A stretch of 58,470 nt of DNA. Origin: Gammaproteobacteria bacterium (GTDB lineage: Bacteria > Pseudomonadota > Gammaproteobacteria > JACCXJ01). A program made the position numbers and the translations under genes. Under the pieces are notes generated by a model. That model did not search any database. It saw only the letters and a program-made list of their open reading frames with translations, and was not told the origin of the DNA. Location: contig JBOIDL010000002.1 in NCBI GenBank assembly GCA_050740435.1, forward strand, positions 1 through 58,470, written 5' to 3'. Below, in pieces: positions 1 through 58,470 of this stretch; the first letter of the stretch is position 1, and the number at the start of each line of letters is the position of its first letter.

Positions 1-137
1 GTAGAGCGCGTTCCGAACACCAGCTTATCGACCTCGATAAAGCCGTACATACCGCTCTGCACGACGTTCTTTGCGTAGATCTCGTAGACCCGGCCTTGGT
101 TATGAAAGATCACCTTATACATACGACGTTTCCGCAT
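1..137 (-). CDS. DUF1820-family small protein, N-terminal part only (gene runs off the left edge)
   Basis: Hand translation of the reverse strand from the ATG at 137-135 gives MRKRRMYKVIFHNQGRVYEIYAKNVVQSGMYGFIEVDKLVFGTRS. This matches my recollection of the conserved Y-K/R-V-I-F-x-N-Q-G-x-V-Y-E-x-Y-A core of DUF1820 proteins. It is absent from the ORF track because it is truncated. Confidence 0.5.
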   Translation of the reverse strand, partial: MRKRRMYKVIFHNQGRVYEIYAKNVVQSGMYGFIEVDKLVFGTRS

Positions 138-221
138 GGTGTATGAACAGAAGCGAATTCCGCGGCCGATTGTAGCACAATCGGTACCGGCATCTGAGGC
201 AAAACCGATGCCGCAATGCGT

Positions 222-1079
222 TTAGGGTAAAGAACGCCGCACCTTGGCTGCGTCGTCCGCGAGCGCGAGCACCCGGGAGATGAAGCGGCCCAGGGTCGGC
301 ATGTAGTGATTAACATCCGCGCTGAAGGCGTCGTTGTGGCCGCCCGTGCGTTCCAGGAACGTCTTGCGAGCCGTGATCGCTTTATACAGCAGTTCGCCGT
401 GCTCGAAGGGTACGATCTCATCGTCGCGGCTATGGGCGATAAGTATGGGGCAAGCGACTTTAGCGATGCGTTCCAAGGTGGGGTAGTAGAACCGCAGTAA
501 CAGGTCCACTGGGGCGAACGGATAGTACCGCTTTGCCAGATCGCGCAAGGACGTAAAGGCCGATTCGAGAATAATACCGGCCGGGCGGTAGCGGGTGGTC
601 AGCCAGACGGCGACGGCCCCGCCCAGCGATTCGCCGAAGACGATGATTTCCTCGGGCGCGAGGCCGCGGGTGCGCGTCAGGTGTTCCCAGGCGGCCTCGG
701 CGTCTTGGTAGGTGCCGTCTTCGCTCGGATCGCCCTCGCTCAAGCCATAGCCGTGGTAATCAACGATGAGAGTGTTGAGTGCCAGGGCGTGGAATGCTTG
801 AAGCGCGGCGAGCCGGTGAGAGATGTTTCCGCCGTTCCCATGCAGGTAGAGTACCGTAGCGCGCGCTTTGTCCGCGGGCACATACCAGCCGTGAATACGC
901 GCGCCATCGCCGGTGTTTAAGTAAACCGATTTATACGCCAGTCCGATTTGCTTCGGCGTCGCAACCAGTGCTTTCGTGGGAAAATAGAGGAAATTGGGTT
1001 GAAACACGTACAAGGCGAACGTCAGCAGCAACCACGCGATGACCAGGATCGTAAAAACCGTAATCAGCAGATTTTGCAT
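222..1079 (-). CDS. alpha/beta-fold serine hydrolase with an N-terminal membrane helix
   Basis: 285-aa ORF starting at the ATG at 1079. It has an N-terminal hydrophobic segment (LLITVFTILVIAWLLLTFALYVF), an HGNGGN motif and a GESLGG nucleophile elbow (G-x-S-x-G). The later HSRDDEIVP and GGHND motifs fit a Ser-Asp-His triad. Confidence 0.85.
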   Translation of the reverse strand: MQNLLITVFTILVIAWLLLTFALYVFQPNFLYFPTKALVATPKQIGLAYKSVYLNTGDGARIHGWYVPADKARATVLYLHGNGGNISHRLAALQAFHALALNTLIVDYHGYGLSEGDPSEDGTYQDAEAAWEHLTRTRGLAPEEIIVFGESLGGAVAVWLTTRYRPAGIILESAFTSLRDLAKRYYPFAPVDLLLRFYYPTLERIAKVACPILIAHSRDDEIVPFEHGELLYKAITARKTFLERTGGHNDAFSADVNHYMPTLGRFISRVLALADDAAKVRRSLP

Positions 1080-1253
1080 TGGATTGCGTTGAGTTTTTTC
1101 GTCGGCCTAAAAGTTAGCGACGATCCTCCACTGCTAGTACGATTGCCGGACCTTCTCGCGGCCATAAAAGCCCTCGATGAAATCGTATGCAGCCGCCACC
1201 GCTGGCCTGGCGAATGTTCGTGCAATATCTGTGGGCATCCACAGGGACGTGAG

Positions 1254-1526
1254 TTAGGTGCCTTTGCGATAAACCTCACGGCGATGACCGACTTTGACCA
1301 CCTCTACGACCCGCGCGGCGTCATCCACAGCGTACACCACACGGTAGTTTCCTTGGCGAACACGATAGCGACTCTCGGAACCTGCAAGCTTCTCACTCCG
1401 CAAGGGGCGAGGTTCCTCCGAGAGCGCCGCGATTCGAGCAATGATGCGTCGGCGATCCCTCTTGGAGCCAATGGCATCAATCTCTTTCGCGGCCGACGCC
1501 TTGATGAGTAGCCTATATTCGGCCAC
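1254..1526 (-). CDS. type II toxin, RelE/ParE family
   Basis: 90-aa ORF containing YRVRQGNYRVVYAVDD...VVEVVKVGHRREVY, typical of RelE/ParE toxins. It has a GTG start and overlaps the upstream antitoxin gene by 14 nt. Confidence 0.8.
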   Translation of the reverse strand: MAEYRLLIKASAAKEIDAIGSKRDRRRIIARIAALSEEPRPLRSEKLAGSESRYRVRQGNYRVVYAVDDAARVVEVVKVGHRREVYRKGT

Positions 1527-1743
1527 GCCGTCTCAAATCTTTTACGAAGGACTCGAACGAAATGCTGCGCTCGCCTTTGAGATCCTCGAAGGCCGCGAGG
1601 TCCTCAGCATCTTCCGCTAGGATCACTTTGACCGCCTCGTTAACCATTTCCGAAATGGAGCGATGGGAAGCTGCGGCTTTCAGCCGAAGAGCTAGATGGA
1701 CCTCGGCGTCAAAATAAACAGTAGCACGCTTTTGAGTTTCCAT
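1513..1743 (-). CDS. ribbon-helix-helix (CopG/ParD-like) antitoxin
   Basis: 76-aa ORF. The N-terminal KRATVYFDAEVHLALRLKAAASHRSISEMVNEAV fits a beta-strand plus two-helix RHH fold, followed by an acidic C-terminal tail. It sits immediately upstream of, and overlaps, the RelE/ParE gene. Confidence 0.7.
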   Translation of the reverse strand: METQKRATVYFDAEVHLALRLKAAASHRSISEMVNEAVKVILAEDAEDLAAFEDLKGERSISFESFVKDLRRRGRI

Positions 1744-2290
1744 GGGCTTAGCCTAACGTCCAGACGTTGGAACGTCAAGTCACGCAAAAGTCAAAGTGCT
1801 CGATGAGCGTGACCGCTTCGTGCGCGGGCAAAGATTCGTTGCCGAGTAGCGACAATGTGCTGGTAACGCGTTGAAGGTTCCAAATTCCAACGGTACGCAA
1901 GGGTTAGCGGTCGCGAGGAGCGAATTTGGGAAAATATAGGAATACTGTCGTTGTGGTCCGACAGTAAACCACCGGCCCCGTCAACCAACGCGTGCCGTTT
2001 ATATCGCTGGGCCCTACTGGTGCGCGCAATTAGATGACATGGTATACCGCTTGCCTAGCATACGGCCAAGCAACGCGACTGTTGTAAAGTAGGTAGAGAC
2101 CTCTCCATTGGGGTAACGATTCCGAAGGCTACGCGCAAAATGAAGTTCGTCCTAGGTTCCATGTGATGGTTGTACTTGAGCGTGCGGAGCCTATGCGCTA
2201 AGGCCGTTGTCGTGGAATGACAGGCGCGCCGCAAAGGCGAGACGTATCGCGACGATTCGTGCGCACGGGACAAGTGGCTCTAGCAGATTT

Positions 2291-2306
2291 TGTGAAAAAT
2301 TTCACA
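2291..2306. promoter_or_regulatory. candidate CRP/Vfr-family binding site (TGTGA-N6-TCACA)
   Basis: The exact sequence is TGTGAaaaattTCACA. It lies 66-81 nt upstream of the ATG at 2372, and an AT-rich stretch containing TATATT (2336-2341) follows it. Confidence 0.35.
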
Positions 2307-2371
2307 GCACAGAGTTTTTAGATTCGGCTAAAAAGTATATTTTTTTACATAACGCTATTCGGCTCCGCGCG

Positions 2372-2890
2372 ATGACAGATATGGATATCGTAAAAAATTG
2401 GTACCTTGTTCACACCAAACCGAGAAAAGAAACGGTTGCCGAGAAAAACCTCGAACGCCAAGGCTACGAGGTCTATTTGCCTTTAATCTATCAACAACGC
2501 CGGCGATATGAACGCTGGGTACAGATCATCGAGCCATTGTTCCCTCGTTACCTGTTCATACACCTCCGGCCCGGCTATGACAACATGGGGCCGGTTCGCT
2601 ATACAAGCGGTGTACAGAACTTCGTGCGTTTCACAGAGGAGCCGGCTATTGTTCCCGGCGTAGTTGTTGACTCTATAAAGTGCAACGCCGATACGCGTAC
2701 CGGTCTGCATACCCAAAAGCGACTGGCGTTTCAGAGGGGCGACACCGTGATGATTGAAAAGGGGCCGCTCGCTAATCTGCAGGCGATCGTATGGGGTGAA
2801 TCGGGAGAAGAGCGCGTGATGATCCTGATTAAGATGTTGGGGCGGGAAACTGCTGTGACGGTCTCGCGGAACCTGCTAGACCTAGCTTAG
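2372..2890 (+). CDS. rfaH: RfaH-like NusG paralog (operon-specific transcription antiterminator)
   Basis: The ORF track gives 2207-2890; I trimmed it to the internal ATG at 2372 (an alternative is 2381). NWYLVHTKPRKE...EPLFPRYLFI...GVQNFVRFTEEPAIVPGVVV...GDTVMIEKGPLANLQAIV...ERVMILIKMLGRE lines up motif for motif with E. coli RfaH (SWYLLYCK, EPLFPNYLFV, GVSHFVRFGASPAIVPSAVI, GDKVIITEGAFEGFQAIF). Confidence 0.85.
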   Translation: MTDMDIVKNWYLVHTKPRKETVAEKNLERQGYEVYLPLIYQQRRRYERWVQIIEPLFPRYLFIHLRPGYDNMGPVRYTSGVQNFVRFTEEPAIVPGVVVDSIKCNADTRTGLHTQKRLAFQRGDTVMIEKGPLANLQAIVWGESGEERVMILIKMLGRETAVTVSRNLLDLA

Positions 2891-3002
2891 TTTAGGGTGT
2901 GCCTGAGGCGTTTCTTTCCGCCTCACCGTCGACGAAGTAGCTCAGAAGCGTCGACAACCTGTAGCAAAGAGCGGCTTGTTATACGAAACGCGAAGGCGTT
3001 TT

Positions 3003-3021
3003 GTAGGGCGGTAGCGTTGTT
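3003..3021 (+). promoter_or_regulatory. ops/JUMPStart-like RfaH recruitment element
   Basis: GTAGGGCGGTAGCGTTGTT. The core GGCGGTAGCGTT (3007-3018) matches the E. coli ops consensus GGCGGTAGCGTG at 11 of 12 positions. It is on the non-template strand of the downstream operon, in the leader between the rfaH-like gene and the ATG at 3235. Confidence 0.6.
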
Positions 3022-3234
3022 TCGCACCGAATTCGTTCAGAATCATTCACGGTTTCACTTGCAATCGAGCTATTTCGCCGGGCAAGTTTGAGAGAGACGG
3101 TCAGTTCCTTAGAACGCCGTTTGATCAATCCGCCCGGCCTGACGGGCATACGGTGGAAATTTGTTCCCGTCTGGATCAATCCGCCTCAAATTAACTTCCA
3201 ACCTAATGATCGGCACTCTAGGAGGAACAAGAAA

Positions 3235-6200
3235 ATGACAAGGAATCGCATCGTTCGGTTAATTAGCCTCACGGGCACGGTGTTCGTGTTTACAGTGGTG
3301 CTAATTTACGTTCTAGCACTCGTATCCGAAGTCAACGTTGCCTCGGCAAATCCCAATACAACCCTTCCAGTATCGTCAACAAGCGCGAATCACGACCGCT
3401 TTGCGTTTAGCCCTGATGGCAATTCCTTAGCAAGCGCGACAGATGATGGGCAAATCGTTTTGCTGAGTTTGCTGTCGGGTAAGCAACGTTTGATTGGACC
3501 GGGTCCGCTTGGTTCTGTCGTTGCGGACCTTGCGTTTAGCCCAGATGGCAAAACCCTGGCTTGCGTGCTTGAAGATACGATCACACTGTGGGACATGCCG
3601 TCCGGACAGGTACGCGGGATTCTAAGCGGTGCCTCTAACGGTGTGGTTACTGACCTTCTCTTTAGCCCTGATGGCGAATCCGTGGCCGGTGTTGCCGATG
3701 GCAAACAGATTTTGATTTGGGACGTAAAGTCACGCTCGCAGCGATGGATATTGTCTAGCGGCGACGCCGTCAGTCGAATCGCCTTTGCCCGGAATGCAAC
3801 TATCTTAGCCAGCAGTGGTGAGGACGAGAGAATCAGGCTATGGGATGTAACATCAGGCCAAGAACTCGTAACTCTTACTAACCGTACCGCGGTAACTGGT
3901 TTCGCGTTTAGTCCGGTGGGCATGACGCTGGCCAGCGTAGACCGGGAGGCTAACGTCAGCGTGTGGGACTTAGAGTTCGGTAATGATAGACAAATTCTAA
4001 CCGGTCAGCGTGCCCCCATCAACGGCCTTGCTTTTAGCCCCGACGGGTCCATTCTCGCGACTGGCGGAATCGACGCACGAGTCAAGCTCTTGGATGTAAC
4101 ATCCGGCGAAGAACGCTTATCCCTCTTGAGCCGGGGCGATGCCGATTTTCATGGTCTTGTATTCAGCCCGGACGGTAGGACGCTAGCCGGGGTGAGTGAT
4201 GGCAACCGGATCCTATTGTGGGAGGTGGCGAGTGGCAATCTACGCCAACGCTTTGTCGGGCATAAGGACATAATTGCCGAGATTGCTTTTAATCCGAATC
4301 GACAAGTTTTAGCGAGCGTAAGTAACGATGGGCAGGCTATAGTCTGGGACCTCGCAGGCGGGGTGAAACGGCTTGCCCACCAAATTGTGGGTTTCGGATC
4401 CGACCCGTTGGCTTTCCAGACTACCGATTTCAGTAGTAAAACCCTTAATACCGTCAACAGTTCGTCTGCTGCCGACTTGGCACCTGTTATTGATCCAGAA
4501 CTCCCAAATCAAAGCAGCGCAAGCCAGGCAGGCGCTGTCGCTGACTTGGATCTACGGGGCACTCGTAAACGAGCCCGGGCACGCAATTGGAAGGGGATCA
4601 GGGCGCTCGCCGTAAGTCCGGATGGAACACGCGTGGGAACAGCAGGCGAGGACAGCGCGGTCCGACTTTGGGATTCTGCCGGAAGAGAACTGTTCGCGCT
4701 GCAAGGACATCACGGCGCCGGTGTTACCGGCATTACGTTCACTGCGGACGGGGAACAACTGGTCAGCGTCGGTAGGGATACCGAAGTCAGTATCCTGAAT
4801 GTAGCAACCGGCGACGAGAGCAAGATTTTGTTGGGCCATGAACATCCAATCAGGACGATTGCCGCTAGCCCCGACGGTAAATTCCTAGCCAGCGCCGGTG
4901 AAGAAACGCGGATCATGGTATGGGACGTGGCAACCGGTAAACTGAGCAGAATCCTCTCCGGCCATACAGATTTCGTCAATGGGCTCGCTTTCAGCCCGGA
5001 CGGGGAACGTTTGGCTAGTGGAGGTGCGGATGGGCGTGTACTTCTATGGGATGTTGCAACCGGAAAACTGTTTAAGACGCTACTCGGTCACGCGGGCGAG
5101 GTCAACGCGGTCGCATATAGCCGAAACGGCAGGTTATTGGCTAGCGCCAGTGAAGATTTTCAAGTCCTGATGTGGGACGCTGTGACTGGAAAGCAAGTAC
5201 GCGCCCTTCGAGGACATCAGGCTGCTGTTAGAACGATTGCGTTCAGTCCGGATGGCCGGGACCTAGTGAGTTCAGGAGAAGACACGAGGATCTTAGTGTG
5301 GGATATAGCCGTTGGTAACTTGCGTAAAATCCTTCCAAGAAATACACGGTTTATCAATGCGCTCGTGTTCCACCCGGCCGGCAGTTTGATTGTCGGGGAC
5401 GAGGATGCGCAGATCACGGAATGGGCTATGGAAGGTGGGAGAAAAGTAAGAATATCGAGGCCTAAACTGCGACCGCGCGCCGGTAGATCTACACGCACCT
5501 CATCACCGCTGAGCGCTCTTACGCCTGCCGGTGGCGGCACAGACACAAATCACATTGCTACGAGGTCAATTATATCTGCGGCCCAGAGTATCGTTGGCGG
5601 GTTGTTAGATTTGTTGGTGCCTGCAGCCGCTGCGCAACTGCCCGATCCTAATCAGGGTCCAGGCGGGCCAATCCTCGTTATTACTTCCGGTTCTTCCACC
5701 TTTGGAAAATTCTATGCGGAAATATTGCGCAACGAGGGACTCAACGCCTTCGCGGTTGCCGATATTGCGACCATTAATTCGGCGACGCTAGCGAGCTACG
5801 ACGTGGTCATCCTGGCGCCTGTGGTCCTTTCGCTCGCTCAAGTCGGGATGTTCACTGACTGGGTAAGCGCGGGTGGTAATTTAATTGCCATGCGGCCTGA
5901 TCCGCAGCTCTCGGGCTTGCTCGGGATCTCCGCCGCAGGCGCTACATCGGCCAACGCTTACCTCCTTGTCGATACGAGCCAGTCGCCTGGCAGCGGGATC
6001 GTCGGCCAGACCATTCAGTTCCACGGTACGGCGGATCGGTACACACTGAACGGCGCCTCAAGCCTTGCGACACTTTACGCTGACGCGACCACAGCAACGG
6101 CGAATCCTGCGGTAACGCTGCGTAGCGTCGGGGCGAATGGCGGCCAGGCCGCGGCCTTTACTTACGACTTGGCGACATCCATCGTATACACGCGGCAGGG

Positions 6201-9200
6201 CAACCCCGCGTGGGCTGCGCAGGAACGCGATGGATTCACCCCTATCCGCTCGGACGACAAGTTCTTCGGAAACGCCACTGGAGATCCGAAGCCGGACTGG
6301 GTCGATCTGAACAAGGTAGCTATTCCGCAGGCAGACGAGCAACAGCGGCTGCTTGCAAACCTGATCCTGCACATGAACCTGGATCGGAAGCCCTTGCCGC
6401 GATTCTGGTATTTCCCTCGTGGTGAGAAGGCGGTGGTCATCATGACCGGTGACGATCACGGCAATGGGGGGACCGAAGGTCGATTCAATCAGTTTATTTC
6501 GTCGAGTCCGGCCGGCTGCTCGGTGGCCGACTGGGAGTGTGTAAGGGGCACCTCGTATGTATTTCCGAATACGCCGACCTTGACGAATGCAGAAGCCGCG
6601 GCCTTCAACGCGGCCGGCTTCGAAGTGGGTTTGCACGTTAATACTAGCTGCGCCGACTTTACACCCGCATCGCTTGAAGATTTTTATACCCAACAAATCG
6701 CTGACTGGGTTGCCAACTACTCAAGTATCCCGGTTCCGATAACGCAGCGCCACCACTGTATCGCGTGGAGCGACTGGGTAACTGGAGCGAACGTTCAGTT
6801 CAATCATGGGATCCGCCTCGACACGAGCTATTATTTTTGGCCCCCGAGCTGGGCCCTCAACCGCCCGGGGTTGTTCACCGGTTCGGGTATGCCCATGCGG
6901 TTCGCCGAGCTCAACGGTACCCTGGTCGATGTTTACAACGCCACGACGCAGATGACCGACGAGTCGGGGCAGCAATATCCGTTTACGGTTAATACGCTAT
7001 TGGACCGGGCGCTGGGTCCCGAAGGCTACTATGGGGCCTTTACCGTCAATGCGCACACGGACGTCCCGCAAATCCCGGAAGCGGACGCGGTGGTCGCTTC
7101 GGCCCTTGCCCGTAGTGTACCAGTCGTGTCGAGCCGGCAGATGCTGGCATGGCTGGATGGCCGCAACAACTCCTCGTTCGGGGCGTTCTCCTGGAACGGA
7201 AACACCCTGAGCTTTAGCGTCACCCGGGACAGCGCTGCCAACGGACTGCAAGCGCTCGTGCCGCGAGTGGTGAGCGGCGCCGTTCTTACGGGGATCACGC
7301 GTAACGGCAGTTCAATTGCATTCACGACCGAGATCATCAAAGGCGTGAGCTATGCGGTGGTTTCCGCGTTGTCGGGGACCTATGCGGCAAGCTTCGCGCC
7401 GGATACGACGCCCCCCACTGTGGTTTCTCATTCGCCGAGTGCCGGCGCCACCGGTGTTAGCCAAGCAGCGCTCGTTACCGCTACCTTTAGCGAGGATCTG
7501 AATCCAGCTACGATCGGGACCAGTACATTTGAACTACGCGGTCCCGGCAGCACATTGGTTACCGCTACGGTCACCTATAACGGCGCAACTCGAACCGCGA
7601 CGTTGGACCCAAGCTCTAATTTACTAGCCTCAACGACCTATACGGCGACCGTGAAAGGTGGCCCGACAGGGGTGAAAGATGCTGGCGGCCTTGCGATGGT
7701 CTCGGACTTCGTTTGGACTTTCACAACGGAAGCGACACCCTGCTCTAGCTCTTGCAATGGCTGGAGCAGCTCGACTACCCCGACGAATCCGTCGGCCTCC
7801 GATCCCAATGCCGTCGAGCTTGGCGTCAAGTTCCGGTCTAATTTGGACGGCTCTATCACCGGCGTTCGGTTTTATAAGGGCGGCGGGAACACCGGCACGC
7901 ATATCGGTAAACTGTGGACAGCGGCGGGGACACAGCTAGCGACGGCGACCTTTATCAACGAAACCGCTTCCGGCTGGCAGCAGGTGACCTTTGCTAGCCC
8001 CGTAGCGATCACGGCCAATACCGTTTACGTCGCTTCGTACCATGCTCCGAACGGAGGTTATGCTTTTGACAGTAACTATTTTGCGAGCAGCGGTTTTCAA
8101 AACGGCCCCTTGTATTTCCTAAGAGACGGGGAGAGCGGGGGTAATGGTGTGTACGTCTATGGGGCGGGTGGCTTCCCTACGAATACATTCCAGGCCAGCA
8201 ACTACTGGGTGGATGTGGTCTTTACGACCAGCTCCGGGGGTCCTGATACGACACCGCCGACGGTGATCACGAAATCGCCGACGGATAACGCGGCCGGCGT
8301 CAGTCCCACCACGGCGGTGACCGCGACCTTCAGCGAGCCGCTGAATCCGGCGACGGTCAACACCTCGACCTTCGAGCTGCGGACCTCAACCAACGCCCTA
8401 GTACCTGCGACCGTCAGCTACAACGCCAACACGGCAACGTTGACGCCGAGCAGTACATTAGCCGGCTCAGCAACCTATACCGCCACCGTCAAGGGCGGAG
8501 CGGCGGATCCGCGGGTAAAAGACGTCGCCGGTAACGCGCTGGCCGCGAACGTCACCTGGTCCTTCACCACCGCGGCGCCGGTAGTTTGTCCCTGTAGCGG
8601 CTGGAACAGTTCGGCTACTCCGACCAATCCATCGTTCTCAGATCCCAATTCTATCGAGGTCGGTGTCAAGTTCAGGGTAGACGTAAATGGCTTCATCAGC
8701 GGCATACGTTTCTACAAGGGAGATCTCAATACCGGCACCCACAGCGGTACCTTGTGGACTAGCGCCGGGCTGCAACTGGCGACGGCGACTTTCACCAACG
8801 AGACCGCTTCAGGCTGGCAACAGGTCAACTTTTCAAGCCCGGTGGCGGTTACCGCTAACACCGTCTATGTGGCCTCCTACCATGCACCTAATGGGAACTA
8901 TGCAGCCGATTCCTCATACTTTGCCAGTACCGGCGTCGACAACGGGCCGGTGCATCTATTAAGCGACGGTGTGAGCGGAGGCAACGGTGTTTTCGTTTAC
9001 AGCGCCAGCAGCGCTTTCCCGACCTCGAGCTTCCAAGCGACCAATTACTGGGTGGACGTGGTCTTTACGACCAGCGCGGGTTCTGACACGACGCCGCCCA
9101 CGGTGACGGCGACGACGCCTTTAAATGGTGCTACGGGCGTCAACGTGGGCACCACGGTCACCGCGACGTTTAGTGAGCCGATGGCTCCGGCGACGGTCAA

Positions 9201-10170
9201 CACCTCGACCTTCGAGCTGCGGAACTCAGCCAACGCCTTGGTAGCGGCTACGGTCAGCTACAACGCCAATACGGCAACACTGACGCCGACCAGTGCATTA
9301 GCCGGCTCAGCAACCTATACCGCCACCGTCAAGGGCGGGACGGCGGATCCGCGGGTGAAGGATGTGGCCGGCAACCCGCTCGCTTCCAACGTCACCTGGC
9401 CCTTCACCACCGCGGCGGTGCTTACGACACCGCCCATGGCGCCGGTCGGGCTTACGGCGACGCCATCGGCGAGCGGCATCACGCTCCGCTGGACCGCGAA
9501 CACCGAGGGGGACCTTGCGGGCTATCACGCCTACCGCAGCGCCGGTGGGGCCGGTTCCTTCACTCGATTGAACGGCACTCTCCTGACCGCATTGGCTAAC
9601 CCCTCCTATGAGGATACCCTTGCCCCCAACGGGACCAGCGACTATCGGGTGACCGCGGTCGATAGCTCGGGCAATGAGTCAGCGCCTTCTGCTACGACGA
9701 GTGCATCCATGACCAAGTCTAATCGGATCCTGAACCCGGGTTTTGAGCTCGATGCCAACAGCGACACCCGCCCGGACAGCTGGAACACGAATGCGGCGGT
9801 TACGCGCAGCAGTGAACTCGTGCGAAGCGGTGGCTTTGCTATGAAGCATTCGGCGGCCACCAATGTGGGCTATACGCTTACTCAAGTGGTGACGGGCCTA
9901 GCCGCGGGTACGACGTACAACTTCGCAGGCTGGGCCAACATACCGACTACCGCCGATGCGTTCACCTTAACGATTCGCGTGCGTTGGCGTAGTCTCCTCA
10001 ACACGATACTTAGGACGGACAACGTCAAGGTGTACAACGCATCCACGAACGGCTGGAATAAGGCCTTAGTGAGCTTGGTGTCACCTATCGGGACCACTAA
10101 CGCACAGGTGCAGATGGTGGTGACCAGCTTGAACGCAAGCATCTACGTCGATGACTTCGCCTTGCGTTAA
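3235..10170 (+). CDS. giant secreted or membrane-anchored multidomain protein: signal anchor, 8+7 WD40 blades, deacetylase-like core, 3 x (Big_5 Ig + DUF4082), FN3, CBM4_9-like
   Basis: The ORF track gives 3088-10170. I trimmed it to the ATG at 3235, which is preceded by GGAGGA (3221-3226). MTRNRIVRLISLTGTVFVFTVVLIYVLALV is a hydrophobic N-terminus. Fifteen repeats of the form xAFSPDG....G.D..i.lWD fall in two blocks (about 3391-4360 and 4597-5440). The core carries a TGDDHG motif. Three repeats have DTTPPTV...FSE....T (Big_5/SbsA-type Ig), each followed by VELGVKFR...GIRFYK...TGTH.G.LW...ASGWQ...NTVYVASYHAPNG...NYWVDVVF (DUF4082). An FN3 follows (LRWTANTEGDLAGYHAYRS...VTAVDSSGNES). The C-terminus is NPGFELD...IYVDDFALR. 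Confidence 0.85.
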   Translation: MTRNRIVRLISLTGTVFVFTVVLIYVLALVSEVNVASANPNTTLPVSSTSANHDRFAFSPDGNSLASATDDGQIVLLSLLSGKQRLIGPGPLGSVVADLAFSPDGKTLACVLEDTITLWDMPSGQVRGILSGASNGVVTDLLFSPDGESVAGVADGKQILIWDVKSRSQRWILSSGDAVSRIAFARNATILASSGEDERIRLWDVTSGQELVTLTNRTAVTGFAFSPVGMTLASVDREANVSVWDLEFGNDRQILTGQRAPINGLAFSPDGSILATGGIDARVKLLDVTSGEERLSLLSRGDADFHGLVFSPDGRTLAGVSDGNRILLWEVASGNLRQRFVGHKDIIAEIAFNPNRQVLASVSNDGQAIVWDLAGGVKRLAHQIVGFGSDPLAFQTTDFSSKTLNTVNSSSAADLAPVIDPELPNQSSASQAGAVADLDLRGTRKRARARNWKGIRALAVSPDGTRVGTAGEDSAVRLWDSAGRELFALQGHHGAGVTGITFTADGEQLVSVGRDTEVSILNVATGDESKILLGHEHPIRTIAASPDGKFLASAGEETRIMVWDVATGKLSRILSGHTDFVNGLAFSPDGERLASGGADGRVLLWDVATGKLFKTLLGHAGEVNAVAYSRNGRLLASASEDFQVLMWDAVTGKQVRALRGHQAAVRTIAFSPDGRDLVSSGEDTRILVWDIAVGNLRKILPRNTRFINALVFHPAGSLIVGDEDAQITEWAMEGGRKVRISRPKLRPRAGRSTRTSSPLSALTPAGGGTDTNHIATRSIISAAQSIVGGLLDLLVPAAAAQLPDPNQGPGGPILVITSGSSTFGKFYAEILRNEGLNAFAVADIATINSATLASYDVVILAPVVLSLAQVGMFTDWVSAGGNLIAMRPDPQLSGLLGISAAGATSANAYLLVDTSQSPGSGIVGQTIQFHGTADRYTLNGASSLATLYADATTATANPAVTLRSVGANGGQAAAFTYDLATSIVYTRQGNPAWAAQERDGFTPIRSDDKFFGNATGDPKPDWVDLNKVAIPQADEQQRLLANLILHMNLDRKPLPRFWYFPRGEKAVVIMTGDDHGNGGTEGRFNQFISSSPAGCSVADWECVRGTSYVFPNTPTLTNAEAAAFNAAGFEVGLHVNTSCADFTPASLEDFYTQQIADWVANYSSIPVPITQRHHCIAWSDWVTGANVQFNHGIRLDTSYYFWPPSWALNRPGLFTGSGMPMRFAELNGTLVDVYNATTQMTDESGQQYPFTVNTLLDRALGPEGYYGAFTVNAHTDVPQIPEADAVVASALARSVPVVSSRQMLAWLDGRNNSSFGAFSWNGNTLSFSVTRDSAANGLQALVPRVVSGAVLTGITRNGSSIAFTTEIIKGVSYAVVSALSGTYAASFAPDTTPPTVVSHSPSAGATGVSQAALVTATFSEDLNPATIGTSTFELRGPGSTLVTATVTYNGATRTATLDPSSNLLASTTYTATVKGGPTGVKDAGGLAMVSDFVWTFTTEATPCSSSCNGWSSSTTPTNPSASDPNAVELGVKFRSNLDGSITGVRFYKGGGNTGTHIGKLWTAAGTQLATATFINETASGWQQVTFASPVAITANTVYVASYHAPNGGYAFDSNYFASSGFQNGPLYFLRDGESGGNGVYVYGAGGFPTNTFQASNYWVDVVFTTSSGGPDTTPPTVITKSPTDNAAGVSPTTAVTATFSEPLNPATVNTSTFELRTSTNALVPATVSYNANTATLTPSSTLAGSATYTATVKGGAADPRVKDVAGNALAANVTWSFTTAAPVVCPCSGWNSSATPTNPSFSDPNSIEVGVKFRVDVNGFISGIRFYKGDLNTGTHSGTLWTSAGLQLATATFTNETASGWQQVNFSSPVAVTANTVYVASYHAPNGNYAADSSYFASTGVDNGPVHLLSDGVSGGNGVFVYSASSAFPTSSFQATNYWVDVVFTTSAGSDTTPPTVTATTPLNGATGVNVGTTVTATFSEPMAPATVNTSTFELRNSANALVAATVSYNANTATLTPTSALAGSATYTATVKGGTADPRVKDVAGNPLASNVTWPFTTAAVLTTPPMAPVGLTATPSASGITLRWTANTEGDLAGYHAYRSAGGAGSFTRLNGTLLTALANPSYEDTLAPNGTSDYRVTAVDSSGNESAPSATTSASMTKSNRILNPGFELDANSDTRPDSWNTNAAVTRSSELVRSGGFAMKHSAATNVGYTLTQVVTGLAAGTTYNFAGWANIPTTADAFTLTIRVRWRSLLNTILRTDNVKVYNASTNGWNKALVSLVSPIGTTNAQVQMVVTSLNASIYVDDFALR

Positions 10171-10283
10171 CCGGGGTGGCCGACGGAGAAGACGGCTATG
10201 CATGGACAGCGCATGTGGTAGGACTGCAAGCGCTTATGGAAAAACAACAACGCCTAAGACCGGCGATAGGATTGGAGAACGAA

Positions 10284-13200
10284 ATGGAGAACCGAATGCC
10301 CCGTAGATTTACCCACCTTGCAATGCTGTTCTGCGCCTCCCTGCTGAGTACCTATGGACCACAGGTAGCAGCGAGTTGTGCAGCCCCGGCAAACGCGATC
10401 GAGGCCGAAAACTGCCAGCTTGGCAACCTGTCGAGCGAGTGGGACATCGGCGGTGTCGGTGATCCGAGCCTCCAGGGTTTTGCTACTGAGATCAGTGTCA
10501 ATCGGGGCGCGACCGTGTTCTTCAAGATCGATGCGAATGCGACCGGCGCTTACCGTCTCGACATCTACCGCATGGGCTACTACGGTGGGAGGGGAGCTCG
10601 CAAGGTCGCTACCGTGCCGGATTCGGTTACTTTGACGCAAAACCAACCGAACTGTTTCACGAATGCGACCACAGGACTCATCGATTGCGGCAATTGGGCG
10701 GTCTCCGCTTCATGGGCCGTGCCGGCTAACGCCACGTCCGGGATCTACTTTGCGAGGGCGGTGCGTACGAGCACCGGGGGCGCCAGCCACATCGTCTTTA
10801 TCGTGCGCGACGATGCGAGCACCTCGGATGTGCTGTTCCAAACCGCGGATACGACCTGGCAGGCATATAACAATTACGGGGGTAATAGCCTCTATACCGG
10901 ATCGCCGGCCGGGCGCGCTTACAAGGTCAGCTACAATCGGCCGTTCAACACCCGCACGGTCGATAACGGCCAGGATTGGGTATTCAACGCCGAATACCCG
11001 ATGGTCCGGTGGCTGGAGGCCAATGGTTACGACGTCAGCTACTCTACCGGAGTCGACAGCGATCGCCGGGGCGCGTTGATACGCAACCATAAGCTCTTCC
11101 TGTCGGTCGGTCACGACGAATACTGGTCTAATGGACAGCTCGCAAGCGTTGAAGCGGCTCGAAACGCCGGCGTGGACTTAGGTTTTTTCAGCGGCAACGA
11201 GGTTTTTTGGAAGACCCGCTGGGAAAACAGCATCGATGGTTCTGGGACGCCGTATCGCACGCTCGTGTGTTACAAGGAGACGCACGCCAACGCCAAGATC
11301 GATCCGTTGCCCAACGTCTGGACCGGCACCTGGCGCGACCCGCGTTTCAGCCCTCCCGCGGACGGCGGCCGTCCGGAAAATGCCCTGACCGGCACGCTTT
11401 TCACGGTAAACGCCGGCGCCACGACCTCGATTCGGGTGCCGGCGGAAGACGGCAAGATGCGCTTCTGGCGCAACACCAGCATCGCAAACCTCGCGGCAGG
11501 AGCCACGGCCACCTTACCCTTTGGAACCTTGGGCTACGAATGGGACGAAGATATTGACAACGGATTCCGGCCGGCCGGCCTATTCCACATGTCGACCGCT
11601 GTGGTACCGAATGCGCCGGTGCTGTTGGACTTCGGGTCTACCTTCGGATCGGGGACGGCGACGCATCATCTGACGCTTTACCGGCACAATAGCGGCGCCC
11701 TGGTGTTCGGATCCGGTACTGTCCAGTGGTCCTGGGGGTTGGATAGTAATCACGATAACGGTAGCGCTGCAGCGGATGTACGCATGCGGCAGGCGACCGT
11801 GAATCTATTTGCGGACATGGGAGTTCAGCCGGCCACACTGCAGTCAGGCTTGGTTCCCGCGACCGCATCGACCGATACGACTGCTCCCGGCTCCACGATC
11901 TCCTCGCCAACCAACGGCTCGAACGTACCGCAGGGAAGTCCGGTGTCCATCAGCGGAACGGCAGCGGACAGCGGCGGCGGTGTCGTGGGGGGTGTCGAGG
12001 TCTCGGTCGACGGCGGAACCACGTGGTTTGCAGCCACTGGCCGCGCCAACTGGAGCTTTAGCTGGCTCCCCAGTGCATCGGGAAATGTGACGATTCGGAG
12101 CCGTGCGGTGGACGACAGCGGGAATCTCGGAACGCCGAGTGCCGGTGTTAGCGTCACGGTTGGTTCCGGACAGCCGCCGGGTAACTGCACAGGGAGTAGC
12201 GTTTGGCCTGCCACAGCAGTGCCGGCTAATCCTACGGATCCTGATACGACCCCGGTTGAGCTGGGCGTGAAGTTCAGGTCGGACGTCAATGGCTTTGTTT
12301 GTGGTATCCGGTTTTACAAGAGCAGCGCGAATACGGGCACACACGTCGGTAAGCTGTGGAGTAGCAGCGGAACCTTGCTTGGCACCGCGACCTTTGCGGG
12401 CGAGACCGCGTCGGGCTGGCAGCAAGCGGACTTCGGCACGCCGGTGGCGGTTACGGGCAATACCGTTTACGTAGCTTCCTACCATGCGCCGAATGGGCGA
12501 TATGCGGCGGATACTGGCTTCTTCGCCGCCGGCGGTGTGGACAATGCGCCGCTGCATGCATTGCAGGACGGCGTGAGCGGAGGTAATGGGGTGTATGTCT
12601 ATGGAACCGGCAGTTTTCCTTCCAGTACGTTCCAATCGACCAACTACTGGGTGGATGTGGTCTTTACGACCGCCGCGGCGCCGGACACGACGCCGCCGAC
12701 AGTGACCTCGACGACACCGGCGAGTGGTGCGACCGGCGTGAGTCCGGGGACCACGGTGACAGCGGTCTTTAGCGAGGCGATGGATGCGACCACGGTCAAC
12801 CCCTCGACCGTAGAGTTGCGGGACGCGGCCAACGGGTTAGTGACGGCGACGGTAACGTACAACGCAGCGACGCGGACGGCGACGTTGACACCAAGCAGTG
12901 TCTTGGCCAACGGGGCGACCTACACGGCGACCGTCAAAGGCGGAGCGACGGATCCCCGGGTGAAGGATGTCGCCGCGAACGCACTCGCTGCTAACCAAAC
13001 CTGGTCGTTTGCTATAGCGCCCGCTGACACGACGCCACCGACGGTGACCTCGACGACACCGGCGAGTGGTGCGACGGGCGTGAGTCCGGGGACCACGGTG
13101 ACAGCGGTCTTTAGCGAGGCGATGGATGCGACCACGGTCAACCCCTCGACCGTAGAGTTGCGGGACGCGGCCAACGGGTTAGTGACGGCGACGGTAACGT

Positions 13201-14660
13201 ACAACGCAGCGACGCGGACGGCGACGTTGACACCAAGCAGTGTCTTGGCCAACGGGGCGACCTACACGGCGACCGTCAAAGGCGGAGCGGCGGATCCCCG
13301 GGTGAAGGATGTCGCCGGTAACGCGCTCGTCGCCAACCACACGTGGTCGTTTACTACCACGACCGGCGCCACCTGTACTGGCAACACCATCTTTGCTACA
13401 TCGGCGGTGCCGGCGATTGCGGCGGATGCGGACACTTCGGCGGTGGAGGTTGGCGTGAAGTTCCGGTCGGATGCCGATGGCGTTATATGCGGCATCCGCT
13501 TCTACAAGGGCAGCACGAACACCGGCACGCATGTGGGTAAGCTGTGGAGCAACGCCGGGACGTTGCTGGCGCAGGCGACCTTTACGGCCGAGACCGCCTC
13601 GGGCTGGCAGCAGGTGAATTTTGCAAGCCCGGTAGCGGTGACGGTGAACACGGTGTATGTGGCGTCCTACCATGCGCCGAACGGACGGTATTCGCTCAAT
13701 GAGCCGTTCTTTACCGCCGGGGTTGACAACGCTCCATTGCACGCGCTGCAAGACGGAGCAAATGGTGGAAACGGCGTATATTTGTATGGGGCCGGCGGTT
13801 TCCCCGTCAACACCTTCAATTCCAGCAATTACTGGGTGGACGTGGTATTCATTCCGGGGACTGCCCCGACACTCGCGTCGATCGCGGTGACGCCCGCTAA
13901 TCCGACGATCCAAACGTCGGCAACGCAGCAGTTCATAGCCACCGGGACCTACTCAAACAATAGTACGCAGGACATCACCAGTCAGGTAACCTGGGCTTCC
14001 TCGAACACGGCAGTGGCCACCATCAATACCGCCGGATTGGCAACGGCGGGCACGGGCGCTGGCACTACGACTATCTCGGCGACCTTGGGCACCGTCTCGG
14101 GGAGCACTACGCTGACCGTGCAGACCGCTCCCCCGATCACAAGTACCGGCTTCTTGGCCCCGAGCGCCAACGCAGCGGTTACCAGCAGTGCCGGCGACAA
14201 CAACGGGTTCCAGACCACCCCGAATAACGCCTACATCGCGGATAACCAGTTTGCTGTGGATACTAATAGTGGCACGAACACCAACACGTCATGTACCAAC
14301 GCGGGCAAGGACAAGCACAACTACTTCAACTACAACTTCAATGTGCCGGGCGGGGCATCGATCAGCGGTATTGAGGTCCGCCTGGACGCGAGCGTCGATA
14401 GCACTGCCAACTCGCCTCGGATGTGTGTGCAACTCTCCTCGGATGGCGGCACAACGTGGACCACGGCCTTGAGTACGACAACCCTGACTACGACGACCGC
14501 TGCATATATCTTGGGTGGTGCGACCAATACTTGGGGGCGAACCTGGACTGCGGGTGATTTTTCCAACGCTAATTTCAGGGTTCGCGTCATCGACGTGGCT
14601 TCCTCTACAGTCCGCGACTTTTCGTTGGATAGAGTAGCGGTTCAAGTGACCTATCAGTAG
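10284..14660 (+). CDS. large secreted protein: N,N-dimethylformamidase-beta-like domain, Ig-like, DUF4082, 2 x Big_5, DUF4082, Big_2, unknown C-terminal domain
   Basis: The ORF track gives 10176-14660. I trimmed it to the ATG at 10284, which has GGAGA 5 nt upstream (an alternative ATG is at 10296). Signal peptide: MPRRFTHLAMLFCASLLSTYGPQVAAS. DMFase-beta-family motifs as I recall them: IEAENC.LGN..SEWDI, LDIYRMGYYGGRGAR, TTWQAYNNYGGNSLY, GHDEYWS, FFSGNEVFWKTRWE. There are two DUF4082 copies and a Big_2 (ASIAVTPANPTIQTSATQQFIATGTYSNNSTQDITSQVTWASSN). Confidence 0.85.
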   Translation: MENRMPRRFTHLAMLFCASLLSTYGPQVAASCAAPANAIEAENCQLGNLSSEWDIGGVGDPSLQGFATEISVNRGATVFFKIDANATGAYRLDIYRMGYYGGRGARKVATVPDSVTLTQNQPNCFTNATTGLIDCGNWAVSASWAVPANATSGIYFARAVRTSTGGASHIVFIVRDDASTSDVLFQTADTTWQAYNNYGGNSLYTGSPAGRAYKVSYNRPFNTRTVDNGQDWVFNAEYPMVRWLEANGYDVSYSTGVDSDRRGALIRNHKLFLSVGHDEYWSNGQLASVEAARNAGVDLGFFSGNEVFWKTRWENSIDGSGTPYRTLVCYKETHANAKIDPLPNVWTGTWRDPRFSPPADGGRPENALTGTLFTVNAGATTSIRVPAEDGKMRFWRNTSIANLAAGATATLPFGTLGYEWDEDIDNGFRPAGLFHMSTAVVPNAPVLLDFGSTFGSGTATHHLTLYRHNSGALVFGSGTVQWSWGLDSNHDNGSAAADVRMRQATVNLFADMGVQPATLQSGLVPATASTDTTAPGSTISSPTNGSNVPQGSPVSISGTAADSGGGVVGGVEVSVDGGTTWFAATGRANWSFSWLPSASGNVTIRSRAVDDSGNLGTPSAGVSVTVGSGQPPGNCTGSSVWPATAVPANPTDPDTTPVELGVKFRSDVNGFVCGIRFYKSSANTGTHVGKLWSSSGTLLGTATFAGETASGWQQADFGTPVAVTGNTVYVASYHAPNGRYAADTGFFAAGGVDNAPLHALQDGVSGGNGVYVYGTGSFPSSTFQSTNYWVDVVFTTAAAPDTTPPTVTSTTPASGATGVSPGTTVTAVFSEAMDATTVNPSTVELRDAANGLVTATVTYNAATRTATLTPSSVLANGATYTATVKGGATDPRVKDVAANALAANQTWSFAIAPADTTPPTVTSTTPASGATGVSPGTTVTAVFSEAMDATTVNPSTVELRDAANGLVTATVTYNAATRTATLTPSSVLANGATYTATVKGGAADPRVKDVAGNALVANHTWSFTTTTGATCTGNTIFATSAVPAIAADADTSAVEVGVKFRSDADGVICGIRFYKGSTNTGTHVGKLWSNAGTLLAQATFTAETASGWQQVNFASPVAVTVNTVYVASYHAPNGRYSLNEPFFTAGVDNAPLHALQDGANGGNGVYLYGAGGFPVNTFNSSNYWVDVVFIPGTAPTLASIAVTPANPTIQTSATQQFIATGTYSNNSTQDITSQVTWASSNTAVATINTAGLATAGTGAGTTTISATLGTVSGSTTLTVQTAPPITSTGFLAPSANAAVTSSAGDNNGFQTTPNNAYIADNQFAVDTNSGTNTNTSCTNAGKDKHNYFNYNFNVPGGASISGIEVRLDASVDSTANSPRMCVQLSSDGGTTWTTALSTTTLTTTTAAYILGGATNTWGRTWTAGDFSNANFRVRVIDVASSTVRDFSLDRVAVQVTYQ
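12684..13367 (+). repeat. tandem duplication of a 342-bp (114-aa) Big_5 Ig-domain unit inside the 10284-14660 gene
   Basis: Unit 1 starts at 12684 (gacacgacgcc...) and unit 2 at 13026. By eye there are only 4 mismatches in the first ~290 bp of each unit, and the last ~50 bp diverge more. The minus-strand shadow ORFs 12644-12910 and 12920-13252 have identical N-terminal peptides. Confidence 0.9.
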
Positions 14661-14784
14661 GGAAGGTGTGAGTGGTGACCAGATAGGGATGCATAACACG
14701 CGGGTTCTGATCCCTTGGGGATTAGAATCTGCTCGTTTCCAATAGATAAGGTTAGACCTGACAGCTTCACTACGAGAGGTACAT

Positions 14785-17718
14785 ATGCGGAGCGATCTTA
14801 GTTTAGAGTGCCACCCAGAACGAAAAGTGCCTACCGATCATCGGGCGCATGTTCGATCGCAGAATAGTCTGCGCCGGGTAAAGCCGCTTCGTTCGATTCT
14901 TGTTGTGCTCCTCGTCGGGTGCGTCGCTTTCACGCGACCTGCGATGAGCCAATCAACGGGGCTTTTGGGGGCCTATTCCTTTGACGAGGGCGTTGGTTCA
15001 ATCGCTGGCGACGCATCCGGTAATTCACACACCGGTACCGTCACGGGGGCGACCTGGACCACAGTGGGAAAGTATGGCGGTACACTTAATTTCGACGGGA
15101 CAAACGACCTTGTTACCGTCGCTGATTCCGCCGCTTTGGATCTTACAACCGGGATGACACTATCGGCTTGGGTGCATCCTACGGCCTTGAGTACCTGGCG
15201 GACGGTGCTACTCAAGGAACGCAGTGGAGGGCTCGTCTATGCACTTTACGCGAGTGACCAAGCCTCTCACCCGAACACCTACGTCAATATAGGTGGTTCT
15301 GATTTGGGGTCGACTGGTCCGACCGCGCTGACGCTCAACGGGTGGAGTAATCTCGCGGCTACCTACGACGGGTCAGTCCTACGCGTTTATATCAATGGCG
15401 TGCAGGTCAGCAGTCGGCCTGTGGCGGGTAGCCTTCTTTCCTCCACGGGAGCGCTTCGCATTGGCGGTAACAGTGTTTGGGGGGAATATTTCCAAGGCCT
15501 TATCGACGAAGTACGAATTTATGACCGCGCCTTGGCAGCGACCGAAATCCAAGCGGATATGGTCAGGCCAATAGGCTTGGCGCCGCCCCCACCGCCTCCG
15601 CCGGGCGGATCTACCGTCGGTCAGTGGTCGGATCCTGTTGAATTAGGGATGGTTGCGGTCAATATGGTGCAGCTCCATACGGGGAAGATTCTAATGTACC
15701 GCGGCGAAAATAGCGGTGGCACATCGGCCACGTTGTGGGACCCGCTTACGGGAGCGTTTAAAGCTGCCCCGGCTCCTTATAATGTCTTCTGTTCGGGCCA
15801 TTCGTCACTTGCCGATGGCCGTATCTTAGTAGTCGGCGGTCACGATAATGCCGGAGGAATTCTTGGCGCGAACGAATCGGCGATTTTCGATCCTATGACC
15901 GAGGCTTGGACATCGACGCCATCCATGGCTTACAGGCGGTGGTACCCAAGTGCCACGACCCTACCGGATGGTCGTGTGTTAGCAACCTCCGGTGGCACGA
16001 CGTGTTTTGATTGTTACGCAGACGTTCCCGAAATTTATAACCCACAAACGAATTTGTGGACGCAGCTTACCGGGGCCAAGCTAGGGTTCCCGTATTACCC
16101 GTTTATTTTCGTATTGCCGGATGGACGCATTTTAAATGCGGGGGCTGGCGAGCTGCCCGCACCAACGCGCATTTTGGACCTGGTAAGTCAACGGTGGACA
16201 ACGGTAGATGATGCGCTTATCGACGGGGGCAGCGCCGTGATGTACCGGCCAGGGAAAGTGCTCAAAGCGGGAACCGCGGCAACGACAGATGTATCCAACG
16301 ACGCGACTGCGGCTACGACGCACGTGCTCGACATGACTGCGCAATCGCCAGCATGGCGGCAGACGGCGTCCATGGCCTTCCCACGGGCGTACCACACACT
16401 GAGTGTCCTGCCTGACGGGAATGTCTTGGTAACTGGCGGGGGTGTGACCACGGAAGGCAAGGATGTGTCGGCCGCTGTGTATGAAGCGGAGCTTTGGTCG
16501 CCCACCACCGAAACATGGCAGACGATGGCGGCGATGCAGAGCCCGAGACTGTATCATTCGACAGCCCTCCTTCTTCCGGATGGTCGCGTAGTTGTCGCGG
16601 GTAGCGGTGACAGTTATGGTGGGCCGAACCAAACGACGGCCGAATTTTATTCGCCCCCATACCTTTTTAAGGGGGACCGGCCCGTAATTGCATCGGCCCC
16701 TTCACAGGTCGCTTATGCCGACGGATTTACAGTAAGTCTCGTCGATACCTCGACGATTAAGTCGGTGGCACTGGTGCGGCCCGGGGCCGTTACGCACCAA
16801 TTCGACGAGAATCAGCGCTATCTGAGCCTCGGGTTTCAGCAGAACGCTAACACCTTGAGCGTGGACGCGCCCGGAAACGGAAACCTTGCTCCGCCCGGCT
16901 ACTATATGCTTTTCGTGCTGAACGAGGCTGGCGTGCCGTCGGTAGCGTCTTGGATCCGGATGCTGCCGGCAACGGCGGATACAACGCCTCCCGAGCAGCC
17001 TTCTGGCCTTACCGGTACATCGTCCAATTCCGGTGTGTTCCTCAATTGGACCGCCAATACGGAAGCAGATCTTGCGGGCTACGATGTGTATCGGGGACCG
17101 AACGGCAGTGGATCGTTTACGCGTTTAAATAATGCTCTTGTTACCAACGCACAGTTCGACGATACGCTCGCGCCAAATGGGATCCTTGACTACACTGTGA
17201 CAGCAGTGGATAGGGACGGGAACGAATCCCCACAGGCAACACCGGCGGTCACTGTTACGATGGCAAAGACGAATCGCGTTTTGAATCCTGGATTTGAGCT
17301 GGATGCGAATAATAACACCCAGCCTGATAACTGGAGCGCAAGCACCCGGTTCACGCACAGTAACGTGTTGGCACGCAGCGGTACATACAGTGGCCGGCAT
17401 CTCGCCACGAACAATCCGAACTACACGATTACCCAGGTCGTGACTGGTTTGACCGCAACGACGTACACCTTTGCAGGCTGGGTAAACATACCCGCCACAG
17501 CGGATGCGTTCACTTTGACAGTTCGCGTGCGGTGGCGTAACGCCTCCAATGCAATACTTAGGAGGGACAACGTCAAGGTTTATACGGCATCCACGTCCAA
17601 GTGGGATAAAGCGCTACGGAATATGGTAGCGCCCAGCGGGACATCCAACGCCCAGGTGCAGATGGTGGTCAGCAGCCTCAACGCCACCATCTACGTCGAT
17701 GATTTCGCCCTGCGGTGA
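14785..17718 (+). CDS. secreted LamG + galactose-oxidase/glyoxal-oxidase-type copper radical oxidase (kelch propeller + DUF1929) + FN3 + CBM4_9-like
   Basis: ATG at 14785 with GAGAGG at 14774-14779. N-terminal hydrophobic signal: [18 protein letters not shown]. LamG/Laminin_G_3: GNSHTGTV...[10 protein letters not shown]...[27 protein letters not shown]. Poly-Pro linker. Oxidase motifs: FCSGHS (Cys336, tgt 15790-15792), RRWYPSA (Tyr387, 15943-15945), PRLYHST (Tyr590-His591, 16552-16557) and [12 protein letters not shown] (His671, 16795-16797). The C-terminal 150 aa are close to the C-terminus of the 3235-10170 protein. Confidence 0.85.
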
Positions 17719-17771
17719 TCTATGCGCGTAAGATCAGGAATACAAGTACCTGGCCCGTCAGCTCTGTACCA

Positions 17772-18257
17772 ATGATCGCACACGACGTTCAGCTCGGCGA
17801 AGGTGTCGTGATACATCATCCCGATCTTGTGAACCTGTACGGCTGCCGAATCGGACCGGGGACGAAGATCGGCAGTTTTGTCGAGATACAAAAAGGCGCG
17901 TCTGTCGGCGCTAGATGCAAGATATCTAGTCACACCTTCATTTGCGCGGGCGTAGACATCGAAGACGGGGTATTTATCGGCCATGGTGTCATGTTTACCA
18001 ATGATATCTATCCACGGGCCGTTAATCCCGGGGGTGGCCTACTAACGGACGCCGATTGGGAAGTGATTCGTACACGAATAAAGACACATGCTGCGATAGG
18101 TAGCAATGCCACTATTCTGGCTGGGGTTACCATAGGAGAAGGATCTCTCGTGGGCGCCGGCGCAGTTGTCACCCGCGATGTGCCAGATCATGCCATCGTA
18201 GCCGGTGTACCCGCGAAGGTCATTGGCGATACTCGAAAAACCAAGCAGCTCGCATGA
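17772..18257 (+). CDS. hexapeptide-repeat (left-handed beta-helix) sugar N-acetyltransferase, WbpD/WlbB-like
   Basis: The ORF track gives 17715-18257; I trimmed it to the ATG at 17772. Repeated [LIV]-G-x-x-x-x hexads are present ([48 protein letters not shown]), and the C-terminus is [10 protein letters not shown]. It is adjacent to the Gfo/Idh/MocA and DegT genes. Confidence 0.8.
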
Positions 18258-18377
18258 GTTTGTCCATGTTTTCGCGTTGCCGTTTAACGAAATATGTAAT
18301 CTCGAGGTCCGGCCAGTACGACACGGAATACCTCGTGTCGCGTCTTTACTGGTAGGTAATCTTGATCCCTTAGTTTT

Positions 18378-18526
18378 TAGGGAAGCTCTGCAAAAGTTAC
18401 TGCGCGGCCCATCTGCTTTGTCGCGTGCTCGCTCGTCGCTCGCCTATCTACCTGATATGTCTCGCGACTCGCTCCGCGGCTTCGCGCATCTGGGCTTGCT
18501 CGCAAGACTTTTGCAGAGCTTCCTTA
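18378..18526 (+). mobile_element. 149-bp MITE-like repeat element, copy 1
   Basis: It is bounded by 19-nt terminal inverted repeats, TAGGGAAGCTCTGCAAAAG (18378-18396) and CTTTTGCAGAGCTTCCTTA (18508-18526), with 1 mismatch between the arms. A second copy at 57909-58057 in the opposite orientation differs at 6 of 149 positions by hand alignment. Confidence 0.85.
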
Positions 18527-18847
18527 GCTAGTTTGTGCTAACCGAGCGGCACGAATCATTCGTCGCTGTTCCACGACACTCAATTCGTTTTCGGATCGGT
18601 TAGCAGAGCTACAAACCTTGCGCCCCGCCTTTGCGCGAGCTTCTACCGGTCTCTCGACCCGCGGTATATTTCGTCGGCGACTTAGAATAAGCAGCAGCTT
18701 CCGAGGATCTTTAGGCGCGAAGAAGAACGGCATGATTAGTGCCCCTGCTGCTAGAACTCTAGAACTCATGATCGTGGGAATGCCCAGTGAAGGAGTGAGG
18801 ATACACAAGATCTGGTAACGATTTTTGTTTATTTAAAGGAATTGCTC

Positions 18848-19918
18848 ATGATTAAGATCGGATTCATAGGGTATGGGTATTGGGGTCCAAACCTAGTTCG
18901 CAACTTTATGGAAGTATCGGATGCCAAAGTTGTTGCCGTAAGTGATCTCGATGAGCGAAGACTAGAGTTGGTGAAAGCGCGATATCCAACTGTTGAGATC
19001 ACCTCTGACTATCGAGATCTGTTATCGAATCCTGAAATCGATGCGATTGTTATTGCGACACCGGTATCCAGTCATTTTGAGTTGGCCTCACGGGCGCTGA
19101 CCGCTGGAAAACACGTGTTTATTGAAAAGCCGCTTACGGAAACCGCTGAACAGGGGGCCAGCCTTGTCGCAGAGGCCAAGAAGTGCAATCTGCTGCTGCA
19201 TGTCGACCATACATTTGTTTACACAAGCGCTGTCCGAAAGATTCACCAACTTGTCACGAATGGTGAACTAGGAGACCTGTATTATTATGATTCGACCAGG
19301 ATTAACCTCGGCTTGTTTCGATCCGATGTTGATGTGATCTGGGACCTGGCAGTTCATGACCTTTCAATCATTGATTACATATTTCCTTTGAAACCAATTG
19401 CAGTCTCGGCGACTGGGGTAAACCACGTTTCGGGAACGCTCGCGAATACCGCTTACTTGACCTTGTTTTTTGACGGCAATGCGATCGCTCATATACACGT
19501 GAATTGGTTGGCACCGGTGAAAGTGCGTCGAACACTTATCGGTGGAAGCCAAAAGATGATCGTTTACGATGACCTGGAACCCAGTGAGAAGATAAAAGTG
19601 TACGACAAAGGGATTACTGTCAACGGCAGCAAGGAAGCGCTCTATAACACGATGGTAGGGTATCGGACGGGCGATATGTGGGCGCCTCAGCTAGAGATCA
19701 CTGAGGCACTCCGAGTCGAAGGGCAACACTTCGTTCGCTGTATCAGTCGAGGCGAAACCTCGATCAGCGATGGGAACGCGGGGGTTAGGGTCGTGCGCGT
19801 CTTGGAAGCGGCAACCCGTTCCATGAATGAACGCGGGCGACCGGTGGAAATAGGTGGAATCCCCGGGGTTTTGCGGCGGCGGACCGTGTCAAGGAGTTTC
19901 AGACCCCAGGCTGCATAA
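18848..19918 (+). CDS. Gfo/Idh/MocA-family NAD-dependent sugar oxidoreductase, WbpB/WlbA-like
   Basis: ATG at 18848 with AAGGA 7 nt upstream. The N-terminal Rossmann motif is IKIGFIGYGYWGPNLVRNF, with EKPL further on. Length and context match the 3-dehydrogenases that precede DegT aminotransferases. Confidence 0.85.
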   Translation: MIKIGFIGYGYWGPNLVRNFMEVSDAKVVAVSDLDERRLELVKARYPTVEITSDYRDLLSNPEIDAIVIATPVSSHFELASRALTAGKHVFIEKPLTETAEQGASLVAEAKKCNLLLHVDHTFVYTSAVRKIHQLVTNGELGDLYYYDSTRINLGLFRSDVDVIWDLAVHDLSIIDYIFPLKPIAVSATGVNHVSGTLANTAYLTLFFDGNAIAHIHVNWLAPVKVRRTLIGGSQKMIVYDDLEPSEKIKVYDKGITVNGSKEALYNTMVGYRTGDMWAPQLEITEALRVEGQHFVRCISRGETSISDGNAGVRVVRVLEAATRSMNERGRPVEIGGIPGVLRRRTVSRSFRPQAA

Positions 19919-20035
19919 AATTACTGTCGAAGGAGCGGAAGTTACGGTTGTGTTGATCTCCTCCGTGGTCGCTGGATGGGTTTACATTCCCGGTGCCGCG
20001 AAATACGAAATGAGTTCTAAAGAAGGGTTAAACGC

Positions 20036-21136
20036 GTGATTCCATTTATTGATCTTAAGGCGCAGTACGAGAGTATTCAGGAGGAGGTCCTGGCCGCCGT
20101 CGGGGCATCGTTGGCAAGCACTGAGTATACGCTCGGCCGGGAGGTGGCGGCCTTCGAAGAGGAGTATGCAGCCTATTGCGGGGGTAAGTACGGTATCGGA
20201 GTCAATTCCGGAACCAGCGCATTGCATTTGGCGCTCCTAGCTGCGGGAGTCGGGCCGGGAACCGAGGTCGTTACCGTTTCCTGTACCTTCGTGGCCACGG
20301 TGGCCGCCATCGACTATGCCGGCGGCCGCCCGGTGTTCGTGGACGTCGATTCGCAAACACTGAATATGGATCCTGGCCAGGTGGAAGCGGCAATTACCGA
20401 ACGCACGAAGGCTATCCTGCCGGTACATCTGCATGGGCAGCCGGCCGACTTAGATCCGATTATAGAGATTGCCCGACGCCATAAGCTCGTGGTTATCGAG
20501 GATGCTGCTCAGGCCCACGCTGCAGAATACAAAGGCCATCGGATCGGCTCGATCGGCGATCTCGGGTGCTTTAGTTTTTATCCGGGTAAGAATCTAGGCG
20601 CGTATGGAGAGGCCGGAATCGTCGTAACGAATAATAGGCAGTATGCAGCTACCATTAGGATGTTGCGAGATTGGGGACAGGAGCGCAAATATCACCATGT
20701 GATAAAGGGCTATAACTATCGGATGGAAGGTGTCCAAGGGGCCATCTTGCGAGTAAAGCTGCGTCATCTAGAGGCCTGGACCGATGCTCGCCGTCAACAC
20801 GCTACTTTTTATAACGAAGCCCTGCAAGGCACGGATCTTCATACGCCTATCGAGGCGCCCTATGCTAAGCATGTGTATCACGTGTATGCGGTGCGCACAC
20901 CCAAACGCGACCGCGTGCAGCAGTTTCTTCAGGCAAAGAATATATCGACAGGTATCCATTACCCGATTCCTGTGCATCTGCAGAAAGCCTATATGGAGCT
21001 TGGTTACAAGGCTGGCGATTTACCGGTAACGGAGACAGCTGCGGACGAACTATTGTCCCTGCCGATGTTTCCGGAGTTACGGAAGGGCCAAATCGAAGCG
21101 GTCTGCGCCGCTGTCGCGCATTCCGTGGGCAGATGA
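20036..21136 (+). CDS. DegT/DnrJ/EryC1/StrS-family PLP-dependent sugar aminotransferase, WbpE/WlbC-like
   Basis: IPFIDLKAQYESIQEE...GVNSGTSALHLAL...HLHGQPADLD...FSFYPGKNLGAYGEAG (PLP-lysine region)...NYRMEGVQGAIL. GTG start at 20036. Confidence 0.9.
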   Translation: MIPFIDLKAQYESIQEEVLAAVGASLASTEYTLGREVAAFEEEYAAYCGGKYGIGVNSGTSALHLALLAAGVGPGTEVVTVSCTFVATVAAIDYAGGRPVFVDVDSQTLNMDPGQVEAAITERTKAILPVHLHGQPADLDPIIEIARRHKLVVIEDAAQAHAAEYKGHRIGSIGDLGCFSFYPGKNLGAYGEAGIVVTNNRQYAATIRMLRDWGQERKYHHVIKGYNYRMEGVQGAILRVKLRHLEAWTDARRQHATFYNEALQGTDLHTPIEAPYAKHVYHVYAVRTPKRDRVQQFLQAKNISTGIHYPIPVHLQKAYMELGYKAGDLPVTETAADELLSLPMFPELRKGQIEAVCAAVAHSVGR

Positions 21137-21306
21137 GCATGATAGCGGCGAACCCATTGCGTGCTGGAAACCCGCATTCATCAGTGCCGCTGAAAATGTA
21201 CGTGGTATTTGCCTTGAAATATTTAGAGAGAATTGGCGCGCGCGGCAAGCCCTTGAGTAATCGACAATAGCCTGATGCTATCGCTACCCGTTTAGTGTGT
21301 ATAAGC

Positions 21307-21930
21307 ATGGCTAAAGCACCGATACTAGTTCTGGGTTTTGGAGGGAATGCTATTGATGCCATAGATACAATCGAAAGTAGCTATGAGATCATTGGGTTTA
21401 TTGATGATGACTCAGAACGGCAGCAACCTGTTTTTGGTGATATACCAATATATTCGCGCCAAATCTTGGAGAAACATAAAGACACCAAAGTAATAACGCT
21501 GATCGGTTCGGATGCTACCATCCGGGCCCGCAGGAACATTATTAACAGCTTTAATGTGCCTCGTTCGCGCTTCGCTACCATCATCCATCCGGCCGCCATC
21601 GTTTCGAAACGTACAACCCTCGGTCATGATGTGATCGTTTTTGCGGGCGCGGTCATAGCCGCAAATGTAATAATCGGTAATCACATTTTTGTGCTACCAA
21701 ACTCAGTGATCCACCACGACGTATGTATTGGTGACTTCACCCTAATAGGAGCTAACGTCACCATCGCGGGTCATGTTTCGGTTGGTGAGAGCTGCTATCT
21801 TGGCAGCGCGAGCTCAATCCGAAACAACATAAGCATAGGGGAGGGCAGCATTATTGGAATGGCTGCCAATGTGGTCCATTCAGTTGCTCCCGGTTCAACG
21901 ATGATCGGTAATCCGGCGAGAGCTAAATGA
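21307..21930 (+). CDS. NeuD/PglD-family sugar acetyltransferase (Rossmann-like N-domain + hexapeptide beta-helix)
   Basis: I trimmed it to the ATG at 21307. The N-terminus is ILVLGFGGNAIDAIDTIE...IIGFIDDD. The C-terminal half consists of hexapeptide repeats (IGNHIFVLPNSVIHHDVCIGDFTLIGANVTIAGHVSVGESCYLGSASSI). Confidence 0.75.
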   Translation: MAKAPILVLGFGGNAIDAIDTIESSYEIIGFIDDDSERQQPVFGDIPIYSRQILEKHKDTKVITLIGSDATIRARRNIINSFNVPRSRFATIIHPAAIVSKRTTLGHDVIVFAGAVIAANVIIGNHIFVLPNSVIHHDVCIGDFTLIGANVTIAGHVSVGESCYLGSASSIRNNISIGEGSIIGMAANVVHSVAPGSTMIGNPARAK

Positions 21931-22026
21931 GAACATATGGTTACCGCCTACTAGATGGTGTGACTGAGAATACGGCACTTAGTTGACCAAGGTCGCCAGA
22001 AGATACCGTTAACAAAGAGACTATTT

Positions 22027-23430
22027 ATGTCCGCAGAGGAACTAGAAAGATATAGGTACAGCTGGCCGTACTTCAACCCGGCTGAGGATGCGCGCTGGAA
22101 CAAAACCTGTAATGGGGCTTATGTGCGCCACCTTCCTGAGGATAAGGAAGATCTCGCGCTGGACAGCCGTTGGCCGGGCTTCTTTCCGTCAGCAGTTTGT
22201 TTTGTTAGCACTGCGGATGGGGACAATACCACCCTTGAGAAGGTCGTCGGGGCGTCTATTGTTAACCGCTTTCCCTATGTAATGGCTCTTAGTTTCTGCA
22301 CGCAAGCGTTGTCGGAACGTCATTATGCGCGTACCCGTTTTACGCAAATACTGGAAAAAGGTGGAGTAGTTGCTGTTCAGTATTTCGAACCGGGTTTGCA
22401 TATAGATGCGGCGATGGCCTCCATCGACCAGGTACCTGATGGCGAGGCGGAGAAGCGCATTCGTCATTCGAGGCTACCTGTTCGTAAGGCCATAACGAAC
22501 GATTCGCCGGTTTTTGAGTCTGCATACATGGTCTATGAGGCACGTCTGGTCAGAGCCGGTAGGGATTTTACTGGAGCCTCAATTTACGAAAGACCTTATA
22601 CTGATTTTGGCAGCCATCGCATCTACTATTTCGAGATCGAAGCCATACAGCTGCGAGAAGATATCTCGAGAGGCGATGCCCATATTTACTGGCAAGCCCT
22701 ACCAACCTGGTCGCCCACGAATGGACTTCAGGACATTAATGTACACGAGTCGCGGCCTCAGATAAAAGGGAAGTACCAAAAGGGTTATTCGCCCAAATAT
22801 CGTTTCCCGTCAGAGAATACAGTCACATTTGAATACGACCGGATCGAAAACGGTATGGCGGTAAAGTTTCTGCCGCCGTTACCGGAAGACCAAGTAGAAG
22901 TGGATAATGACCGTGCCCGCTGGCCCTGTTTTTTTCCTTCCTCCGCAGGGATGATCGCTACTTTGGACTCAAGTGGTGTGCCTAACTTGATGCCCTGTGG
23001 TTCGACCACGATGCTTGTTCGCCAACCGCTTTGCATAGGTATTTGTGTGTCCTATGCAGAAATCAATATCCGTTATGCCCCCCGTGGCTCGCTGCGTGCT
23101 CTGAATGATTCGAAACGGTTTGGCTGCGGAGTGCCTTTCATCAACGATACGATTGTCGACGCAATGAGGTACGCGGGGAACATATCCATTGCTCAGGACA
23201 AAGACAAGATACAGCATGCTGGTCTTCAAGTTGAAGCGAATGAGTGGTCGCCTGTGTTTCCGGCCCTGCCAATTCACTTTTTCTGCGACGTGGTGAGAGT
23301 AATTCGCTTGGGAACGCACTTCCTGTATTTGGGAAAAGTAAGTGCTCTTAGAATCCGAGAGGACGTGAATATAGATAATCCCTTGCGGTGGTATCCTTAT
23401 CCTGATGTGATCAAGAGCACGTTAGTGTGA
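22027..23430 (+). CDS. hypothetical protein, probable tandem flavin-reductase-like (FMN-binding split-barrel) domains
   Basis: 467-aa ORF in an AT-richer stretch. It has two internally similar halves, each with RWP.FFPS....(ST)..D.....(LM) near its start and (G)(ST)H..Y...(V/I)......RED near its end. Those motifs resemble the Flavin_Reduct fold. No other motif was recognised. Confidence 0.5.
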   Translation: MSAEELERYRYSWPYFNPAEDARWNKTCNGAYVRHLPEDKEDLALDSRWPGFFPSAVCFVSTADGDNTTLEKVVGASIVNRFPYVMALSFCTQALSERHYARTRFTQILEKGGVVAVQYFEPGLHIDAAMASIDQVPDGEAEKRIRHSRLPVRKAITNDSPVFESAYMVYEARLVRAGRDFTGASIYERPYTDFGSHRIYYFEIEAIQLREDISRGDAHIYWQALPTWSPTNGLQDINVHESRPQIKGKYQKGYSPKYRFPSENTVTFEYDRIENGMAVKFLPPLPEDQVEVDNDRARWPCFFPSSAGMIATLDSSGVPNLMPCGSTTMLVRQPLCIGICVSYAEINIRYAPRGSLRALNDSKRFGCGVPFINDTIVDAMRYAGNISIAQDKDKIQHAGLQVEANEWSPVFPALPIHFFCDVVRVIRLGTHFLYLGKVSALRIREDVNIDNPLRWYPYPDVIKSTLV

Positions 23431-23569
23431 AGCTTAACAACTCAATAGCCTTGTGGACGAAAGGCGGATGACGTTTGTGAGAGCTCAAGAACTTCGTGAC
23501 AAGGGTGAAAGTACTGATCACCGCTCGAAACCTCGGAATCAACCGTTGGCAAAATGGTAGAAGAAGAAC

Positions 23570-24574
23570 ATGGAAATAGATGGAGCAAGCATTTTGGTTA
23601 CCGGCGGTTGCGGACTTATCGGTGCAACCACCATTGATCTCTTACTGCAGAAACATTCGCCAGCGCGCATCGTTATTCTTGATAACTTGGCTCGGGGCAC
23701 GATAGCCAACGTCGAGCGGGCATTGAAGGATCACCGCGTATCGCTGGTCCGCGGTGACATCCGTGACGTCGATCTGGTGCACAAAGTGACCCGAGGCGTG
23801 GACGCCGTCATACACATGGCTGCACTGCGAATTACCGCGTGCGCGGCGCAGCCGAGGGAGGCATTGGGTGTCATGTGCGATGGGAGCTTCAACGTGTTGG
23901 AAGCCGCGCATGCCGCGAAGGTAAAAAAGGTGGTGGCCGCCTCTTCAGCATCCGTTTACGGCCCAGCCGACAGTTTCCCAACGTGCGAGGACCATCACCC
24001 CTATAAAAACCGCACGTGGTACGGTGCGAGCAAGATCATGCTCGAGGGATTACTGCGGTCGTTCAACGATATGTATGGTCTACCGTATGTGGCGCTCCGC
24101 TACTTCAACGTATATGGCCCGCGTATGGACATTCACGGCAAGTACACCGAGGTACTGGTTCGATGGATGGAGCGAATCGCGTCGGGTCAGCCGCCGCTTG
24201 TTCTCGGCGACGGAAGAGCAACAATGGATTTTGTCTATATCGAGGATGTGGCTCGCTCTAATATCCTGGCCTTGCAATCTGACGTCACTGATGATGTGTT
24301 CAACGTCGCTAGCGGCACCGAGACCAGCCTAGACGGTTTGGCGGCGGTCCTGCTTAGAGTGATGGGGTCAGATCTCGAGGCTAAGTACGGCCCGGAACGT
24401 AATGTTAATCCTGTGTCGCGTCGCCTTGCCGATACGAACAAGGCGACGCGCCTGCTAGGCTTCAAGGCCCAGGTCGGTCTAGAGGAGGGTCTCCGTCGTC
24501 TTGTCGCATGGTGGCAGAACGAGCGCGTCCGAAGTAAGGGATATAGGCAGGAGTCAACTAGTAAGACGGCTTGA
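23570..24574 (+). CDS. NAD-dependent epimerase/dehydratase (extended SDR)
   Basis: ILVTGGCGLIGATTIDLLL (Rossmann G-x-x-G-x-x-G), a YGASK catalytic Y-x-x-x-K, and ALRYFNVYGPRM. Confidence 0.85.
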   Translation: MEIDGASILVTGGCGLIGATTIDLLLQKHSPARIVILDNLARGTIANVERALKDHRVSLVRGDIRDVDLVHKVTRGVDAVIHMAALRITACAAQPREALGVMCDGSFNVLEAAHAAKVKKVVAASSASVYGPADSFPTCEDHHPYKNRTWYGASKIMLEGLLRSFNDMYGLPYVALRYFNVYGPRMDIHGKYTEVLVRWMERIASGQPPLVLGDGRATMDFVYIEDVARSNILALQSDVTDDVFNVASGTETSLDGLAAVLLRVMGSDLEAKYGPERNVNPVSRRLADTNKATRLLGFKAQVGLEEGLRRLVAWWQNERVRSKGYRQESTSKTA

Positions 24575-24670
24575 TTTATTCCTGACGATGCAACGCTCTG
24601 GACTATACGGCGCTCGACGAGATTTCTAATTTTGTTGTCGCCAAGTATGGTGGCCAATCGGGATTGATAG

Positions 24671-25855
24671 ATGATACCAATAGCCAAACCGACAATCGGT
24701 AACGAGGAGGTCGAAGCCGCGACCAAAGTCCTGCGATCTGGCTGGGTTAGCCAGGGGTCTTGCGTCGCGAAATTTGAGCAGGCGTTTAAGGCCTACGTCG
24801 AAGCAAAATATGCCTGCGCCGTTTCAAGCTGCACTACTGCCTTACATTTGGCTCTGCTGGCGTTGGGTATTCGCCCCGGCGATGAAGTGATCACCGTTAG
24901 CCACTCTTTTATCGCCACTGCGAATAGCATTCGATACTGTGGCGCGACGCCGGTGTTCGTGGACATCTGCAAAGACACGTTCAATATCGATCCGGCCCTC
25001 ATCGAGGCTGCTATTTCGGAGCGCACCAAAGCCATTTTGTGCGTACACCAGCTCGGTATGCCGTGCGATATACGGCGGATTGTGGAGATCGCGTCGCGTT
25101 ACGGTGTACCGGTGGTTGAGGACGCGGCCTGCGCCATTGGCAGCGAAATCCGTATCAGAGACAGCTGGGAGCGGATAGGCAAGCCACATGGGGACATCGC
25201 GTGTTTTTCCTTTCACCCGCGTAAGGTCATTTCGACCGGCGAGGGCGGAATGCTCACCACTAACAACGCCGATTGGGATCACCGCTTTAGGCTCTTACGG
25301 CAGCACTGCATGAGCGTCCCGGATACCACGCGGCATAATTCTTCTGAGGTGATTGTTGAGGCCTACCCTGACCTCGGTTTTAATTTCCGGATGACTGATA
25401 TTCAGGCAGCGATTGGCTGTGAGCAGTTGAGACGTTTACCTAAGATTATCAATAGGCGTCGGGAGCTGGCTTCCCGTTACAGATCCCTCCTCTCCGAGAT
25501 ACTAGGAATGGGTTTACCAGCCGAGCCGGATTGGGCGCGAAGCACTTGGCAAAGCTTTTGTGTTCGTCTCCCGGAGGAATCGAATCAGCGGCAAGTGATG
25601 CAGTCGATGTTAGATGCCGGTGTGGCGACCCGCCGTGGGGTGATGTGTTCGCACCGAGAAGTTGCCTATCCACCCGGTAGCTGGTCTTGTAGCGGTAAGT
25701 CGAAACATTGTGACTGCCCTGGAGGATCCTGTCAGCGACTGCGGCACAGCGAAGAATCGCAGGACGCAAGCATCATCTTGCCCTTGTTCCCAGGAATGAG
25801 CCTTGAACAGCAGGATCGAGTAGTGCAAGCGTTGCGTGACGCCTTGCGTGCATGA
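24671..25855 (+). CDS. DegT/DnrJ/EryC1/StrS-family sugar aminotransferase (second copy)
   Basis: MIPIAKPTIGNEEVEA...SSCTTALHLALLALG...FSFHPRKVISTGEGGM...NFRMTDIQAAIG. The C-terminal region carries a Cys-rich stretch, CSGKSKHCDCPGGSC. Confidence 0.9.
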   Translation: MIPIAKPTIGNEEVEAATKVLRSGWVSQGSCVAKFEQAFKAYVEAKYACAVSSCTTALHLALLALGIRPGDEVITVSHSFIATANSIRYCGATPVFVDICKDTFNIDPALIEAAISERTKAILCVHQLGMPCDIRRIVEIASRYGVPVVEDAACAIGSEIRIRDSWERIGKPHGDIACFSFHPRKVISTGEGGMLTTNNADWDHRFRLLRQHCMSVPDTTRHNSSEVIVEAYPDLGFNFRMTDIQAAIGCEQLRRLPKIINRRRELASRYRSLLSEILGMGLPAEPDWARSTWQSFCVRLPEESNQRQVMQSMLDAGVATRRGVMCSHREVAYPPGSWSCSGKSKHCDCPGGSCQRLRHSEESQDASIILPLFPGMSLEQQDRVVQALRDALRA

Positions 25856-25924
25856 AAACCAAACCATTGGTACATTCCATGCCTTCAACTGGATTGAACA
25901 ACATTGCCGGCCTAAGGAATTGCA

Positions 25925-27127
25925 ATGAGATCCGAATCCAAGGACTTCTCGACTGTTCAGTTTTCGGATTTGACACGCACTTCCAGCCCCGCCGGTGACG
26001 CCGTAGCGACCATGGGTGCCCAACCTTTCGATAACCTTACTATGACGCATCGTAGTGATAACAGGATAAGCTCCTTGCAGACCAAGCTGCTTCCTAAGCC
26101 TTACTTCCTGAAGCATTTGAGAATTGAGAAGCGCCGGGCAGAGCGCTCAAAGGCCCCTTTAACTATTGCGCTTATCAACTTTGAGAACAAGGCGAGTGAT
26201 GAGCTGAATAACTATGAGAAATTTATAACCCCGCTTTCGGAATACCTACGGGAGACCGACATCATTGGATACGTCGATCACAATGTCATCGGCGTGATTT
26301 TTCCAGATACGACCGAGAAGGGGGCGGAACAATGTGTTAGCAAGCTCATTAACGGACATGAAAAGCCTCCTTTCTCAATCGTCACCGCGACTTTTCCTGA
26401 TCAGATCTTTCATGGGTTCTCAGCAGAACAACAGGATCCAAAAACGCTTTCTCCTTTCTTTCTTGAGGATTCTACAGAATCGATCCCGCTTCGGTACCTA
26501 TTGAAACGAGGCGTTGACATCGTAGGTTCTCTGCTTGCTATACTGATATTGTCACCAGTAATATTAATTACAGCATTGCTTATTACAACGACTTCTCCAG
26601 GACCCATTTTCTTCCAGCAAATCCGTTTGGGTAGAAAGGGAGTTCCTTTTACCTTTTACAAATTTCGATCCATGCATTCCAGCAGGGATGACAGAATCCA
26701 CCGAGACTACATCACAAAGTTTATCAACGGCAAGCTTGAAGAGATCAATCAGGGGGACATGACGAAACCGTTGTACAAGATAAAATCTGACCCACGGGTT
26801 ACCCGGATTGGTAGAATCATTCGCAAGACAAGCATTGATGAGCTTCCACAGCTTTTCAATGTGCTAAGGGGAGACATGAGCCTGGTCGGACCGCGGCCAC
26901 CCCTCCCTTACGAAGCTGAGCAATACCAATCATGGCATCTCAGGAGAATTCTAGAGATAAAGCCCGGTATCACCGGTCTTTGGCAGGTGGAGGGGCGAAG
27001 TACGACGTCCTTTGATGACATGGTGAGGCTCGATCTTCGATATATTCGAAGCTGCTCGTTTATGCTTGACGTAAAAATCCTAATCAAGACAGTTAAGGTG
27101 GTGATCCAGTCCATCGGCGCCCATTAA
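25925..27127 (+). CDS. initiating polyprenyl-phosphate sugar-phosphate transferase (Bac_transf/PglC-type) with an N-terminal degenerate GGDEF-like domain
   Basis: ATG at 25925 with AAGGA upstream. The C-terminal half has classic motifs: [65 protein letters not shown] and [10 protein letters not shown]-terminal aa ~55-160 align to a GGDEF fold (see findings). Confidence 0.85.
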
Positions 27128-27174
27128 TGCCCAACGCAAGACCGGTTTTTCCTTGTGAAAGCGAGCGGGCATAG

Positions 27175-28065
27175 ATGAACGGACATCGAAAGGGAATCGT
27201 CCTCGCTGGAGGATCGGGCACCCGGCTCTATCCGCTGACGTATGCAGTCAGCAAGCAGCTCATGCCGATCTACGACAAGCCGATGGTATATTATCCGCTA
27301 TCGACCCTGATGCTCGCGGGTATCCGTCAAGTCTTGATCATTTCGACACCGCGCGACCTGCCGGCTTATGCCCATCTACTCGGCGATGGCAGCCAGTGGG
27401 GCATGAGCTTTTCCTATGCAGAACAGCCCTCGCCCGATGGGCTGGCCCAGGCCTTCATCATCGGCCGGCATTTCATCGGCGGCGATCCCTGTGCGCTAAT
27501 CTTGGGGGACAATATCTTCTACGGCCATGATCTCACCGAGACCTTGCGCCAGGCCAGCGATCGCCTAGCCGGAGGCACGATCTTCGCCTATCGAGTGCAA
27601 AACCCAAAGGCCTACGGGGTGGTGGAGTTCGACGAGCGGGGCTGTGCGGTGGGACTGGATGAGAAACCAGCCAATCCACGCTCGAATTACGCCGTCACCG
27701 GGCTCTATTTTTACGATAATGCGGTCATCGACATCGCGCGCGAGCTTAGGCCCTCAGCGCGCGGGGAGCTTGAGATCACCGATGTGAACGCGCGTTACTT
27801 GGAACGCGGCAAGTTGCAGGTCGAGATCCTTGGGCGCGGGACAGCGTGGTTGGATACCGGGACGCATGAGAGCCTGCTTACCGCGGCGCAGTTCATCGAG
27901 ACGATCGAGCAGCGTCAAGGGCTCAAGATCGCGTGCCCAGAAGAGATCGCTTACCGCCTCAATTACATTAATGCTGGGCAGCTGAGGCGGCTCGCGGAAC
28001 CGCTACGCAACAGCGGTTACGGCCAGTATCTTGTGCAAGTGCTGGACGAGAGCGCGCTGTCATGA
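27175..28065 (+). CDS. rmlA: glucose-1-phosphate thymidylyltransferase
   Basis: [17 protein letters not shown]...[25 protein letters not shown]...[12 protein letters not shown]... These are canonical RmlA motifs. Confidence 0.95.
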
Positions 28066-28610
28066 AATTCGGGCCTACACGCATACCCGATGTCGTCATC
28101 ATCGAGCCCGAGGTCTCCGGCGATCACCGGGGATTCTTCATGGAGACCTGGCACGCACGGAAATTCGCCGAGCACGCAATCGAGGTGAATTTCGTCCAGG
28201 ATAATCACAGTAAGTCGGTACAAGGCACGCTGCGCGGGCTTCATTATCAGATCCAACAGACACAGGGCAAGCTGGTTCGCGTTATCGCCGGTGAGATCTA
28301 CGATGTCGTCGTTGATCTGCGTAAGCGTTCCCCGACGTTCGGGCAATGGGTGGGGGAATGGCTCTCGGCTGACAATAAAAAAATGCTATGGGCACCGGCC
28401 GGATTCGCCCACGGCTTTTATGTGACGAGCACTAGCGCCGAGGTATTCTATAAGTGTACCGATTTCTACGCACCGCAGTACGAGCGGTGCTTACGCTGGG
28501 ATGATTCTGAATTGGGTGTTGCTTGGCCGCTAATCGGTATCGGGTTGCCGCACCTCTCGGCAAAGGATGCAGCGGGACTATTGTTTAAAGACGCCGAGTG
28601 TTTCCCGTGA
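28062..28610 (+). CDS. rmlC: dTDP-4-dehydrorhamnose 3,5-epimerase
   Basis: [11 protein letters not shown]...[16 protein letters not shown]...[18 protein letters not shown]. Its start overlaps the rmlA stop in an ATGA. Confidence 0.95.
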
Positions 28611-29482
28611 AGGTCCTCATCACTGGCGGGGGCGGGCAATTAACCTGGGAGCTTGTGAGGACCGCTCCGCCGCAGTGGCAGGTTATCGCCTTAACGAGAG
28701 TGGAGCTTGACGTTTGCGACCCGGACGCGATGCGTCATACGGTACGTTCCATCAGTCCCAACGTCATTATCAACGCCGCCGCGTATACCGCGGTGGATAA
28801 GGCCGAACAAGAATCGGAGCGGGCCTATGCCGTGAATTCCACCGGCGCCGCTCATGTGGCAACGGCAGCCGGGGCAGCGCGTGCCCGGCTCATACAAATC
28901 TCTACGGATTTCGTGTTCGATGGTCACGGCTCCGCGCCGTACAAGCCGAATGATCCGCCAAACCCCATTGGGGTGTACGGGGCGAGTAAACTCAGTGGCG
29001 AGCGAGCGGTGATGGAAATCTGCAATGGGCAAGCAGTGATCCTGCGCACTGCATGGGTTTACTCGAGTCATGGCGCCAACTTCGTCAAGACGATGCTGCG
29101 GTTGATGCGCGAGCGCGACGAGATTAGGGTCGTCGCGGACCAGATCGGAGCACCGACCTGGGCGAGAGGGTTGGCCGAGTGTATCTGGGCTATAGCGAGT
29201 AAGCCAGAGATTACGGGCCTACATCATTGGACCGATGCGGGTGTGGCTAGCTGGTACGATTTTGCCGTAGCGATCCAGGAAGAGGGAGGGCTATTGGGCC
29301 TATTATCGCGTGCTATCCCGGTCATACCGATCGCCGCAGACGAGTATCCCACGGCCGCGCGCCGTCCTGCCTATAGTGTGCTGGATACCGCCTCGACGCG
29401 GAAACTCTTAGGCGCGATTCCGTCGCACTGGCGCGCCTCATTGAGGAAGATGCTGGGGGATCTTAACGAGTGCAAGGACTGA
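28598..29482 (+). CDS. rmlD: dTDP-4-dehydrorhamnose reductase
   Basis: VLITGGGGQL...INAAAYTAVDKAE....A..VN...YGASKLSGE...RTAWVY. GTG start, overlapping the end of rmlC. Confidence 0.9.
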   Translation: MFPVKVLITGGGGQLTWELVRTAPPQWQVIALTRVELDVCDPDAMRHTVRSISPNVIINAAAYTAVDKAEQESERAYAVNSTGAAHVATAAGAARARLIQISTDFVFDGHGSAPYKPNDPPNPIGVYGASKLSGERAVMEICNGQAVILRTAWVYSSHGANFVKTMLRLMRERDEIRVVADQIGAPTWARGLAECIWAIASKPEITGLHHWTDAGVASWYDFAVAIQEEGGLLGLLSRAIPVIPIAADEYPTAARRPAYSVLDTASTRKLLGAIPSHWRASLRKMLGDLNECKD

Positions 29483-29723
29483 GAGCTTGTGAAAGAATCT
29501 GCTGCGCTCGGGATCTCGCGTTCCGGCGGTGCTCGGAATCCTCATGTGTTTCAATATACACTCCGGTTCCTGTGCTCCGGCGGAACGCGACTTCCCTTCG
29601 CTCGCGACGATTTTTTCACACGCTCTGAGATGAAGGAAGCTCGGCCATTGGCTGCCTTAGCCTGCCCCTTAACGTGAGAGCAACCCTCTGCCGAACTCTC
29701 GTTGGGGTGCGCGTGATTAAACC

Positions 29724-30869
29724 ATGAACAATCGTAGACTGTTAATCACCGGTGGCGCGGGTTTCATCGGCGCGAATTTCGTCCACTACTGGATAAAGCG
29801 CTACCCAGAAGACCGCATTATCGTTCTCGATGCCCTGACCTACGCGGGCAATCTTGAGAGCCTGAAACCCATCGCCTCGAACCATAATTACGAATTCGTG
29901 CGCGGCGACATCGGTGACCAGGCCCTGGTCGAGCGTCTGCTACGCGAAGCGCGTATCGATACTATCGTGCATTTCGCCGCCGAGTCGCATGTCGATCGCT
30001 CGATCCTCGGCCCCGATGCATTTATCGAAACCAACATCGTTGGAACTCATACCCTCTTGAAAGCGGCCAAGGGAGTTTGGTTAGACGGCGTTAGCAGACA
30101 GGTACGGCATCGCTTTCATCACGTGTCCACAGATGAGGTCTATGGCTCTTTGTCTGCAACTGCGCCCGCGTTCAAGGAGACGACTCCCTATGATCCGAGC
30201 TCCCCTTATTCGGCCAGCAAGGCCGCTTCGGATCACCTGGTCCGCGCCTATCACCGAACTTATGGTCTTGAAGTCACTATTAGCAACTGCTCGAATAACT
30301 ATGGGCCCTATCATTTCCCAGAGAAACTCGTCCCGCTGACCATCATCAATGTCCTTGACGGCCAACCGATCTGCGTATACGGCGATGGCATGAACGTACG
30401 CGACTGGCTGTACGTCGAGGACCATTGCCGGGGAATCGAATGCATATTGGAGCGGGGTGTAGTTGGGGAAACCTATAACATAGGCGGGCAGAACGAGGGA
30501 ACGAATATTGCTTCGGTAAGCGCAATATGCCGTTTATTGGACGAGGCCTTTGTCCGCGACGGCAGCTTGCACCAACGTTTCCCCGACTCGCCGGCGGGCA
30601 AGGGCACTGGCGCGCAGTCATTGATCAAGTTTGTCAAAGACCGTCCGGGCCATGACCGCCGCTATGCGATCAATGCGGAAAGGATCCAGAAGCAGCTCGG
30701 CTTCCAGCCGCAAGAGGCCTTTGAGACCGGGCTCAAGAAGACCGTCGACTGGTATCTTTGCAATGAGGCGTGGTGGCGAGGCGTGATGGATGGCAGTTAT
30801 CATGGCTGGATTGAAACGCAGTATATAAACGGGATGCGTGGTGACCAAATGTTCCTAGGACCTAACTGA
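29724..30869 (+). CDS. rmlB: dTDP-glucose 4,6-dehydratase
   Basis: LLITGGAGFIGANFV...HFAAESHVDRSI...HVSTDEVYG...YSASKAASDHLVRAY...NCSNNYGPYHFPEKL. These are canonical RmlB motifs. Confidence 0.95.
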   Translation: MNNRRLLITGGAGFIGANFVHYWIKRYPEDRIIVLDALTYAGNLESLKPIASNHNYEFVRGDIGDQALVERLLREARIDTIVHFAAESHVDRSILGPDAFIETNIVGTHTLLKAAKGVWLDGVSRQVRHRFHHVSTDEVYGSLSATAPAFKETTPYDPSSPYSASKAASDHLVRAYHRTYGLEVTISNCSNNYGPYHFPEKLVPLTIINVLDGQPICVYGDGMNVRDWLYVEDHCRGIECILERGVVGETYNIGGQNEGTNIASVSAICRLLDEAFVRDGSLHQRFPDSPAGKGTGAQSLIKFVKDRPGHDRRYAINAERIQKQLGFQPQEAFETGLKKTVDWYLCNEAWWRGVMDGSYHGWIETQYINGMRGDQMFLGPN

Positions 30870-30873
30870 ATCG

Positions 30874-32493
30874 ATGCGTGCGGCTGTGGAGCTACGGCAT
30901 GTGGAAAGCAACGGAAGCGCGGGAGTAACGCCGGCTAACGCGGCCAATGCTGTTTCGGCTCTCTCGCTACAAGATATGCCTCAACCGGCAGAGGTGGCCA
31001 CGGCTGAGAGCCATACTTACGGCCAGATTCTGAAGTCCTCGGCGGTGTTCGGTGGCTCGTCGCTGCTAACCATCCTTATCGGAATAGTTCGCACCAAGGC
31101 CATGGCGGTATTGCTTGGCCCGTCCGGGGTCGGGCTGCTCGGAATATACGGATCAATTGGCGATCTTGCTTGCAGCATTGCGGGCATGGGCATCAATAGC
31201 AGTGGTGTGCGCCAGATCGCCGCGGCAGTTGGGGCGGGAGATGCAGAAAAGATCGGGCGAACCGCGGCGGTTCTGCTGCGAACTGCGATTCTACTCGGAC
31301 TATTGGGTGCTGTGCTATTGGCTACCTTTTCCGCACAGCTGTCTACCTGGAGTTTTGGCAGTGATCAACACGCCGCCGCTATTGCGCTGCTTTCAGTGGC
31401 CGTATTTTTCCGTTTAGTGTCTGACGGGCAAGGGGCGTTAATACAAGGGATGCGGCGCATCTCCGATCTCGCCAAGATGGGGATATTAGGCGCGGTGTAT
31501 GGGACGCTCATTAGTATCACTTTGGTTTATTTTCTTGGCGAGGCTGGCGTGGCGCCATCCCTCGTCGGCGGTGCCGCAATGGCGGTGGTCACGTCATGGT
31601 GGTATAGCCGAAAGATACGTATTCAGAAGCCGACGATGACGGCGCCTCAGACGGGGCAGGAAGTGGCCGCTCTTTTGAAGCTTGGATTCGCCCTTATGGC
31701 CAGCGGACTGATGATGATGGGGGCCGCTTACGTCGTTAGAATTATTGTCGTTCGTCACGTCGGGTTCGATGCAGCCGGGTTGTATCAGGCTGCTTGGACA
31801 CTTGGCGGACTATACGTTGGGTTCATTCTGCAAGCCATGGGAACGGATTTCTATCCCCGCTTGACCGCCGTCGCCAGTGACAACGCGGAGTGCAATCGCA
31901 TCGTGAATGAACAAGCGCACGTCAGCTTGTTGTTAGCGGGACCGGGCGTGATCACGACCCTTGTATTTGCACCGTTTGTCATCGCCCTTTTTTACACCTC
32001 TCAATTCCATCCAGCGGTGGACGTGCTCCGCTGGTTATGTCTTGGGATGGCGCTACGCATCATATCCTGGCCGATGGGTTTCATTATCTTAGCGAAAGGC
32101 GCGCAAAACTTCTTTTTCTGGAGCGAGCTCGCCTGGACTATTGTTTACCTCGGGCTTGCGTGGGTGTGTGTGAACTCTTACGGTCTGAACGGCAGCGGGA
32201 TTGCCTTTTTCGTATCGTACATATTCCACTGCTTTATGATCTACGCAATTGTACGCCCGCTCAGCGGTTTTCGTTGGTCAGCCGCGAACAAACGAACAGG
32301 CACCCTCTTTCTTTCTTTGATCGCGGTGGTGTTTTGCGGTTTTTATGTGTTACCACCATTAGTGGCAACCGGCGTCGGGGGAGTAGCAGTTTGTTTAAGC
32401 GGTGTGTACTCGATTCGCGTTCTGCTCAGTCTCTTCTCGCCGGACCGCATTCCGCGTCCCGTGCAGCGGCTGCTCGCGCGATTCGGTCGTTAA
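30874..32493 (+). CDS. wzx: polysaccharide flippase (Wzx, PST/MOP family)
   Basis: 539-aa polytopic membrane protein. SSAVFGGSSLLTILIGIVRTKAMAVLLGPSGVGLLG resembles O-antigen translocase N-termini, and hydrophobic helices continue along the whole length. The true start may be the internal ATG near 30976. Confidence 0.8.
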   Translation: MRAAVELRHVESNGSAGVTPANAANAVSALSLQDMPQPAEVATAESHTYGQILKSSAVFGGSSLLTILIGIVRTKAMAVLLGPSGVGLLGIYGSIGDLACSIAGMGINSSGVRQIAAAVGAGDAEKIGRTAAVLLRTAILLGLLGAVLLATFSAQLSTWSFGSDQHAAAIALLSVAVFFRLVSDGQGALIQGMRRISDLAKMGILGAVYGTLISITLVYFLGEAGVAPSLVGGAAMAVVTSWWYSRKIRIQKPTMTAPQTGQEVAALLKLGFALMASGLMMMGAAYVVRIIVVRHVGFDAAGLYQAAWTLGGLYVGFILQAMGTDFYPRLTAVASDNAECNRIVNEQAHVSLLLAGPGVITTLVFAPFVIALFYTSQFHPAVDVLRWLCLGMALRIISWPMGFIILAKGAQNFFFWSELAWTIVYLGLAWVCVNSYGLNGSGIAFFVSYIFHCFMIYAIVRPLSGFRWSAANKRTGTLFLSLIAVVFCGFYVLPPLVATGVGGVAVCLSGVYSIRVLLSLFSPDRIPRPVQRLLARFGR

Positions 32494-32588
32494 AAGACTG
32501 GACGCATGACTAGAACGCCGATCTTGAGGCAATCTTTTAGAACCGTACCACGCCAGGTGACCAGGGCAAAAGCCACAGCATCGCTGGT

Positions 32589-33623
32589 GTGCCAGCCCGG
32601 TTTAGCGCCACGGATGGTGTAAATGTGAGCCGGATAACGACAGAACTAGGCAGAAGAGCATTGATAACGGGCGGTGCAGGACTGATTGGGTCCCCTATTG
32701 CCGACCAACTGGTTGCCGAGGGTGTTGAGGAAATTGTCGTCCTGGATAACTTCACTCGCGGCAGGCGGCAGAATATCGCACCGGCTATGGCCCGCGGCAG
32801 GATCACCATCGTGGAGGGAGATATTCGCGACACGAGTCCGGTGCGGAAGGTCATGGAAGGAATCGACATTGTTTTCCACGAAGCCGCGATCCGGATTACC
32901 CAATGCGCGGAAGACCCGCGGCTGGCGCATGATGTCCTGGCCACGGGTACATTAAATATTCTCGAGGCTGCGGTGGCAGGGAAGCTTAAGCGTGTTGTTG
33001 CGGCCTCCTCGGCTTCCATCTAGGGACAGGCCGAGGAATTTCCGACATACGAAACACATCATGGTTACGACAATAGGACGATCTATGGGGCGATTAAGTT
33101 GTATAGCGAGGGGCTTCTGCGCAGCTTTTACGAGATGTAGGGGTTGAATTATGTGGCGCTGCGCTACTTCAACGTGTACGGCCCCCGGATGGATGCGTTT
33201 GGGGTATACACCGAGGTAATGATTCGCTGGATGGAGTGTTTGGCGAAAGGCCAGCCCTGTTTGATTCTCGGCGAGGGTACGCAGACCATGGACTTTGTGT
33301 TTGTGGACGACGTGGCGAGGGCGAACTTGGCGGCGGCCAAGTCGTGCATAACCGACGATGCCATCAATGGTGCCAGCGGAACCGAGACGAGTCTGAACGA
33401 GCTAGCCGCAACCCTTGGCCGTGTGATGGGCGTGACCCTCGCCCCAGAATACGGTCCTGCCAGGAAAATTAACACTGTCTCGACCCTGCGCAGCGACACC
33501 CGTCGCGATGGTAACTCAAAGTGGAACTGTCAACGGCGACTGGCCTTGGCCCTCGACTGGATCGCCCGCGCCTTACTCACGCGCACCAAATCGACAAGGG
33601 AGCGCATGGATACATGGATATGA
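32589..33623 (+). pseudogene. decayed paralog of the 23570-24574 epimerase/dehydratase (two in-frame TAG stops plus a 3' frameshift)
   Basis: ORFs 32589-33023 and 33144-33623 are in the same frame and align along the intact paralog. SSASI*GQAEEFPT corresponds to SSASVYGPADSFPT (TAG at 33021-33023). FYEM*GLNYVALRYFNVYGPRM corresponds to FNDMYGLPYVALRYFNVYGPRM (TAG at 33138-33140). C-terminal similarity is lost after ...NTVS. Confidence 0.8.
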
Positions 33624-33624
33624 T

Positions 33625-34107
33625 ATGACCAACAAAGCGAAACTCATCTGGATCGACCTCGACAACTCGCCGCACGTCCCGTTCTTTCGCCCGATAATCG
33701 CCGAGCTGCAGGGCAGGGGTTACCCGGTCCTGGTGACGGCGCGAGATGCGTGCAACGTCGCCGGCCTGATCAGACTGCGCCATGTCGAGTGCACGACGAT
33801 TGGGCGTCACTTTGGCAAGAACAAGCTGATGAAGGTGCTCGGCTTGGGTATTCGCGCCGCCCAGTTGCTTCATTTCGTCGCGAAGAACAGGGTCCAGCTT
33901 GCGGTTTCCCGTGGCTCCAGGGCACAGACCTTGGTGGCGAAGCTCATGCGGATTAAAGCCATCCGATTGCTGATCGTTGCGGGTGCGCGTCCCAACTTCA
34001 TGAAGGGAGCATGCACTGAGACACAAGACCGGGGTCGGACAGATCCCGCGCTGTGGGATGGCAGAAGCGCGGAGCGCATCCTGAACGGACCGATGGAAAC
34101 GGCTTGA
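33625..34107 (+). pseudogene. gene remnant: N-terminal ~110 aa of a DUF354-family protein fused to scraps of a WecB-like UDP-GlcNAc 2-epimerase
   Basis: From the ATG at 33625, KLIWIDLDNSPHVPFFRPIIAELQGRGYPVLVTARD...TIGRHFGKNKL... matches the DUF354 N-terminus as I recall it (full length ~340 aa). Next comes LLIVAGARPNFMK (a WecB N-terminal signature), and within ~25 aa WDGRSAERILN (a WecB C-terminal signature). The total is only 160 aa. Confidence 0.5.
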
Positions 34108-34121
34108 GAGGGCACCCAGCG

Positions 34122-35000
34122 ATGGCCAACTACGTCCTGATCACTGCGGCGAACAATGAAGAGGCGTTCATCGAGAGAACGTGCGAATCGGTCGTCGCCC
34201 AAACCGTTCGGCCCCTCAAGTGGATCGTGGTGGACGACGCATCGGTCGATGGCACGGCGACCATCGTAGCGCGCTATCGGGAGGCGCAACCGGACCTCAT
34301 CGAATTGCTGCACGTGGAGCGTTCCCCGGGCCGCGATTTCCGGAACAAGGTGAGGGCCTTCGATGTCGCGCTCTCCCGGGCGCGACAGTTGGGCTTTTCC
34401 CATATCGGCAACCTCGATGCCGATATTTCGCTAGTACCGGATTACTACGCGACGATGCTGTCGCACTTCGAGCAGGATCCGAAGCTGGGCATCGCCGGCG
34501 GGATGGTCGCCTCGTGCATCGACGGCACGTTCATCAGCCAGAACGTTGCGCCGGACAGTGTGGCCGGGGCGGTGCAGTTGTTTCGCCGTCAGTGCTTCGA
34601 GGACGTGGGTGGATACCTCCCGCTGAGGCAGGGCGGTATCGACGCCGCGGCGGAAATCATCGCTCGGAAGAAGGGATGGACGGTGCGAACGTTCGCCGAC
34701 CTTCGTGTCCTCGAACATCGCCGAACCGGCACCGCGACGGCCAACCCTCTTTCCGCCCGGATGCGAGGAGGCAGGCGTCTGTACTCACTGGGCTATGGAT
34801 TCCTGTTCTTCCTGGCCCGTTGTTTGCTGCGATCGATGGAGCGCCCTCGTATCATCGGCAGCTGCGCCGCCCTCTACGGCTATCTCGCTTCGGCGCTGCG
34901 GCGCGATCCGATCGTTCTTCCGTCGGATGTCGTGGACTATTTGAGAGATGAGCAGCGAAAGAAAATTCTTCGCCTGTTCAAGTTCAATCGCTATGCGTGA
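34122..35000 (+). CDS. family 2 glycosyltransferase
   Basis: I trimmed it to the ATG at 34122. VLITAANNEEAFIERTCESVVAQTVRPLKWIVVDDASVDGT is a GT2 N-terminal fold with a DD..S.D motif, and NLDADI is a DxD-type motif. Confidence 0.8.
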   Translation: MANYVLITAANNEEAFIERTCESVVAQTVRPLKWIVVDDASVDGTATIVARYREAQPDLIELLHVERSPGRDFRNKVRAFDVALSRARQLGFSHIGNLDADISLVPDYYATMLSHFEQDPKLGIAGGMVASCIDGTFISQNVAPDSVAGAVQLFRRQCFEDVGGYLPLRQGGIDAAAEIIARKKGWTVRTFADLRVLEHRRTGTATANPLSARMRGGRRLYSLGYGFLFFLARCLLRSMERPRIIGSCAALYGYLASALRRDPIVLPSDVVDYLRDEQRKKILRLFKFNRYA

Positions 35001-35013
35001 TTAGGCCGAAGTG

Positions 35014-36888
35014 ATGTGCGGAATCTCGGGGATTTTCGATCAGTCAGGTGCTCCCGCAGACAAGGCCCTGCTAGTGCGGATGACCGATGCACTGGGGCAT
35101 CGCGGGCCCGATGGCGTGGGCTACTTCCTCCACGCTGAGGTGGGCATGGGACATCGCCGCCTGAGCATCATCGACCTCGAAGGCGGCGCACAACCGATGT
35201 CCAACGAGGACGGATCGGTTCAGGTGGTCTTCAATGGGGAGATATACAATTTTGTAGAACTGCGAAAGGAACTCGTCTCGTTCGGGCATGTGTTCAAGAC
35301 TCGCTCCGACACCGAAGTAATCGTCCACGCGTATGAGCAGTGGGGAGCGGACCTCGTGCATCGGTTCAACGGTATGTTTGCGTTCGCCATCTTCGACGTC
35401 TGCACGAAGACGATGCTGCTGGCACGCGACCACTTGGGCATCAAGCCGCTGTACTACACCACGATCGGATCGCAGCTCCTCTTCGCCTCCGAGATCAAGT
35501 CGCTGATGCAGCACTCGGGCTTCCGGCGCGAGGTGGATCGCGAAGCCTTGGCCGAGCTCTTCACCTTCCGCTACGTGCCGTCCCCCAAGTCGCTCATGAA
35601 GGGCGTGTTCAAACTTCCTCCGGGCCATTTGATGCGCGTCTCACGCCGCGGCATGGCCGTGCATCGCTTCTGGACCCAGGTTCCTCGCTTGAGAGTCGGC
35701 GCCAGGGAAGAAGACCTGATCGACGAATATCAGGAATTGCTCGAAGACTCTGTGCGGATGCAACTGCGCAGCGACGTTCCTCTCGGCCTGTTCCTGAGTT
35801 CCGGCGTCGACTCGGGGGTTCTCCTTTCATTGATGAGCCGTCGCTCGAACCGCCCTATCGAGGCCTTCACGATCGACTTCGAGGATGGCCAAGGGACCAA
35901 CGAGGCCGCCGACGCTGCCCGCGTCGCGCAGCGCTACGGCGCCAACCATCACTGCCTGAGCGTGTCAGCGAACGACTACGCGAGCTACTTCGATCGCTAC
36001 ATGCGCGATGTCGAGGAACCCGTGGGGCACGAGGCGGCCCCCGCTTTCTACTTTGTTTCCAAGCTGGCGAGCGACCATGTCAAGGTGGCCTTGACCGGAC
36101 AAGGCGCCGATGAACCATGGGCCGGCTATGCGCGCTATCTCGGTGTCAAGCTTTCCACCTTTTACAGCCGCCTGCCCATCGCGCTGACGCAAGCACTTGC
36201 GTGGCTGATATCGAGAACACCCTTTCCGTCGGAGAGATTGAAGCGGGGCGCCATTTCGCTGGGAGAGCGCGACCTCCTGATGCGCTTCGTGAAGATCTAC
36301 TCATTCTTCAGTGCCGAGATGAAGTCGCAGCTCTACATAGACGCGCTGAGGAAGGACCTGCTGGCAGCCCCGTGCGCGCCGGCGGATTCCATCAGACATT
36401 TGCAGCAGGAGGTCGCACACCTGGACCCTCTTTCGCAGATCCTGTACATCGACACGCGAACGAGCCTGCCCGACGACCTGCTGATGGTCGGTGACAAGAC
36501 CTCGATGGCGAACTCCATCGAGGTCCGCGTGCCGTTCCTAGACCGCCGGTTGGTCGAGTTCATCGAGAGCCTGCCACCCGCCCTGAAGCTTCGAGGCATG
36601 ACCGGAAAGTACCTGCACAAGAAGGCACTGCTGAAGTGGCTACCCCGCCACGATGTCTATCGCCCGAAAAAAGGATTCGCAAACCCGATCGCGAAATGGC
36701 TGCGAACCTCCATGCGCCCGCTGGTCGACGACTGCTTGCTCGCCAGCGACACCATGATCGCCACGCACTTCGATCAAGGCGCTATCCGTCGCATCGTCGA
36801 ACTCGACAGGCAGGGCAAGGAGCAATTCACCAGGCAGATTTATCTCCTGCTGTCGCTCGAGCTGTGGCATCGCGCCTTCATGCGATAG
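35014..36888 (+). CDS. asparagine synthase (glutamine-hydrolysing)-family amidotransferase, copy 1
   Basis: MCGISGIF supplies the Ntn Cys2, so the start must be the ATG at 35014. Also present: HRGPDG, HRRLSIIDL, FNGEIYNF, TDTEVI-type SDTEVIVH, and the synthetase SGG-type loop LSSGVDSG. Confidence 0.9.
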   Translation: MCGISGIFDQSGAPADKALLVRMTDALGHRGPDGVGYFLHAEVGMGHRRLSIIDLEGGAQPMSNEDGSVQVVFNGEIYNFVELRKELVSFGHVFKTRSDTEVIVHAYEQWGADLVHRFNGMFAFAIFDVCTKTMLLARDHLGIKPLYYTTIGSQLLFASEIKSLMQHSGFRREVDREALAELFTFRYVPSPKSLMKGVFKLPPGHLMRVSRRGMAVHRFWTQVPRLRVGAREEDLIDEYQELLEDSVRMQLRSDVPLGLFLSSGVDSGVLLSLMSRRSNRPIEAFTIDFEDGQGTNEAADAARVAQRYGANHHCLSVSANDYASYFDRYMRDVEEPVGHEAAPAFYFVSKLASDHVKVALTGQGADEPWAGYARYLGVKLSTFYSRLPIALTQALAWLISRTPFPSERLKRGAISLGERDLLMRFVKIYSFFSAEMKSQLYIDALRKDLLAAPCAPADSIRHLQQEVAHLDPLSQILYIDTRTSLPDDLLMVGDKTSMANSIEVRVPFLDRRLVEFIESLPPALKLRGMTGKYLHKKALLKWLPRHDVYRPKKGFANPIAKWLRTSMRPLVDDCLLASDTMIATHFDQGAIRRIVELDRQGKEQFTRQIYLLLSLELWHRAFMR

Positions 36889-36903
36889 AGGAAGGACAAG
36901 CCC

Positions 36904-37860
36904 ATGGACGTGTCGATCATCATCGTGAACTGGAACTCCAAGGAGCTCCTGAGAGATTGCATTCGGTCCGTCGAACGCCATACCACCGGCATCGCCTACG
37001 AAATCGTCGTGGTGGACTCCGCGTCATTCGACGGTTGCGGCGAAATGATCCGCGCGGAGTTCCCGCAGGTTCGGTTCATTCAAAGTGAAACCAACGTCGG
37101 CTTCGCGCGCGCGAACAACCTGGCCTATCGAAGCTCGCGTGGCGGACACATTCTGTTCTTGAACCCCGACACGGAATTGACGTCCGCAGCGGTGAACATG
37201 CTGCTCGACCACCTGACCCACTACGCCGATTCCGGCGCCGTGGGCTGCAGGTTGCTGAACCGAGACGGCTCCGTCCAGACCAGCTGCGTCCAGTCGTTCC
37301 CGACCTTCCTCAACCAGTCGCTGAACTGCGAGTTTCTCAGAGGCCTGTTTCCCACCTCCAAGCTGTGGGGCATGTCGTCGCTCTTCAGATCGAAGGCCGA
37401 GCCCTCGAAGGTGGATGTCGTGTCGGGTGCCTGCGTCATGTTGCGAAGGTCAGCCTTCGAGCGGGTAGGCCACTTCAGCGAGGACTACTTCATGTATGCG
37501 GAGGACCTGGATCTTTGCCATAAGCTCAGGCAGGCGGGCTACACGAACTACTATGTCCCGCAGGCGACCGTCCTGCATTTCGGCGGCGGCTGTACCGACA
37601 ACGCCCCGAGCGAATTCTCGGTTGTGATGATGCGTGAATCGATCTGGCGTTTCCTGCGAAAAAGCCGTGGCGCCATGTACGCCTGCGCGTACCGGCTATC
37701 GACGCTGCTGTCAGCCATCATACGATTGAGCTTGCTGTTGGCAATGTATCCTGTACGACGTGCCTGGCACCGAACGCCATGCCAACGAGATTCCATCTGG
37801 AAGTGGCTCGCGATTCTGGCGTGGAGCTTGAAGATCAGTCGCGCGCCGCATCCAGTGTGA
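36904..37860 (+). CDS. family 2 glycosyltransferase
   Basis: VSIIIVNWNSKELLRDCIRSV...IVVVDSASFDGC...NVGFARANN...YAEDLDLCHKLRQAGY. This is the GT2 rhamnosyltransferase-like pattern. Confidence 0.85.
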   Translation: MDVSIIIVNWNSKELLRDCIRSVERHTTGIAYEIVVVDSASFDGCGEMIRAEFPQVRFIQSETNVGFARANNLAYRSSRGGHILFLNPDTELTSAAVNMLLDHLTHYADSGAVGCRLLNRDGSVQTSCVQSFPTFLNQSLNCEFLRGLFPTSKLWGMSSLFRSKAEPSKVDVVSGACVMLRRSAFERVGHFSEDYFMYAEDLDLCHKLRQAGYTNYYVPQATVLHFGGGCTDNAPSEFSVVMMRESIWRFLRKSRGAMYACAYRLSTLLSAIIRLSLLLAMYPVRRAWHRTPCQRDSIWKWLAILAWSLKISRAPHPV

Positions 37861-37908
37861 AGACAGCGGCCGCGAATCCATCAGAGACCCTCAACCGAGA
37901 AAAGAATC

Positions 37909-39852
37909 ATGTGCGGAATCGCTGGCCAAGTTTCCCTGGACGGCCTCAAGCCTGTGGACGGCGATTTGATCCGTCGGATGACCAGGGTCATCGCGCACCG
38001 GGGCCCGGACGGCGAAGGCCACCATGTGTCGGGCCCCATCGGCCTGGGGCATCGACGGCTGTCCATTATCGACGTGAGCACGGGCGCCCAGCCCATGTGC
38101 AACGAGGACGGCACGGTATGGATCACCTTCAACGGGGAGATCTACAACTATGTCGCCCTCAGGAGCGAACTGAGATCCCGAGGGCATGTGTTCAAGTCGG
38201 AATCCGACACTGAAGTGATCGTGCATCTGTACGAAGAACTCGGTGAGGCATGCCTGACGCGCCTGAAGGGCATGTTTGCTTTCGCGATCTGGGACGAACG
38301 TCATCGAAAGCTGTTCCTGGCACGAGACCGGGTCGGCATCAAGCCGCTGTACTACACCAACACGGGAAGCGCTCTGCTGTTCGCTTCGGAGATCAAGAGC
38401 CTGTTGGAGGATGCTTCGGTCGCGCGACGATTCAATCCGCGCTCCATCGACCGCTTCTTGACCTACTACTACCTGCCGGGAGAAGACACCCTCTTCGACA
38501 ACATCTACAGGCTGGAGCCGGGTCACTGCATGACGGTGTGCGACGGCCGGATATCGAAGCGACAGTATTGGGACTTGAGCTTCCAAACCGCGCCGCGTTG
38601 GAGCCGCTTCGACGACGCAGTCGAAGCTTTGCAGGAACTTCTGAAACGGACCGTCAAAGACCATCTGATCAGCGATGTCCCGATTGGCGTGCTGCTCAGT
38701 GGCGGCATCGACTCGACGGGCATGCTGCGCTACGCGGCCGAACACAGTTCGCAACCCGTTCGAACCTTTACCATCGGCTTCGCTGGCGAGAACTTCTCCG
38801 ACGAGCGGCCTTACGCACGGCTCGCCGCCAACGCGTTCGGCGCGACGCACGAGGAGATCACGCTCACCGCGAACGACTTCGGCGATCTGCTTCCGAAGTA
38901 CACCTGGCACATGGAGGAGCCGGTTTGCGAGCCCCCCGCCATTGGGCTGTACGCTGTTTCCCGCCTTGCTCGCGACGCCTCAGTAAAGGTTCTTCTGTCC
39001 GGCGAAGGTGGCGACGAAGCCTTCGGTGGCTACAACAAGTACGGCTACCTCCTTGCGCTGGAGGCCATGAAATCGCTGTTCGGTTCGGCACGGAGCCTCT
39101 TGCGCCTCGGCATGGAATCCATGACATACCTGGGTCTCAACCAGTTTCGGAACTTCACGGCCCTGGTCGACCTTCCACTCTCGCAGTACTACTTCAGCTT
39201 TGCCGCGACCCCTTACACGCCATTTAACCTGCAGAAGTCTTCGTTGTACAAAGGAGCGTTCGTCGACTCGCTCGGGCTGCAGATTTCCGACGAACCAACA
39301 CGACGCCTGTTCAAGCGCCTGGAAGGCCTCCCGCTGCTGCATCAGATGCTTCACGTGGACACCAAAACGTGGCTGCCGGACGATTTGCTGATCAAGGCCG
39401 ACAAGATGACGATGGCCACATCCGTCGAGCTGCGCGTACCGTTTCTCGATTCGGACGTGTTGGAGTTCGCGGCGTCGCTCCCTGCACATTTCAAGGTGCG
39501 GGGATGGCCTCCGAAGCGCGTTCTCAGGGCTGCCCTGAGAGACTCCGTCCCCAGGGCGATCCTCAAGCGCAGGAAGGTCGGGTTTCCAGTGCCCTACGAC
39601 CGGTGGCTGAAGAATGAACTCAAAGGATTCGTCCACGAGACGATCCATAGCCGAAACAGCTCCCTGAGCAACTATTTCAGTCGCGACGCGTTGGTTCGAC
39701 TGACGGATGCGCACCTTCGCGGAGAGGGAGGCTCGCAGGAGGTCTTCAGTCTGCTGGTCCTCGAGTTGATGCATCAGCAGTTCATCCAAGGTCGCACCGT
39801 CACGCCCGGCATGGATGAGCGCAAGCCAGCCGTCGAAGGAGTCTCGATATGA
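37909..39852 (+). CDS. asparagine synthase (glutamine-hydrolysing)-family amidotransferase, copy 2
   Basis: MCGIAGQV..., HRGPDGEG, HRRLSIIDV, FNGEIYNY, SDTEVIVH, LLSGGIDST. It is paralogous to 35014-36888. Confidence 0.9.
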   Translation: MCGIAGQVSLDGLKPVDGDLIRRMTRVIAHRGPDGEGHHVSGPIGLGHRRLSIIDVSTGAQPMCNEDGTVWITFNGEIYNYVALRSELRSRGHVFKSESDTEVIVHLYEELGEACLTRLKGMFAFAIWDERHRKLFLARDRVGIKPLYYTNTGSALLFASEIKSLLEDASVARRFNPRSIDRFLTYYYLPGEDTLFDNIYRLEPGHCMTVCDGRISKRQYWDLSFQTAPRWSRFDDAVEALQELLKRTVKDHLISDVPIGVLLSGGIDSTGMLRYAAEHSSQPVRTFTIGFAGENFSDERPYARLAANAFGATHEEITLTANDFGDLLPKYTWHMEEPVCEPPAIGLYAVSRLARDASVKVLLSGEGGDEAFGGYNKYGYLLALEAMKSLFGSARSLLRLGMESMTYLGLNQFRNFTALVDLPLSQYYFSFAATPYTPFNLQKSSLYKGAFVDSLGLQISDEPTRRLFKRLEGLPLLHQMLHVDTKTWLPDDLLIKADKMTMATSVELRVPFLDSDVLEFAASLPAHFKVRGWPPKRVLRAALRDSVPRAILKRRKVGFPVPYDRWLKNELKGFVHETIHSRNSSLSNYFSRDALVRLTDAHLRGEGGSQEVFSLLVLELMHQQFIQGRTVTPGMDERKPAVEGVSI

Positions 39853-40967
39853 AGATCACGTTCGTGCTGCCCTATGCCGGGCTTCAGGGAGGCATCAGGG
39901 TCATCGCCATCTACGCCGAGCGCCTCGCCCGAAGGGGACATGAGGTGCGCGTGATCTCCACCCCCCGCGTCTTCTCGACCCGGCAGACCGCGAAGTCGCT
40001 CCTGCTGGGCACAGGCCTGCCGAGAGCCGAACCTTCGTACTTCGAAGGTATCAATGTGCCGCATCCTGTGCTCGAGTCGGTCAGGCCCGTGACGGACGCA
40101 GACGTTGTGGATGGTGACGTGGTGATCGCCACCTACTACACGACCGCATATGGCGTACAGCGGCTGTCTCCCTCGAAGGGGGCCAAGGCGATCTTCATAC
40201 AGGGCTACGAAATCGAAGAAGGCAAACCTAAACCGGCGCTTGACGCGACTTGGCGCATGGCGATACACAAGATCGTTATCTCCAAATGGCTGGTTCAGCT
40301 GGCGCGCGACAAGTTTGGAGATGAATTTGTCTCTCACGTTCCCAACAGCGTCGACCTGAATCAGTTTCACGCGCCACCCCGACCAAAGAACGCAGTGCCG
40401 ACTGTGGGGCTCATCTACAACTCTAGCCCGCTGAAGGGATGCAGCATTAGCTTCAAGGCATTGAAGCGCGTCGCAGCAGCCGTTCCTTCGCTCCGAGTGG
40501 TCTGCTTCGGCGCCGAACGCCTCGGCTTCAAGTTGTCCCTGCCCCGTTTTGCGGAGTTCCATTTCCGACCACCCCAAGAGAAGCTGCGAGAGCTATACGC
40601 GCAGTGCGATGTGTGGTTGTGTGGAAGCAACGTCGAGGGCTTTGCCCTGCCACTGCTCGAAGCGATGGCGTGCAGGTGTCCAGTCGTTTCGACTCGCTGC
40701 GGCGGCCCACTGGACATTGTCGAGGAGGGCGTCAACGGTCACCTGACCGATGTGAAGGACGACAGGGCGCTCGCAGACCGCATCGTGCGGGTCCTGAACC
40801 TTGCCGACGACGACTGGAGGCGCATGTCGGACGCCGCCTATCGCACCGCGACTCGCTTCACGTGGGACGATGCGACGGATCTCTTGGAGCAAGCGCTCCG
40901 GCGGGCCGTCGAACGAACACGTCGTGGCGAGCTCACGAACGCCGTTTCCGAGTTCGCGTCCAATTGA
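39849..40967 (+). CDS. family 4 (GT-B) glycosyltransferase
   Basis: MKITFVLPYAGLQGGIRVIAIYAERLARRGHEV... and, C-terminally, EGFALPLLEAMACRCPVVSTRCGGPLDIVEEGVNG (the GT4 E-x7-E region). Its start overlaps the upstream stop in an ATGA. Confidence 0.85.
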   Translation: MKITFVLPYAGLQGGIRVIAIYAERLARRGHEVRVISTPRVFSTRQTAKSLLLGTGLPRAEPSYFEGINVPHPVLESVRPVTDADVVDGDVVIATYYTTAYGVQRLSPSKGAKAIFIQGYEIEEGKPKPALDATWRMAIHKIVISKWLVQLARDKFGDEFVSHVPNSVDLNQFHAPPRPKNAVPTVGLIYNSSPLKGCSISFKALKRVAAAVPSLRVVCFGAERLGFKLSLPRFAEFHFRPPQEKLRELYAQCDVWLCGSNVEGFALPLLEAMACRCPVVSTRCGGPLDIVEEGVNGHLTDVKDDRALADRIVRVLNLADDDWRRMSDAAYRTATRFTWDDATDLLEQALRRAVERTRRGELTNAVSEFASN

Positions 40968-41129
40968 CGGCGAAAGATGGGCCGAACCTCGAGAACCTGC
41001 ATGAGAAACCCCAAGAGTGACCATGTCGACCTCTCAGACTGCCGCGATCGCCGGCAATGCGAACGACCGTTCCGATGCCGCCTTCAGCGCGCAGGAAGGA
41101 CGCGTATTAACAATGCGGAACCAAGCTAA

Positions 41130-42068
41130 GTGATTGCGACACTCGAACCCGAGCCAAACATCGCCGTCACCGTCCTGCGAAGGTTAGGAATGTTCTTCAA
41201 GCGTCAGGTGCACGAGCTATCGAAGAAGTTGCAGAGAATACGATGCGAGCGTAAACATCAGCAGCAATGGCCGCCTGACAAGCCGCTGGTCACTATCATT
41301 ATTCCTTGTTACAACTACGGGATGTTTGTCAAGGAAGCAGTCGAATCCGTGCTCGCTCAATCGTTCCAGCGGTTTGAGATCATCGTAATTGACGATGGTT
41401 CTACTGATGGTCTAACGATAAGCACACTACAGAATATGAAATACGACAAAATGAGGGTCGTCCACCAAGCCAATCAAGGACTCGCCGAGACGCGAAACAA
41501 TGGGGCAAAACTGGCTGCGGGAAAATATATATGCTACCTTGATGCAGACGATTCTATCGAGCCCACATACCTTGAGAAGACGGTATCTACGCTTGAGATG
41601 GACGAAAGCCTCGGAAGCTGCTATAGCTGGGTCAAGTGCTTTGGTGAATTTGACAGCGTGTGGAAAACCCAAGACCTGGATCCGTACTATTTGTGGCAAT
41701 ACACGACAGCACCATCGCACAGCGTCATCAGGAAGGAAGCATGGGAGAAAGTGAGAGAGCAGAATGGATCAGGATTCATAACAAAGTACAACGGGTACTT
41801 TGAGGATTGGGTTTTCTGGATCGATATGGTTCAATGTGGTTATCGTGGCAAAGTTATTCCGGAACCATTCATCCACTACCGCGTGCACAAGGATTCGCTG
41901 GGCGCAACACATAAAACTGGATGGGGTGAAATGCTCAAAGTACTCCATGCCGACAGATGGAAATTCTTCCACAGTCGAACTTATAGAAGAAATCTATCCA
42001 AAATGATGAGCAAGAGGATTTACATAGAGAACAATAGAATCAATCTTCACCACGGCGATCATGCTTGA
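41130..42068 (+). CDS. family 2 glycosyltransferase
   Basis: VTIIIPCYNYGMFVKEAVESVLAQSFQRFEIIVIDDGSTDG and YLDADD. The start is uncertain: GTG at 41130 or ATG at 41190. The segment is AT-richer. Confidence 0.8.
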   Translation: MIATLEPEPNIAVTVLRRLGMFFKRQVHELSKKLQRIRCERKHQQQWPPDKPLVTIIIPCYNYGMFVKEAVESVLAQSFQRFEIIVIDDGSTDGLTISTLQNMKYDKMRVVHQANQGLAETRNNGAKLAAGKYICYLDADDSIEPTYLEKTVSTLEMDESLGSCYSWVKCFGEFDSVWKTQDLDPYYLWQYTTAPSHSVIRKEAWEKVREQNGSGFITKYNGYFEDWVFWIDMVQCGYRGKVIPEPFIHYRVHKDSLGATHKTGWGEMLKVLHADRWKFFHSRTYRRNLSKMMSKRIYIENNRINLHHGDHA

Positions 42069-42106
42069 TCGCGACCGGTTCAACGGCTATTCAGCGAGAT
42101 TTCCCT

Positions 42107-43096
42107 ATGAGCTCCGTCGATGTCATTGTGCCCTGCTACCGCTATGCACACTTCCTGAGAGAATGCGTAGAAAGTGTTCTCTCTCAGTCGATACTGGACG
42201 TTCGCGTTCTTATCCTTGACGACGCTTCACCGGACAATACAGCGGACGTTGCGGCAGACCTAGCACGGGAGGACAATAGAGTCGTCTTCGTACGGCACGC
42301 GGCCAACAAGGGGCACATTGCAACGTATAACGAGGGGATCGAGTGGGCATCGGCAGATTATCTTCTGCTGCTTTCAGCCGATGATTACCTGTTGCCGGGT
42401 GCACTAAGCCGTGCAACGGAAATCATGGATAAACATCTAGACGTTGGCTTCAGTTACGGCAGAGTTATTGAACTTACAGATAGCGACCCCGCAGGTAGAA
42501 AAAAAACAGTCGGTAATGTCAGTAGCGAGCGTGGAGCAAGCATTCTTGCTGGAAGAAGGTTCATTGAGCTCAGCGGATCATGCAATATAGTACCTACACC
42601 GACTGCCGTGGTTCGAACCGCATTGCAGAAGAAAGTTGGACTGTATCGCCCTTATCTGCCACATTCCGGTGATATGGAAATGTGGCTGCGACTGGCGGCG
42701 CATGCTTCGGTAGCAAGTCTGGAAGCGCATCAGGCCGTCTATCGTCGTCATTCGAATAACATGTCGCTCGCCTACTACAGGAACAACTGCTTGCCGGACC
42801 TCCAGCACCGCAAGGCGGCCCTTGACAGCTTTTTCCAATCGTGCAGCGGAGCCTTGATCCACGATCGAAAGTTACAGCGCCAAATGCACTGGTCGCTTGG
42901 TTGTAAAGCGATCGGGTTCGCCAGCGCTGCGTTCAACGATGACGAAATGGACCTTGCCGATCAGATTTCTCATTTCGCACTCAGCGTTTGTCCAGAGGTG
43001 AAGATGTCTTTCCCCTGGGCAAAGTTAGCCTGCAAGAGACGACTGGGGTCTCAGGGATGGCGTACATTGCAAGCCGTACGTGCCAAATGGTTCTAG
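42107..43096 (+). CDS. family 2 glycosyltransferase
   Basis: I trimmed it to the ATG at 42107. VDVIVPCYRYAHFLRECVESVLSQSILDVRVLILDDASPDNT and LLSADD. The segment is AT-richer. Confidence 0.8.
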   Translation: MSSVDVIVPCYRYAHFLRECVESVLSQSILDVRVLILDDASPDNTADVAADLAREDNRVVFVRHAANKGHIATYNEGIEWASADYLLLLSADDYLLPGALSRATEIMDKHLDVGFSYGRVIELTDSDPAGRKKTVGNVSSERGASILAGRRFIELSGSCNIVPTPTAVVRTALQKKVGLYRPYLPHSGDMEMWLRLAAHASVASLEAHQAVYRRHSNNMSLAYYRNNCLPDLQHRKAALDSFFQSCSGALIHDRKLQRQMHWSLGCKAIGFASAAFNDDEMDLADQISHFALSVCPEVKMSFPWAKLACKRRLGSQGWRTLQAVRAKWF

Positions 43097-43158
43097 CGTT
43101 GGGGCGCAATCTACTTCGCTGCAATTCGCGGCCGACCTCACCATTCTTCGTCAGATAG

Positions 43159-44478
43159 GTCACTATCGTACATATTCTTGATGCATTAGTGTAGTTCGGC
43201 TGCCACTCTACAGCCCGGAGAACAGAGCACGCACGCTGCTTCTGCTAAACGGAGACATCGGGGCGGATGTCGAGGCTGGTGTTGGCCGCGAGATTCTGCA
43301 ACGCTACGCGATACTTTCGTCAGTTTCGGACGAGCCGCTAATCGTCGGGATCATTACTTCCGTTGGGAATCTGTGCCACACAGCAGGCGAAGACGTGGGT
43401 GTTGAATATAGCGTGCACGAAGCCCACCGATCATGGCTTGGCGGCGGAGTTGTGGACGCTCTCCGCGCTCGCCCGCTATACCCGTGAGTACGCCCTTGCC
43501 GCGCGGCATGGGAGCCTCAGGCGGGCAAGCCCAAGTACTACCTGGAGCGCCGCGATCCGCAGTTTGAAGAGAAGATGTGCGAGGTGTTGATGCTCTACCA
43601 GGAAGTCGTCCACCTTATGCGGTTTGATCTCAGCAGCGTGCAGGATGCGCCAGATCGTCGCTGACGTAATGACCCCGTCCTCGCCCAAGGCCTGCGCGGC
43701 AAGGGCGTGGACGAGAAACCGGGCGTTCAGGCGATCGAGACTACCGCGCCAGTTTGCCGCCGGTGTCAGGGCAGCACGGCACCTGGAGTCGGGACCACGA
43801 GTACCAGCGCCATGGGACCCTGTCCATCCTCGCGGCCGTCGACTTGCATAACGGCCAAGTCATCGCGCAAGTTCACCCGCGGCACCGGAGCCGCGAGTTC
43901 AATGAGCACTACCCGAAGGCGTCCACTATTCGCGTGATCCTGGACAACCATTCAGCGCATATCTCCAAGGAAACCATGGCCTACCTCGCTTCTCGGCCCA
44001 ACCGGTTCATCTACGTCCATACGCCTAAGCATGGCTCTTGGCTGAATCTGATCGAAACCGTGTCAAGCGTGTCGCTATGCTCGTGATGCATTTCGGCCAT
44101 CCTGACCCCGAAATGCACTCGCATCACGCGACAAGTGATTATGCCGCGACCGTCCTGCGTCCGCAGCGTCGCACCACTGCGCGGTGCGACACAGCTCCCA
44201 CACTGACTTTACGGCGCGATGCGTCTCCTGCTTCGCCCGTCGACGCGCGCCTATCGCGGGCTCCTCGACTTCGCCTTCGGCTCTCCATGTCTCGTCGTCG
44301 GAAAAATGGCACGTACGTTCCTCAAGGCTATACGCGTCAAGTCTCGCGAGGAACTTAAGCAGCGCATCTTGCAAGGGGTACGTGAGATGAATCTCGCCCC
44401 AGTCGTTGTGCGCTGGACGAAGTTCGATCTGGGGCTGGCATAAACGTAAGCTAATTGATGCATCGTTATACTAGTCAC
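43159..44478 (+). mobile_element. degraded IS630-family insertion sequence (transposase pseudogene with frameshifts, an inverted internal piece and a 236-bp insertion)
   Basis: Transposase pieces lie in several frames: KTWVLNIACTKPTDHGLAAELWTLSALA, KYYLERRDPQFEEKM, DEKPGVQAIETTAP, LPPVSGQHGTWSRDHEYQRHGTLSILAAVDLHNGQV...ILDNHSAHISKET...HTPKHGSWLNLIE, and the C-terminus KMARTFLKAIRVKSREELKQRILQGVREMNLAPVVVRW (ending at 44443). Imperfect terminal inverted repeats start with GTCACTA (43159) and end with TAGTCAC (44478). Confidence 0.7.
44063..44298 (+). repeat. 236-bp repeat 'A', copy 1 (inside the IS630 transposase remnant)
   Basis: By eye it is identical to 44722-44957 (offset 659 bp). It splits the transposase reading frame between ...SWLNLIETV and GKMARTFL... 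Confidence 0.9.
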
Positions 44479-44721
44479 AATCTCGGAGCGCGTCTATCCA
44501 TCATCTCCAACCGTTGGCAGCCTGGATGCCCAACTCGAACAGCCTGCTCCCCATGTGTTGGCCGCCCGCGGCGCACAAGATGAGTAGCCGAGTGAAGCCG
44601 GTTCTCGGCAAAGTACGACGCGCCCTGCTCGGTGATTCCCATCGCACGACCGGATCGTGGCCCAAGCATTCCGTCCTGTATGTCACGGAACCGGCGTGGC
44701 GGAAACGCTTCGAGGGCGTGC

Positions 44722-44957
44722 TCAAGCGTGTCGCTATGCTCGTGATGCATTTCGGCCATCCTGACCCCGAAATGCACTCGCATCACGCGACAAGTGATTA
44801 TGCCGCGACCGTCCTGCGTCCGCAGCGTCGCACCACTGCGCGGTGCGACACAGCTCCCACACTGACTTTACGGCGCGATGCGTCTCCTGCTTCGCCCGTC
44901 GACGCGCGCCTATCGCGGGCTCCTCGACTTCGCCTTCGGCTCTCCATGTCTCGTCGT
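44722..44957 (+). repeat. 236-bp repeat 'A', copy 2
   Basis: By eye it is identical to 44063-44298. It lies within ORF 44514-45155. Confidence 0.9.
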
Positions 44958-45151
44958 GAGAATGGGGATCTTTTCGACCCTGCGTTGTTTGACCGGGACG
45001 CCGTCCGAGGATGCTGGCGCAAGTTTGCGGCAGGCGGTCACACTCTTGGCGCGGACGTTGAGAAGCTTCTCCAGATCGAGTTGACGCAGCAGGTCATGCG
45101 ATCAGGCTGCCCAGAGTTTAGGCGGATCTACGACCTGTCCGAACCTTCATT

Positions 45152-46513
45152 GTGAACCGAATCGCTGTCTCGTTCCTGGCTGTAAGCGCCGTTGCGTTGC
45201 TGGTTGTTCCGCGCCGGTGGGCGCCGCTGCCACTCATCGCCGGTGCCTGCTACATGACGCTGGGTCAGGGAGTCGACGTGGGACCGCTGAGCTTCACCGT
45301 CATCCGGATGCTGATAGCCGTTGGTGTTATCCGCGTGATCGTGCGTAGTGAAAGCCTGGCCGGCGGGCTGCACGGGTTGGACTGGTTGATGGTGGTTTGG
45401 GCGATCTGGGCATGCTTCAGCAGTGTTTTTCATGAACCCGTCGGCGGCGCTCTAGTCTTTCGACTTGGTCTTATCTACAACGCCTGCGGCATCTACTTCC
45501 TGGCTCGTATCTTCTGCACGTCTGTAGACGATGGCGTGCGCTTGGGTCGGACTATCGCCATTTTGCTCGTTCCCGTCGCCATCGCGATGATCTATGAACT
45601 GCTAGCGAACCACAACGCATTCTCGATTTTTGGAGGTATTAGCGAGAATCCGGAAATTCGTGAAGGCAGGATTCGCGCCTCCGGACCCTTTGCTCATTCC
45701 ATTCTTGCGGGAACGGTAGGTGCCGTCAGTTTGCCCCTGATGATCGGAATATGGCCTTATCATCGGATGGCAGCCAGCGTCGGTATTATTGCATGCCTCG
45801 CAATTGTAATCAGCAGTGCCTCGAGCGGTCCTGTCCTGAGCACCCTGTTTGGCCTCGGGGGTCTCTTCATGTGGCGGTTCCGACGCAGTATGCGCAAGCT
45901 CCGGTGGACCGCGGTGTGCGCGTACATCGGTCTCGACATCGTCATGAAAGCGCCCGCCTACTACTTGATTGCGCGAATAGATGTCGTTGGTGGCAGCACG
46001 GGCTGGTATCGTTCCAGGTTGATAGAGTCGTCGATCGAGCACCTGAACGAATGGTGGCTTGCGGGTACCGATTATACCCGCCATTGGATGGCGACGGGTC
46101 TGATCGTGAGCCCAAATCACGCGGACATCACAAATCACTACCTGTCAATGGGCGTCCTCGGAGGCCTCCCGCTCATGTTGTTGCTGATCGCCATTCTCTC
46201 CAAATCGTTCTCACGAGTTGGCTGGGCGGTGCGGGACGGGTCTGGCATGTCACCGAGAGAACAGTTCGTCATCTGGACGTTCGGGTCATCGCTCGTCGCG
46301 CACGCGGCGACCTGGTTGTCCGTGTCGTACTTCGATCAATCCGTTGTCTTCTTGTATCTGACTGTGGCGGCGATCGGGTCAGCGAGACCACTCATGGCAA
46401 ATGCAGAAACTCGCGGTAGGGCCCACCACGCACGGCGGCTGGATCATGCGCACGTCCCGCCGTGGCCCCAGCCGCCGGTACGTGAGGGCAGACACAAGCC
46501 GCGCGCGAGATAA
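45152..46513 (+). CDS. wzy: O-antigen ligase/polymerase (Wzy_C)-family polytopic membrane protein
   Basis: 453-aa ORF with many hydrophobic helices. A periplasmic-loop region, RIRASGPFAHSILAGTVGAV, resembles the Wzy_C/O-antigen ligase signature. The C-terminal tail is Arg-rich. GTG start. Confidence 0.7.
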   Translation: MNRIAVSFLAVSAVALLVVPRRWAPLPLIAGACYMTLGQGVDVGPLSFTVIRMLIAVGVIRVIVRSESLAGGLHGLDWLMVVWAIWACFSSVFHEPVGGALVFRLGLIYNACGIYFLARIFCTSVDDGVRLGRTIAILLVPVAIAMIYELLANHNAFSIFGGISENPEIREGRIRASGPFAHSILAGTVGAVSLPLMIGIWPYHRMAASVGIIACLAIVISSASSGPVLSTLFGLGGLFMWRFRRSMRKLRWTAVCAYIGLDIVMKAPAYYLIARIDVVGGSTGWYRSRLIESSIEHLNEWWLAGTDYTRHWMATGLIVSPNHADITNHYLSMGVLGGLPLMLLLIAILSKSFSRVGWAVRDGSGMSPREQFVIWTFGSSLVAHAATWLSVSYFDQSVVFLYLTVAAIGSARPLMANAETRGRAHHARRLDHAHVPPWPQPPVREGRHKPRAR

Positions 46514-46514
46514 G

Positions 46515-47936
46515 CTACGGCAAGACGCGGAGGTTGGACGGTGCCGCGGGCGGAGACGCGGCGATGCCGCCAAACTCGAGTGCCCCGCGATCCCATACGC
46601 CGTCTGCCCCGCGCGCGTTGCCAAACATGTCAACGGCGTTACCCGTTGGGCTGTCCGCACTGCTCCCAGCACTGGTCGGCGCTTTGAGCCGCAGATCCCT
46701 ATTCGCGTAGTTCACGAACGGATCGCTGCTGAAGGTCTGAACGTTCGATCCCATTGTAGTCGCCCAACTTGCCGTGACATCGCCCGTCCCCTGTCGGATC
46801 AAATTATACACAGCATTGTGACTCTTTACCCCGTCCCAGCCCGGCCCGTAGTAATGCGCAGGATGATTGGCGAGTATGTTGTTGCGCGAGATCGCCGTCC
46901 CGCCGATCAGTACGACGCACGGACACCCGTCATCCCACCCCACGAGGGTATTGTTGAAGACCTTCCAGTTTGACGCGATGTTGGGGTCCGCATCCAGAAA
47001 CCGCCCTGCAGATTGTCCGTTACTGTCGTTGTCGAAGATGTTGCCGTAGATTTCAACGGCTTCGGAGGCGTTGCCTTCGTTGACGAACGCCAACACCGCC
47101 GAGTTGTTCTGATTAAGCATGTAGTTCCACCGCCAGACGAACCGGTCGTTGTTGATGCCTGACCAGGTTTCGCGATGGACATTCGAGTCATTGCCAATGC
47201 CATTCCCATCAAAGCGCGTGTACTGAATGAGCCAGTCATTTCCGCCTTTGACGTGTAAGGGCACGCCTTGGAAGGCGGGCGTGTAACAGTACTCAATGAT
47301 AACGTTGCTGAGGTTGTTCGTCCCGCTGACCTCCATATGCCAAATGTTACCGGCATTCGTGCCGGTGAAACTCACGGGTGTCTGGTTGACGATTTTCATA
47401 TGGCGCCAGTTGACGTTTGTTCTCCCAGAAGTGGAGGCAAGTTCAAAGCTGTTCCCACCGCTGGAGACGGTGTGCGTAAAGCCATGCCCCGTCTTCCAAC
47501 TCGTAGGCCAGTCGGTTGGACCCGATCCCGGCCCGCCGCCCGTCACGCCGTCAAAGTCCCAGTAGCTAGTGGTAATCGTCCATGTGCCGACAAAGTTCGC
47601 AACTCCGTCGCCAAACGTGTTGTCCCAACCCGCGTTGGTCCCGTGGGCCGAAATCGTCGCCTTCTTGATGTAGATGTACGCGGTGCCGGAATTCGGCGTA
47701 TTGAACGTGATCGCCCCGTTATAGTCACCGTCCGCAACGTAGTAAGTAGCGTCGCGAACCATTGTGGTAGGCAGCCGCACAAACGCGTCCGTCCAGTTCG
47801 CGCCGTTCTGGGCCCCCGTCGCACCCGCACGCACGTAGTATGTGGCGCCCTGAGCGTAGCCTGTCCAAGTGCTTAGCAGGAACACCGCAAGCACTGCTGT
47901 CGGAACCGCCAACCTTTCACACATTGTCTTGATCAT
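46515..47936 (-). CDS. secreted right-handed parallel beta-helix (pectate-lyase-fold) protein, possible polysaccharide depolymerase or modifying enzyme
   Basis: The start is taken as the ATG at 47936, with AGGA ~10 nt upstream. The signal peptide ends ...TGYAQG. YYVRAGATGAQNGANWTDAF...TYYVADGDYNG is a typical beta-helix N-terminal cap. Asn/Gly-rich repeats follow, and the C-terminus is DMFGNARGADGVWDRGALEF. Confidence 0.65.
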   Translation of the reverse strand: MIKTMCERLAVPTAVLAVFLLSTWTGYAQGATYYVRAGATGAQNGANWTDAFVRLPTTMVRDATYYVADGDYNGAITFNTPNSGTAYIYIKKATISAHGTNAGWDNTFGDGVANFVGTWTITTSYWDFDGVTGGGPGSGPTDWPTSWKTGHGFTHTVSSGGNSFELASTSGRTNVNWRHMKIVNQTPVSFTGTNAGNIWHMEVSGTNNLSNVIIEYCYTPAFQGVPLHVKGGNDWLIQYTRFDGNGIGNDSNVHRETWSGINNDRFVWRWNYMLNQNNSAVLAFVNEGNASEAVEIYGNIFDNDSNGQSAGRFLDADPNIASNWKVFNNTLVGWDDGCPCVVLIGGTAISRNNILANHPAHYYGPGWDGVKSHNAVYNLIRQGTGDVTASWATTMGSNVQTFSSDPFVNYANRDLRLKAPTSAGSSADSPTGNAVDMFGNARGADGVWDRGALEFGGIAASPPAAPSNLRVLP

Positions 47937-48033
47937 AAGCACCGTCCTAAGGTTAATGTATTAGTATAGGAAAACTCTGCGGCTATGCCGTGTTCCCGGA
48001 CGAGTATCGGCAGCCGAGGCTATATTATGAAGT

Positions 48034-48065
48034 GGCACCGCTGAAGAATTAAGGTGCCTTTTTTT
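48034..48065 (+). terminator. hairpin plus T7 tract (candidate intrinsic terminator on the + strand)
   Basis: GGCACC (48034-48039), a 13-nt loop, GGTGCC (48053-48058), then TTTTTTT (48059-48065). The stem is only 6 bp and no + strand gene lies upstream. Confidence 0.3.
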
Positions 48066-48125
48066 ATGCGGGTCACGTACCGGAATATTAATCCTCCGTA
48101 CCGTTCTCCGATGCACTCCTCAATG

Positions 48126-49340
48126 TCACGGACTATGCCTGACCAACCGGATGTGCCCCAAACCTTCACTGTATGCTCGGAGCAGTTCGGGTACTGAGTA
48201 TTCCCATGCCAGTGCATTGGCTACTCGGTGGCGGCCAATCTCACCCATCGTTCTGCATTGGTCTGGATGGTCTAGCAACCAACTCACTCGCTCCGCGAAC
48301 TCTAGCTCGTCATTCGGCCGTACATAAATCGCCGCATCCTGAGCGGAAAAGCGTGTTTCGACCAAGTCGAAGACCACCGTCGGTTTGCCCAATGCCATAT
48401 ATTCCATCAGCTTGTTCATGGTCGACTTATCATTTAATGGACTCAATGGGTCCGGCTGCACACATATATTAACCGCCGATAGGTGCCTGCGGGATTCGAG
48501 CTCGGAAAGGCGACCTGTAAACCATACGTAAGGCTCGATTTCCAAATCCTTGGCCAGGGCTTGCACGCTAGGGAAGGCATCTCCGCTGCCGATAATGATG
48601 GCCAGAAAATCACGTCGTCCCAGGGTGAATACCATCTCACGTATCGCGCGCAACCAGCAATCTACGCCATCTTGCGGTCCTATGGTGCCCACGTAGCCAA
48701 TTAAATGCTTTGCGCGTCGCGCTAGCTCTGGATCGGGTTCTAGCGGCTGATACGAATGAGGTGGCCCATTCCGTACAACGAACACCTTGTCCGGATCTTT
48801 GCTTCCCCGTTTGATAGCCATTTGTCTGTAGGACTCATTCGTAGCAATGACGACGTCAGCCACTGCATACGAACATCGCTCCAGAAGACGCAAAATACGA
48901 TAGATAAGATTCGGACGCGGCTGCGCAAAACGAGAAAGGTAAGTCTCTGGCGCGAGGTCATGGTGATCGTACACAAATTGCTTCCCGAACAATCTGAATA
49001 TCGCCCCAATAACACAAAGTGTATCAGGTGGATTTGCCGCATGGATCACGTCGATTCCCTTGCGCACTACGACCCATGCTGTTAACAACAACATCACCAA
49101 TGTGGCATAGCCAAATTCAAACGCATACCCGATTATCCCTGCGCCCCCGGGCGGGGCAGGAAAACGATAAACGCTGATGCCATCGACGATATCTATCCAA
49201 GGTTGGAGGGCGTGCCGGGGAGCGATGACGGTCACTTCATAGCCGTTATCACGCAGCGCATGCGCCTCGCGGCGCACCCGAAAGTCACCGGGGTACGCGT
49301 TATTTTCTACAAGCAACAACACTCTAACCGCCGAGCACAT
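48126..49340 (-). CDS. family 4 (GT-B) glycosyltransferase
   Basis: The start is taken as the ATG at 49340, with GGGAGA 8 nt upstream. VRVLLLVENNAYPGDFRVRREAHALRDNGYEVTVI... The C-terminal half is GT4-like (FTGRLS....., MEYMALGKPTVVFDLVE). Confidence 0.8.
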   Translation of the reverse strand: MCSAVRVLLLVENNAYPGDFRVRREAHALRDNGYEVTVIAPRHALQPWIDIVDGISVYRFPAPPGGAGIIGYAFEFGYATLVMLLLTAWVVVRKGIDVIHAANPPDTLCVIGAIFRLFGKQFVYDHHDLAPETYLSRFAQPRPNLIYRILRLLERCSYAVADVVIATNESYRQMAIKRGSKDPDKVFVVRNGPPHSYQPLEPDPELARRAKHLIGYVGTIGPQDGVDCWLRAIREMVFTLGRRDFLAIIIGSGDAFPSVQALAKDLEIEPYVWFTGRLSELESRRHLSAVNICVQPDPLSPLNDKSTMNKLMEYMALGKPTVVFDLVETRFSAQDAAIYVRPNDELEFAERVSWLLDHPDQCRTMGEIGRHRVANALAWEYSVPELLRAYSEGLGHIRLVRHSP

Positions 49341-49614
49341 CGTATTGTTCTCCCAGCGGCACATTCCTGTCTGCACAATGCCGCCACCCGTTAATCGGTA
49401 TCTGAATTAGAACATTTAGCAATAACCTCTCCCGAAATAACATGGCTTGTTTCGCACTTGCGGAACCCGCGCAAAACGGGGTTGGGTTTTCTACTGACAC
49501 AATTCTTAATCAACCCAGGGAATCCACGGCGACTATTTCTACCATCTTTGATGGTTGGCCGAAAGGAAACTTGCCCGACATCTCAAATGTGCCTTAAGTC
49601 TCACTTTTAGGAGC

Positions 49615-51600
49615 TTAGATACCTCTACTTGTACCCGCTCCGTACGCCGATAGCCGCCCCTCGTTAACGACAGTACCGGTTGTCCAAGTATTCGGCAGAT
49701 TAGTGAGGGTGCTCTGAGCGCTCGTCTCACTGGGCCGCCCTCCATATACCTGATCGCGGAACTGCAGGACACCACTAGGGCTCAGAATAGCGATCCAGTA
49801 AGTGCTGTCAGCGTTAATCGGCGTGGCGGGAAGAGGGACTTCGTTCCAATCCCCTGCCGTAGGTGAGGTCAGTGTCGCTTGCGCGAGAAGGGTGCTCGGA
49901 TGTCCATTGTTGTCATTGTAGAGGCCGGCGACGAGCTTGGCCGCCGTGGAATCGGCATCAATGTAGACCGAGAGACTAGTCACCGTGCCGGTGATTGTGC
50001 TACCAGCATAGGTTTGGAAGGCCTCTGCTTTGCCTTGGGAGATAGAGTCCGTCACCGGCCCAATCGTGTCGGTACCCACCAAGCGAATAGGAGGCGACGA
50101 AGGGGCTATTGGCGTGTTCATATCGGTTCGGATCTCGGCGGCATTCAAAGCGCCGTTGTAGATACGAACCTCATCGATACGGCCTTGGAAGTACTCGCCC
50201 CAGACGCTGTTCCCACCCAGGCGAAGCGGCCTATTCGACACCTGGATCGGTCCGGTCTGCGGGCGTTGTGCGACCTGCGTGCCGTTGACGTAGAGCCTTT
50301 GGGTGGTGCCGTCGTAGGTGGCCGCGAGATGCGTCCAGTGATTGGCCAAGAGCCAGGGTCCGCCGGAGAGCACTTGATACTGCCCTCCGACCGTGACCGA
50401 GGTCAGCGGTTGGCTCTGGTCGCCGTTGGCGTAAAGCTCGTAGAGGCCGCCGCCCGGCTGCTCTTTTAGGATCACTGTTGCCCATTGGCTCATGTTGACA
50501 GTGGGATAGACCCAGGCCTCCAAGGTCATGTCTGTGGTGAGGTCGAGGGAAGCACCGTCGTTGATGGTGACCCAATCGTCGACGCCATCGAAGGAGAGGG
50601 CGTTGCCGAAGCGTCCTTGGGTGGTCCGGGTGGCGCCGCTGATGGTCCCTGTGTTGCCCTTGCCGGAGCCATCGTCCACGGTGGTGCCGCTGGCTTCCTC
50701 GAAGTTATAGGCCCCGACGAGCCCGGCGTTACTTCCACCGCCACCGCCACTGCTTGAGGAGACCGTGATGTAATCGTTTTGGGTCTTGGTATTTGTCCCT
50801 TCAGGCCCGGTGGCTGTCAGGCTGACCGTATAGGTCCCGGCACTGGCGTAGGTGTACTCGGGGTTTGGCGCGCTGCTTGTGCCCCCATCCCCTAAGCTCC
50901 AAGAATATCCGGTTACGGTTCCGGTCGAGTCATCGGTAAAGGTCACGGCCAACGGGGCGGTCCCGGAGAGGGGTGTGGCCGTGAAACCAGCCACGGGTGC
51001 TGAAGTGCCCACCGAGATAGTCCTGGTGGCGGTGTCGCTGCCGGCGGGGCCCGTCACGGTCAACCCAACGGTGTAGCGGCCTGGGCTGGTGTAGGTCTTC
51101 GCCGCGCTCTTGGCGGTGCTGGTCGTGCCGTCGCCGAAATCCCACGACCAGGTGGTGATGTTGCCGGTCGAGCTATCGGTAAAGGTGACGGTCAAGGGGG
51201 CCACGCCGGAGGTGCGATTCGCGCTAAAGCTCGCGGTTGGTGCGGTGCGCGATGTGGAGATGGTTGCTATGGCCTCGTTGGAGAATCCACTCCAGCTCCT
51301 CCTATTGCCGCTATTGTACTTGTATGCCTTGGCGGCGATGTAGTACTTGCCGGCCTGCAGTTCCGTGAGCGTGTGGCTGGCCGTATTGCCGACATCGACG
51401 TTGCTCGTGTAGTTACCGCTGCTTGGTCCATAGGAGAGTTGATAGCCAGCCGCTCCAGTGCTGGCATTCCAAGATAAGCTGACTTGGCCGGCGCGGGCAT
51501 AAGCGGAGTAGGAGCAGAAACAAAATACAACCCCCAGTATGACTAGCCATTCAGCAGTCCCGAAAAAACTACGGTATGAGATGACGCCTCGAAAGACCAT
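49615..51600 (-). CDS. secreted FN3-like + 2 x PKD + LamG (Laminin_G_3) + C-terminal DUF4082-like domain protein
   Basis: ATG at 51600 with GGAGG upstream, and a signal peptide ending SAYARA. PKD motifs appear twice: GVAPLTVTFTDSSTGNITTWSWDFGDG...YTSPGRYTV and the second copy. LamG: LVGAYNFEEASGTTVDDGSGKGNTGTI...LSFDGVDDWV...[27 protein letters not shown]. Confidence 0.85.
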   Translation of the reverse strand: MVFRGVISYRSFFGTAEWLVILGVVFCFCSYSAYARAGQVSLSWNASTGAAGYQLSYGPSSGNYTSNVDVGNTASHTLTELQAGKYYIAAKAYKYNSGNRRSWSGFSNEAIATISTSRTAPTASFSANRTSGVAPLTVTFTDSSTGNITTWSWDFGDGTTSTAKSAAKTYTSPGRYTVGLTVTGPAGSDTATRTISVGTSAPVAGFTATPLSGTAPLAVTFTDDSTGTVTGYSWSLGDGGTSSAPNPEYTYASAGTYTVSLTATGPEGTNTKTQNDYITVSSSSGGGGGSNAGLVGAYNFEEASGTTVDDGSGKGNTGTISGATRTTQGRFGNALSFDGVDDWVTINDGASLDLTTDMTLEAWVYPTVNMSQWATVILKEQPGGGLYELYANGDQSQPLTSVTVGGQYQVLSGGPWLLANHWTHLAATYDGTTQRLYVNGTQVAQRPQTGPIQVSNRPLRLGGNSVWGEYFQGRIDEVRIYNGALNAAEIRTDMNTPIAPSSPPIRLVGTDTIGPVTDSISQGKAEAFQTYAGSTITGTVTSLSVYIDADSTAAKLVAGLYNDNNGHPSTLLAQATLTSPTAGDWNEVPLPATPINADSTYWIAILSPSGVLQFRDQVYGGRPSETSAQSTLTNLPNTWTTGTVVNEGRLSAYGAGTSRGI

Positions 51601-51853
51601 GGCTTCCTCCCCTTGCGTTTTAGTTGTTTCGTTTGAGGGGTGCCACCTTAACGCAAGGTTTGTTTCAAGCGTGTGACAATCGTTTTGATTCTGTGCCGTT
51701 CGTCACAAGAACGGCCACAAATTCGCGGGGAGGAGCGTTTTTTAGGCTGCCGTACAGAACCTAAATCAAGCGGACGTGAAGAAGCATTCTTGCTATTTCG
51801 GCAGTCAGCGTGGAGGGGAGTGTCGAATTCCTCAGGGTCGCAGCGAAAAGAAG

Positions 51854-51881
51854 CAGGGCCGGGTACTGCTCCCCGGCCCTG
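51854..51881 (-). terminator. intrinsic terminator candidate downstream of the 51961-53961 gene
   Basis: A perfect 10-bp GC-rich stem, CAGGGCCGGG (51854-51863) with CCCGGCCCTG (51872-51881), and an 8-nt loop. On the minus strand the hairpin is followed by CTTCTTTTCGCT. It lies about 80 nt past the stop codon. Confidence 0.55.
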
Positions 51882-51960
51882 TAATTTGGTATAGCTTTTT
51901 CCTTAAGTCAGCAGTACTGAAGGACCAACATAGTCACATTATGAAGCACGCTGAACAGGC

Positions 51961-53961
51961 TTAAGGGTATCCAGCCCCATACGCTGAAAGTGGTCCCGAG
52001 TTATAGACTGTACCGCTCGTCCAGGCGCTCGGCAGCGTCGTGAGTGTGGTTTCCGCGCTCGTCTCGCTAGGTTGACTGGTGCCGCCGGCCGCAGCGCGGA
52101 ACTGGAGCACGCCACCGGCGCCCAGGAGCGCGATCCAGTATTTGCTACCGGCATTAATCGATACCGGGGGCATGGAGACTTTCTTCCAGCCTCCGTTCCC
52201 CGGTGAGCTCAGTGTGCCTCGTGCAAGCCGGGTGCCCGGGTGGCCGTTGTTATCCGTGTAGAGACCAGCAACGAGTTTGGTGGCCGTTGAACCGCTATCC
52301 ACGTACACCGAAAGACTAGTTACCAATCCTGTCGTCGCCGCGGTGGTACGGAAGGCCTTCGCCTTACCCTGGGGGTTAGAGTCAGTCACCGACCCAACGG
52401 TCTCGGTTCCCACCAAGGTGACCGGGGGCGAGGAGATCGCGACCGAGGTGCTCATATCGGTTTGGATCTCCATGGCACTCAAGGCACGGTTATAGATACG
52501 AACCTCGTCGATACGGCCCTTGAAGAACTCGCCCCAGACGCTATTGCCACCTAGGCGCAGCGGACTATTTGACACCTGGATTGGTCCTGTTTGCGGACGC
52601 TGAGCCACTTGCACCCCATCGACATAGAGGCGCTGGGTGGTACCGTCGAAAGTCGCCGCGAGATGCGTCCAGAGATTGGACAAGAGCCAGGGACCAGCGG
52701 AGAGCACTTGATACTGCCCGCCCACGGTAACCGATGTTAGCGGTTGACTCCGATCGCCGTTGGCGTAGAGCTCGTACAGGCCGCCGCCAGGCTGCTCCTT
52801 CAGGATCACTGTTGCCCATTGGGTCATGTTGACGGTGGGATAGACCCAGGCTTCAAGCGTCATGCCGTTGGTTAGATCGAGGGAAGCGGCATCATTGATC
52901 GTGACCCAATCATTAATCCCGTCGAAGGAGAGAGCTCCGCCAAACTGTCCCGAGGTGATACGAGAAGCACCGCTAATGGTACCGTGGTTATCCTTGCCGG
53001 AGGCATCGGCCACAGTCGTGCCGCTCGCTTCCTCGAAGTTGTAGGCCCCGACCAGCCCGCCGTTACTTCCACCGCCGTTGCTTGAGGAGACCGTGATGTA
53101 GGAGGTGAGGGTCTTTGTGCTGGGGTTGGTGCCGCCGGAGCCCGTGGCGGTCAGGCTCACGGTATAGGTTCCGACTGTGGAGTAGGTATGCGAGGGATTG
53201 GTTAAGGTGCTGGTGCAATTGTTGGGGTTAGTACTGCAATCGCCGAAGTTCCAGGAGTACGGCGTCGCACTGCCGGTGGAGCTATTGGTAAAGTTGACTG
53301 CTAAGGGCGCCGTACCGATTGTAGGCGTAGCGCTGAAATTAGCCATCGGTGCGGCGGCGGTTGCCGAGATGATCTTCGTCGCCGTGTTGCTAACGCCGGA
53401 ACCGGTGACGGTCAAGCGCATGGTATAGGTGCCAGGGGTCGAATAGGTTTTCGTCCCTGAGGTAGCGGTGCTGGTGCAATTGCTGGGGTTAGTGCTGCAA
53501 TCGCCGAAGTCCCAGGACCACGAGGTGATGTTGCCGGTCGAGGCATCGGTGAAAGTGACCATCAGAGGCGCCGGGCCCAAGGTGGGGTTGGCGTTGAAAT
53601 TCGCGGTGGGAGCCGTTGGTGTAGAGGCGATGGTGGCGCTGACCTCATTGGAGAATCCGCTCCAGACCGTCTTGCCACTATTGTAGGCCTTTACGGCAAA
53701 GTAGGTAGGGCCATCCGGAAGGCCCGTTAGCGTATAAGCTACTTGATTACCGACATCGACCGGAGGACCCCCCGTGTAGTTACCGCTCGCCGGACCATAG
53801 TGGAGTTGATAGCCGGCCACTCCCGTGGAGGTGCTGGCGTCCCAGGCTAATTTGATTTGCCCAGCGTAAACATATGTAGAAAAAAGAAATAACATGATTC
53901 CCAACATCACCATTGAACCTAAAGTTCTGGTGAAGTTGAGGCGTGACGTAATACTGAACAT
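51961..53961 (-). CDS. secreted FN3-like + 2 x PKD + LamG + C-terminal DUF4082-like domain protein (paralog of 49615-51600)
   Basis: ATG at 53961 with GGAGG upstream, and a signal peptide ending YVYAG. The domain order matches the neighbouring gene. The LamG and C-terminal regions are also similar to it at the nucleotide level. Confidence 0.85.
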   Translation of the reverse strand: MFSITSRLNFTRTLGSMVMLGIMLFLFSTYVYAGQIKLAWDASTSTGVAGYQLHYGPASGNYTGGPPVDVGNQVAYTLTGLPDGPTYFAVKAYNSGKTVWSGFSNEVSATIASTPTAPTANFNANPTLGPAPLMVTFTDASTGNITSWSWDFGDCSTNPSNCTSTATSGTKTYSTPGTYTMRLTVTGSGVSNTATKIISATAAAPMANFSATPTIGTAPLAVNFTNSSTGSATPYSWNFGDCSTNPNNCTSTLTNPSHTYSTVGTYTVSLTATGSGGTNPSTKTLTSYITVSSSNGGGSNGGLVGAYNFEEASGTTVADASGKDNHGTISGASRITSGQFGGALSFDGINDWVTINDAASLDLTNGMTLEAWVYPTVNMTQWATVILKEQPGGGLYELYANGDRSQPLTSVTVGGQYQVLSAGPWLLSNLWTHLAATFDGTTQRLYVDGVQVAQRPQTGPIQVSNSPLRLGGNSVWGEFFKGRIDEVRIYNRALSAMEIQTDMSTSVAISSPPVTLVGTETVGSVTDSNPQGKAKAFRTTAATTGLVTSLSVYVDSGSTATKLVAGLYTDNNGHPGTRLARGTLSSPGNGGWKKVSMPPVSINAGSKYWIALLGAGGVLQFRAAAGGTSQPSETSAETTLTTLPSAWTSGTVYNSGPLSAYGAGYP

Positions 53962-54214
53962 TTAGTAACCTCCTTGTTTACCGATATGCGCCTAGCGAAA
54001 CGCCCAGCACACACAGGAGGTACTGTTTTATCGCCTGGCAACCCTGCGACCATGCCCCCGACAATTGGGGGATTAGGCCAGTAGCTTTGCGTCCCATCCT
54101 TTCAGATGGTTTGCCTTTTTCAGTGCTCTCTACTTCTTTGCGGTCGATCCCCTCTCGCAAACAACACGAGTTCGAGCAGCATGTGATGTATCCGCGTCCG
54201 ATGCTTAAACTTTA

Positions 54215-54233
54215 GTAGGGTGGTCGCGTTGTT
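54215..54233 (+). promoter_or_regulatory. second ops-like element (shares a 19-mer with 3003-3021)
   Basis: GTAGGGTGGTCGCGTTGTT versus GTAGGGCGGTAGCGTTGTT at 3003-3021 gives 17 of 19 identical positions. It is on the non-template strand, about 345 nt upstream of the export operon start at 54576. The core matches the ops consensus at 9 of 12 positions. Confidence 0.4.
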
Positions 54234-54575
54234 ATTTCACGACGAATCGTTCTTAGCGGCCAAGTGTTATCGATATCAAAGCCGGCTTTTCACTACGCCG
54301 CGCGGCAAAGAGCGGGCTAGCGCCAATAAAACCGTCAACATTCGTTGTGAAACCCCGGAATGCTGTGATAATTTGAGGTGGCTCCGGTTCTCTAAACGGC
54401 AAATTGGGTCCGTTATGTGGTGAACTGCTGCCGCGATATTCTTACCGCTCGGAAATGCATCGAGTTATGTGACTGGCCCTTAGTTTGCTTACCTATGGAG
54501 GGGAAGGCACAGAATTGAATGAGAATGTATTTAAGCCGTGTTGTTCGTGATTAGCTTGCCCGGCAATCGAGGTTT

Positions 54576-55352
54576 ATGGCGAGCGATCCATTAAAATCCT
54601 ATACTGATACGGACTCTCGACAGATTATGTTTAACCACGGAAATAGCAAAGCCGTCATGCCGAAAAAACACCACGCCGCGATTAATACAAAACGTTCTGA
54701 TGGTTCATCATTCGAAGAGTACGTTCGATTACTTCAAAAATTATTCGTTTGTTTGGTTGCGTCTGTGTGTGCGCTCCTTATTACATCCTGTAGTTTTTTT
54801 TCTGAGAAATCCGCGGTCACGTTAAATGATTCAGAGAAACGGAACTATGAGTATCTGATCGGTCCGGGTGACGAGTTAAACATCTTTGTGTGGCAAAACC
54901 CTGAAGTCTCGGTCAAGGGCATTCCAGTGCGGCCGGATGGCAAAATCGCCGTGCCCCTTGGAGGGGACATCGTCGCCAGTGGGAAGACATCCAATGAACT
55001 CGCTCAGAGTATTAAGAAGGCGATTGCGGACTTTATTCGCGATCCCATCGTGACCGTAACAGTCGTTAGTTTTATAGGTCAATACGCCGAACAGATCAGG
55101 GTGGTCGGTGAAGCAGTCAAGCCCAAGGCGTTAGCCTATCGGAATAATATGACCTTATTAGACGTCATGATCCTCGTTCAGGGCCTTACGCCCTTCGCCG
55201 ACGGAAATAGCGCCAAACTCGTTAGGACGGTCAATGGCAAAGAGGTCGAAACGATAGTCAGATTGGAAGACCTTGTACAGACGGGGGACATGAGCGCCAA
55301 TGTCAAAGTGCACCCCGGCGATGTCCTAATCATTCCTGAAGCTTGGTTTTAA
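54576..55352 (+). CDS. polysaccharide export outer-membrane lipoprotein (Poly_export + SLBB; short Wza/EpsE-like form)
   Basis: Lipobox LLITSC. YLIGPGDELNIFVWQNPEVS...VRPDGKIAVPLGGDIVASGKTSNELAQSI...DPIVTVTV is the Poly_export signature, followed by an SLBB-like VVGEAVKPKALAYRNNMTLLDVM. The start is uncertain (54576, 54627 or 54657). Confidence 0.85.
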   Translation: MASDPLKSYTDTDSRQIMFNHGNSKAVMPKKHHAAINTKRSDGSSFEEYVRLLQKLFVCLVASVCALLITSCSFFSEKSAVTLNDSEKRNYEYLIGPGDELNIFVWQNPEVSVKGIPVRPDGKIAVPLGGDIVASGKTSNELAQSIKKAIADFIRDPIVTVTVVSFIGQYAEQIRVVGEAVKPKALAYRNNMTLLDVMILVQGLTPFADGNSAKLVRTVNGKEVETIVRLEDLVQTGDMSANVKVHPGDVLIIPEAWF

Positions 55353-55398
55353 CTATAGTTCTGACAGGTTTGTTGCGGTATAGGTTGGACGAATAACC

Positions 55399-56955
55399 AT
55401 GGACGAAATGTTGGAAGATGCGAAGATCTATCTACGGATGGTATGGCGCCATCGTTGGATGGCTTTGATCTGCGCATTCGTTGTGTGTCTAATCGGATGG
55501 GTTGGTGTGGCGATAGTTCCAAACAAGTACCAATCGATAGCTGTGCTCTATGTCGAAAAGACATCACTATTGCAGCCTTTGCTTAAGGATCTTGCCCTTC
55601 AAAGCGCTGCAGCCGATGAAATGGCAATCATGATACGGCACGCGTTATTCGTTAGGCCGAATTTGGAGAAGCTGGCGGCAGTAGCGGGTATCGATAAGAC
55701 AAAAGTATCGCTGTCGAAATTCGATTCGGTGATTAATAAAATAGAAGCCTCATTTGAGATAAATTCGCCTGCTGATCAACAGGGTGTTTATAACATCGCG
55801 TACCAGCACGCGGATCCGCGGGTAGCGCGTTCTATTGTGCGGACTACGGTCCAAATGTTTATGGAAACGCTTACCAACGCGAGGAAAAATGATTCGGAAA
55901 CAGCGCAGCGATTTATTAGAAAACAGCTTAAAGAAAACGAGACCAAACTGCAGGAAGCGGAACAAAGGCTCAAAGAATTTAAACAAAAGAATATTGGTTT
56001 GATGCCTGATAATGGGCGAAGCTACTATGGCAGACTGGAAGAAGGAATGAATCTATATAGAAATGCCGTGCTTGAACTAAATGAGGCAGAAGTTAGCGCA
56101 GGTTCTATTAGGGCTCAACTGAATAGTTTTAAAGCACTGGAGGCGGGCGGTGTTCAGAATCCTGTTTTTGAGCAAGTAAAGGCGCAGCAGACAAAACTTA
56201 CTGAATTGCAACTGAAGTTTACGGATAAACACCCCGACGTGATCGCCGCCAAAAAGTTACTGGACGAATTGGTCGCAAAAACCTCTAGTAAGGCAAGAAA
56301 TATAGCTTCCACCGGCGAACGAAACCTAAACTCTCTCGATTATAACCCGGCCTACCAAGGCTTAAAGCTGCAGCTCAGTAAGGCCGAGGCGAACGCCGCC
56401 GCGTTACGAGCGCGTGTTGCAGAGCATAAGCGTCGCCGTGATGCCTTGGAGCAAAACATAGTCGCTATACCTAAGGTCGAAGCGGAATTAGCAAATTTGA
56501 ATCGAGACTATACCGTGCAGCGGGACAAATACCAAACGCTCGCCGAAGGGCTAGAGATCGCGACGCTATCTGATAAGGCGGCAAACGGGAAGGTGAAGGT
56601 CTTGGAATGGCCTCGATTACCGGCGACTCCGATCGGGCCCCGTCGATTGGTTTTCAATGCTGCGGTGTTTGCAATCGCGGTGGCATCCGGGGTGGCGTTG
56701 GCGCTGGTCCTCGCGCTCAGTAACCCGGTGATATATACACGTAGGGGGTTGGAAAAACTAATAGACCTACCTGTACTCGGTACCGTATCTTACAATGCCG
56801 GAACCGGTGACCTTAAATCGTACAAGCCGTTTGTAGACGTTTCTTTCTTTTTCGGTATTGGTGTGTTGCTGGTGCTTTACGTGACTCTCAATGGCATGTA
56901 CTTGCTAAAGGTTGATATGCTTATAAATTTAGCGGGATATGGTTTTGGCGGATGA
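55399..56955 (+). CDS. polysaccharide chain-length determinant (Wzz/GumC-type PCP, no kinase domain)
   Basis: 518-aa ORF with an N-terminal TM helix (WMALICAFVVCLIGWVGVAIV). A long coiled-coil periplasmic region includes KFTDKHPDVIAAKK, a PCP-family motif. C-terminal TM helices follow. Confidence 0.85.
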   Translation: MDEMLEDAKIYLRMVWRHRWMALICAFVVCLIGWVGVAIVPNKYQSIAVLYVEKTSLLQPLLKDLALQSAAADEMAIMIRHALFVRPNLEKLAAVAGIDKTKVSLSKFDSVINKIEASFEINSPADQQGVYNIAYQHADPRVARSIVRTTVQMFMETLTNARKNDSETAQRFIRKQLKENETKLQEAEQRLKEFKQKNIGLMPDNGRSYYGRLEEGMNLYRNAVLELNEAEVSAGSIRAQLNSFKALEAGGVQNPVFEQVKAQQTKLTELQLKFTDKHPDVIAAKKLLDELVAKTSSKARNIASTGERNLNSLDYNPAYQGLKLQLSKAEANAAALRARVAEHKRRRDALEQNIVAIPKVEAELANLNRDYTVQRDKYQTLAEGLEIATLSDKAANGKVKVLEWPRLPATPIGPRRLVFNAAVFAIAVASGVALALVLALSNPVIYTRRGLEKLIDLPVLGTVSYNAGTGDLKSYKPFVDVSFFFGIGVLLVLYVTLNGMYLLKVDMLINLAGYGFGG

Positions 56956-57021
56956 GAGTTTCTCGGAATATCAATGCTCGGTTAGGGAATGCCTGGCTGT
57001 CTAAGGTAAGCGGATGAGCTT

Positions 57022-57906
57022 ATGAATCTAATCGAAAAAGCCGTTTCTGAGTTCTTCAAAGAACCCGCGTTAGATGCGGTAGATCAAGATGCAGCTTTTC
57101 TTCGCGCCGCCGACCAACCGCCGGTGGGAGAGGCGTATCTTTCGCCGCACTTCACCGCAACACAGCAAGCTAGCTTGGATTTTAATAGGCTCAAGCAGAT
57201 GGGTATGATAACGCCCGATGAGCCAAGCAGCCGCATCGCTATAGAGTTACGTCATATAAAGAGTCGATTGTTGAGTGGGTCGATTGAGACGATGAAGGTG
57301 TTGGATTATGATCATGGCAAAAACCTGATCATGATTACAAGTTCAAGAACCGACGAGGGTAAGACGTTTTTAGCGGTTAATCTTGCCATCAACCTCGCGA
57401 TGGAAGTTGACCGCAGAGTCGTTTTGGTTGATACCGATGTTATGAAAGGCAGTGTAGCTAAAGTTCTAGGGATAGAGGCAGAGCTAGGCTTGACGGATCT
57501 ACTTACCTCTCCCAACCGCACACTGCTCGATGCTCTAGTGGGAACAAGTATTAAAGGACTGCACGCCATCCCCGCGGGTACAGAAATCCCGAATGTCGCT
57601 GAACTATTTTCAAGTCAACGAATGACCAGTTTATTAAGAATGATGGCCCGGCAGTTTGCTGATTGGGTTTTTGTATTTGATAGCCCGCCGCTACTCGCGG
57701 CTACCGAATCGAGTGCACTCGCGCGACATATGGGGCAGGTGGTTGTTGTAGTGCACGAGGAGAAGACAACGGAGAAAGAGCTCCTTACCGGGCTAAAACA
57801 AATTGAATTTGTAAAGAATATTGGACTCGTTTTGAATAAGAGTCGTGACCGCTCGGAAACCATTTATTACGAACAGTATGCAAAATTCCGAGGTTTGCGA
57901 GAATAA
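57022..57906 (+). CDS. BY-kinase-type P-loop ATPase (CpsD/CapB/EpsG-like tyrosine autokinase partner of the chain-length determinant)
   Basis: Walker A is ITSSRTDEGKTFLAVNLA, Walker A' is VVLVDTD and Walker B is VFVFDSPP. The C-terminal tail contains Tyr residues (IYYEQYAKF). Confidence 0.85.
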   Translation: MNLIEKAVSEFFKEPALDAVDQDAAFLRAADQPPVGEAYLSPHFTATQQASLDFNRLKQMGMITPDEPSSRIAIELRHIKSRLLSGSIETMKVLDYDHGKNLIMITSSRTDEGKTFLAVNLAINLAMEVDRRVVLVDTDVMKGSVAKVLGIEAELGLTDLLTSPNRTLLDALVGTSIKGLHAIPAGTEIPNVAELFSSQRMTSLLRMMARQFADWVFVFDSPPLLAATESSALARHMGQVVVVVHEEKTTEKELLTGLKQIEFVKNIGLVLNKSRDRSETIYYEQYAKFRGLRE

Positions 57907-57908
57907 AT

Positions 57909-58057
57909 CTAAGGAAGCTCTGCAAAAGTGTCGCGAGCAAGCCCAGATGCGCGAAGCCGCGGAGCGAGTCGCGAGACATATCAGATAGATAGGCGAGCGA
58001 CGAGGGAGCACGCGACAAAGCAGATGGGCTGCGCAGTAACTTATGCAGAGCTTCCCT
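57909..58057 (-). mobile_element. 149-bp MITE-like repeat element, copy 2 (inverted relative to copy 1)
   Basis: The reverse complement aligns over its full length with 18378-18526, with 6 mismatches by hand alignment. The termini are TAAGGAAGCTCTGCAAAAG (57909-57927) and CTTATGCAGAGCTTCCCTA (58039-58057). It starts 3 nt after the stop of the kinase gene. Confidence 0.85.
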
Positions 58058-58470
58058 AACAAAAACTTGTAATTTATTGAGTAGTAAGTAGACTTCTAGT
58101 TACGCCCAAGCGATCAGAGTACCGGGATATAGCTCGGCGGCGAATGGGACTAATCCCTTAATACAGAAGCGCCGTACCGAAGACCGACGGGTTACCGGCG
58201 CAAGATCGATAGCTCAAGAACGGTATGGGCAAAATATCCAACTGGGAGGCGCTTTCCCTAATCCATTACCCCATCGTTTGTTGCATTTCTTTCCGGTTTG
58301 GTATGGCCCACCACAAACATGCGCGAATCTGAGGCCACCCGGACCTGATCTACTACTTCTCGATTTTCTCGCGCCGTGCGCAGATTATGCGGGAGTGGGA
58401 TGGGTGCCGATGAGGCGTTTGAGGTTAGTTTGGCGGATGGCGGACAGGGCGGCGGTGAGCTGATGGCCTT

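Follow-up and report, generated by a model that had tools for sequence, protein, structure and literature searches.

An ops-headed polysaccharide operon encoding a candidate pair of exported glycan N-deacylase heads in a gammaproteobacterium

A 58,470-nt stretch of a gammaproteobacterial contig (the window) carries an rfaH-like gene, an ops-like site, three large proteins (giant 1, giant 2 and a copper radical oxidase) and an acetyltransferase gene in one block. It was asked whether these proteins form an exoprotein system of their own or belong to the polysaccharide pathway encoded beside them. The original prediction had chosen the former, namely an RfaH-driven set of three secreted proteins, next to and not inside the sugar-biosynthesis genes, that would remodel the adjacent polysaccharide outside the cell. 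All members of the block were found where they had been placed, co-directional and with the expected gaps of 113 nt (giant 1/giant 2) and 124 nt (giant 2/oxidase). The features are listed in Table 1.

Table 1. Coordinates of the features in the window
Feature	Position	Strand	Remarks
rfaH	2372..2890	+	NusG paralogue, operon-specific antiterminator; Pfam NusG 3e-20
ops-like/JUMPstart-like element	2994..3018	+	Within 344-nt leader of giant 1
Giant 1	3235..10170	+	2311 aa, counted from ATG with AGGAGG Shine-Dalgarno site
Two WD40 beta-propellers	3373..5427	+	N-terminus of giant 1, ~700 aa; Pfam WD40 3e-91, many propeller families
Catalytic core of giant 1 (predicted)	5638..7407	+	590 aa; predicted fold
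DUF4082 copies 1 and 2 of giant 1	7747-8226, 8587-9066 (span 7747..9066)	+	Big_5 between
fn3 and CBM_4_9-like tail of giant 1	9388..10170	+	Weak matches: fn3 E 0.002, CBM_4_9 E 0.11
Giant 2	10284 or 10296 to 14660	+	1458 or 1454 aa by start
DMFase/acylase-like head of giant 2	10356-11855	+	Pfam DMFA2_C 3.4e-105
DUF4082 copies of giant 2	12189-12668, 13377-13856	+	
LamG copper radical oxidase	14785-17718	+	977 aa; Pfam matches
Oxidase, LamG	15094-15552	+	
Oxidase, catalytic propeller and E-set	~15625-16974	+	
Oxidase, shared tail	16981-17715	+	
Hexapep N-acetyltransferase	17715..18257	+	Left-handed beta-helix; Hexapep 1e-21
Conserved diacetamido-sugar cassette	18842..27127	+	
WbpB-like 3-dehydrogenase	18842-19918	+	
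DegT, first copy	20036-21136	+	
NeuD/PglD-like acetyltransferase	21295-21930	+	
Flavin-reductase fusion	22027-23430	+	
SDR	23570-24574	+	
DegT, second copy	24671-25855	+	
Priming phosphoglycosyl transferase	25925-27127	+	
Rest of co-directional glycan operon	27175..43096	+	RmlA/C/D/B, Wzx, GT2 and GT4 glycosyltransferases, two AsnB-type amidotransferases
Wzx	30874-32493	+	
Two exported paralogues, 67% identical	49615..53961	-	Each: PKD x2, LamG, divergent DUF4082-like C-terminal domain
c-di-GMP-I riboswitch	54034..54125	-	Rfam RF01051, 80 bits (gathering score 35), E 3.7e-14
Export and chain-length genes	54576..57906	+	Wza-like Poly_export protein, XrtA-type chain-length determinant, tyrosine autokinase; Pfam

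The rfaH product matched the NCBIfam RfaH equivalog TIGR01955 at 150.5 bits (cut-off 144.5). The core GGCGGTAGCGT of the ops-like site lies at 3007-3017 on the + strand, and 3007-3018 agrees with the consensus GGCGGTAGCGTG at 11 of 12 positions, the mismatch being T for G at position 12. This 11-mer occurs once in the whole window, where by our own arithmetic ~0.03 occurrences are expected by chance. The Rfam JUMPstart model scored only 18.6 bits against a gathering score of 35. The block around the site is kept, with the identical or a perfect element inside it, in the orthologous leaders of three related MAGs (L006, L007, where it occurs twice, and L010); the ops is perfect in L007 and L010. 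From 2372 to 43096 every gene lies on the + strand, and no enrichment of terminator-like hairpins was found along this stretch. The ops site heads the whole ~40-kb polysaccharide operon, not an exoprotein unit alone, and the RfaH-driven exoprotein system did not hold as a unit. Among the compared loci, an rfaH gene adjoins the giants only in L006, the closest relative, where its orthologue is 92% identical and occupies the same position; the adjacent rfaH is a lineage-specific extra. We infer that the operon depends on RfaH, which, encoded directly upstream, would act at the leader ops and so keep the operon transcribed.

Giant 1 consists of an N-terminal signal or anchor, two WD40 propellers overlooked by the original prediction, a deacetylase-like core, a Big_5-DUF4082-Big_5-DUF4082-Big_5 array and an fn3 and CBM-like tail. 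Gammaproteobacteria, Cyanobacteria and Chloroflexi have WD40 fused to the core, and loci of Burkholderiales have their WD40 match directly upstream of the core ORF, outside it. When the core was searched by sequence against Pfam, NCBIfam and PDB, no match was obtained, and a Polysacc_deac_1 match was looked for and not found. In its AF2 model (pLDDT 93, pTM 0.94), a GATase1/ThuA-like domain is followed by a deacetylase barrel of CE4/PelA/NDST-like fold and, after this, by a beta-sandwich. Foldseek returned NDST1 (9f6z, 1.7e-8), PelA (9cgy, 5.7e-8, TMq 0.40) and a CE4 deacetylase (3rxz, 7e-7, TMt 0.54), as well as GH42 middle domains; PelA and NDST were the best full-length matches, and the TM scores behind the deacetylase assignment are modest (0.3-0.55). 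An alignment of 34 core sequences, from Cyanobacteria, Burkholderiales, Acidobacteria, Chloroflexi, Geobacteraceae and Actinobacteria, has 116 invariant columns; the invariant residues include, in order, D272-D273-H274, E329/H333, R371/H373, D395 and H473/D475. In the core, the His-x-x-x-His metal motif takes the form Glu-x-x-x-His. The core, deacetylase-like by predicted fold as had been proposed, is confidently modelled as a GATase1-like domain followed by a CE4, PelA or NDST-like deacetylase.

In giant 2, a signal peptide is followed by the DMFase/acylase-like head, Big_7, DUF4082, two Big_5 domains, DUF4082, Big_2 and a conserved C-terminal domain of 174 aa. The profile of the head matched N-acetyl-(R)-beta-phenylalanine acylase (8i5a, 4e-15) and the DMFase large subunit (6lvb, 3e-6). 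Of the DMFase residues, with ligand identities confirmed in PMC7686228, Y399 corresponds to Y171, E521 to E255 and H519 to H253 of the head, all invariant, and Y440 to Y180 (at least 90%); all three iron ligands of the 2-Tyr-1-Glu site are kept. A small DMFase subunit is not encoded in the window. By these matches the head, predicted earlier as DMFase-beta-like, is a homologue of DMFase or of N-acetyl-amine acylases.

The third protein matched GlxA (4unm, E 6e-66) with all copper ligands aligned (Cys, Trp-Tyr, Tyr-His and His, in FCSGHS, RWYPS, LYHS and VTHQ), in agreement with the predicted copper radical oxidase, and its tail is 64% identical to that of giant 1 over 250 aa. The LamG-oxidase architecture is common (2247 matches at E <= 1e-20), and its homologues lay within EPS clusters in all four sampled contexts. 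One of these, on an independent contig, is a fusion of the oxidase with Big_5-DUF4082 and stands immediately before the same Hexapep/WbpB-like/DegT cassette. The gene is an indel, absent from L006, the colinear closest relative; the oxidase is a lineage-specific extra and not part of the conserved module. GlxA-CslA reportedly offers a precedent for pairing a copper radical oxidase with a glycan synthase. As had been expected, the heads look like enzymes: they have residues that do not vary from phylum to phylum, the iron ligands of DMFase and the copper ligands of GlxA are kept, and the core fold is PelA/NDST/CE4-like.

On balance we favour the explanation that a single ~40 kb operon of Wzx/Wzy type, co-directional and RfaH/ops-driven, makes the polysaccharide and has the block as its promoter-proximal part, with an exported two-enzyme glycan N-deacylase module; to this reading as a whole we give somewhat more credence than doubt. 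Of the claimed secretion, N-terminal export signals only were found: giant 1 has one N-terminal hydrophobic segment, as does each homologue checked, the WD40-bearing ones included. Extracellular remodelling of the adjacent polysaccharide was borne out as to the tie of the heads to the glycan pathway, seen in neighbour clustering, but only export from the cytoplasm is indicated, no route across the outer membrane is evident, and the heads could equally well work in the periplasm, like PelA or PgaB.

A stricter form of the periplasmic idea keeps the operon and the enzymes and makes their action a maturation step needed for export, as with PelA for Pel and PgaB for PNAG, giant 1 staying anchored in the inner membrane. 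We regard it as possible, though distinctly less probable than the favoured explanation. The N-terminal segment of giant 1 is long (2.55 over a 19-residue Kyte-Doolittle window) and resembles a signal anchor more than a cleavable signal peptide, the best structural matches over the full length are PelA and NDST, and the window encodes no secretion system for the giants; however, the signal peptides of giant 2 and the oxidase are of the ordinary kind, and repeats of Ig, fn3 and CBM-like modules are found more typically in proteins at the surface or outside the cell.

As for these modules, the shared domain kit was recovered by HMM for DUF4082, Big_5 and LamG, with weak matches only for fn3 and the CBM tail. 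The domains of the block confirmed by HMM were DUF4082, Big_5, Big_7, Big_2, DMFA2_C, Laminin_G_3, Glyoxal_oxid_N/Kelch and GO-like_E_set. Four canonical DUF4082 copies, two per giant, were found where five had been counted; those of giant 1 scored 4.7e-106 in Pfam over two stretches and 250 and 254 bits with a custom HMM. The AF2 model of DUF4082 (pLDDT 96) is a beta-sandwich with PHR domains, phage baseplate proteins and the Cwp84 lectin-like domain as nearest folds, all at TM ~0.5. Essentially no literature on DUF4082 was found.

Could the giants have a structural role at the surface, as adhesins, S-layer-like proteins or matrix scaffolds, and serve mainly as substrates or anchors for the glycan, with heads that bind and do not catalyse? 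They might then, for example, be O-glycosylated on Thr/Ser/Pro-rich linkers, with a diNAcBac-like priming sugar of the kind used by Pgl protein-glycosylation systems. Such a role would suit the long series of Ig-like (Big_5, Big_2, Big_7), fn3 and beta-sandwich modules and their TTPP-rich linkers, and also a PHR-like or lectin-like DUF4082 fold lacking a catalytic signature. The cluster would fit as well, with its DegT, its NeuD/PglD-like acetyltransferase, its PglC-like priming transferase and a protein that matches Wzy_C weakly (E 0.0085), a domain that occurs also in O-oligosaccharyltransferases. We nevertheless consider it unlikely, because heads 60-78% identical across phyla, with the Y/Y/E/H metal ligands of giant 2 and the 116 core positions invariant, are typical of enzymes and not of scaffolds, the two heads are repeatedly fused, and Wza and Wzc point to a polymer export pathway.

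Whether the giants belong to the glycan pathway was judged from the operon itself and from 84 related loci (82 for neighbour clustering), of which 80 were the best-scoring of at least 592 matches, a sample biased to close relatives. The Hexapep ORF overlaps the oxidase stop codon by 4 nt, and its best PDB relatives are 3-amino-sugar N-acetyltransferases: 3mqg, which we take to be WlbB, QdtC (3fs8), a WxcM-like protein (4mzu) and 7s43. By these relatives it is a WlbB or QdtC-type sugar 3-N-acetyltransferase, the first gene of the sugar pathway and not a member of an exoprotein kit. In at least 11 loci a homologue begins no more than ~300 nt after the stop codon of the giant, and in Methylococcales the giant is flanked by the priming transferase gene on one side and the WbpB-like gene on the other. 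With the block co-directional with the whole cluster, the position "next to, not inside" the sugar genes had to be given up. De novo clustering gave DegT (27), WbpB-like (21), SDR (17), NeuD-type acetyltransferase (17), priming transferase (16) and Hexapep (16) as the top six; the commonest neighbours of the core gene are thus the window's own diacetamido-sugar genes, over seven phylum-level groups. Cassette-bearing loci include Gammaproteobacteria, Betaproteobacteria, Cyanobacteria, Chloroflexi, Acidobacteria, Geobacter and an actinobacterial MAG, and about two thirds of the 84 loci, some on incomplete contigs, have no sugar cassette within 10 kb. A single ORF holds both the core and DMFA2_C in 38 loci, and in 16 the two are encoded by neighbouring genes; no DMFA2_C was seen in 30, again including incomplete contigs. 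The conserved unit is this pair of deacylase-like heads, not the three-protein kit, and across genomes the giants, in part of the loci, and the LamG-oxidase, in the four contexts sampled, did co-occur with sugar and EPS genes, the predicted rfaH partner being confined to L006. Synteny, fusion and sugar-gene neighbours together place the giants inside the glycan pathway, not beside it. The least probable reading has the enzymes working on chitin, peptidoglycan, xenobiotic amides, a competitor's matrix or some other foreign or unrelated substrate, with an operon position that is a recombination accident in a variable locus. In its favour, the substrates of characterised DMFA2_C relatives, DMF and N-acetyl-beta-phenylalanine, are small amides, many homologues are found at a distance from sugar genes (several Nostoc loci, and Azohydromonas, whose giant genes adjoin CRISPR and transposase genes) and the locus bears marks of rearrangement, but the recurring six neighbours, the closely following Hexapep gene, the Methylococcales arrangement and the oxidase-DUF4082 fusion in the same slot all speak against it.

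Further along the window, the chain-length determinant matched TIGR03007 at 380 bits (cut-off 278.85). The distal pair, predicted as LamG/DUF4082-like, proved to have LamG (Pfam Laminin_G_3, 52% identical to that of the oxidase) and also PKD_4 domains, its C-terminal domain matching the custom DUF4082 HMM only partially (18 bits, profile positions 26-111). The riboswitch precedes the first of these genes, with ~73 nt between it and the ATG, and by this position the pair is predicted to be under c-di-GMP control; in locus L005, a clan-related riboswitch precedes a PKD/DUF4082 gene. The locus also shows mobile-element scars and domain shuffling (a DDE_3 fragment, the oxidase indel).

In the favoured explanation, the module comprises a first part with WD40 propellers, a GATase1-like and CE4/PelA/NDST-like deacetylase and (Big_5-DUF4082)n, and a second part with a DMFase/N-acetyl-amine acylase-like amidohydrolase, its 2-Tyr-1-Glu iron site and (Ig-DUF4082)n, the two forming a single polypeptide in many genomes. 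It is joined genetically to the genes for di-N-acetylated amino sugars (WlbB/WbpD-, WbpB- and WbpE-like, PglD/E/F-like, priming transferase). After the repeat unit or polymer is flipped out of the cytoplasm, the two heads would take N-acyl groups off the di-N-acetylated sugars and expose amines, while DUF4082 beta-sandwiches and Ig spacers may hold or reach the polymer and the WD40 propellers may link the enzyme to its partners in the envelope. The LamG copper radical oxidase, an accessory third head in this lineage, would oxidise primary alcohols on the same polymer. Most likely, judging from sequence and models, the giants strip N-acyl groups from, and oxidise, the amino-sugar polymer of their own operon, and their heads may act as PelA, PgaB, IcaB and NDST do in deacetylating their own polymers. 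The giants would then be EPS-modifying enzymes, a known kind, and their family is very widespread, the core counting 3281 representative clusters at E <= 1e-3.

The rfaH gene, the ops-like site, the three large exoproteins and the acetyltransferase of the original prediction were all present in the window, and most of their domains were confirmed by HMM searches (see table). The exoproteins are two giants (giant 1 and giant 2) and a copper radical oxidase with a LamG domain. DUF4082 was recovered in four canonical copies, not in five, and the WD40 propellers of giant 1 had been overlooked.

Table. Features of the glycan locus and of the flanking exoprotein genes (window positions)
Feature	Position	Strand	Content and matches
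rfaH	2372-2890	+	Pfam NusG (3e-20); NCBIfam TIGR01955, 150.5 bits (cut-off 144.5)
ops site, in the 344-nt leader	3007-3018	+	GGCGGTAGCGTT; agrees with ops GGCGGTAGCGTG at 11 of 12 positions
Giant 1 (2311 aa)	3235-10170	+	ATG start with AGGAGG Shine-Dalgarno; N-terminal hydrophobic segment, two WD40 propellers, core of ~590 aa (5638-7407; residues 851-1440 of the ORF counted from 3088), Big_5-DUF4082-Big_5-DUF4082-Big_5, weak fn3, weak CBM_4_9-like tail
Giant 2	10284 or 10296-14660	+	Signal peptide, DMFA2_C (3.4e-105; head at residues 61-560 of the ORF counted from 10176), Big_7, two DUF4082, two Big_5, one Big_2, conserved C-terminal domain
Last 174 aa of giant 2	14136-14657	+	BNR-like SSDGGTTW motif
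Copper radical oxidase	14785-17718	+	Laminin_G_3, kelch propeller with Glyoxal_oxid_N and Kelch_6, GO-like_E_set (9e-28), 250-aa tail
Hexapeptide acetyltransferase	17715-18257	+	4-nt overlap with the oxidase stop codon
Amino-sugar cassette, downstream		+	WbpB-like 3-dehydrogenase, DegT, NeuD/PglD-type acetyltransferase, flavin-reductase fusion, SDR, second DegT, priming phosphoglycosyl transferase
Flavin-reductase fusion (467 aa), in the cassette	22027-23430	+	Unannotated 300-aa N-terminal part, flavin-reductase domain
Further downstream		+	RmlA/C/D/B, Wzx, several GT2 and GT4 glycosyltransferases, two AsnB-type amidotransferases
453-aa membrane protein	45152-46513	+	Wzy_C, E 0.0085
475-aa protein	46515-47942	-	Signal peptide
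Two PKD-LamG proteins	49615-53961	-	PKD (two) and LamG; end only partially DUF4082-like and divergent (custom profile, 18 bits)
c-di-GMP-I riboswitch RF01051	54034-54125	-	80 bits, E 3.7e-14; ~73 nt 5' of the PKD-LamG gene 51961-53961 (-)
Window 3' end	55399-57906 (chain-length determinant and kinase)	+	Wza-like exporter (Poly_export), chain-length determinant, tyrosine autokinase

The core of giant 1 had no Pfam, NCBIfam or PDB match by single-sequence or profile search, and its GATase1-like N-terminal part gave weak matches to ThuA and DUF4350 only. At E ≤ 1e-3, an exhaustive search returned 3281 representative clusters, and at E ≤ 1e-30 it returned 1481. Close homologues number more than 3000, carry only the name 'DUF4082 domain-containing protein' in their sources and share 60-70% identity across Cyanobacteria, Beta- and Gammaproteobacteria, Actinobacteria, Chloroflexi and Acidobacteria; the position of the core varies among the proteins, which reach 3868 aa. 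An AlphaFold (AF2) model of the core from 34 sequences had a pLDDT of 93 and a pTM of 0.94. When the model was compared with the PDB by Foldseek, the first ~200 residues matched GH42 middle domains and IFT52 (GATase1-like fold), the full-length core matched the human NDST1 N-deacetylase (9f6z, 1.7e-8; also 8cd0) and PelA (9cgy, 5.7e-8, TMq 0.40), and the barrel matched the CE4 deacetylase 3rxz (E 7e-7, TMt 0.54). The modeled barrel has the distorted beta/alpha fold of the NodB type, and the invariant residues D272-D273-H274, E329/H333, R371-x-H373, D395 and H473-x-D475 (core numbering) follow the order of the CE4 motifs, which in canonical enzymes supply a catalytic Asp, an Asp-His-His metal triad and a catalytic His, with motif 2 being Glu...His, in which Glu replaces the first His. 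The earlier term "deacetylase-like" was accepted at the level of the predicted fold, but CE4 membership by sequence was rejected, given that none of the 34 core-family members matched Polysacc_deac_1 at E ≤ 1.

PelA (Pel), PgaB and IcaB (PNAG) and NDST1 (heparan sulfate) are polysaccharide N-deacetylases, and in bacteria their genes lie within the EPS operons. The core is likewise encoded with synthesis genes and, as predicted, would likewise act outside the cytoplasm; in the model it also shares with PelA, NDST1 and 3rxz a build of a Rossmann or GATase1-like domain, a deacetylase barrel and a beta-sandwich. Giant 1 differs from PelA, PgaB, IcaB and NDST1 in that it has no detectable sequence similarity to them, carries WD40 propellers and DUF4082/Big_5 arrays, and has its core coupled or fused to a second, unrelated amidohydrolase. 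In contrast to Pel and PNAG, the core is associated with a pathway of the Wzx/Wzy type for di-N-acetylated sugars and not with a synthase-dependent homopolymer.

The head of giant 2 matched DMFA2_C (PF20254) with 353 bits (curated cut-off 27) over positions 2-373 of the 374 in the profile. A profile of the head, made from 26 homologues of several phyla (62-79% identical), found the N-acetyl-(R)-beta-phenylalanine acylase (4e-15) and the large subunit of N,N-dimethylformamidase (DMFase; 3e-6). In DMFase, Fe(III) is bound by Y399, Y440 and E521, H519 is adjacent, and the Y440A and E521A variants are inactive (PMC7686228). Y399, Y440, E521 and H519 align with Y171, Y180, E255 and H253 of the head, of which Y171, E255 and H253 were invariant and Y180 was present in at least 90% of the 26 sequences; giant 2 thereby keeps the 2-Tyr-1-carboxylate ligands of Fe(III) and the nearby His of DMFase. 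Both characterised DMFA2_C relatives cleave C-N amide bonds, and one of them takes off an N-acetyl group. Known DMFA2_C members are cytoplasmic and act on small molecules, whereas giant 2 is predicted to be exported, and DMFase requires a small subunit (alpha2beta2 enzyme), for which no candidate gene was noticed in the window. The head also differs from DMFase and the acylase in being followed by Ig/DUF4082 arrays, in its frequent fusion to the deacetylase-like domain and in its place in a glycan operon.

A separate conserved domain with no family match makes up the last 174 aa of giant 2 and recurs at the C-terminus of the fused giants in the related loci L003, L012, L014-L017, L040, L047, L058 and L063. 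In L006, the closest relative among the loci fetched for comparison, giant 2 contains a LamG domain (16462-17073) that is 59% identical to the LamG of the oxidase and that is missing from giant 2 of the window, which points to rapid domain shuffling among these genes.

Scanning for the core with one genome per species gave at least 592 loci, the best 80 of which were fetched with 10-kb flanks. The core and DMFA2_C were found in the same ORF in 38 of 84 loci and in separate neighbouring genes in 16, and the window itself has the two heads split into two genes; the two were not both present in 30 loci, some of which are truncated contigs. The recurrent fusion is strong evidence, at the level of gene architecture, that the two heads work together. 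Based on the de novo clustering of all flanking ORFs in 82 loci, the commonest neighbours were DegT (27 loci), the WbpB-like gene (21), SDR (17), the NeuD-type acetyltransferase (17), the priming transferase (16) and Hexapep (16), and these six are the window's own genes at 17715-27127. Their hosts were Methylococcales, Competibacteraceae, Burkholderiales, Cyanobacteria, Chloroflexi, Acidobacteria, Geobacter and an actinobacterial MAG. The giant of Methylococcales is flanked by the priming transferase on one side and by the Hexapep and WbpB-like genes on the other, and in at least 11 loci the Hexapep gene starts within ~300 nt of the giant stop codon. By our own estimate, chance would place a single-copy gene within 20 kb of a chosen point in far fewer than 1% of genomes. 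The earlier proposal that the exoproteins remodel the adjacent polymer received real comparative support from the head fusion and the sugar-cassette neighbours.

The hexapeptide acetyltransferase had been counted with the exoprotein block; it was instead closest to 3-amino-sugar N-acetyltransferases, namely QdtC, a WxcM-like protein and the entry 3mqg, presumably WlbB. WbpB/WbpE/WbpD and WlbA/WlbC/WlbB are the classical routes to the 2,3-diacetamido sugar, and by analogy with this established pathway the acetyltransferase, the WbpB-like protein and DegT would form such a route. The framing of a separate, RfaH-driven, three-protein extracellular kit beside the sugar genes was not supported.

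With Bac_transf, Wzx, Poly_export and TIGR03007, the window contains a Wzx/Wzy EPS locus of the XrtA/PEP-CTERM class. The chain-length determinant passed TIGR03007, the equivalog of that system (380 bits against 278.85), the tyrosine autokinase and the AsnB-type genes also lean to the class, and no exosortase was found in the window. The Wzy candidate, the 453-aa membrane protein, is only a weak one; it adjoins the 475-aa protein, which had no family match, and the two products are candidates for a polymerase or ligase and a polymer-processing enzyme. In L012 and L034, homologues of the flavin-reductase fusion share its genomic context. The distal glycan cluster (32589-34107, 43754-44086) shows signs of decay or misassembly, namely an SDR/epimerase split into 32589-33023 and 33144-33623, a DUF354 fragment that covers only profile positions 3-99 of 349, and a DDE_3 transposase fragment.

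All large ORFs from 2372 to 43096 of the window lie on the + strand. The rfaH product scored 50 bits against the NusG equivalog, far below the cut-off of 135.7, and the product, with its NGN and KOW domains, was assigned to RfaH and not to NusG. The non-template strand in the leader of the presumed target operon carries a site that agrees with the ops consensus GGCGGTAGnnTG at 11 of 12 positions, and its exact 11-mer occurs once in the window; with two mismatches allowed, 56 sites were counted against 60 expected, no better than chance. A perfect ops lies upstream of the giant in L007 and L010, and a conserved block around ops (...GTTTTG(C/T)AGGGCGGTAGCGT...) was found in all four leaders of the relatives. 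In L007, the ops-bearing leader segment is duplicated (6786 and 7167), with nearly identical copies ~380 bp apart, 5' of a 2906-aa fused giant. A full JUMPstart hairpin was set aside because the Rfam JUMPstart covariance model gave only 18.6 bits on the ops region, under its gathering score. Scans of 1500-20100 for terminators and promoters did not exceed the shuffle expectation and speak neither for nor against co-transcription; terminator-like hairpins were not enriched in the block.

RfaH proteins as a class are characterised by a KOW domain that switches fold and by distal genes whose expression requires both RfaH and ops. As in the enterobacterial LPS, capsule and hly operons with RfaH-ops/JUMPstart, an equivalog-passing NusG paralogue is accompanied here by ops in the leader of a long polysaccharide operon, and we infer from this sequence arrangement that one very long glycan operon would be governed by rfaH and ops. 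The window differs from the enterobacterial systems in its T at position 12 of ops and its sub-threshold JUMPstart score, and in that the first genes after ops are exoenzyme genes of 7 kb and 4.4 kb, not sugar genes. Its rfaH lies directly 5' of the presumed target, an arrangement like that of UpxY, the NusG paralogue that heads each Bacteroides capsule locus. As a general rule, rfaH beside the giant was rejected, since among the sampled loci tblastn (E ≤ 0.01) found it in L006 only.

The best PDB match of the oxidase was Streptomyces GlxA (4unm, 6e-66). Residues C121, W288-Y289, Y501-H502 and H589 of GlxA (in what we presume to be the standard numbering, which agrees with the chain positions once 30 is added) align with identical residues of the oxidase, comprising the Cys-Tyr pair and the Tyr, His and His ligands. 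The kelch propeller, the E-set and the Cys-Tyr, Tyr-His and His ligands are common to the oxidase, GlxA and fungal galactose oxidase (AA5), and the oxidase gene, like that of GlxA-CslA, is encoded among glycan-synthesis genes. In Streptomyces, GlxA is reported to be a radical copper oxidase that works with the glycan synthase CslA and is needed for an apical glycan (PMC11022532, PMC4736821). The oxidase was rejected as a GlxA orthologue (279 bits against the equivalog cut-off of 800); GlxA chain residues ~110-232 have no counterpart in it, and no cellulose-synthase-like gene, as a CslA-type partner, adjoins it in the window. Unlike GlxA, it has an N-terminal LamG and an fn3/CBM-like tail and belongs to a Gram-negative host.

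The 250-aa tail of the oxidase shares 64% identity with that of giant 1, and its LamG shares 52% with the LamG of the PKD-LamG proteins, so that the enzyme seems to have been put together from local modules. Colinearity between the window and L006, an uncultured gammaproteobacterial MAG, extends from upstream of rfaH into the WbpB-like gene (82-93% DNA identity over the main blocks); L006 has the same rfaH (92% identical) and an identical ops block but lacks the oxidase gene, which appears as an indel (window 14685 joins L006 19037, and 17767 joins 19204). As a conserved third member of the sampled giant loci the oxidase was rejected, since it was found only in the window and L028. LamG-oxidase proteins as such are widespread (2247 matches at E ≤ 1e-20), and all four sampled contexts were polysaccharide clusters; in L087, a LamG-oxidase-Big_5-DUF4082 protein is encoded directly 5' of Hexapep, WbpB-like, DegT, acetyltransferase, SDR and DegT genes. 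The best-supported view of the oxidase is that of a lineage-specific extra modifying enzyme.

DUF4082, modeled from the window copies and database proteins, was predicted to be a beta-sandwich (pLDDT 96) whose nearest folds were PHR domains, phage baseplate proteins and the Cwp84 lectin-like domain (TM ~0.5). The modeled fold would suit a binding module. The proteins at the other side of the cluster had been described as LamG/DUF4082-like; LamG was recovered, but PKD had gone unmentioned and the DUF4082-like end is only divergent and partial. Their first gene and its c-di-GMP-I riboswitch are divergent from the Wza-like gene, and in L005 (a MAG) the clan-related c-di-GMP-I-GGC riboswitch (26-118, +) precedes a Big_2/PKD/DUF4082 gene that adjoins Poly_export. 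Predicted riboswitch control, independent of RfaH, ties the smaller DUF4082-type exoproteins to biofilm signalling.

Taken together, the reading best supported, at somewhat better than even odds in our judgment, is a glycan operon governed by rfaH and ops, whose first two genes would encode an exported pair of N-deacylases acting on the operon's own di-N-acetylated amino sugars, with the oxidase as the lineage-specific addition. Partial N-deacetylation renders Pel, PNAG and related polymers cationic and adhesive, and thereby yields functional biofilm matrices. A single N-terminal hydrophobic segment precedes the propellers in every WD40-bearing homologue checked and directly precedes the core in homologues without WD40; on this basis, the whole giant is predicted to leave the cytoplasm, with the periplasm, the surface or the medium as its final site. 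A second membrane span in giant 1, a hydrophobic stretch between the WD40 part and the core, was borderline (1.66), occurred in no homologue and was taken as a linker. No PEP-CTERM or other C-terminal sorting signals were seen on the window exoproteins. A variant of the same idea, in which the enzymes would have a periplasmic maturation role, is less likely but deserves serious weight. That the giants, with their DUF4082 and Big_5 arrays and conserved catalytic-type residues, are structural or glycosylated surface proteins is improbable, and that they are enzymes for foreign substrates, encoded as they are beside the diacetamido-sugar genes, is more doubtful still.

The exported N-deacylase pair and the oxidase may also be combined in a covalent curing of the matrix, which we regard as a long shot: the deacylases would unmask primary amines on the di-N-acetylated sugars, the oxidase would turn the C6 alcohols of neighbouring residues into aldehydes, and Schiff-base cross-links would gel the secreted polymer. 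If this were true, the giant 2 heads would be the first proteins with the 2-Tyr-1-carboxylate iron amidohydrolase fold to act on glycans. A new carbohydrate-esterase-like family would then begin with the 590-aa core, and DUF4082 would represent a new type of carbohydrate-binding module, specific to diacetamido sugars.

EPS operons with their own deacetylase (PelA, PgaB, IcaB), GlxA-CslA and control of the RfaH/UpxY type are already known. What is new are the enzyme families, namely a very widely distributed core that lacks annotation and an iron amidohydrolase of the DMFase type within a glycan setting, together with their recurrent fusion and the specific link to diacetamido-sugar cassettes. 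The literature search found no paper describing this system and nothing relevant linking DMFase to polysaccharides, and DUF4082 received passing mentions in two papers only. To our knowledge, iron amidohydrolases of the DMFA2_C family have elsewhere been described only in the degradation of xenobiotics and small amides. Among the hosts are methanotrophs and the Competibacteraceae, which form flocs and granules; in these hosts aggregation is controlled by EPS chemistry. Cultured carriers are Methylobacter tundripaludum SV96 (L017), Rhizobacter sp. Root404 (L077), Azohydromonas australica DSM 1124 (L004, L036) and Nostoc sp. NIES-4103. For DUF4082 and DMFA2_C, the locus provides a biological setting that can be tested; it also ties the core to the 2,3- and 2,4-diacetamido-sugar pathways and suggests that a far larger family of probable glycan deacylases awaits study.

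Follow-up and report, generated by a model that had tools for sequence, protein, structure and literature searches.

A predicted secreted copper radical oxidase with appended LamG, FN3-like and CBM-like modules in a bacterial Wzx/Wzy-type polysaccharide locus

Known copper radical oxidases and the catalytic core

Copper radical oxidases (CROs) are prized biocatalysts, and in fungi and Streptomyces they have been linked to the morphogenesis of cell walls and glycans. Among the solved structures, the best sequence match to the protein considered here is GlxA of Streptomyces lividans/coelicolor (SLI_3188/SCO2837; 4unm), which works with a glycan synthase (PMC11022532, PMC11611005): GlxA and CslA form an active cellulose synthase complex, and the extracellular part of GlxA stimulates CslA (PMC11022532). 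Other solved relatives are the Fusarium galactose 6-oxidase (GO; AA5_2, 1gof), the AA5_2 alcohol oxidases (5c86, 6ryv) and the fungal AA5_1 glyoxal/aldehyde oxidases, represented by FgrAldOx (9n3u), in which a W-Y pair (W509-Y510) provides the second-shell Trp (PMC13094651). A W-Y second shell is typical of aldehyde ('glyoxal') oxidases and of GlxA, with small aldehydes such as glycolaldehyde as substrates in vitro (PMC13094651, PMC11611005). GlxA/SCO2837 was the only biochemically studied bacterial CRO that we found in the literature, apart from the structure of the Pseudarthrobacter siccitolerans galactose oxidase (9g43/9g8h, released in 2025); no relevant paper turned up on galactose oxidase combined with LamG, on bacterial galactose oxidases, on a CRO linked to exopolysaccharide or on the enzyme of P. 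siccitolerans.

A preliminary description had proposed that an ORF encodes a LamG-fused bacterial CRO with the full galactose-oxidase residue set. We analysed this gene within the whole surrounding stretch of 58,470 nt, referred to below as the window. The ORF list and translation agreed with the description for the ORF and all motif positions, and the 977-aa product is arranged in the order Sec signal peptide, LamG (Laminin_G_3), Pro linker, seven-bladed kelch propeller, GO-like E-set (DUF1929), FN3-like domain and CBM4/9/16/22-like beta-sandwich, as follows.

14785..17718, + strand: complete ORF, 977 aa, with an ATG start and GAGAGG 6 nt upstream; LamG-CRO-FN3-CBM-like, predicted secreted
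14785..14949, + strand: signal peptide by inspection (residues 1-55), with basic n-region RRVKPLR, 12-residue h-region and c-region PAMS followed by Q
14962..15564, + strand: LamG/concanavalin-like jelly-roll, Laminin_G_3 (residues about 60-260; Pfam 104-256, E 1e-32; pLDDT >90)
15583..15606, + strand: Pro-rich linker PPPPPPPP between LamG and propeller (residues 267-274; pLDDT down to 65)
15616..16674, + strand: catalytic domain (residues about 278-630), a kelch beta-propeller of seven blades (Pfam Glyoxal_oxid_N and Kelch, AF2, Foldseek)
15790..15792, + strand: Cys336 in FCSGH (335-339), predicted thioether partner of Tyr387
15940..15945, + strand: Trp386-Tyr387 in RWYPS (385-389), a GlxA/AA5_1-type second-shell Trp and, next to it, the predicted cofactor/equatorial Tyr
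16003..16014, + strand: Cys407-x-x-Cys410, in a loop aligning with the GO Trp290 loop
16552..16557, + strand: Tyr590 (predicted axial ligand) and His591 (predicted Cu ligand) in LYHS (589-592)
16678..16962, + strand: GO-like E-set (DUF1929, PF09118; residues 632-726; Pfam E 9e-28; pLDDT >90)
16795..16797, + strand: His671, predicted Cu ligand from the E-set domain, in a 10-residue motif (669-678)
16987..17268, + strand: FN3-like beta-sandwich (residues about 735-828; AF2 strands 740-825, pLDDT 84-95)
17287..17715, + strand: C-terminal CBM4/9/16/22-like jelly-roll (residues about 835-977), starting with NPGFE and ending with IYVDDFALR

The kelch-propeller plus DUF1929 layout assigned earlier was recovered by Pfam, AF2 and Foldseek alike. 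Pfam detected Glyoxal_oxid_N at residues 317-449 (E 3e-14) together with several Kelch families, and the AF2 model of the propeller contained 27 strands in seven blades with pLDDT >90, a level reached across residues 60-825 as a whole (84-95 within the FN3-like stretch). In the Foldseek comparison, the top 27 matches of the model were all solved CROs (GlxA, GO, the bacterial GalOx 9g43, the AlcOx 5c86 and the GLOX 9n3u), with an E-value of about 1e-36, as for GO and the AA5_2 alcohol oxidases; the superposition on 5c86 gave a TMt of 0.84 and an rmsd of 2.6 Å. By phmmer against the PDB, GlxA ranked first (8.7e-65) and GO gave 1e-46. The P. siccitolerans enzyme, also a bacterial CRO, was a weaker match than GlxA (E 2.7e-44 over residues 268-725; Foldseek E 2.6e-36), and FgrAldOx was the most distant solved CRO by sequence (5.4e-23, with residues 518-726 only aligned), although it has the W-Y pair and the first shell in common with our protein (Foldseek E 6.5e-29); its appended modules differ (WSC).

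The same phmmer alignments paired each catalytic motif. FCSGH corresponds to FCTGH of GlxA and FCPGI of GO (Cys228), RWYPS to RWYPT and RGYQS (Tyr272), LYHS to NYHS and VYHS (Tyr495-His496), and VTHQ (His671) to STHV and ATHT (His581), so that the equivalences named in the preliminary description, which had itself proposed such an alignment, were found one-to-one in both enzymes. Judged from the aligned sequences, this residue-by-residue match to GlxA and GO is far beyond chance. Among 120 homologues, Cys336, Tyr387, Tyr590 and His591 were each conserved in 116, and Trp386 and His671 in 119. The sequence thus carries the predicted hallmarks of an AA5-type CRO (seven-bladed kelch, E-set His, two Tyr and two His, and the thioether Cys), and the protein is very probably a functional CRO, for which Cu binding, a Cys-Tyr cross-link and oxidase activity are predicted. 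Besides Cys336, the sole Cys residues of the catalytic region are Cys407 and Cys410, which are kept in 93 and 94 of the 120 homologues, respectively, and possibly form a disulfide of putative function.

The second shell showed a different pattern. Trp386, directly before Tyr387, is of the GlxA/AA5_1 aldehyde-oxidase type and not of the galactose-oxidase type, and in the HMMER alignment GO Trp290, Gln406 and Phe464 are replaced by Thr406, Asp502 and Lys559, respectively (loop alignments, hence approximate); the pocket comparison consisted of these three positions, GO Arg330 falling in a stretch left unaligned by HMMER. The 'full galactose-oxidase residue set' therefore holds for the first shell and the cofactor Cys but not for the second shell. 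Galactose-6-oxidase specificity was rejected as unsupported, W290, Q406 and F464 not being conserved. The oxidation of Gal C6 to an aldehyde, suggested previously, thus found no support: because the second shell is GlxA-type and the GO pocket residues are replaced, it is no better supported than the oxidation of an aldehyde or of another alcohol.

Compared with GO and the AA5_2 alcohol oxidases, the protein has the same seven-bladed kelch plus E-set, and, as in GO, all five residues Cys228, Tyr272, Tyr495, His496 and His581 are matched and the core carries a carbohydrate-binding-type module; unlike GO, it is bacterial, has RWYPS in place of RGYQS, and carries an N-terminal LamG in place of CBM32 (F5/8 type C). 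With GlxA it agrees in every first-shell residue and in the cofactor Cys, in the R-W-Y-P motif with Trp directly before the cofactor Tyr, and in a bacterial, extracytoplasmic setting with a genetic link to extracellular glycan production. However, identity to GlxA is about 25%, the score against the equivalog model NCBIfam NF052501 was 279.2 bits against a cut-off of 800, and no cslA/cslZ partners lie beside the gene. The cap (inserted domain 2) is also missing, with about 120 residues in GlxA (chain about 109-233) against about six here; in the alignment, residues 354-361 bridge the gap opposite the cap. Whereas GlxA is a bare membrane-anchored enzyme, our protein has a predicted cleavable signal peptide and LamG, FN3 and CBM-like modules. 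Orthology to GlxA was rejected on the basis of the sub-cut-off score, the lack of the cap domain and the lack of cslA.

Export signal and appended modules

The protein is predicted to be exported via Sec. AF2 placed a helix at residues 36-48 of the signal peptide region, and homologues have Sec-type signal peptides with an AxA/Q end immediately before a conserved GLVAAY; cleavage is predicted at PAMS/Q. The public gene call (P0001) begins at Met54 of the ORF, a start with which the signal peptide would be lost. A lipoprotein reading of LVGC (residues 43-46) was set aside because the homologues show the signal-peptidase-I pattern AxA/Q at the aligned position, and the RR of RRVKPL is a poor twin-arginine (Tat) consensus. 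Neither PEP-CTERM nor another short sorting tag is present at the C-terminus, where the protein ends as a folded domain.

Both flanking assignments of the preliminary description, an N-terminal LamG and a C-terminal FN3-CBM, were borne out, the former by Pfam and the latter as an FN3-like plus CBM-like tail. The FN3-like domain was recognized by AF2 together with weak sequence matches (RGI_lyase domain, E 0.004; 5jip, E 9e-6). Over the C-terminal 250 aa, Pfam gave nothing above threshold, and the tail was therefore characterized by its own homologue search (30 homologues), AF2 and Foldseek. A PF02018 match was detected in one of the 30 homologues, and profile comparison with the PDB gave weak matches to CBM regions (E 0.004-0.018). 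In the full-length AF2 model, pLDDT was <50 over residues 830-977, owing to a family alignment that stops short of the tail, and a separate model of the tail reached pLDDT 82.6. With Foldseek, the tail matched CBM22 (1h6x, E 1e-7), CBM16 and CBM61 with a TM of about 0.6, and further matches were a hyaluronan-binding module and phage tailspike C-terminal domains. The terminal domain thus appears to be CBM-like, an assignment that applies at the level of the modelled fold only.

The polysaccharide locus and the contexts of homologues

The CRO gene lies within a Wzx/Wza/Wzc (Wzx/Wzy-type) polysaccharide locus, in a co-directional array that begins with a NusG-like gene and continues with sugar-nucleotide, glycosyltransferase and Wzx genes, with Wza, Wzc and a kinase at the locus end. 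The following features of the window are relevant.

3088..10170: WD40/DUF4082/Big_5 giant secreted protein, 2360 aa, two genes upstream of the CRO gene
9424..10170, + strand: C-terminal FN3 plus CBM-like cassette of the giant protein, counterpart of the CRO tail
10176..14660, + strand: gene directly upstream of the CRO gene, a 1494-aa secreted protein with DMFA2_C, Big_7, DUF4082 (two), Big_5 (two) and Big_2
17715..25855, + strand: genes directly downstream, encoding hexapeptide acetyltransferase, GFO/IDH/MocA oxidoreductase, DegT aminotransferase, PglD-like acetyltransferase, flavin-reductase-domain protein, epimerase/dehydratase and DegT
49615..51600 and 51961..53961, - strand: two paralogous secreted PKD-PKD-LamG proteins

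The locus encodes four further secreted proteins bearing the same modules as the CRO. The FN3-CBM tails of the CRO and of the 2360-aa giant are 64% identical over 250 aa (E 7e-110), and both end with IYVDDFALR; the LamG domains of both PKD-LamG proteins share 52% identity with that of the CRO; and a Big_5/DUF4082 block is 65% identical between the two upstream proteins and is fused to the CRO itself in a relative (P0050). The CRO/acetyltransferase pair and the next sugar gene are 584 nt apart, with a terminator-like hairpin (18319-18340) in the interval, and promoter and terminator scans around the CRO gene gave nothing above the shuffled background. The sugars predicted from the locus (rhamnose via RmlABCD, and a diacetamido-uronic acid via WbpB/E/D-like proteins, with AsnB-like amidation) would in many cases be without a free C6-OH. 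Some genes of the locus are 69-79% identical to Methylobacter genes; the CRO was not found there.

The catalytic domain recovered 8198 cluster representatives (50% identity) at E<=1e-30. The CRO therefore belongs to a very large bacterial clade and is not a rarity; it is an addition to a well-known enzyme family, within a large uncharacterized bacterial branch. We found no characterized member of this clade in the literature, and no characterized bacterial CRO from a polysaccharide locus of this type, in agreement with the earlier remark that bacterial CROs in such a context are poorly characterized. In the scan of a genome collection, no contig was identical and the best CRO match was 68%, in a metagenome-assembled genome; the sequence itself is present in a cave metagenome (run X1). 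Across unrelated contexts the catalytic core is 68-78% identical, and the flanking modules vary freely.

In one relative (L030), the CRO gene is followed by genes for hexapeptide, GFO/IDH/MocA, DegT, hexapeptide, epimerase, DegT, Wzz and kinase, in this order; the flavin-reductase-domain gene is missing there, the other genes after the CRO gene are arranged as in the window with protein identities of 43-75%, and the L030 CRO bears the Big_5-DUF4082 block of the giant proteins of the window. The nearest homologue of the CBM-like tail (76%) closes a gene abutting Wzz, kinase, Bac_transf and Wzx. Among 10 homologue contexts, the association with polysaccharide genes was clear in two and partial in one, and such genes were absent in seven, so that the link to exopolysaccharide (EPS) loci does not extend to the CRO family at large. 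The EPS-locus setting proposed in the preliminary description is thus real for this lineage, with Wzx/Wza/Wzc genes around the CRO gene, but is lineage-specific and not a property of the family.

Proposed function and alternatives

The overall explanation that we propose, for which the chances appear about even, is a Sec-exported multi-domain CRO tethered to glycan and oxidizing the matrix glycan of the locus. By analogy with the family, a mononuclear Cu would be held by Tyr387, Tyr590, His591 and His671, with Tyr387 cross-linked to Cys336 as a Cys-Tyr radical cofactor and Trp386 stacked above it. The substrate, a primary alcohol or a hydrated aldehyde, would lose two electrons to O2 and become an aldehyde or a carboxylate, with H2O2 as the other product. 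As the core is without the GlxA cap domain, the Cu site should be open to polymers; for biocatalysis, the clade is a source of GlxA-type CROs with a site expected to be open. Through LamG at its N-terminus and the FN3/CBM-like cassette at its C-terminus, the enzyme would be anchored to a glycan, in this organism most probably the cell-surface matrix or extracellular polysaccharide from the surrounding Wzx/Wza/Wzc locus, and the matrix glycan would gain carbonyl or carboxyl groups, with H2O2 made locally. The substrate, the export and the biological effect are predictions, and we name the polysaccharide or matrix of the locus itself as the physiological target only tentatively, at slightly less than an even chance. 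Several observations speak against the proposal: the seven homologue contexts lacking polysaccharide genes, the W-Y second shell known from enzymes with small aldehydes as substrates, the replaced GO pocket residues, the predicted sugars of the locus, many of which would have no free C6-OH, and the 584-nt gap with its hairpin behind the CRO/acetyltransferase pair. The occurrence of a CRO in a Wzx/Wzy locus with shared targeting modules leads to a concrete hypothesis for bacterial CROs, the oxidative tailoring of matrix glycans.

An extended form of this proposal, which we consider unlikely as a whole, is that the five secreted proteins of the locus (the WD40-DUF4082 giant, the DMFA2_C-DUF4082 giant, the LamG-CRO and the two PKD-LamG proteins), swapping LamG, Big_5-DUF4082 and FN3-CBM cassettes, constitute a matrix-remodelling toolkit for the polysaccharide of the locus, with the CRO installing carbonyl/carboxyl groups, for example for cross-linking to locus amino sugars. 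If true, a radical copper enzyme would here oxidatively tailor a bacterial exopolysaccharide of a Wzx/Wzy pathway after its export, a process of which we found no earlier description.

Alternatively, the protein may be an extracellular oxidase of general function whose substrate is not the polysaccharide of its own locus. It would then oxidize exogenous glycans, or else small alcohols or aldehydes of the glycolaldehyde or glyoxal type, serving detoxification or the supply of H2O2; its modules would only keep the enzyme at the surface or on environmental polymers, and its position in the locus would reflect surface-protein co-expression or module shuffling. We regard this alternative as possible but doubtful. 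The W-Y second shell, common to GlxA and the fungal aldehyde oxidases that prefer small aldehydes, is consistent with it, as are the unrelated contexts of seven of the 10 homologues and the combination of a conserved core with variable modules, which fits one conserved chemistry in many settings. Against it stand the retained synteny with sugar-modification genes in L030, the recurrence of the targeting modules specifically in further secreted proteins of this locus, and the position of the closest tail homologue, again beside an EPS cluster. If small aldehydes alone are oxidized, the protein would be a routine addition to AA5-like diversity.

A structural or accessory role like that of GlxA, as a partner for polysaccharide assembly or export with redox activity secondary or regulatory, appears improbable. 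The rank of GlxA as the closest solved relative by sequence, the GlxA-CslA complex (PMC11022532) and the position of the gene in a polysaccharide locus point in this direction, but the protein is not a GlxA orthologue and lacks the cap domain, and its hydrophobic N-terminus with an AxA-like site looks cleaved rather than like a membrane anchor. Furthermore, the pathway is of the Wzx/Wzy type and not synthase-dependent, and neither a CslA-type processive GT2 nor CslZ was detected in the window, where the GT2 genes encode 312-343 aa and the GT4 genes are short as well. Finally, the loss of Cys, Tyr or His residues in four of the 120 homologues indicates that inactive derivatives of the CRO fold exist, but a catalytically dead lectin or adhesin is highly improbable here, as the protein retains all first-shell residues together with the cofactor Cys, and also the predicted stacking Trp, in a strongly conserved core.

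Catalytic core and active-site class

The copper radical oxidase (CRO) is encoded by an ORF at 14785..17718 on the plus strand (977 aa), where the preliminary description had placed it, and the four motifs lie at the residues it named: FCSGH at 335-339, RWYPS at 385-389, LYHS at 589-592 and the motif containing His671 at 669-678. Pfam analysis assigned Laminin_G_3 (residues 104-256, E 1e-32), Glyoxal_oxid_N (317-449) together with several Kelch families, and GO-like_E_set/DUF1929 (632-726, E 9e-28). In a phmmer search of all PDB chains, the best match was the radical copper oxidase GlxA of Streptomyces lividans (4unm, 8.7e-65), followed by Fusarium galactose oxidase, GO (1gof, 1e-46), a bacterial galactose oxidase (9g43/9g8h, 2.7e-44), Colletotrichum AA5_2 oxidases and then Fusarium glyoxal oxidase (9n3u). 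In the phmmer alignments with GlxA and GO, every proposed active-site residue had an equivalent: Cys336 paired with GlxA FCTGH and GO Cys228 (FCPGI), Tyr387 with GlxA RWYPT and GO Tyr272 (RGYQS), Tyr590-His591 with GlxA NYHS and GO Tyr495-His496, and His671 with GlxA STHV and GO His581. All five residues are conserved in 116-119 of 120 homologues, and the initial observation of a protein of the copper-radical-oxidase type at this ORF was confirmed.

The AlphaFold2 model of the CRO, computed from an input alignment of 70 sequences, showed a seven-bladed propeller followed by an E-set domain, with pLDDT > 90 for residues 60 to 825. The top 27 Foldseek PDB matches of this model were all solved copper radical oxidases (E ~1e-36), including AlcOx 5c86 (TMt 0.84, rmsd 2.6 A).

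The protein had been credited with the full galactose-oxidase residue set. This holds for the first shell, which is complete, but the second shell is of the GlxA type and the sugar-pocket residues of GO are not kept. The CRO shares with GlxA a second-shell Trp directly before the cofactor Tyr (Trp386, conserved in 119 of 120 homologues), whereas the stacking Trp290 of GO comes from another loop; its position corresponds to Thr406, adjoining the conserved Cys407-x-x-Cys410. GO Gln406 and Phe464 correspond to Asp502 and Lys559, which are variable in the family, although these pairings derive from loop alignments and are hence approximate. With the first shell kept and the GO pocket residues variable, the set of predicted copper ligands is complete and nothing indicates galactose, and the suggested oxidation of Gal C6 was not supported; the substrate could be either an alcohol or a hydrated aldehyde. 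A 2026 structural paper showed that fungal AA5_1 aldehyde oxidases (W509-Y510) and GlxA (W288) have the W-Y arrangement in common, and proposed it as the basis of the aldehyde-oxidase behaviour of both (PMC13094651), and glycolaldehyde is essentially the only substrate of GlxA in vitro (PMC11611005). Orthology with GlxA itself was rejected: the score was 279 bits vs the NCBIfam cut-off of 800 bits, the GlxA cap domain is missing, and the window encodes no CslA-type synthase.

Cys407 and Cys410 (16003-16014), a CxxC pair conserved in ~78% of homologues, are the sole cysteines of the catalytic region besides the cofactor Cys. They sit in the loop that bears Trp290 in galactose oxidase, and may form a disulfide shaping the active-site rim.

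Predicted export signal and C-terminal domains

The public gene call (P0001) is 924 aa long and starts at Met54. GAGAGG lies 6 nt upstream of the ATG at 14785, and residues 30-55 constitute a predicted signal peptide, with a basic RRVKPLR, a 12-residue hydrophobic stretch, and PAMS followed by Q. The Sec-type signal peptides of homologues end in AxA/Q, immediately N-terminal to the conserved GLVAAY at the start of LamG. Together, these sequence features suggest that the CRO is most likely exported, with a putative cleavage site.

At the C-terminus, residues 740-825 were confidently modelled as an FN3-like sandwich, with weak sequence matches. Residues 830-977 gave no usable AlphaFold2 model from the family alignment, because close homologues bear other tails, mostly Big_7-LamG. 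A separate search yielded 30 homologues of this CBM-like tail, one with a CBM_4_9 match, and a second AlphaFold2 model reached a pLDDT of 82.6. In Foldseek, this model matched CBM22, CBM16, CBM61 and a hyaluronan-binding module, and also phage capsule-depolymerase tailspikes in their C-terminal domains, with E 1e-7 to 1e-6 and TM ~0.6. The models thus support the earlier label 'FN3-CBM' at the level of fold, and carbohydrate binding would be its predicted function.

The polysaccharide locus and its ties to the oxidase

The gene content of the window is that of a Wzx/Wzy-type polysaccharide locus, in agreement with the setting first proposed, and the genes from 2207 to 43096 are all co-directional.

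Gene content of the locus, in order
2207, NusG-like gene, first in locus order
3088-10170, giant secreted protein with WD40, DUF4082 and Big_5
10176-14660, giant secreted protein (1494 aa) with DMFA2_C, DUF4082, Big_5 and Big_2
14785..17718, plus strand, CRO, after both giants
Directly after the CRO: hexapeptide acetyltransferase, GFO/IDH/MocA oxidoreductase, DegT, PglD-like acetyltransferase
Then: flavin-reductase-domain protein, epimerase/dehydratase, DegT, Bac_transf
After Bac_transf: RmlACDB, Wzx-like flippase, four GT2, two AsnB-like amidotransferases, two GT4
After the GT4 genes, minus strand: two PKD-LamG proteins
Locus end: Wza, Wzc-like protein, ParA-like kinase

A relative, P0050, has a catalytic core 71% identical to that of the CRO, and in its neighbourhood (L030) the CRO gene is followed by hexapeptide, GFO/IDH/MocA, DegT, hexapeptide, epimerase and DegT genes, then by Wzz and a kinase; the syntenic genes are 43-75% identical at the protein level to those in the window. 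Over 250 aa, the FN3-CBM tail shows 64% identity with the C-terminal part of ORF 3088-10170, and IYVDDFALR is the last stretch of both proteins, and the LamG domain is 52% identical to that of both PKD-LamG proteins. The L030 oxidase bears instead a Big_5-DUF4082 block, 64-65% identical to blocks in the two giants of the window. For the CBM-like tail, the nearest homologue (76%) forms the end of a gene that a contig edge interrupts, and this gene directly adjoins Wzz, kinase, Bac_transf and Wzx genes. These results bind the CRO to the locus more firmly than adjacency does, and therefore one pool of targeting modules serves five secreted proteins of the locus. The simplest explanation for the shared modules would be that these proteins have a ligand or location in common, plausibly the surface layer or polysaccharide built by the locus. 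This pattern of module sharing is what makes the CRO worth experimental study.

Several further features of the locus were observed. The 10176-14660 protein carries a tandem pair of almost identical Big_5 repeats, each ~110-115 aa long (PADTTPPTVTSTTPASGATGVSPGTTVTAVFSEAMDATTVNPSTVELRDAANG...), at ~12.7-13.4 kb, and has a 273-aa Big_5/DUF4082 block in common with ORF 3088-10170 (65% identical). An apparently non-coding gap of 584 nt (18258-18841), with a terminator-like hairpin at 18319-18340, 3' of the acetyltransferase gene, separates the hexapeptide acetyltransferase and GFO/IDH/MocA genes, which are 9 nt apart in L030. The flavin-reductase-domain gene (22027-23430) is inserted among amino-sugar genes and is missing from the otherwise collinear L030; the domain covers only residues 303-456 of its 467-aa product, and the N-terminal 300 aa have no assignment. 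An NAD-dependent epimerase/dehydratase gene (32589-33623) is apparently split by a frameshift into an N-terminal Rossmann ORF (32589-33023) and, in another frame, a C-terminal ORF (33144-33623) matching only positions 162-227 of the Pfam Epimerase profile; this reflects a pseudogene or else an error in the assembly. The next ORF (33508-34107) is also fragment-like. Three ORFs in 44514-47942 (213, 453 and 475 aa) had no Pfam match at E<=0.001 and, by position, could encode a Wzy-type polymerase or other membrane proteins.

The G+C content (2-kb bins) is a mosaic, with 56-62% at 4-18 kb (giants and CRO), 51-52% at 18-24 kb (sugar-nucleotide genes) and 48-49% at 54-58 kb (Wza/Wzc/kinase). The Wzx-like gene (30874-32493) and the GT4 genes (39849-40967 and 48126-49376) show 69-79% protein identity to genes of three Methylobacter EPS loci (from M. 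tundripaludum SV96 and MAGs), in which a PKD-LamG protein (46-48% identical) is present and a CRO is absent. Part of the locus is common to the window and Methylococcaceae, whether inherited or transferred.

Predicted activity and breadth of the family

In GlxA, a domain of ~120 residues caps the Cu site, whereas the CRO has about six residues in its place. In the proposed mechanism, the exported enzyme would have a cross-link between Tyr387 and Cys336, with Trp386 stacking on the Tyr, and Tyr590, His591 and His671 would complete the Cu site. It would remove two electrons from an alcohol or gem-diol and reduce O2 to H2O2. The site would be open to polymers because the cap domain is absent, and the LamG and FN3-CBM modules would keep the enzyme on a glycan. 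The product is very probably a functional CRO; its action on the polysaccharide or matrix of its own locus, to which the shared modules point, is predicted more tentatively.

The main rival, a doubtful but appreciable possibility, is an oxidase tethered at the surface that acts on small aldehydes or on exogenous glycans; the GlxA-type second shell would fit such an enzyme. Two paralogous AsnB-type glutamine amidotransferases (35011-36888 and 37909-39852) lie amid the glycosyltransferases, and together with a WbpB/E/D-like trio suggest that the polymer may contain diacetamido-uronic acids in amidated form. From Pfam content, a number of the sugars predicted for the locus would have no free hydroxyl at C6, namely rhamnose, 2,3-diacetamido-uronic acids (the WbpB/E/D-like trio) and residues with AsnB-type amidation. 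Polysaccharide genes were clear in two of ten homologue neighbourhoods (L025 and L030), partial in one (L033, Solirubrobacter soli) and absent from the seven others examined. A GlxA-like accessory role is improbable, and a dead lectin is very unlikely given the conserved catalytic residues.

Catalytic-domain identity is 68-78% across unrelated contexts, and the domain occurs at the N-terminus, middle or C-terminus of proteins of 365 to >5000 aa, with 8198 50%-identity representatives matched at E<=1e-30. Taken as a whole, the family combines a conserved oxidase core with tethering modules that vary, and it is not specific to EPS. Neither the catalytic machinery nor the fusion of CROs to binding modules is new; relatives carry the NCBI label 'LamG-like jellyroll fold domain-containing protein', and our literature search returned no publication describing bacterial CROs from this clade, nor any that places a CRO in a Wzx/Wzy locus. 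The contig was found complete in a cave-metagenome run, and cave, soil and sediment metagenomes contain related sequences. In some homologues of 1668-5486 aa (P0152, P0207, P0229 and P0280), 12-28 discrete segments match the catalytic-domain query.
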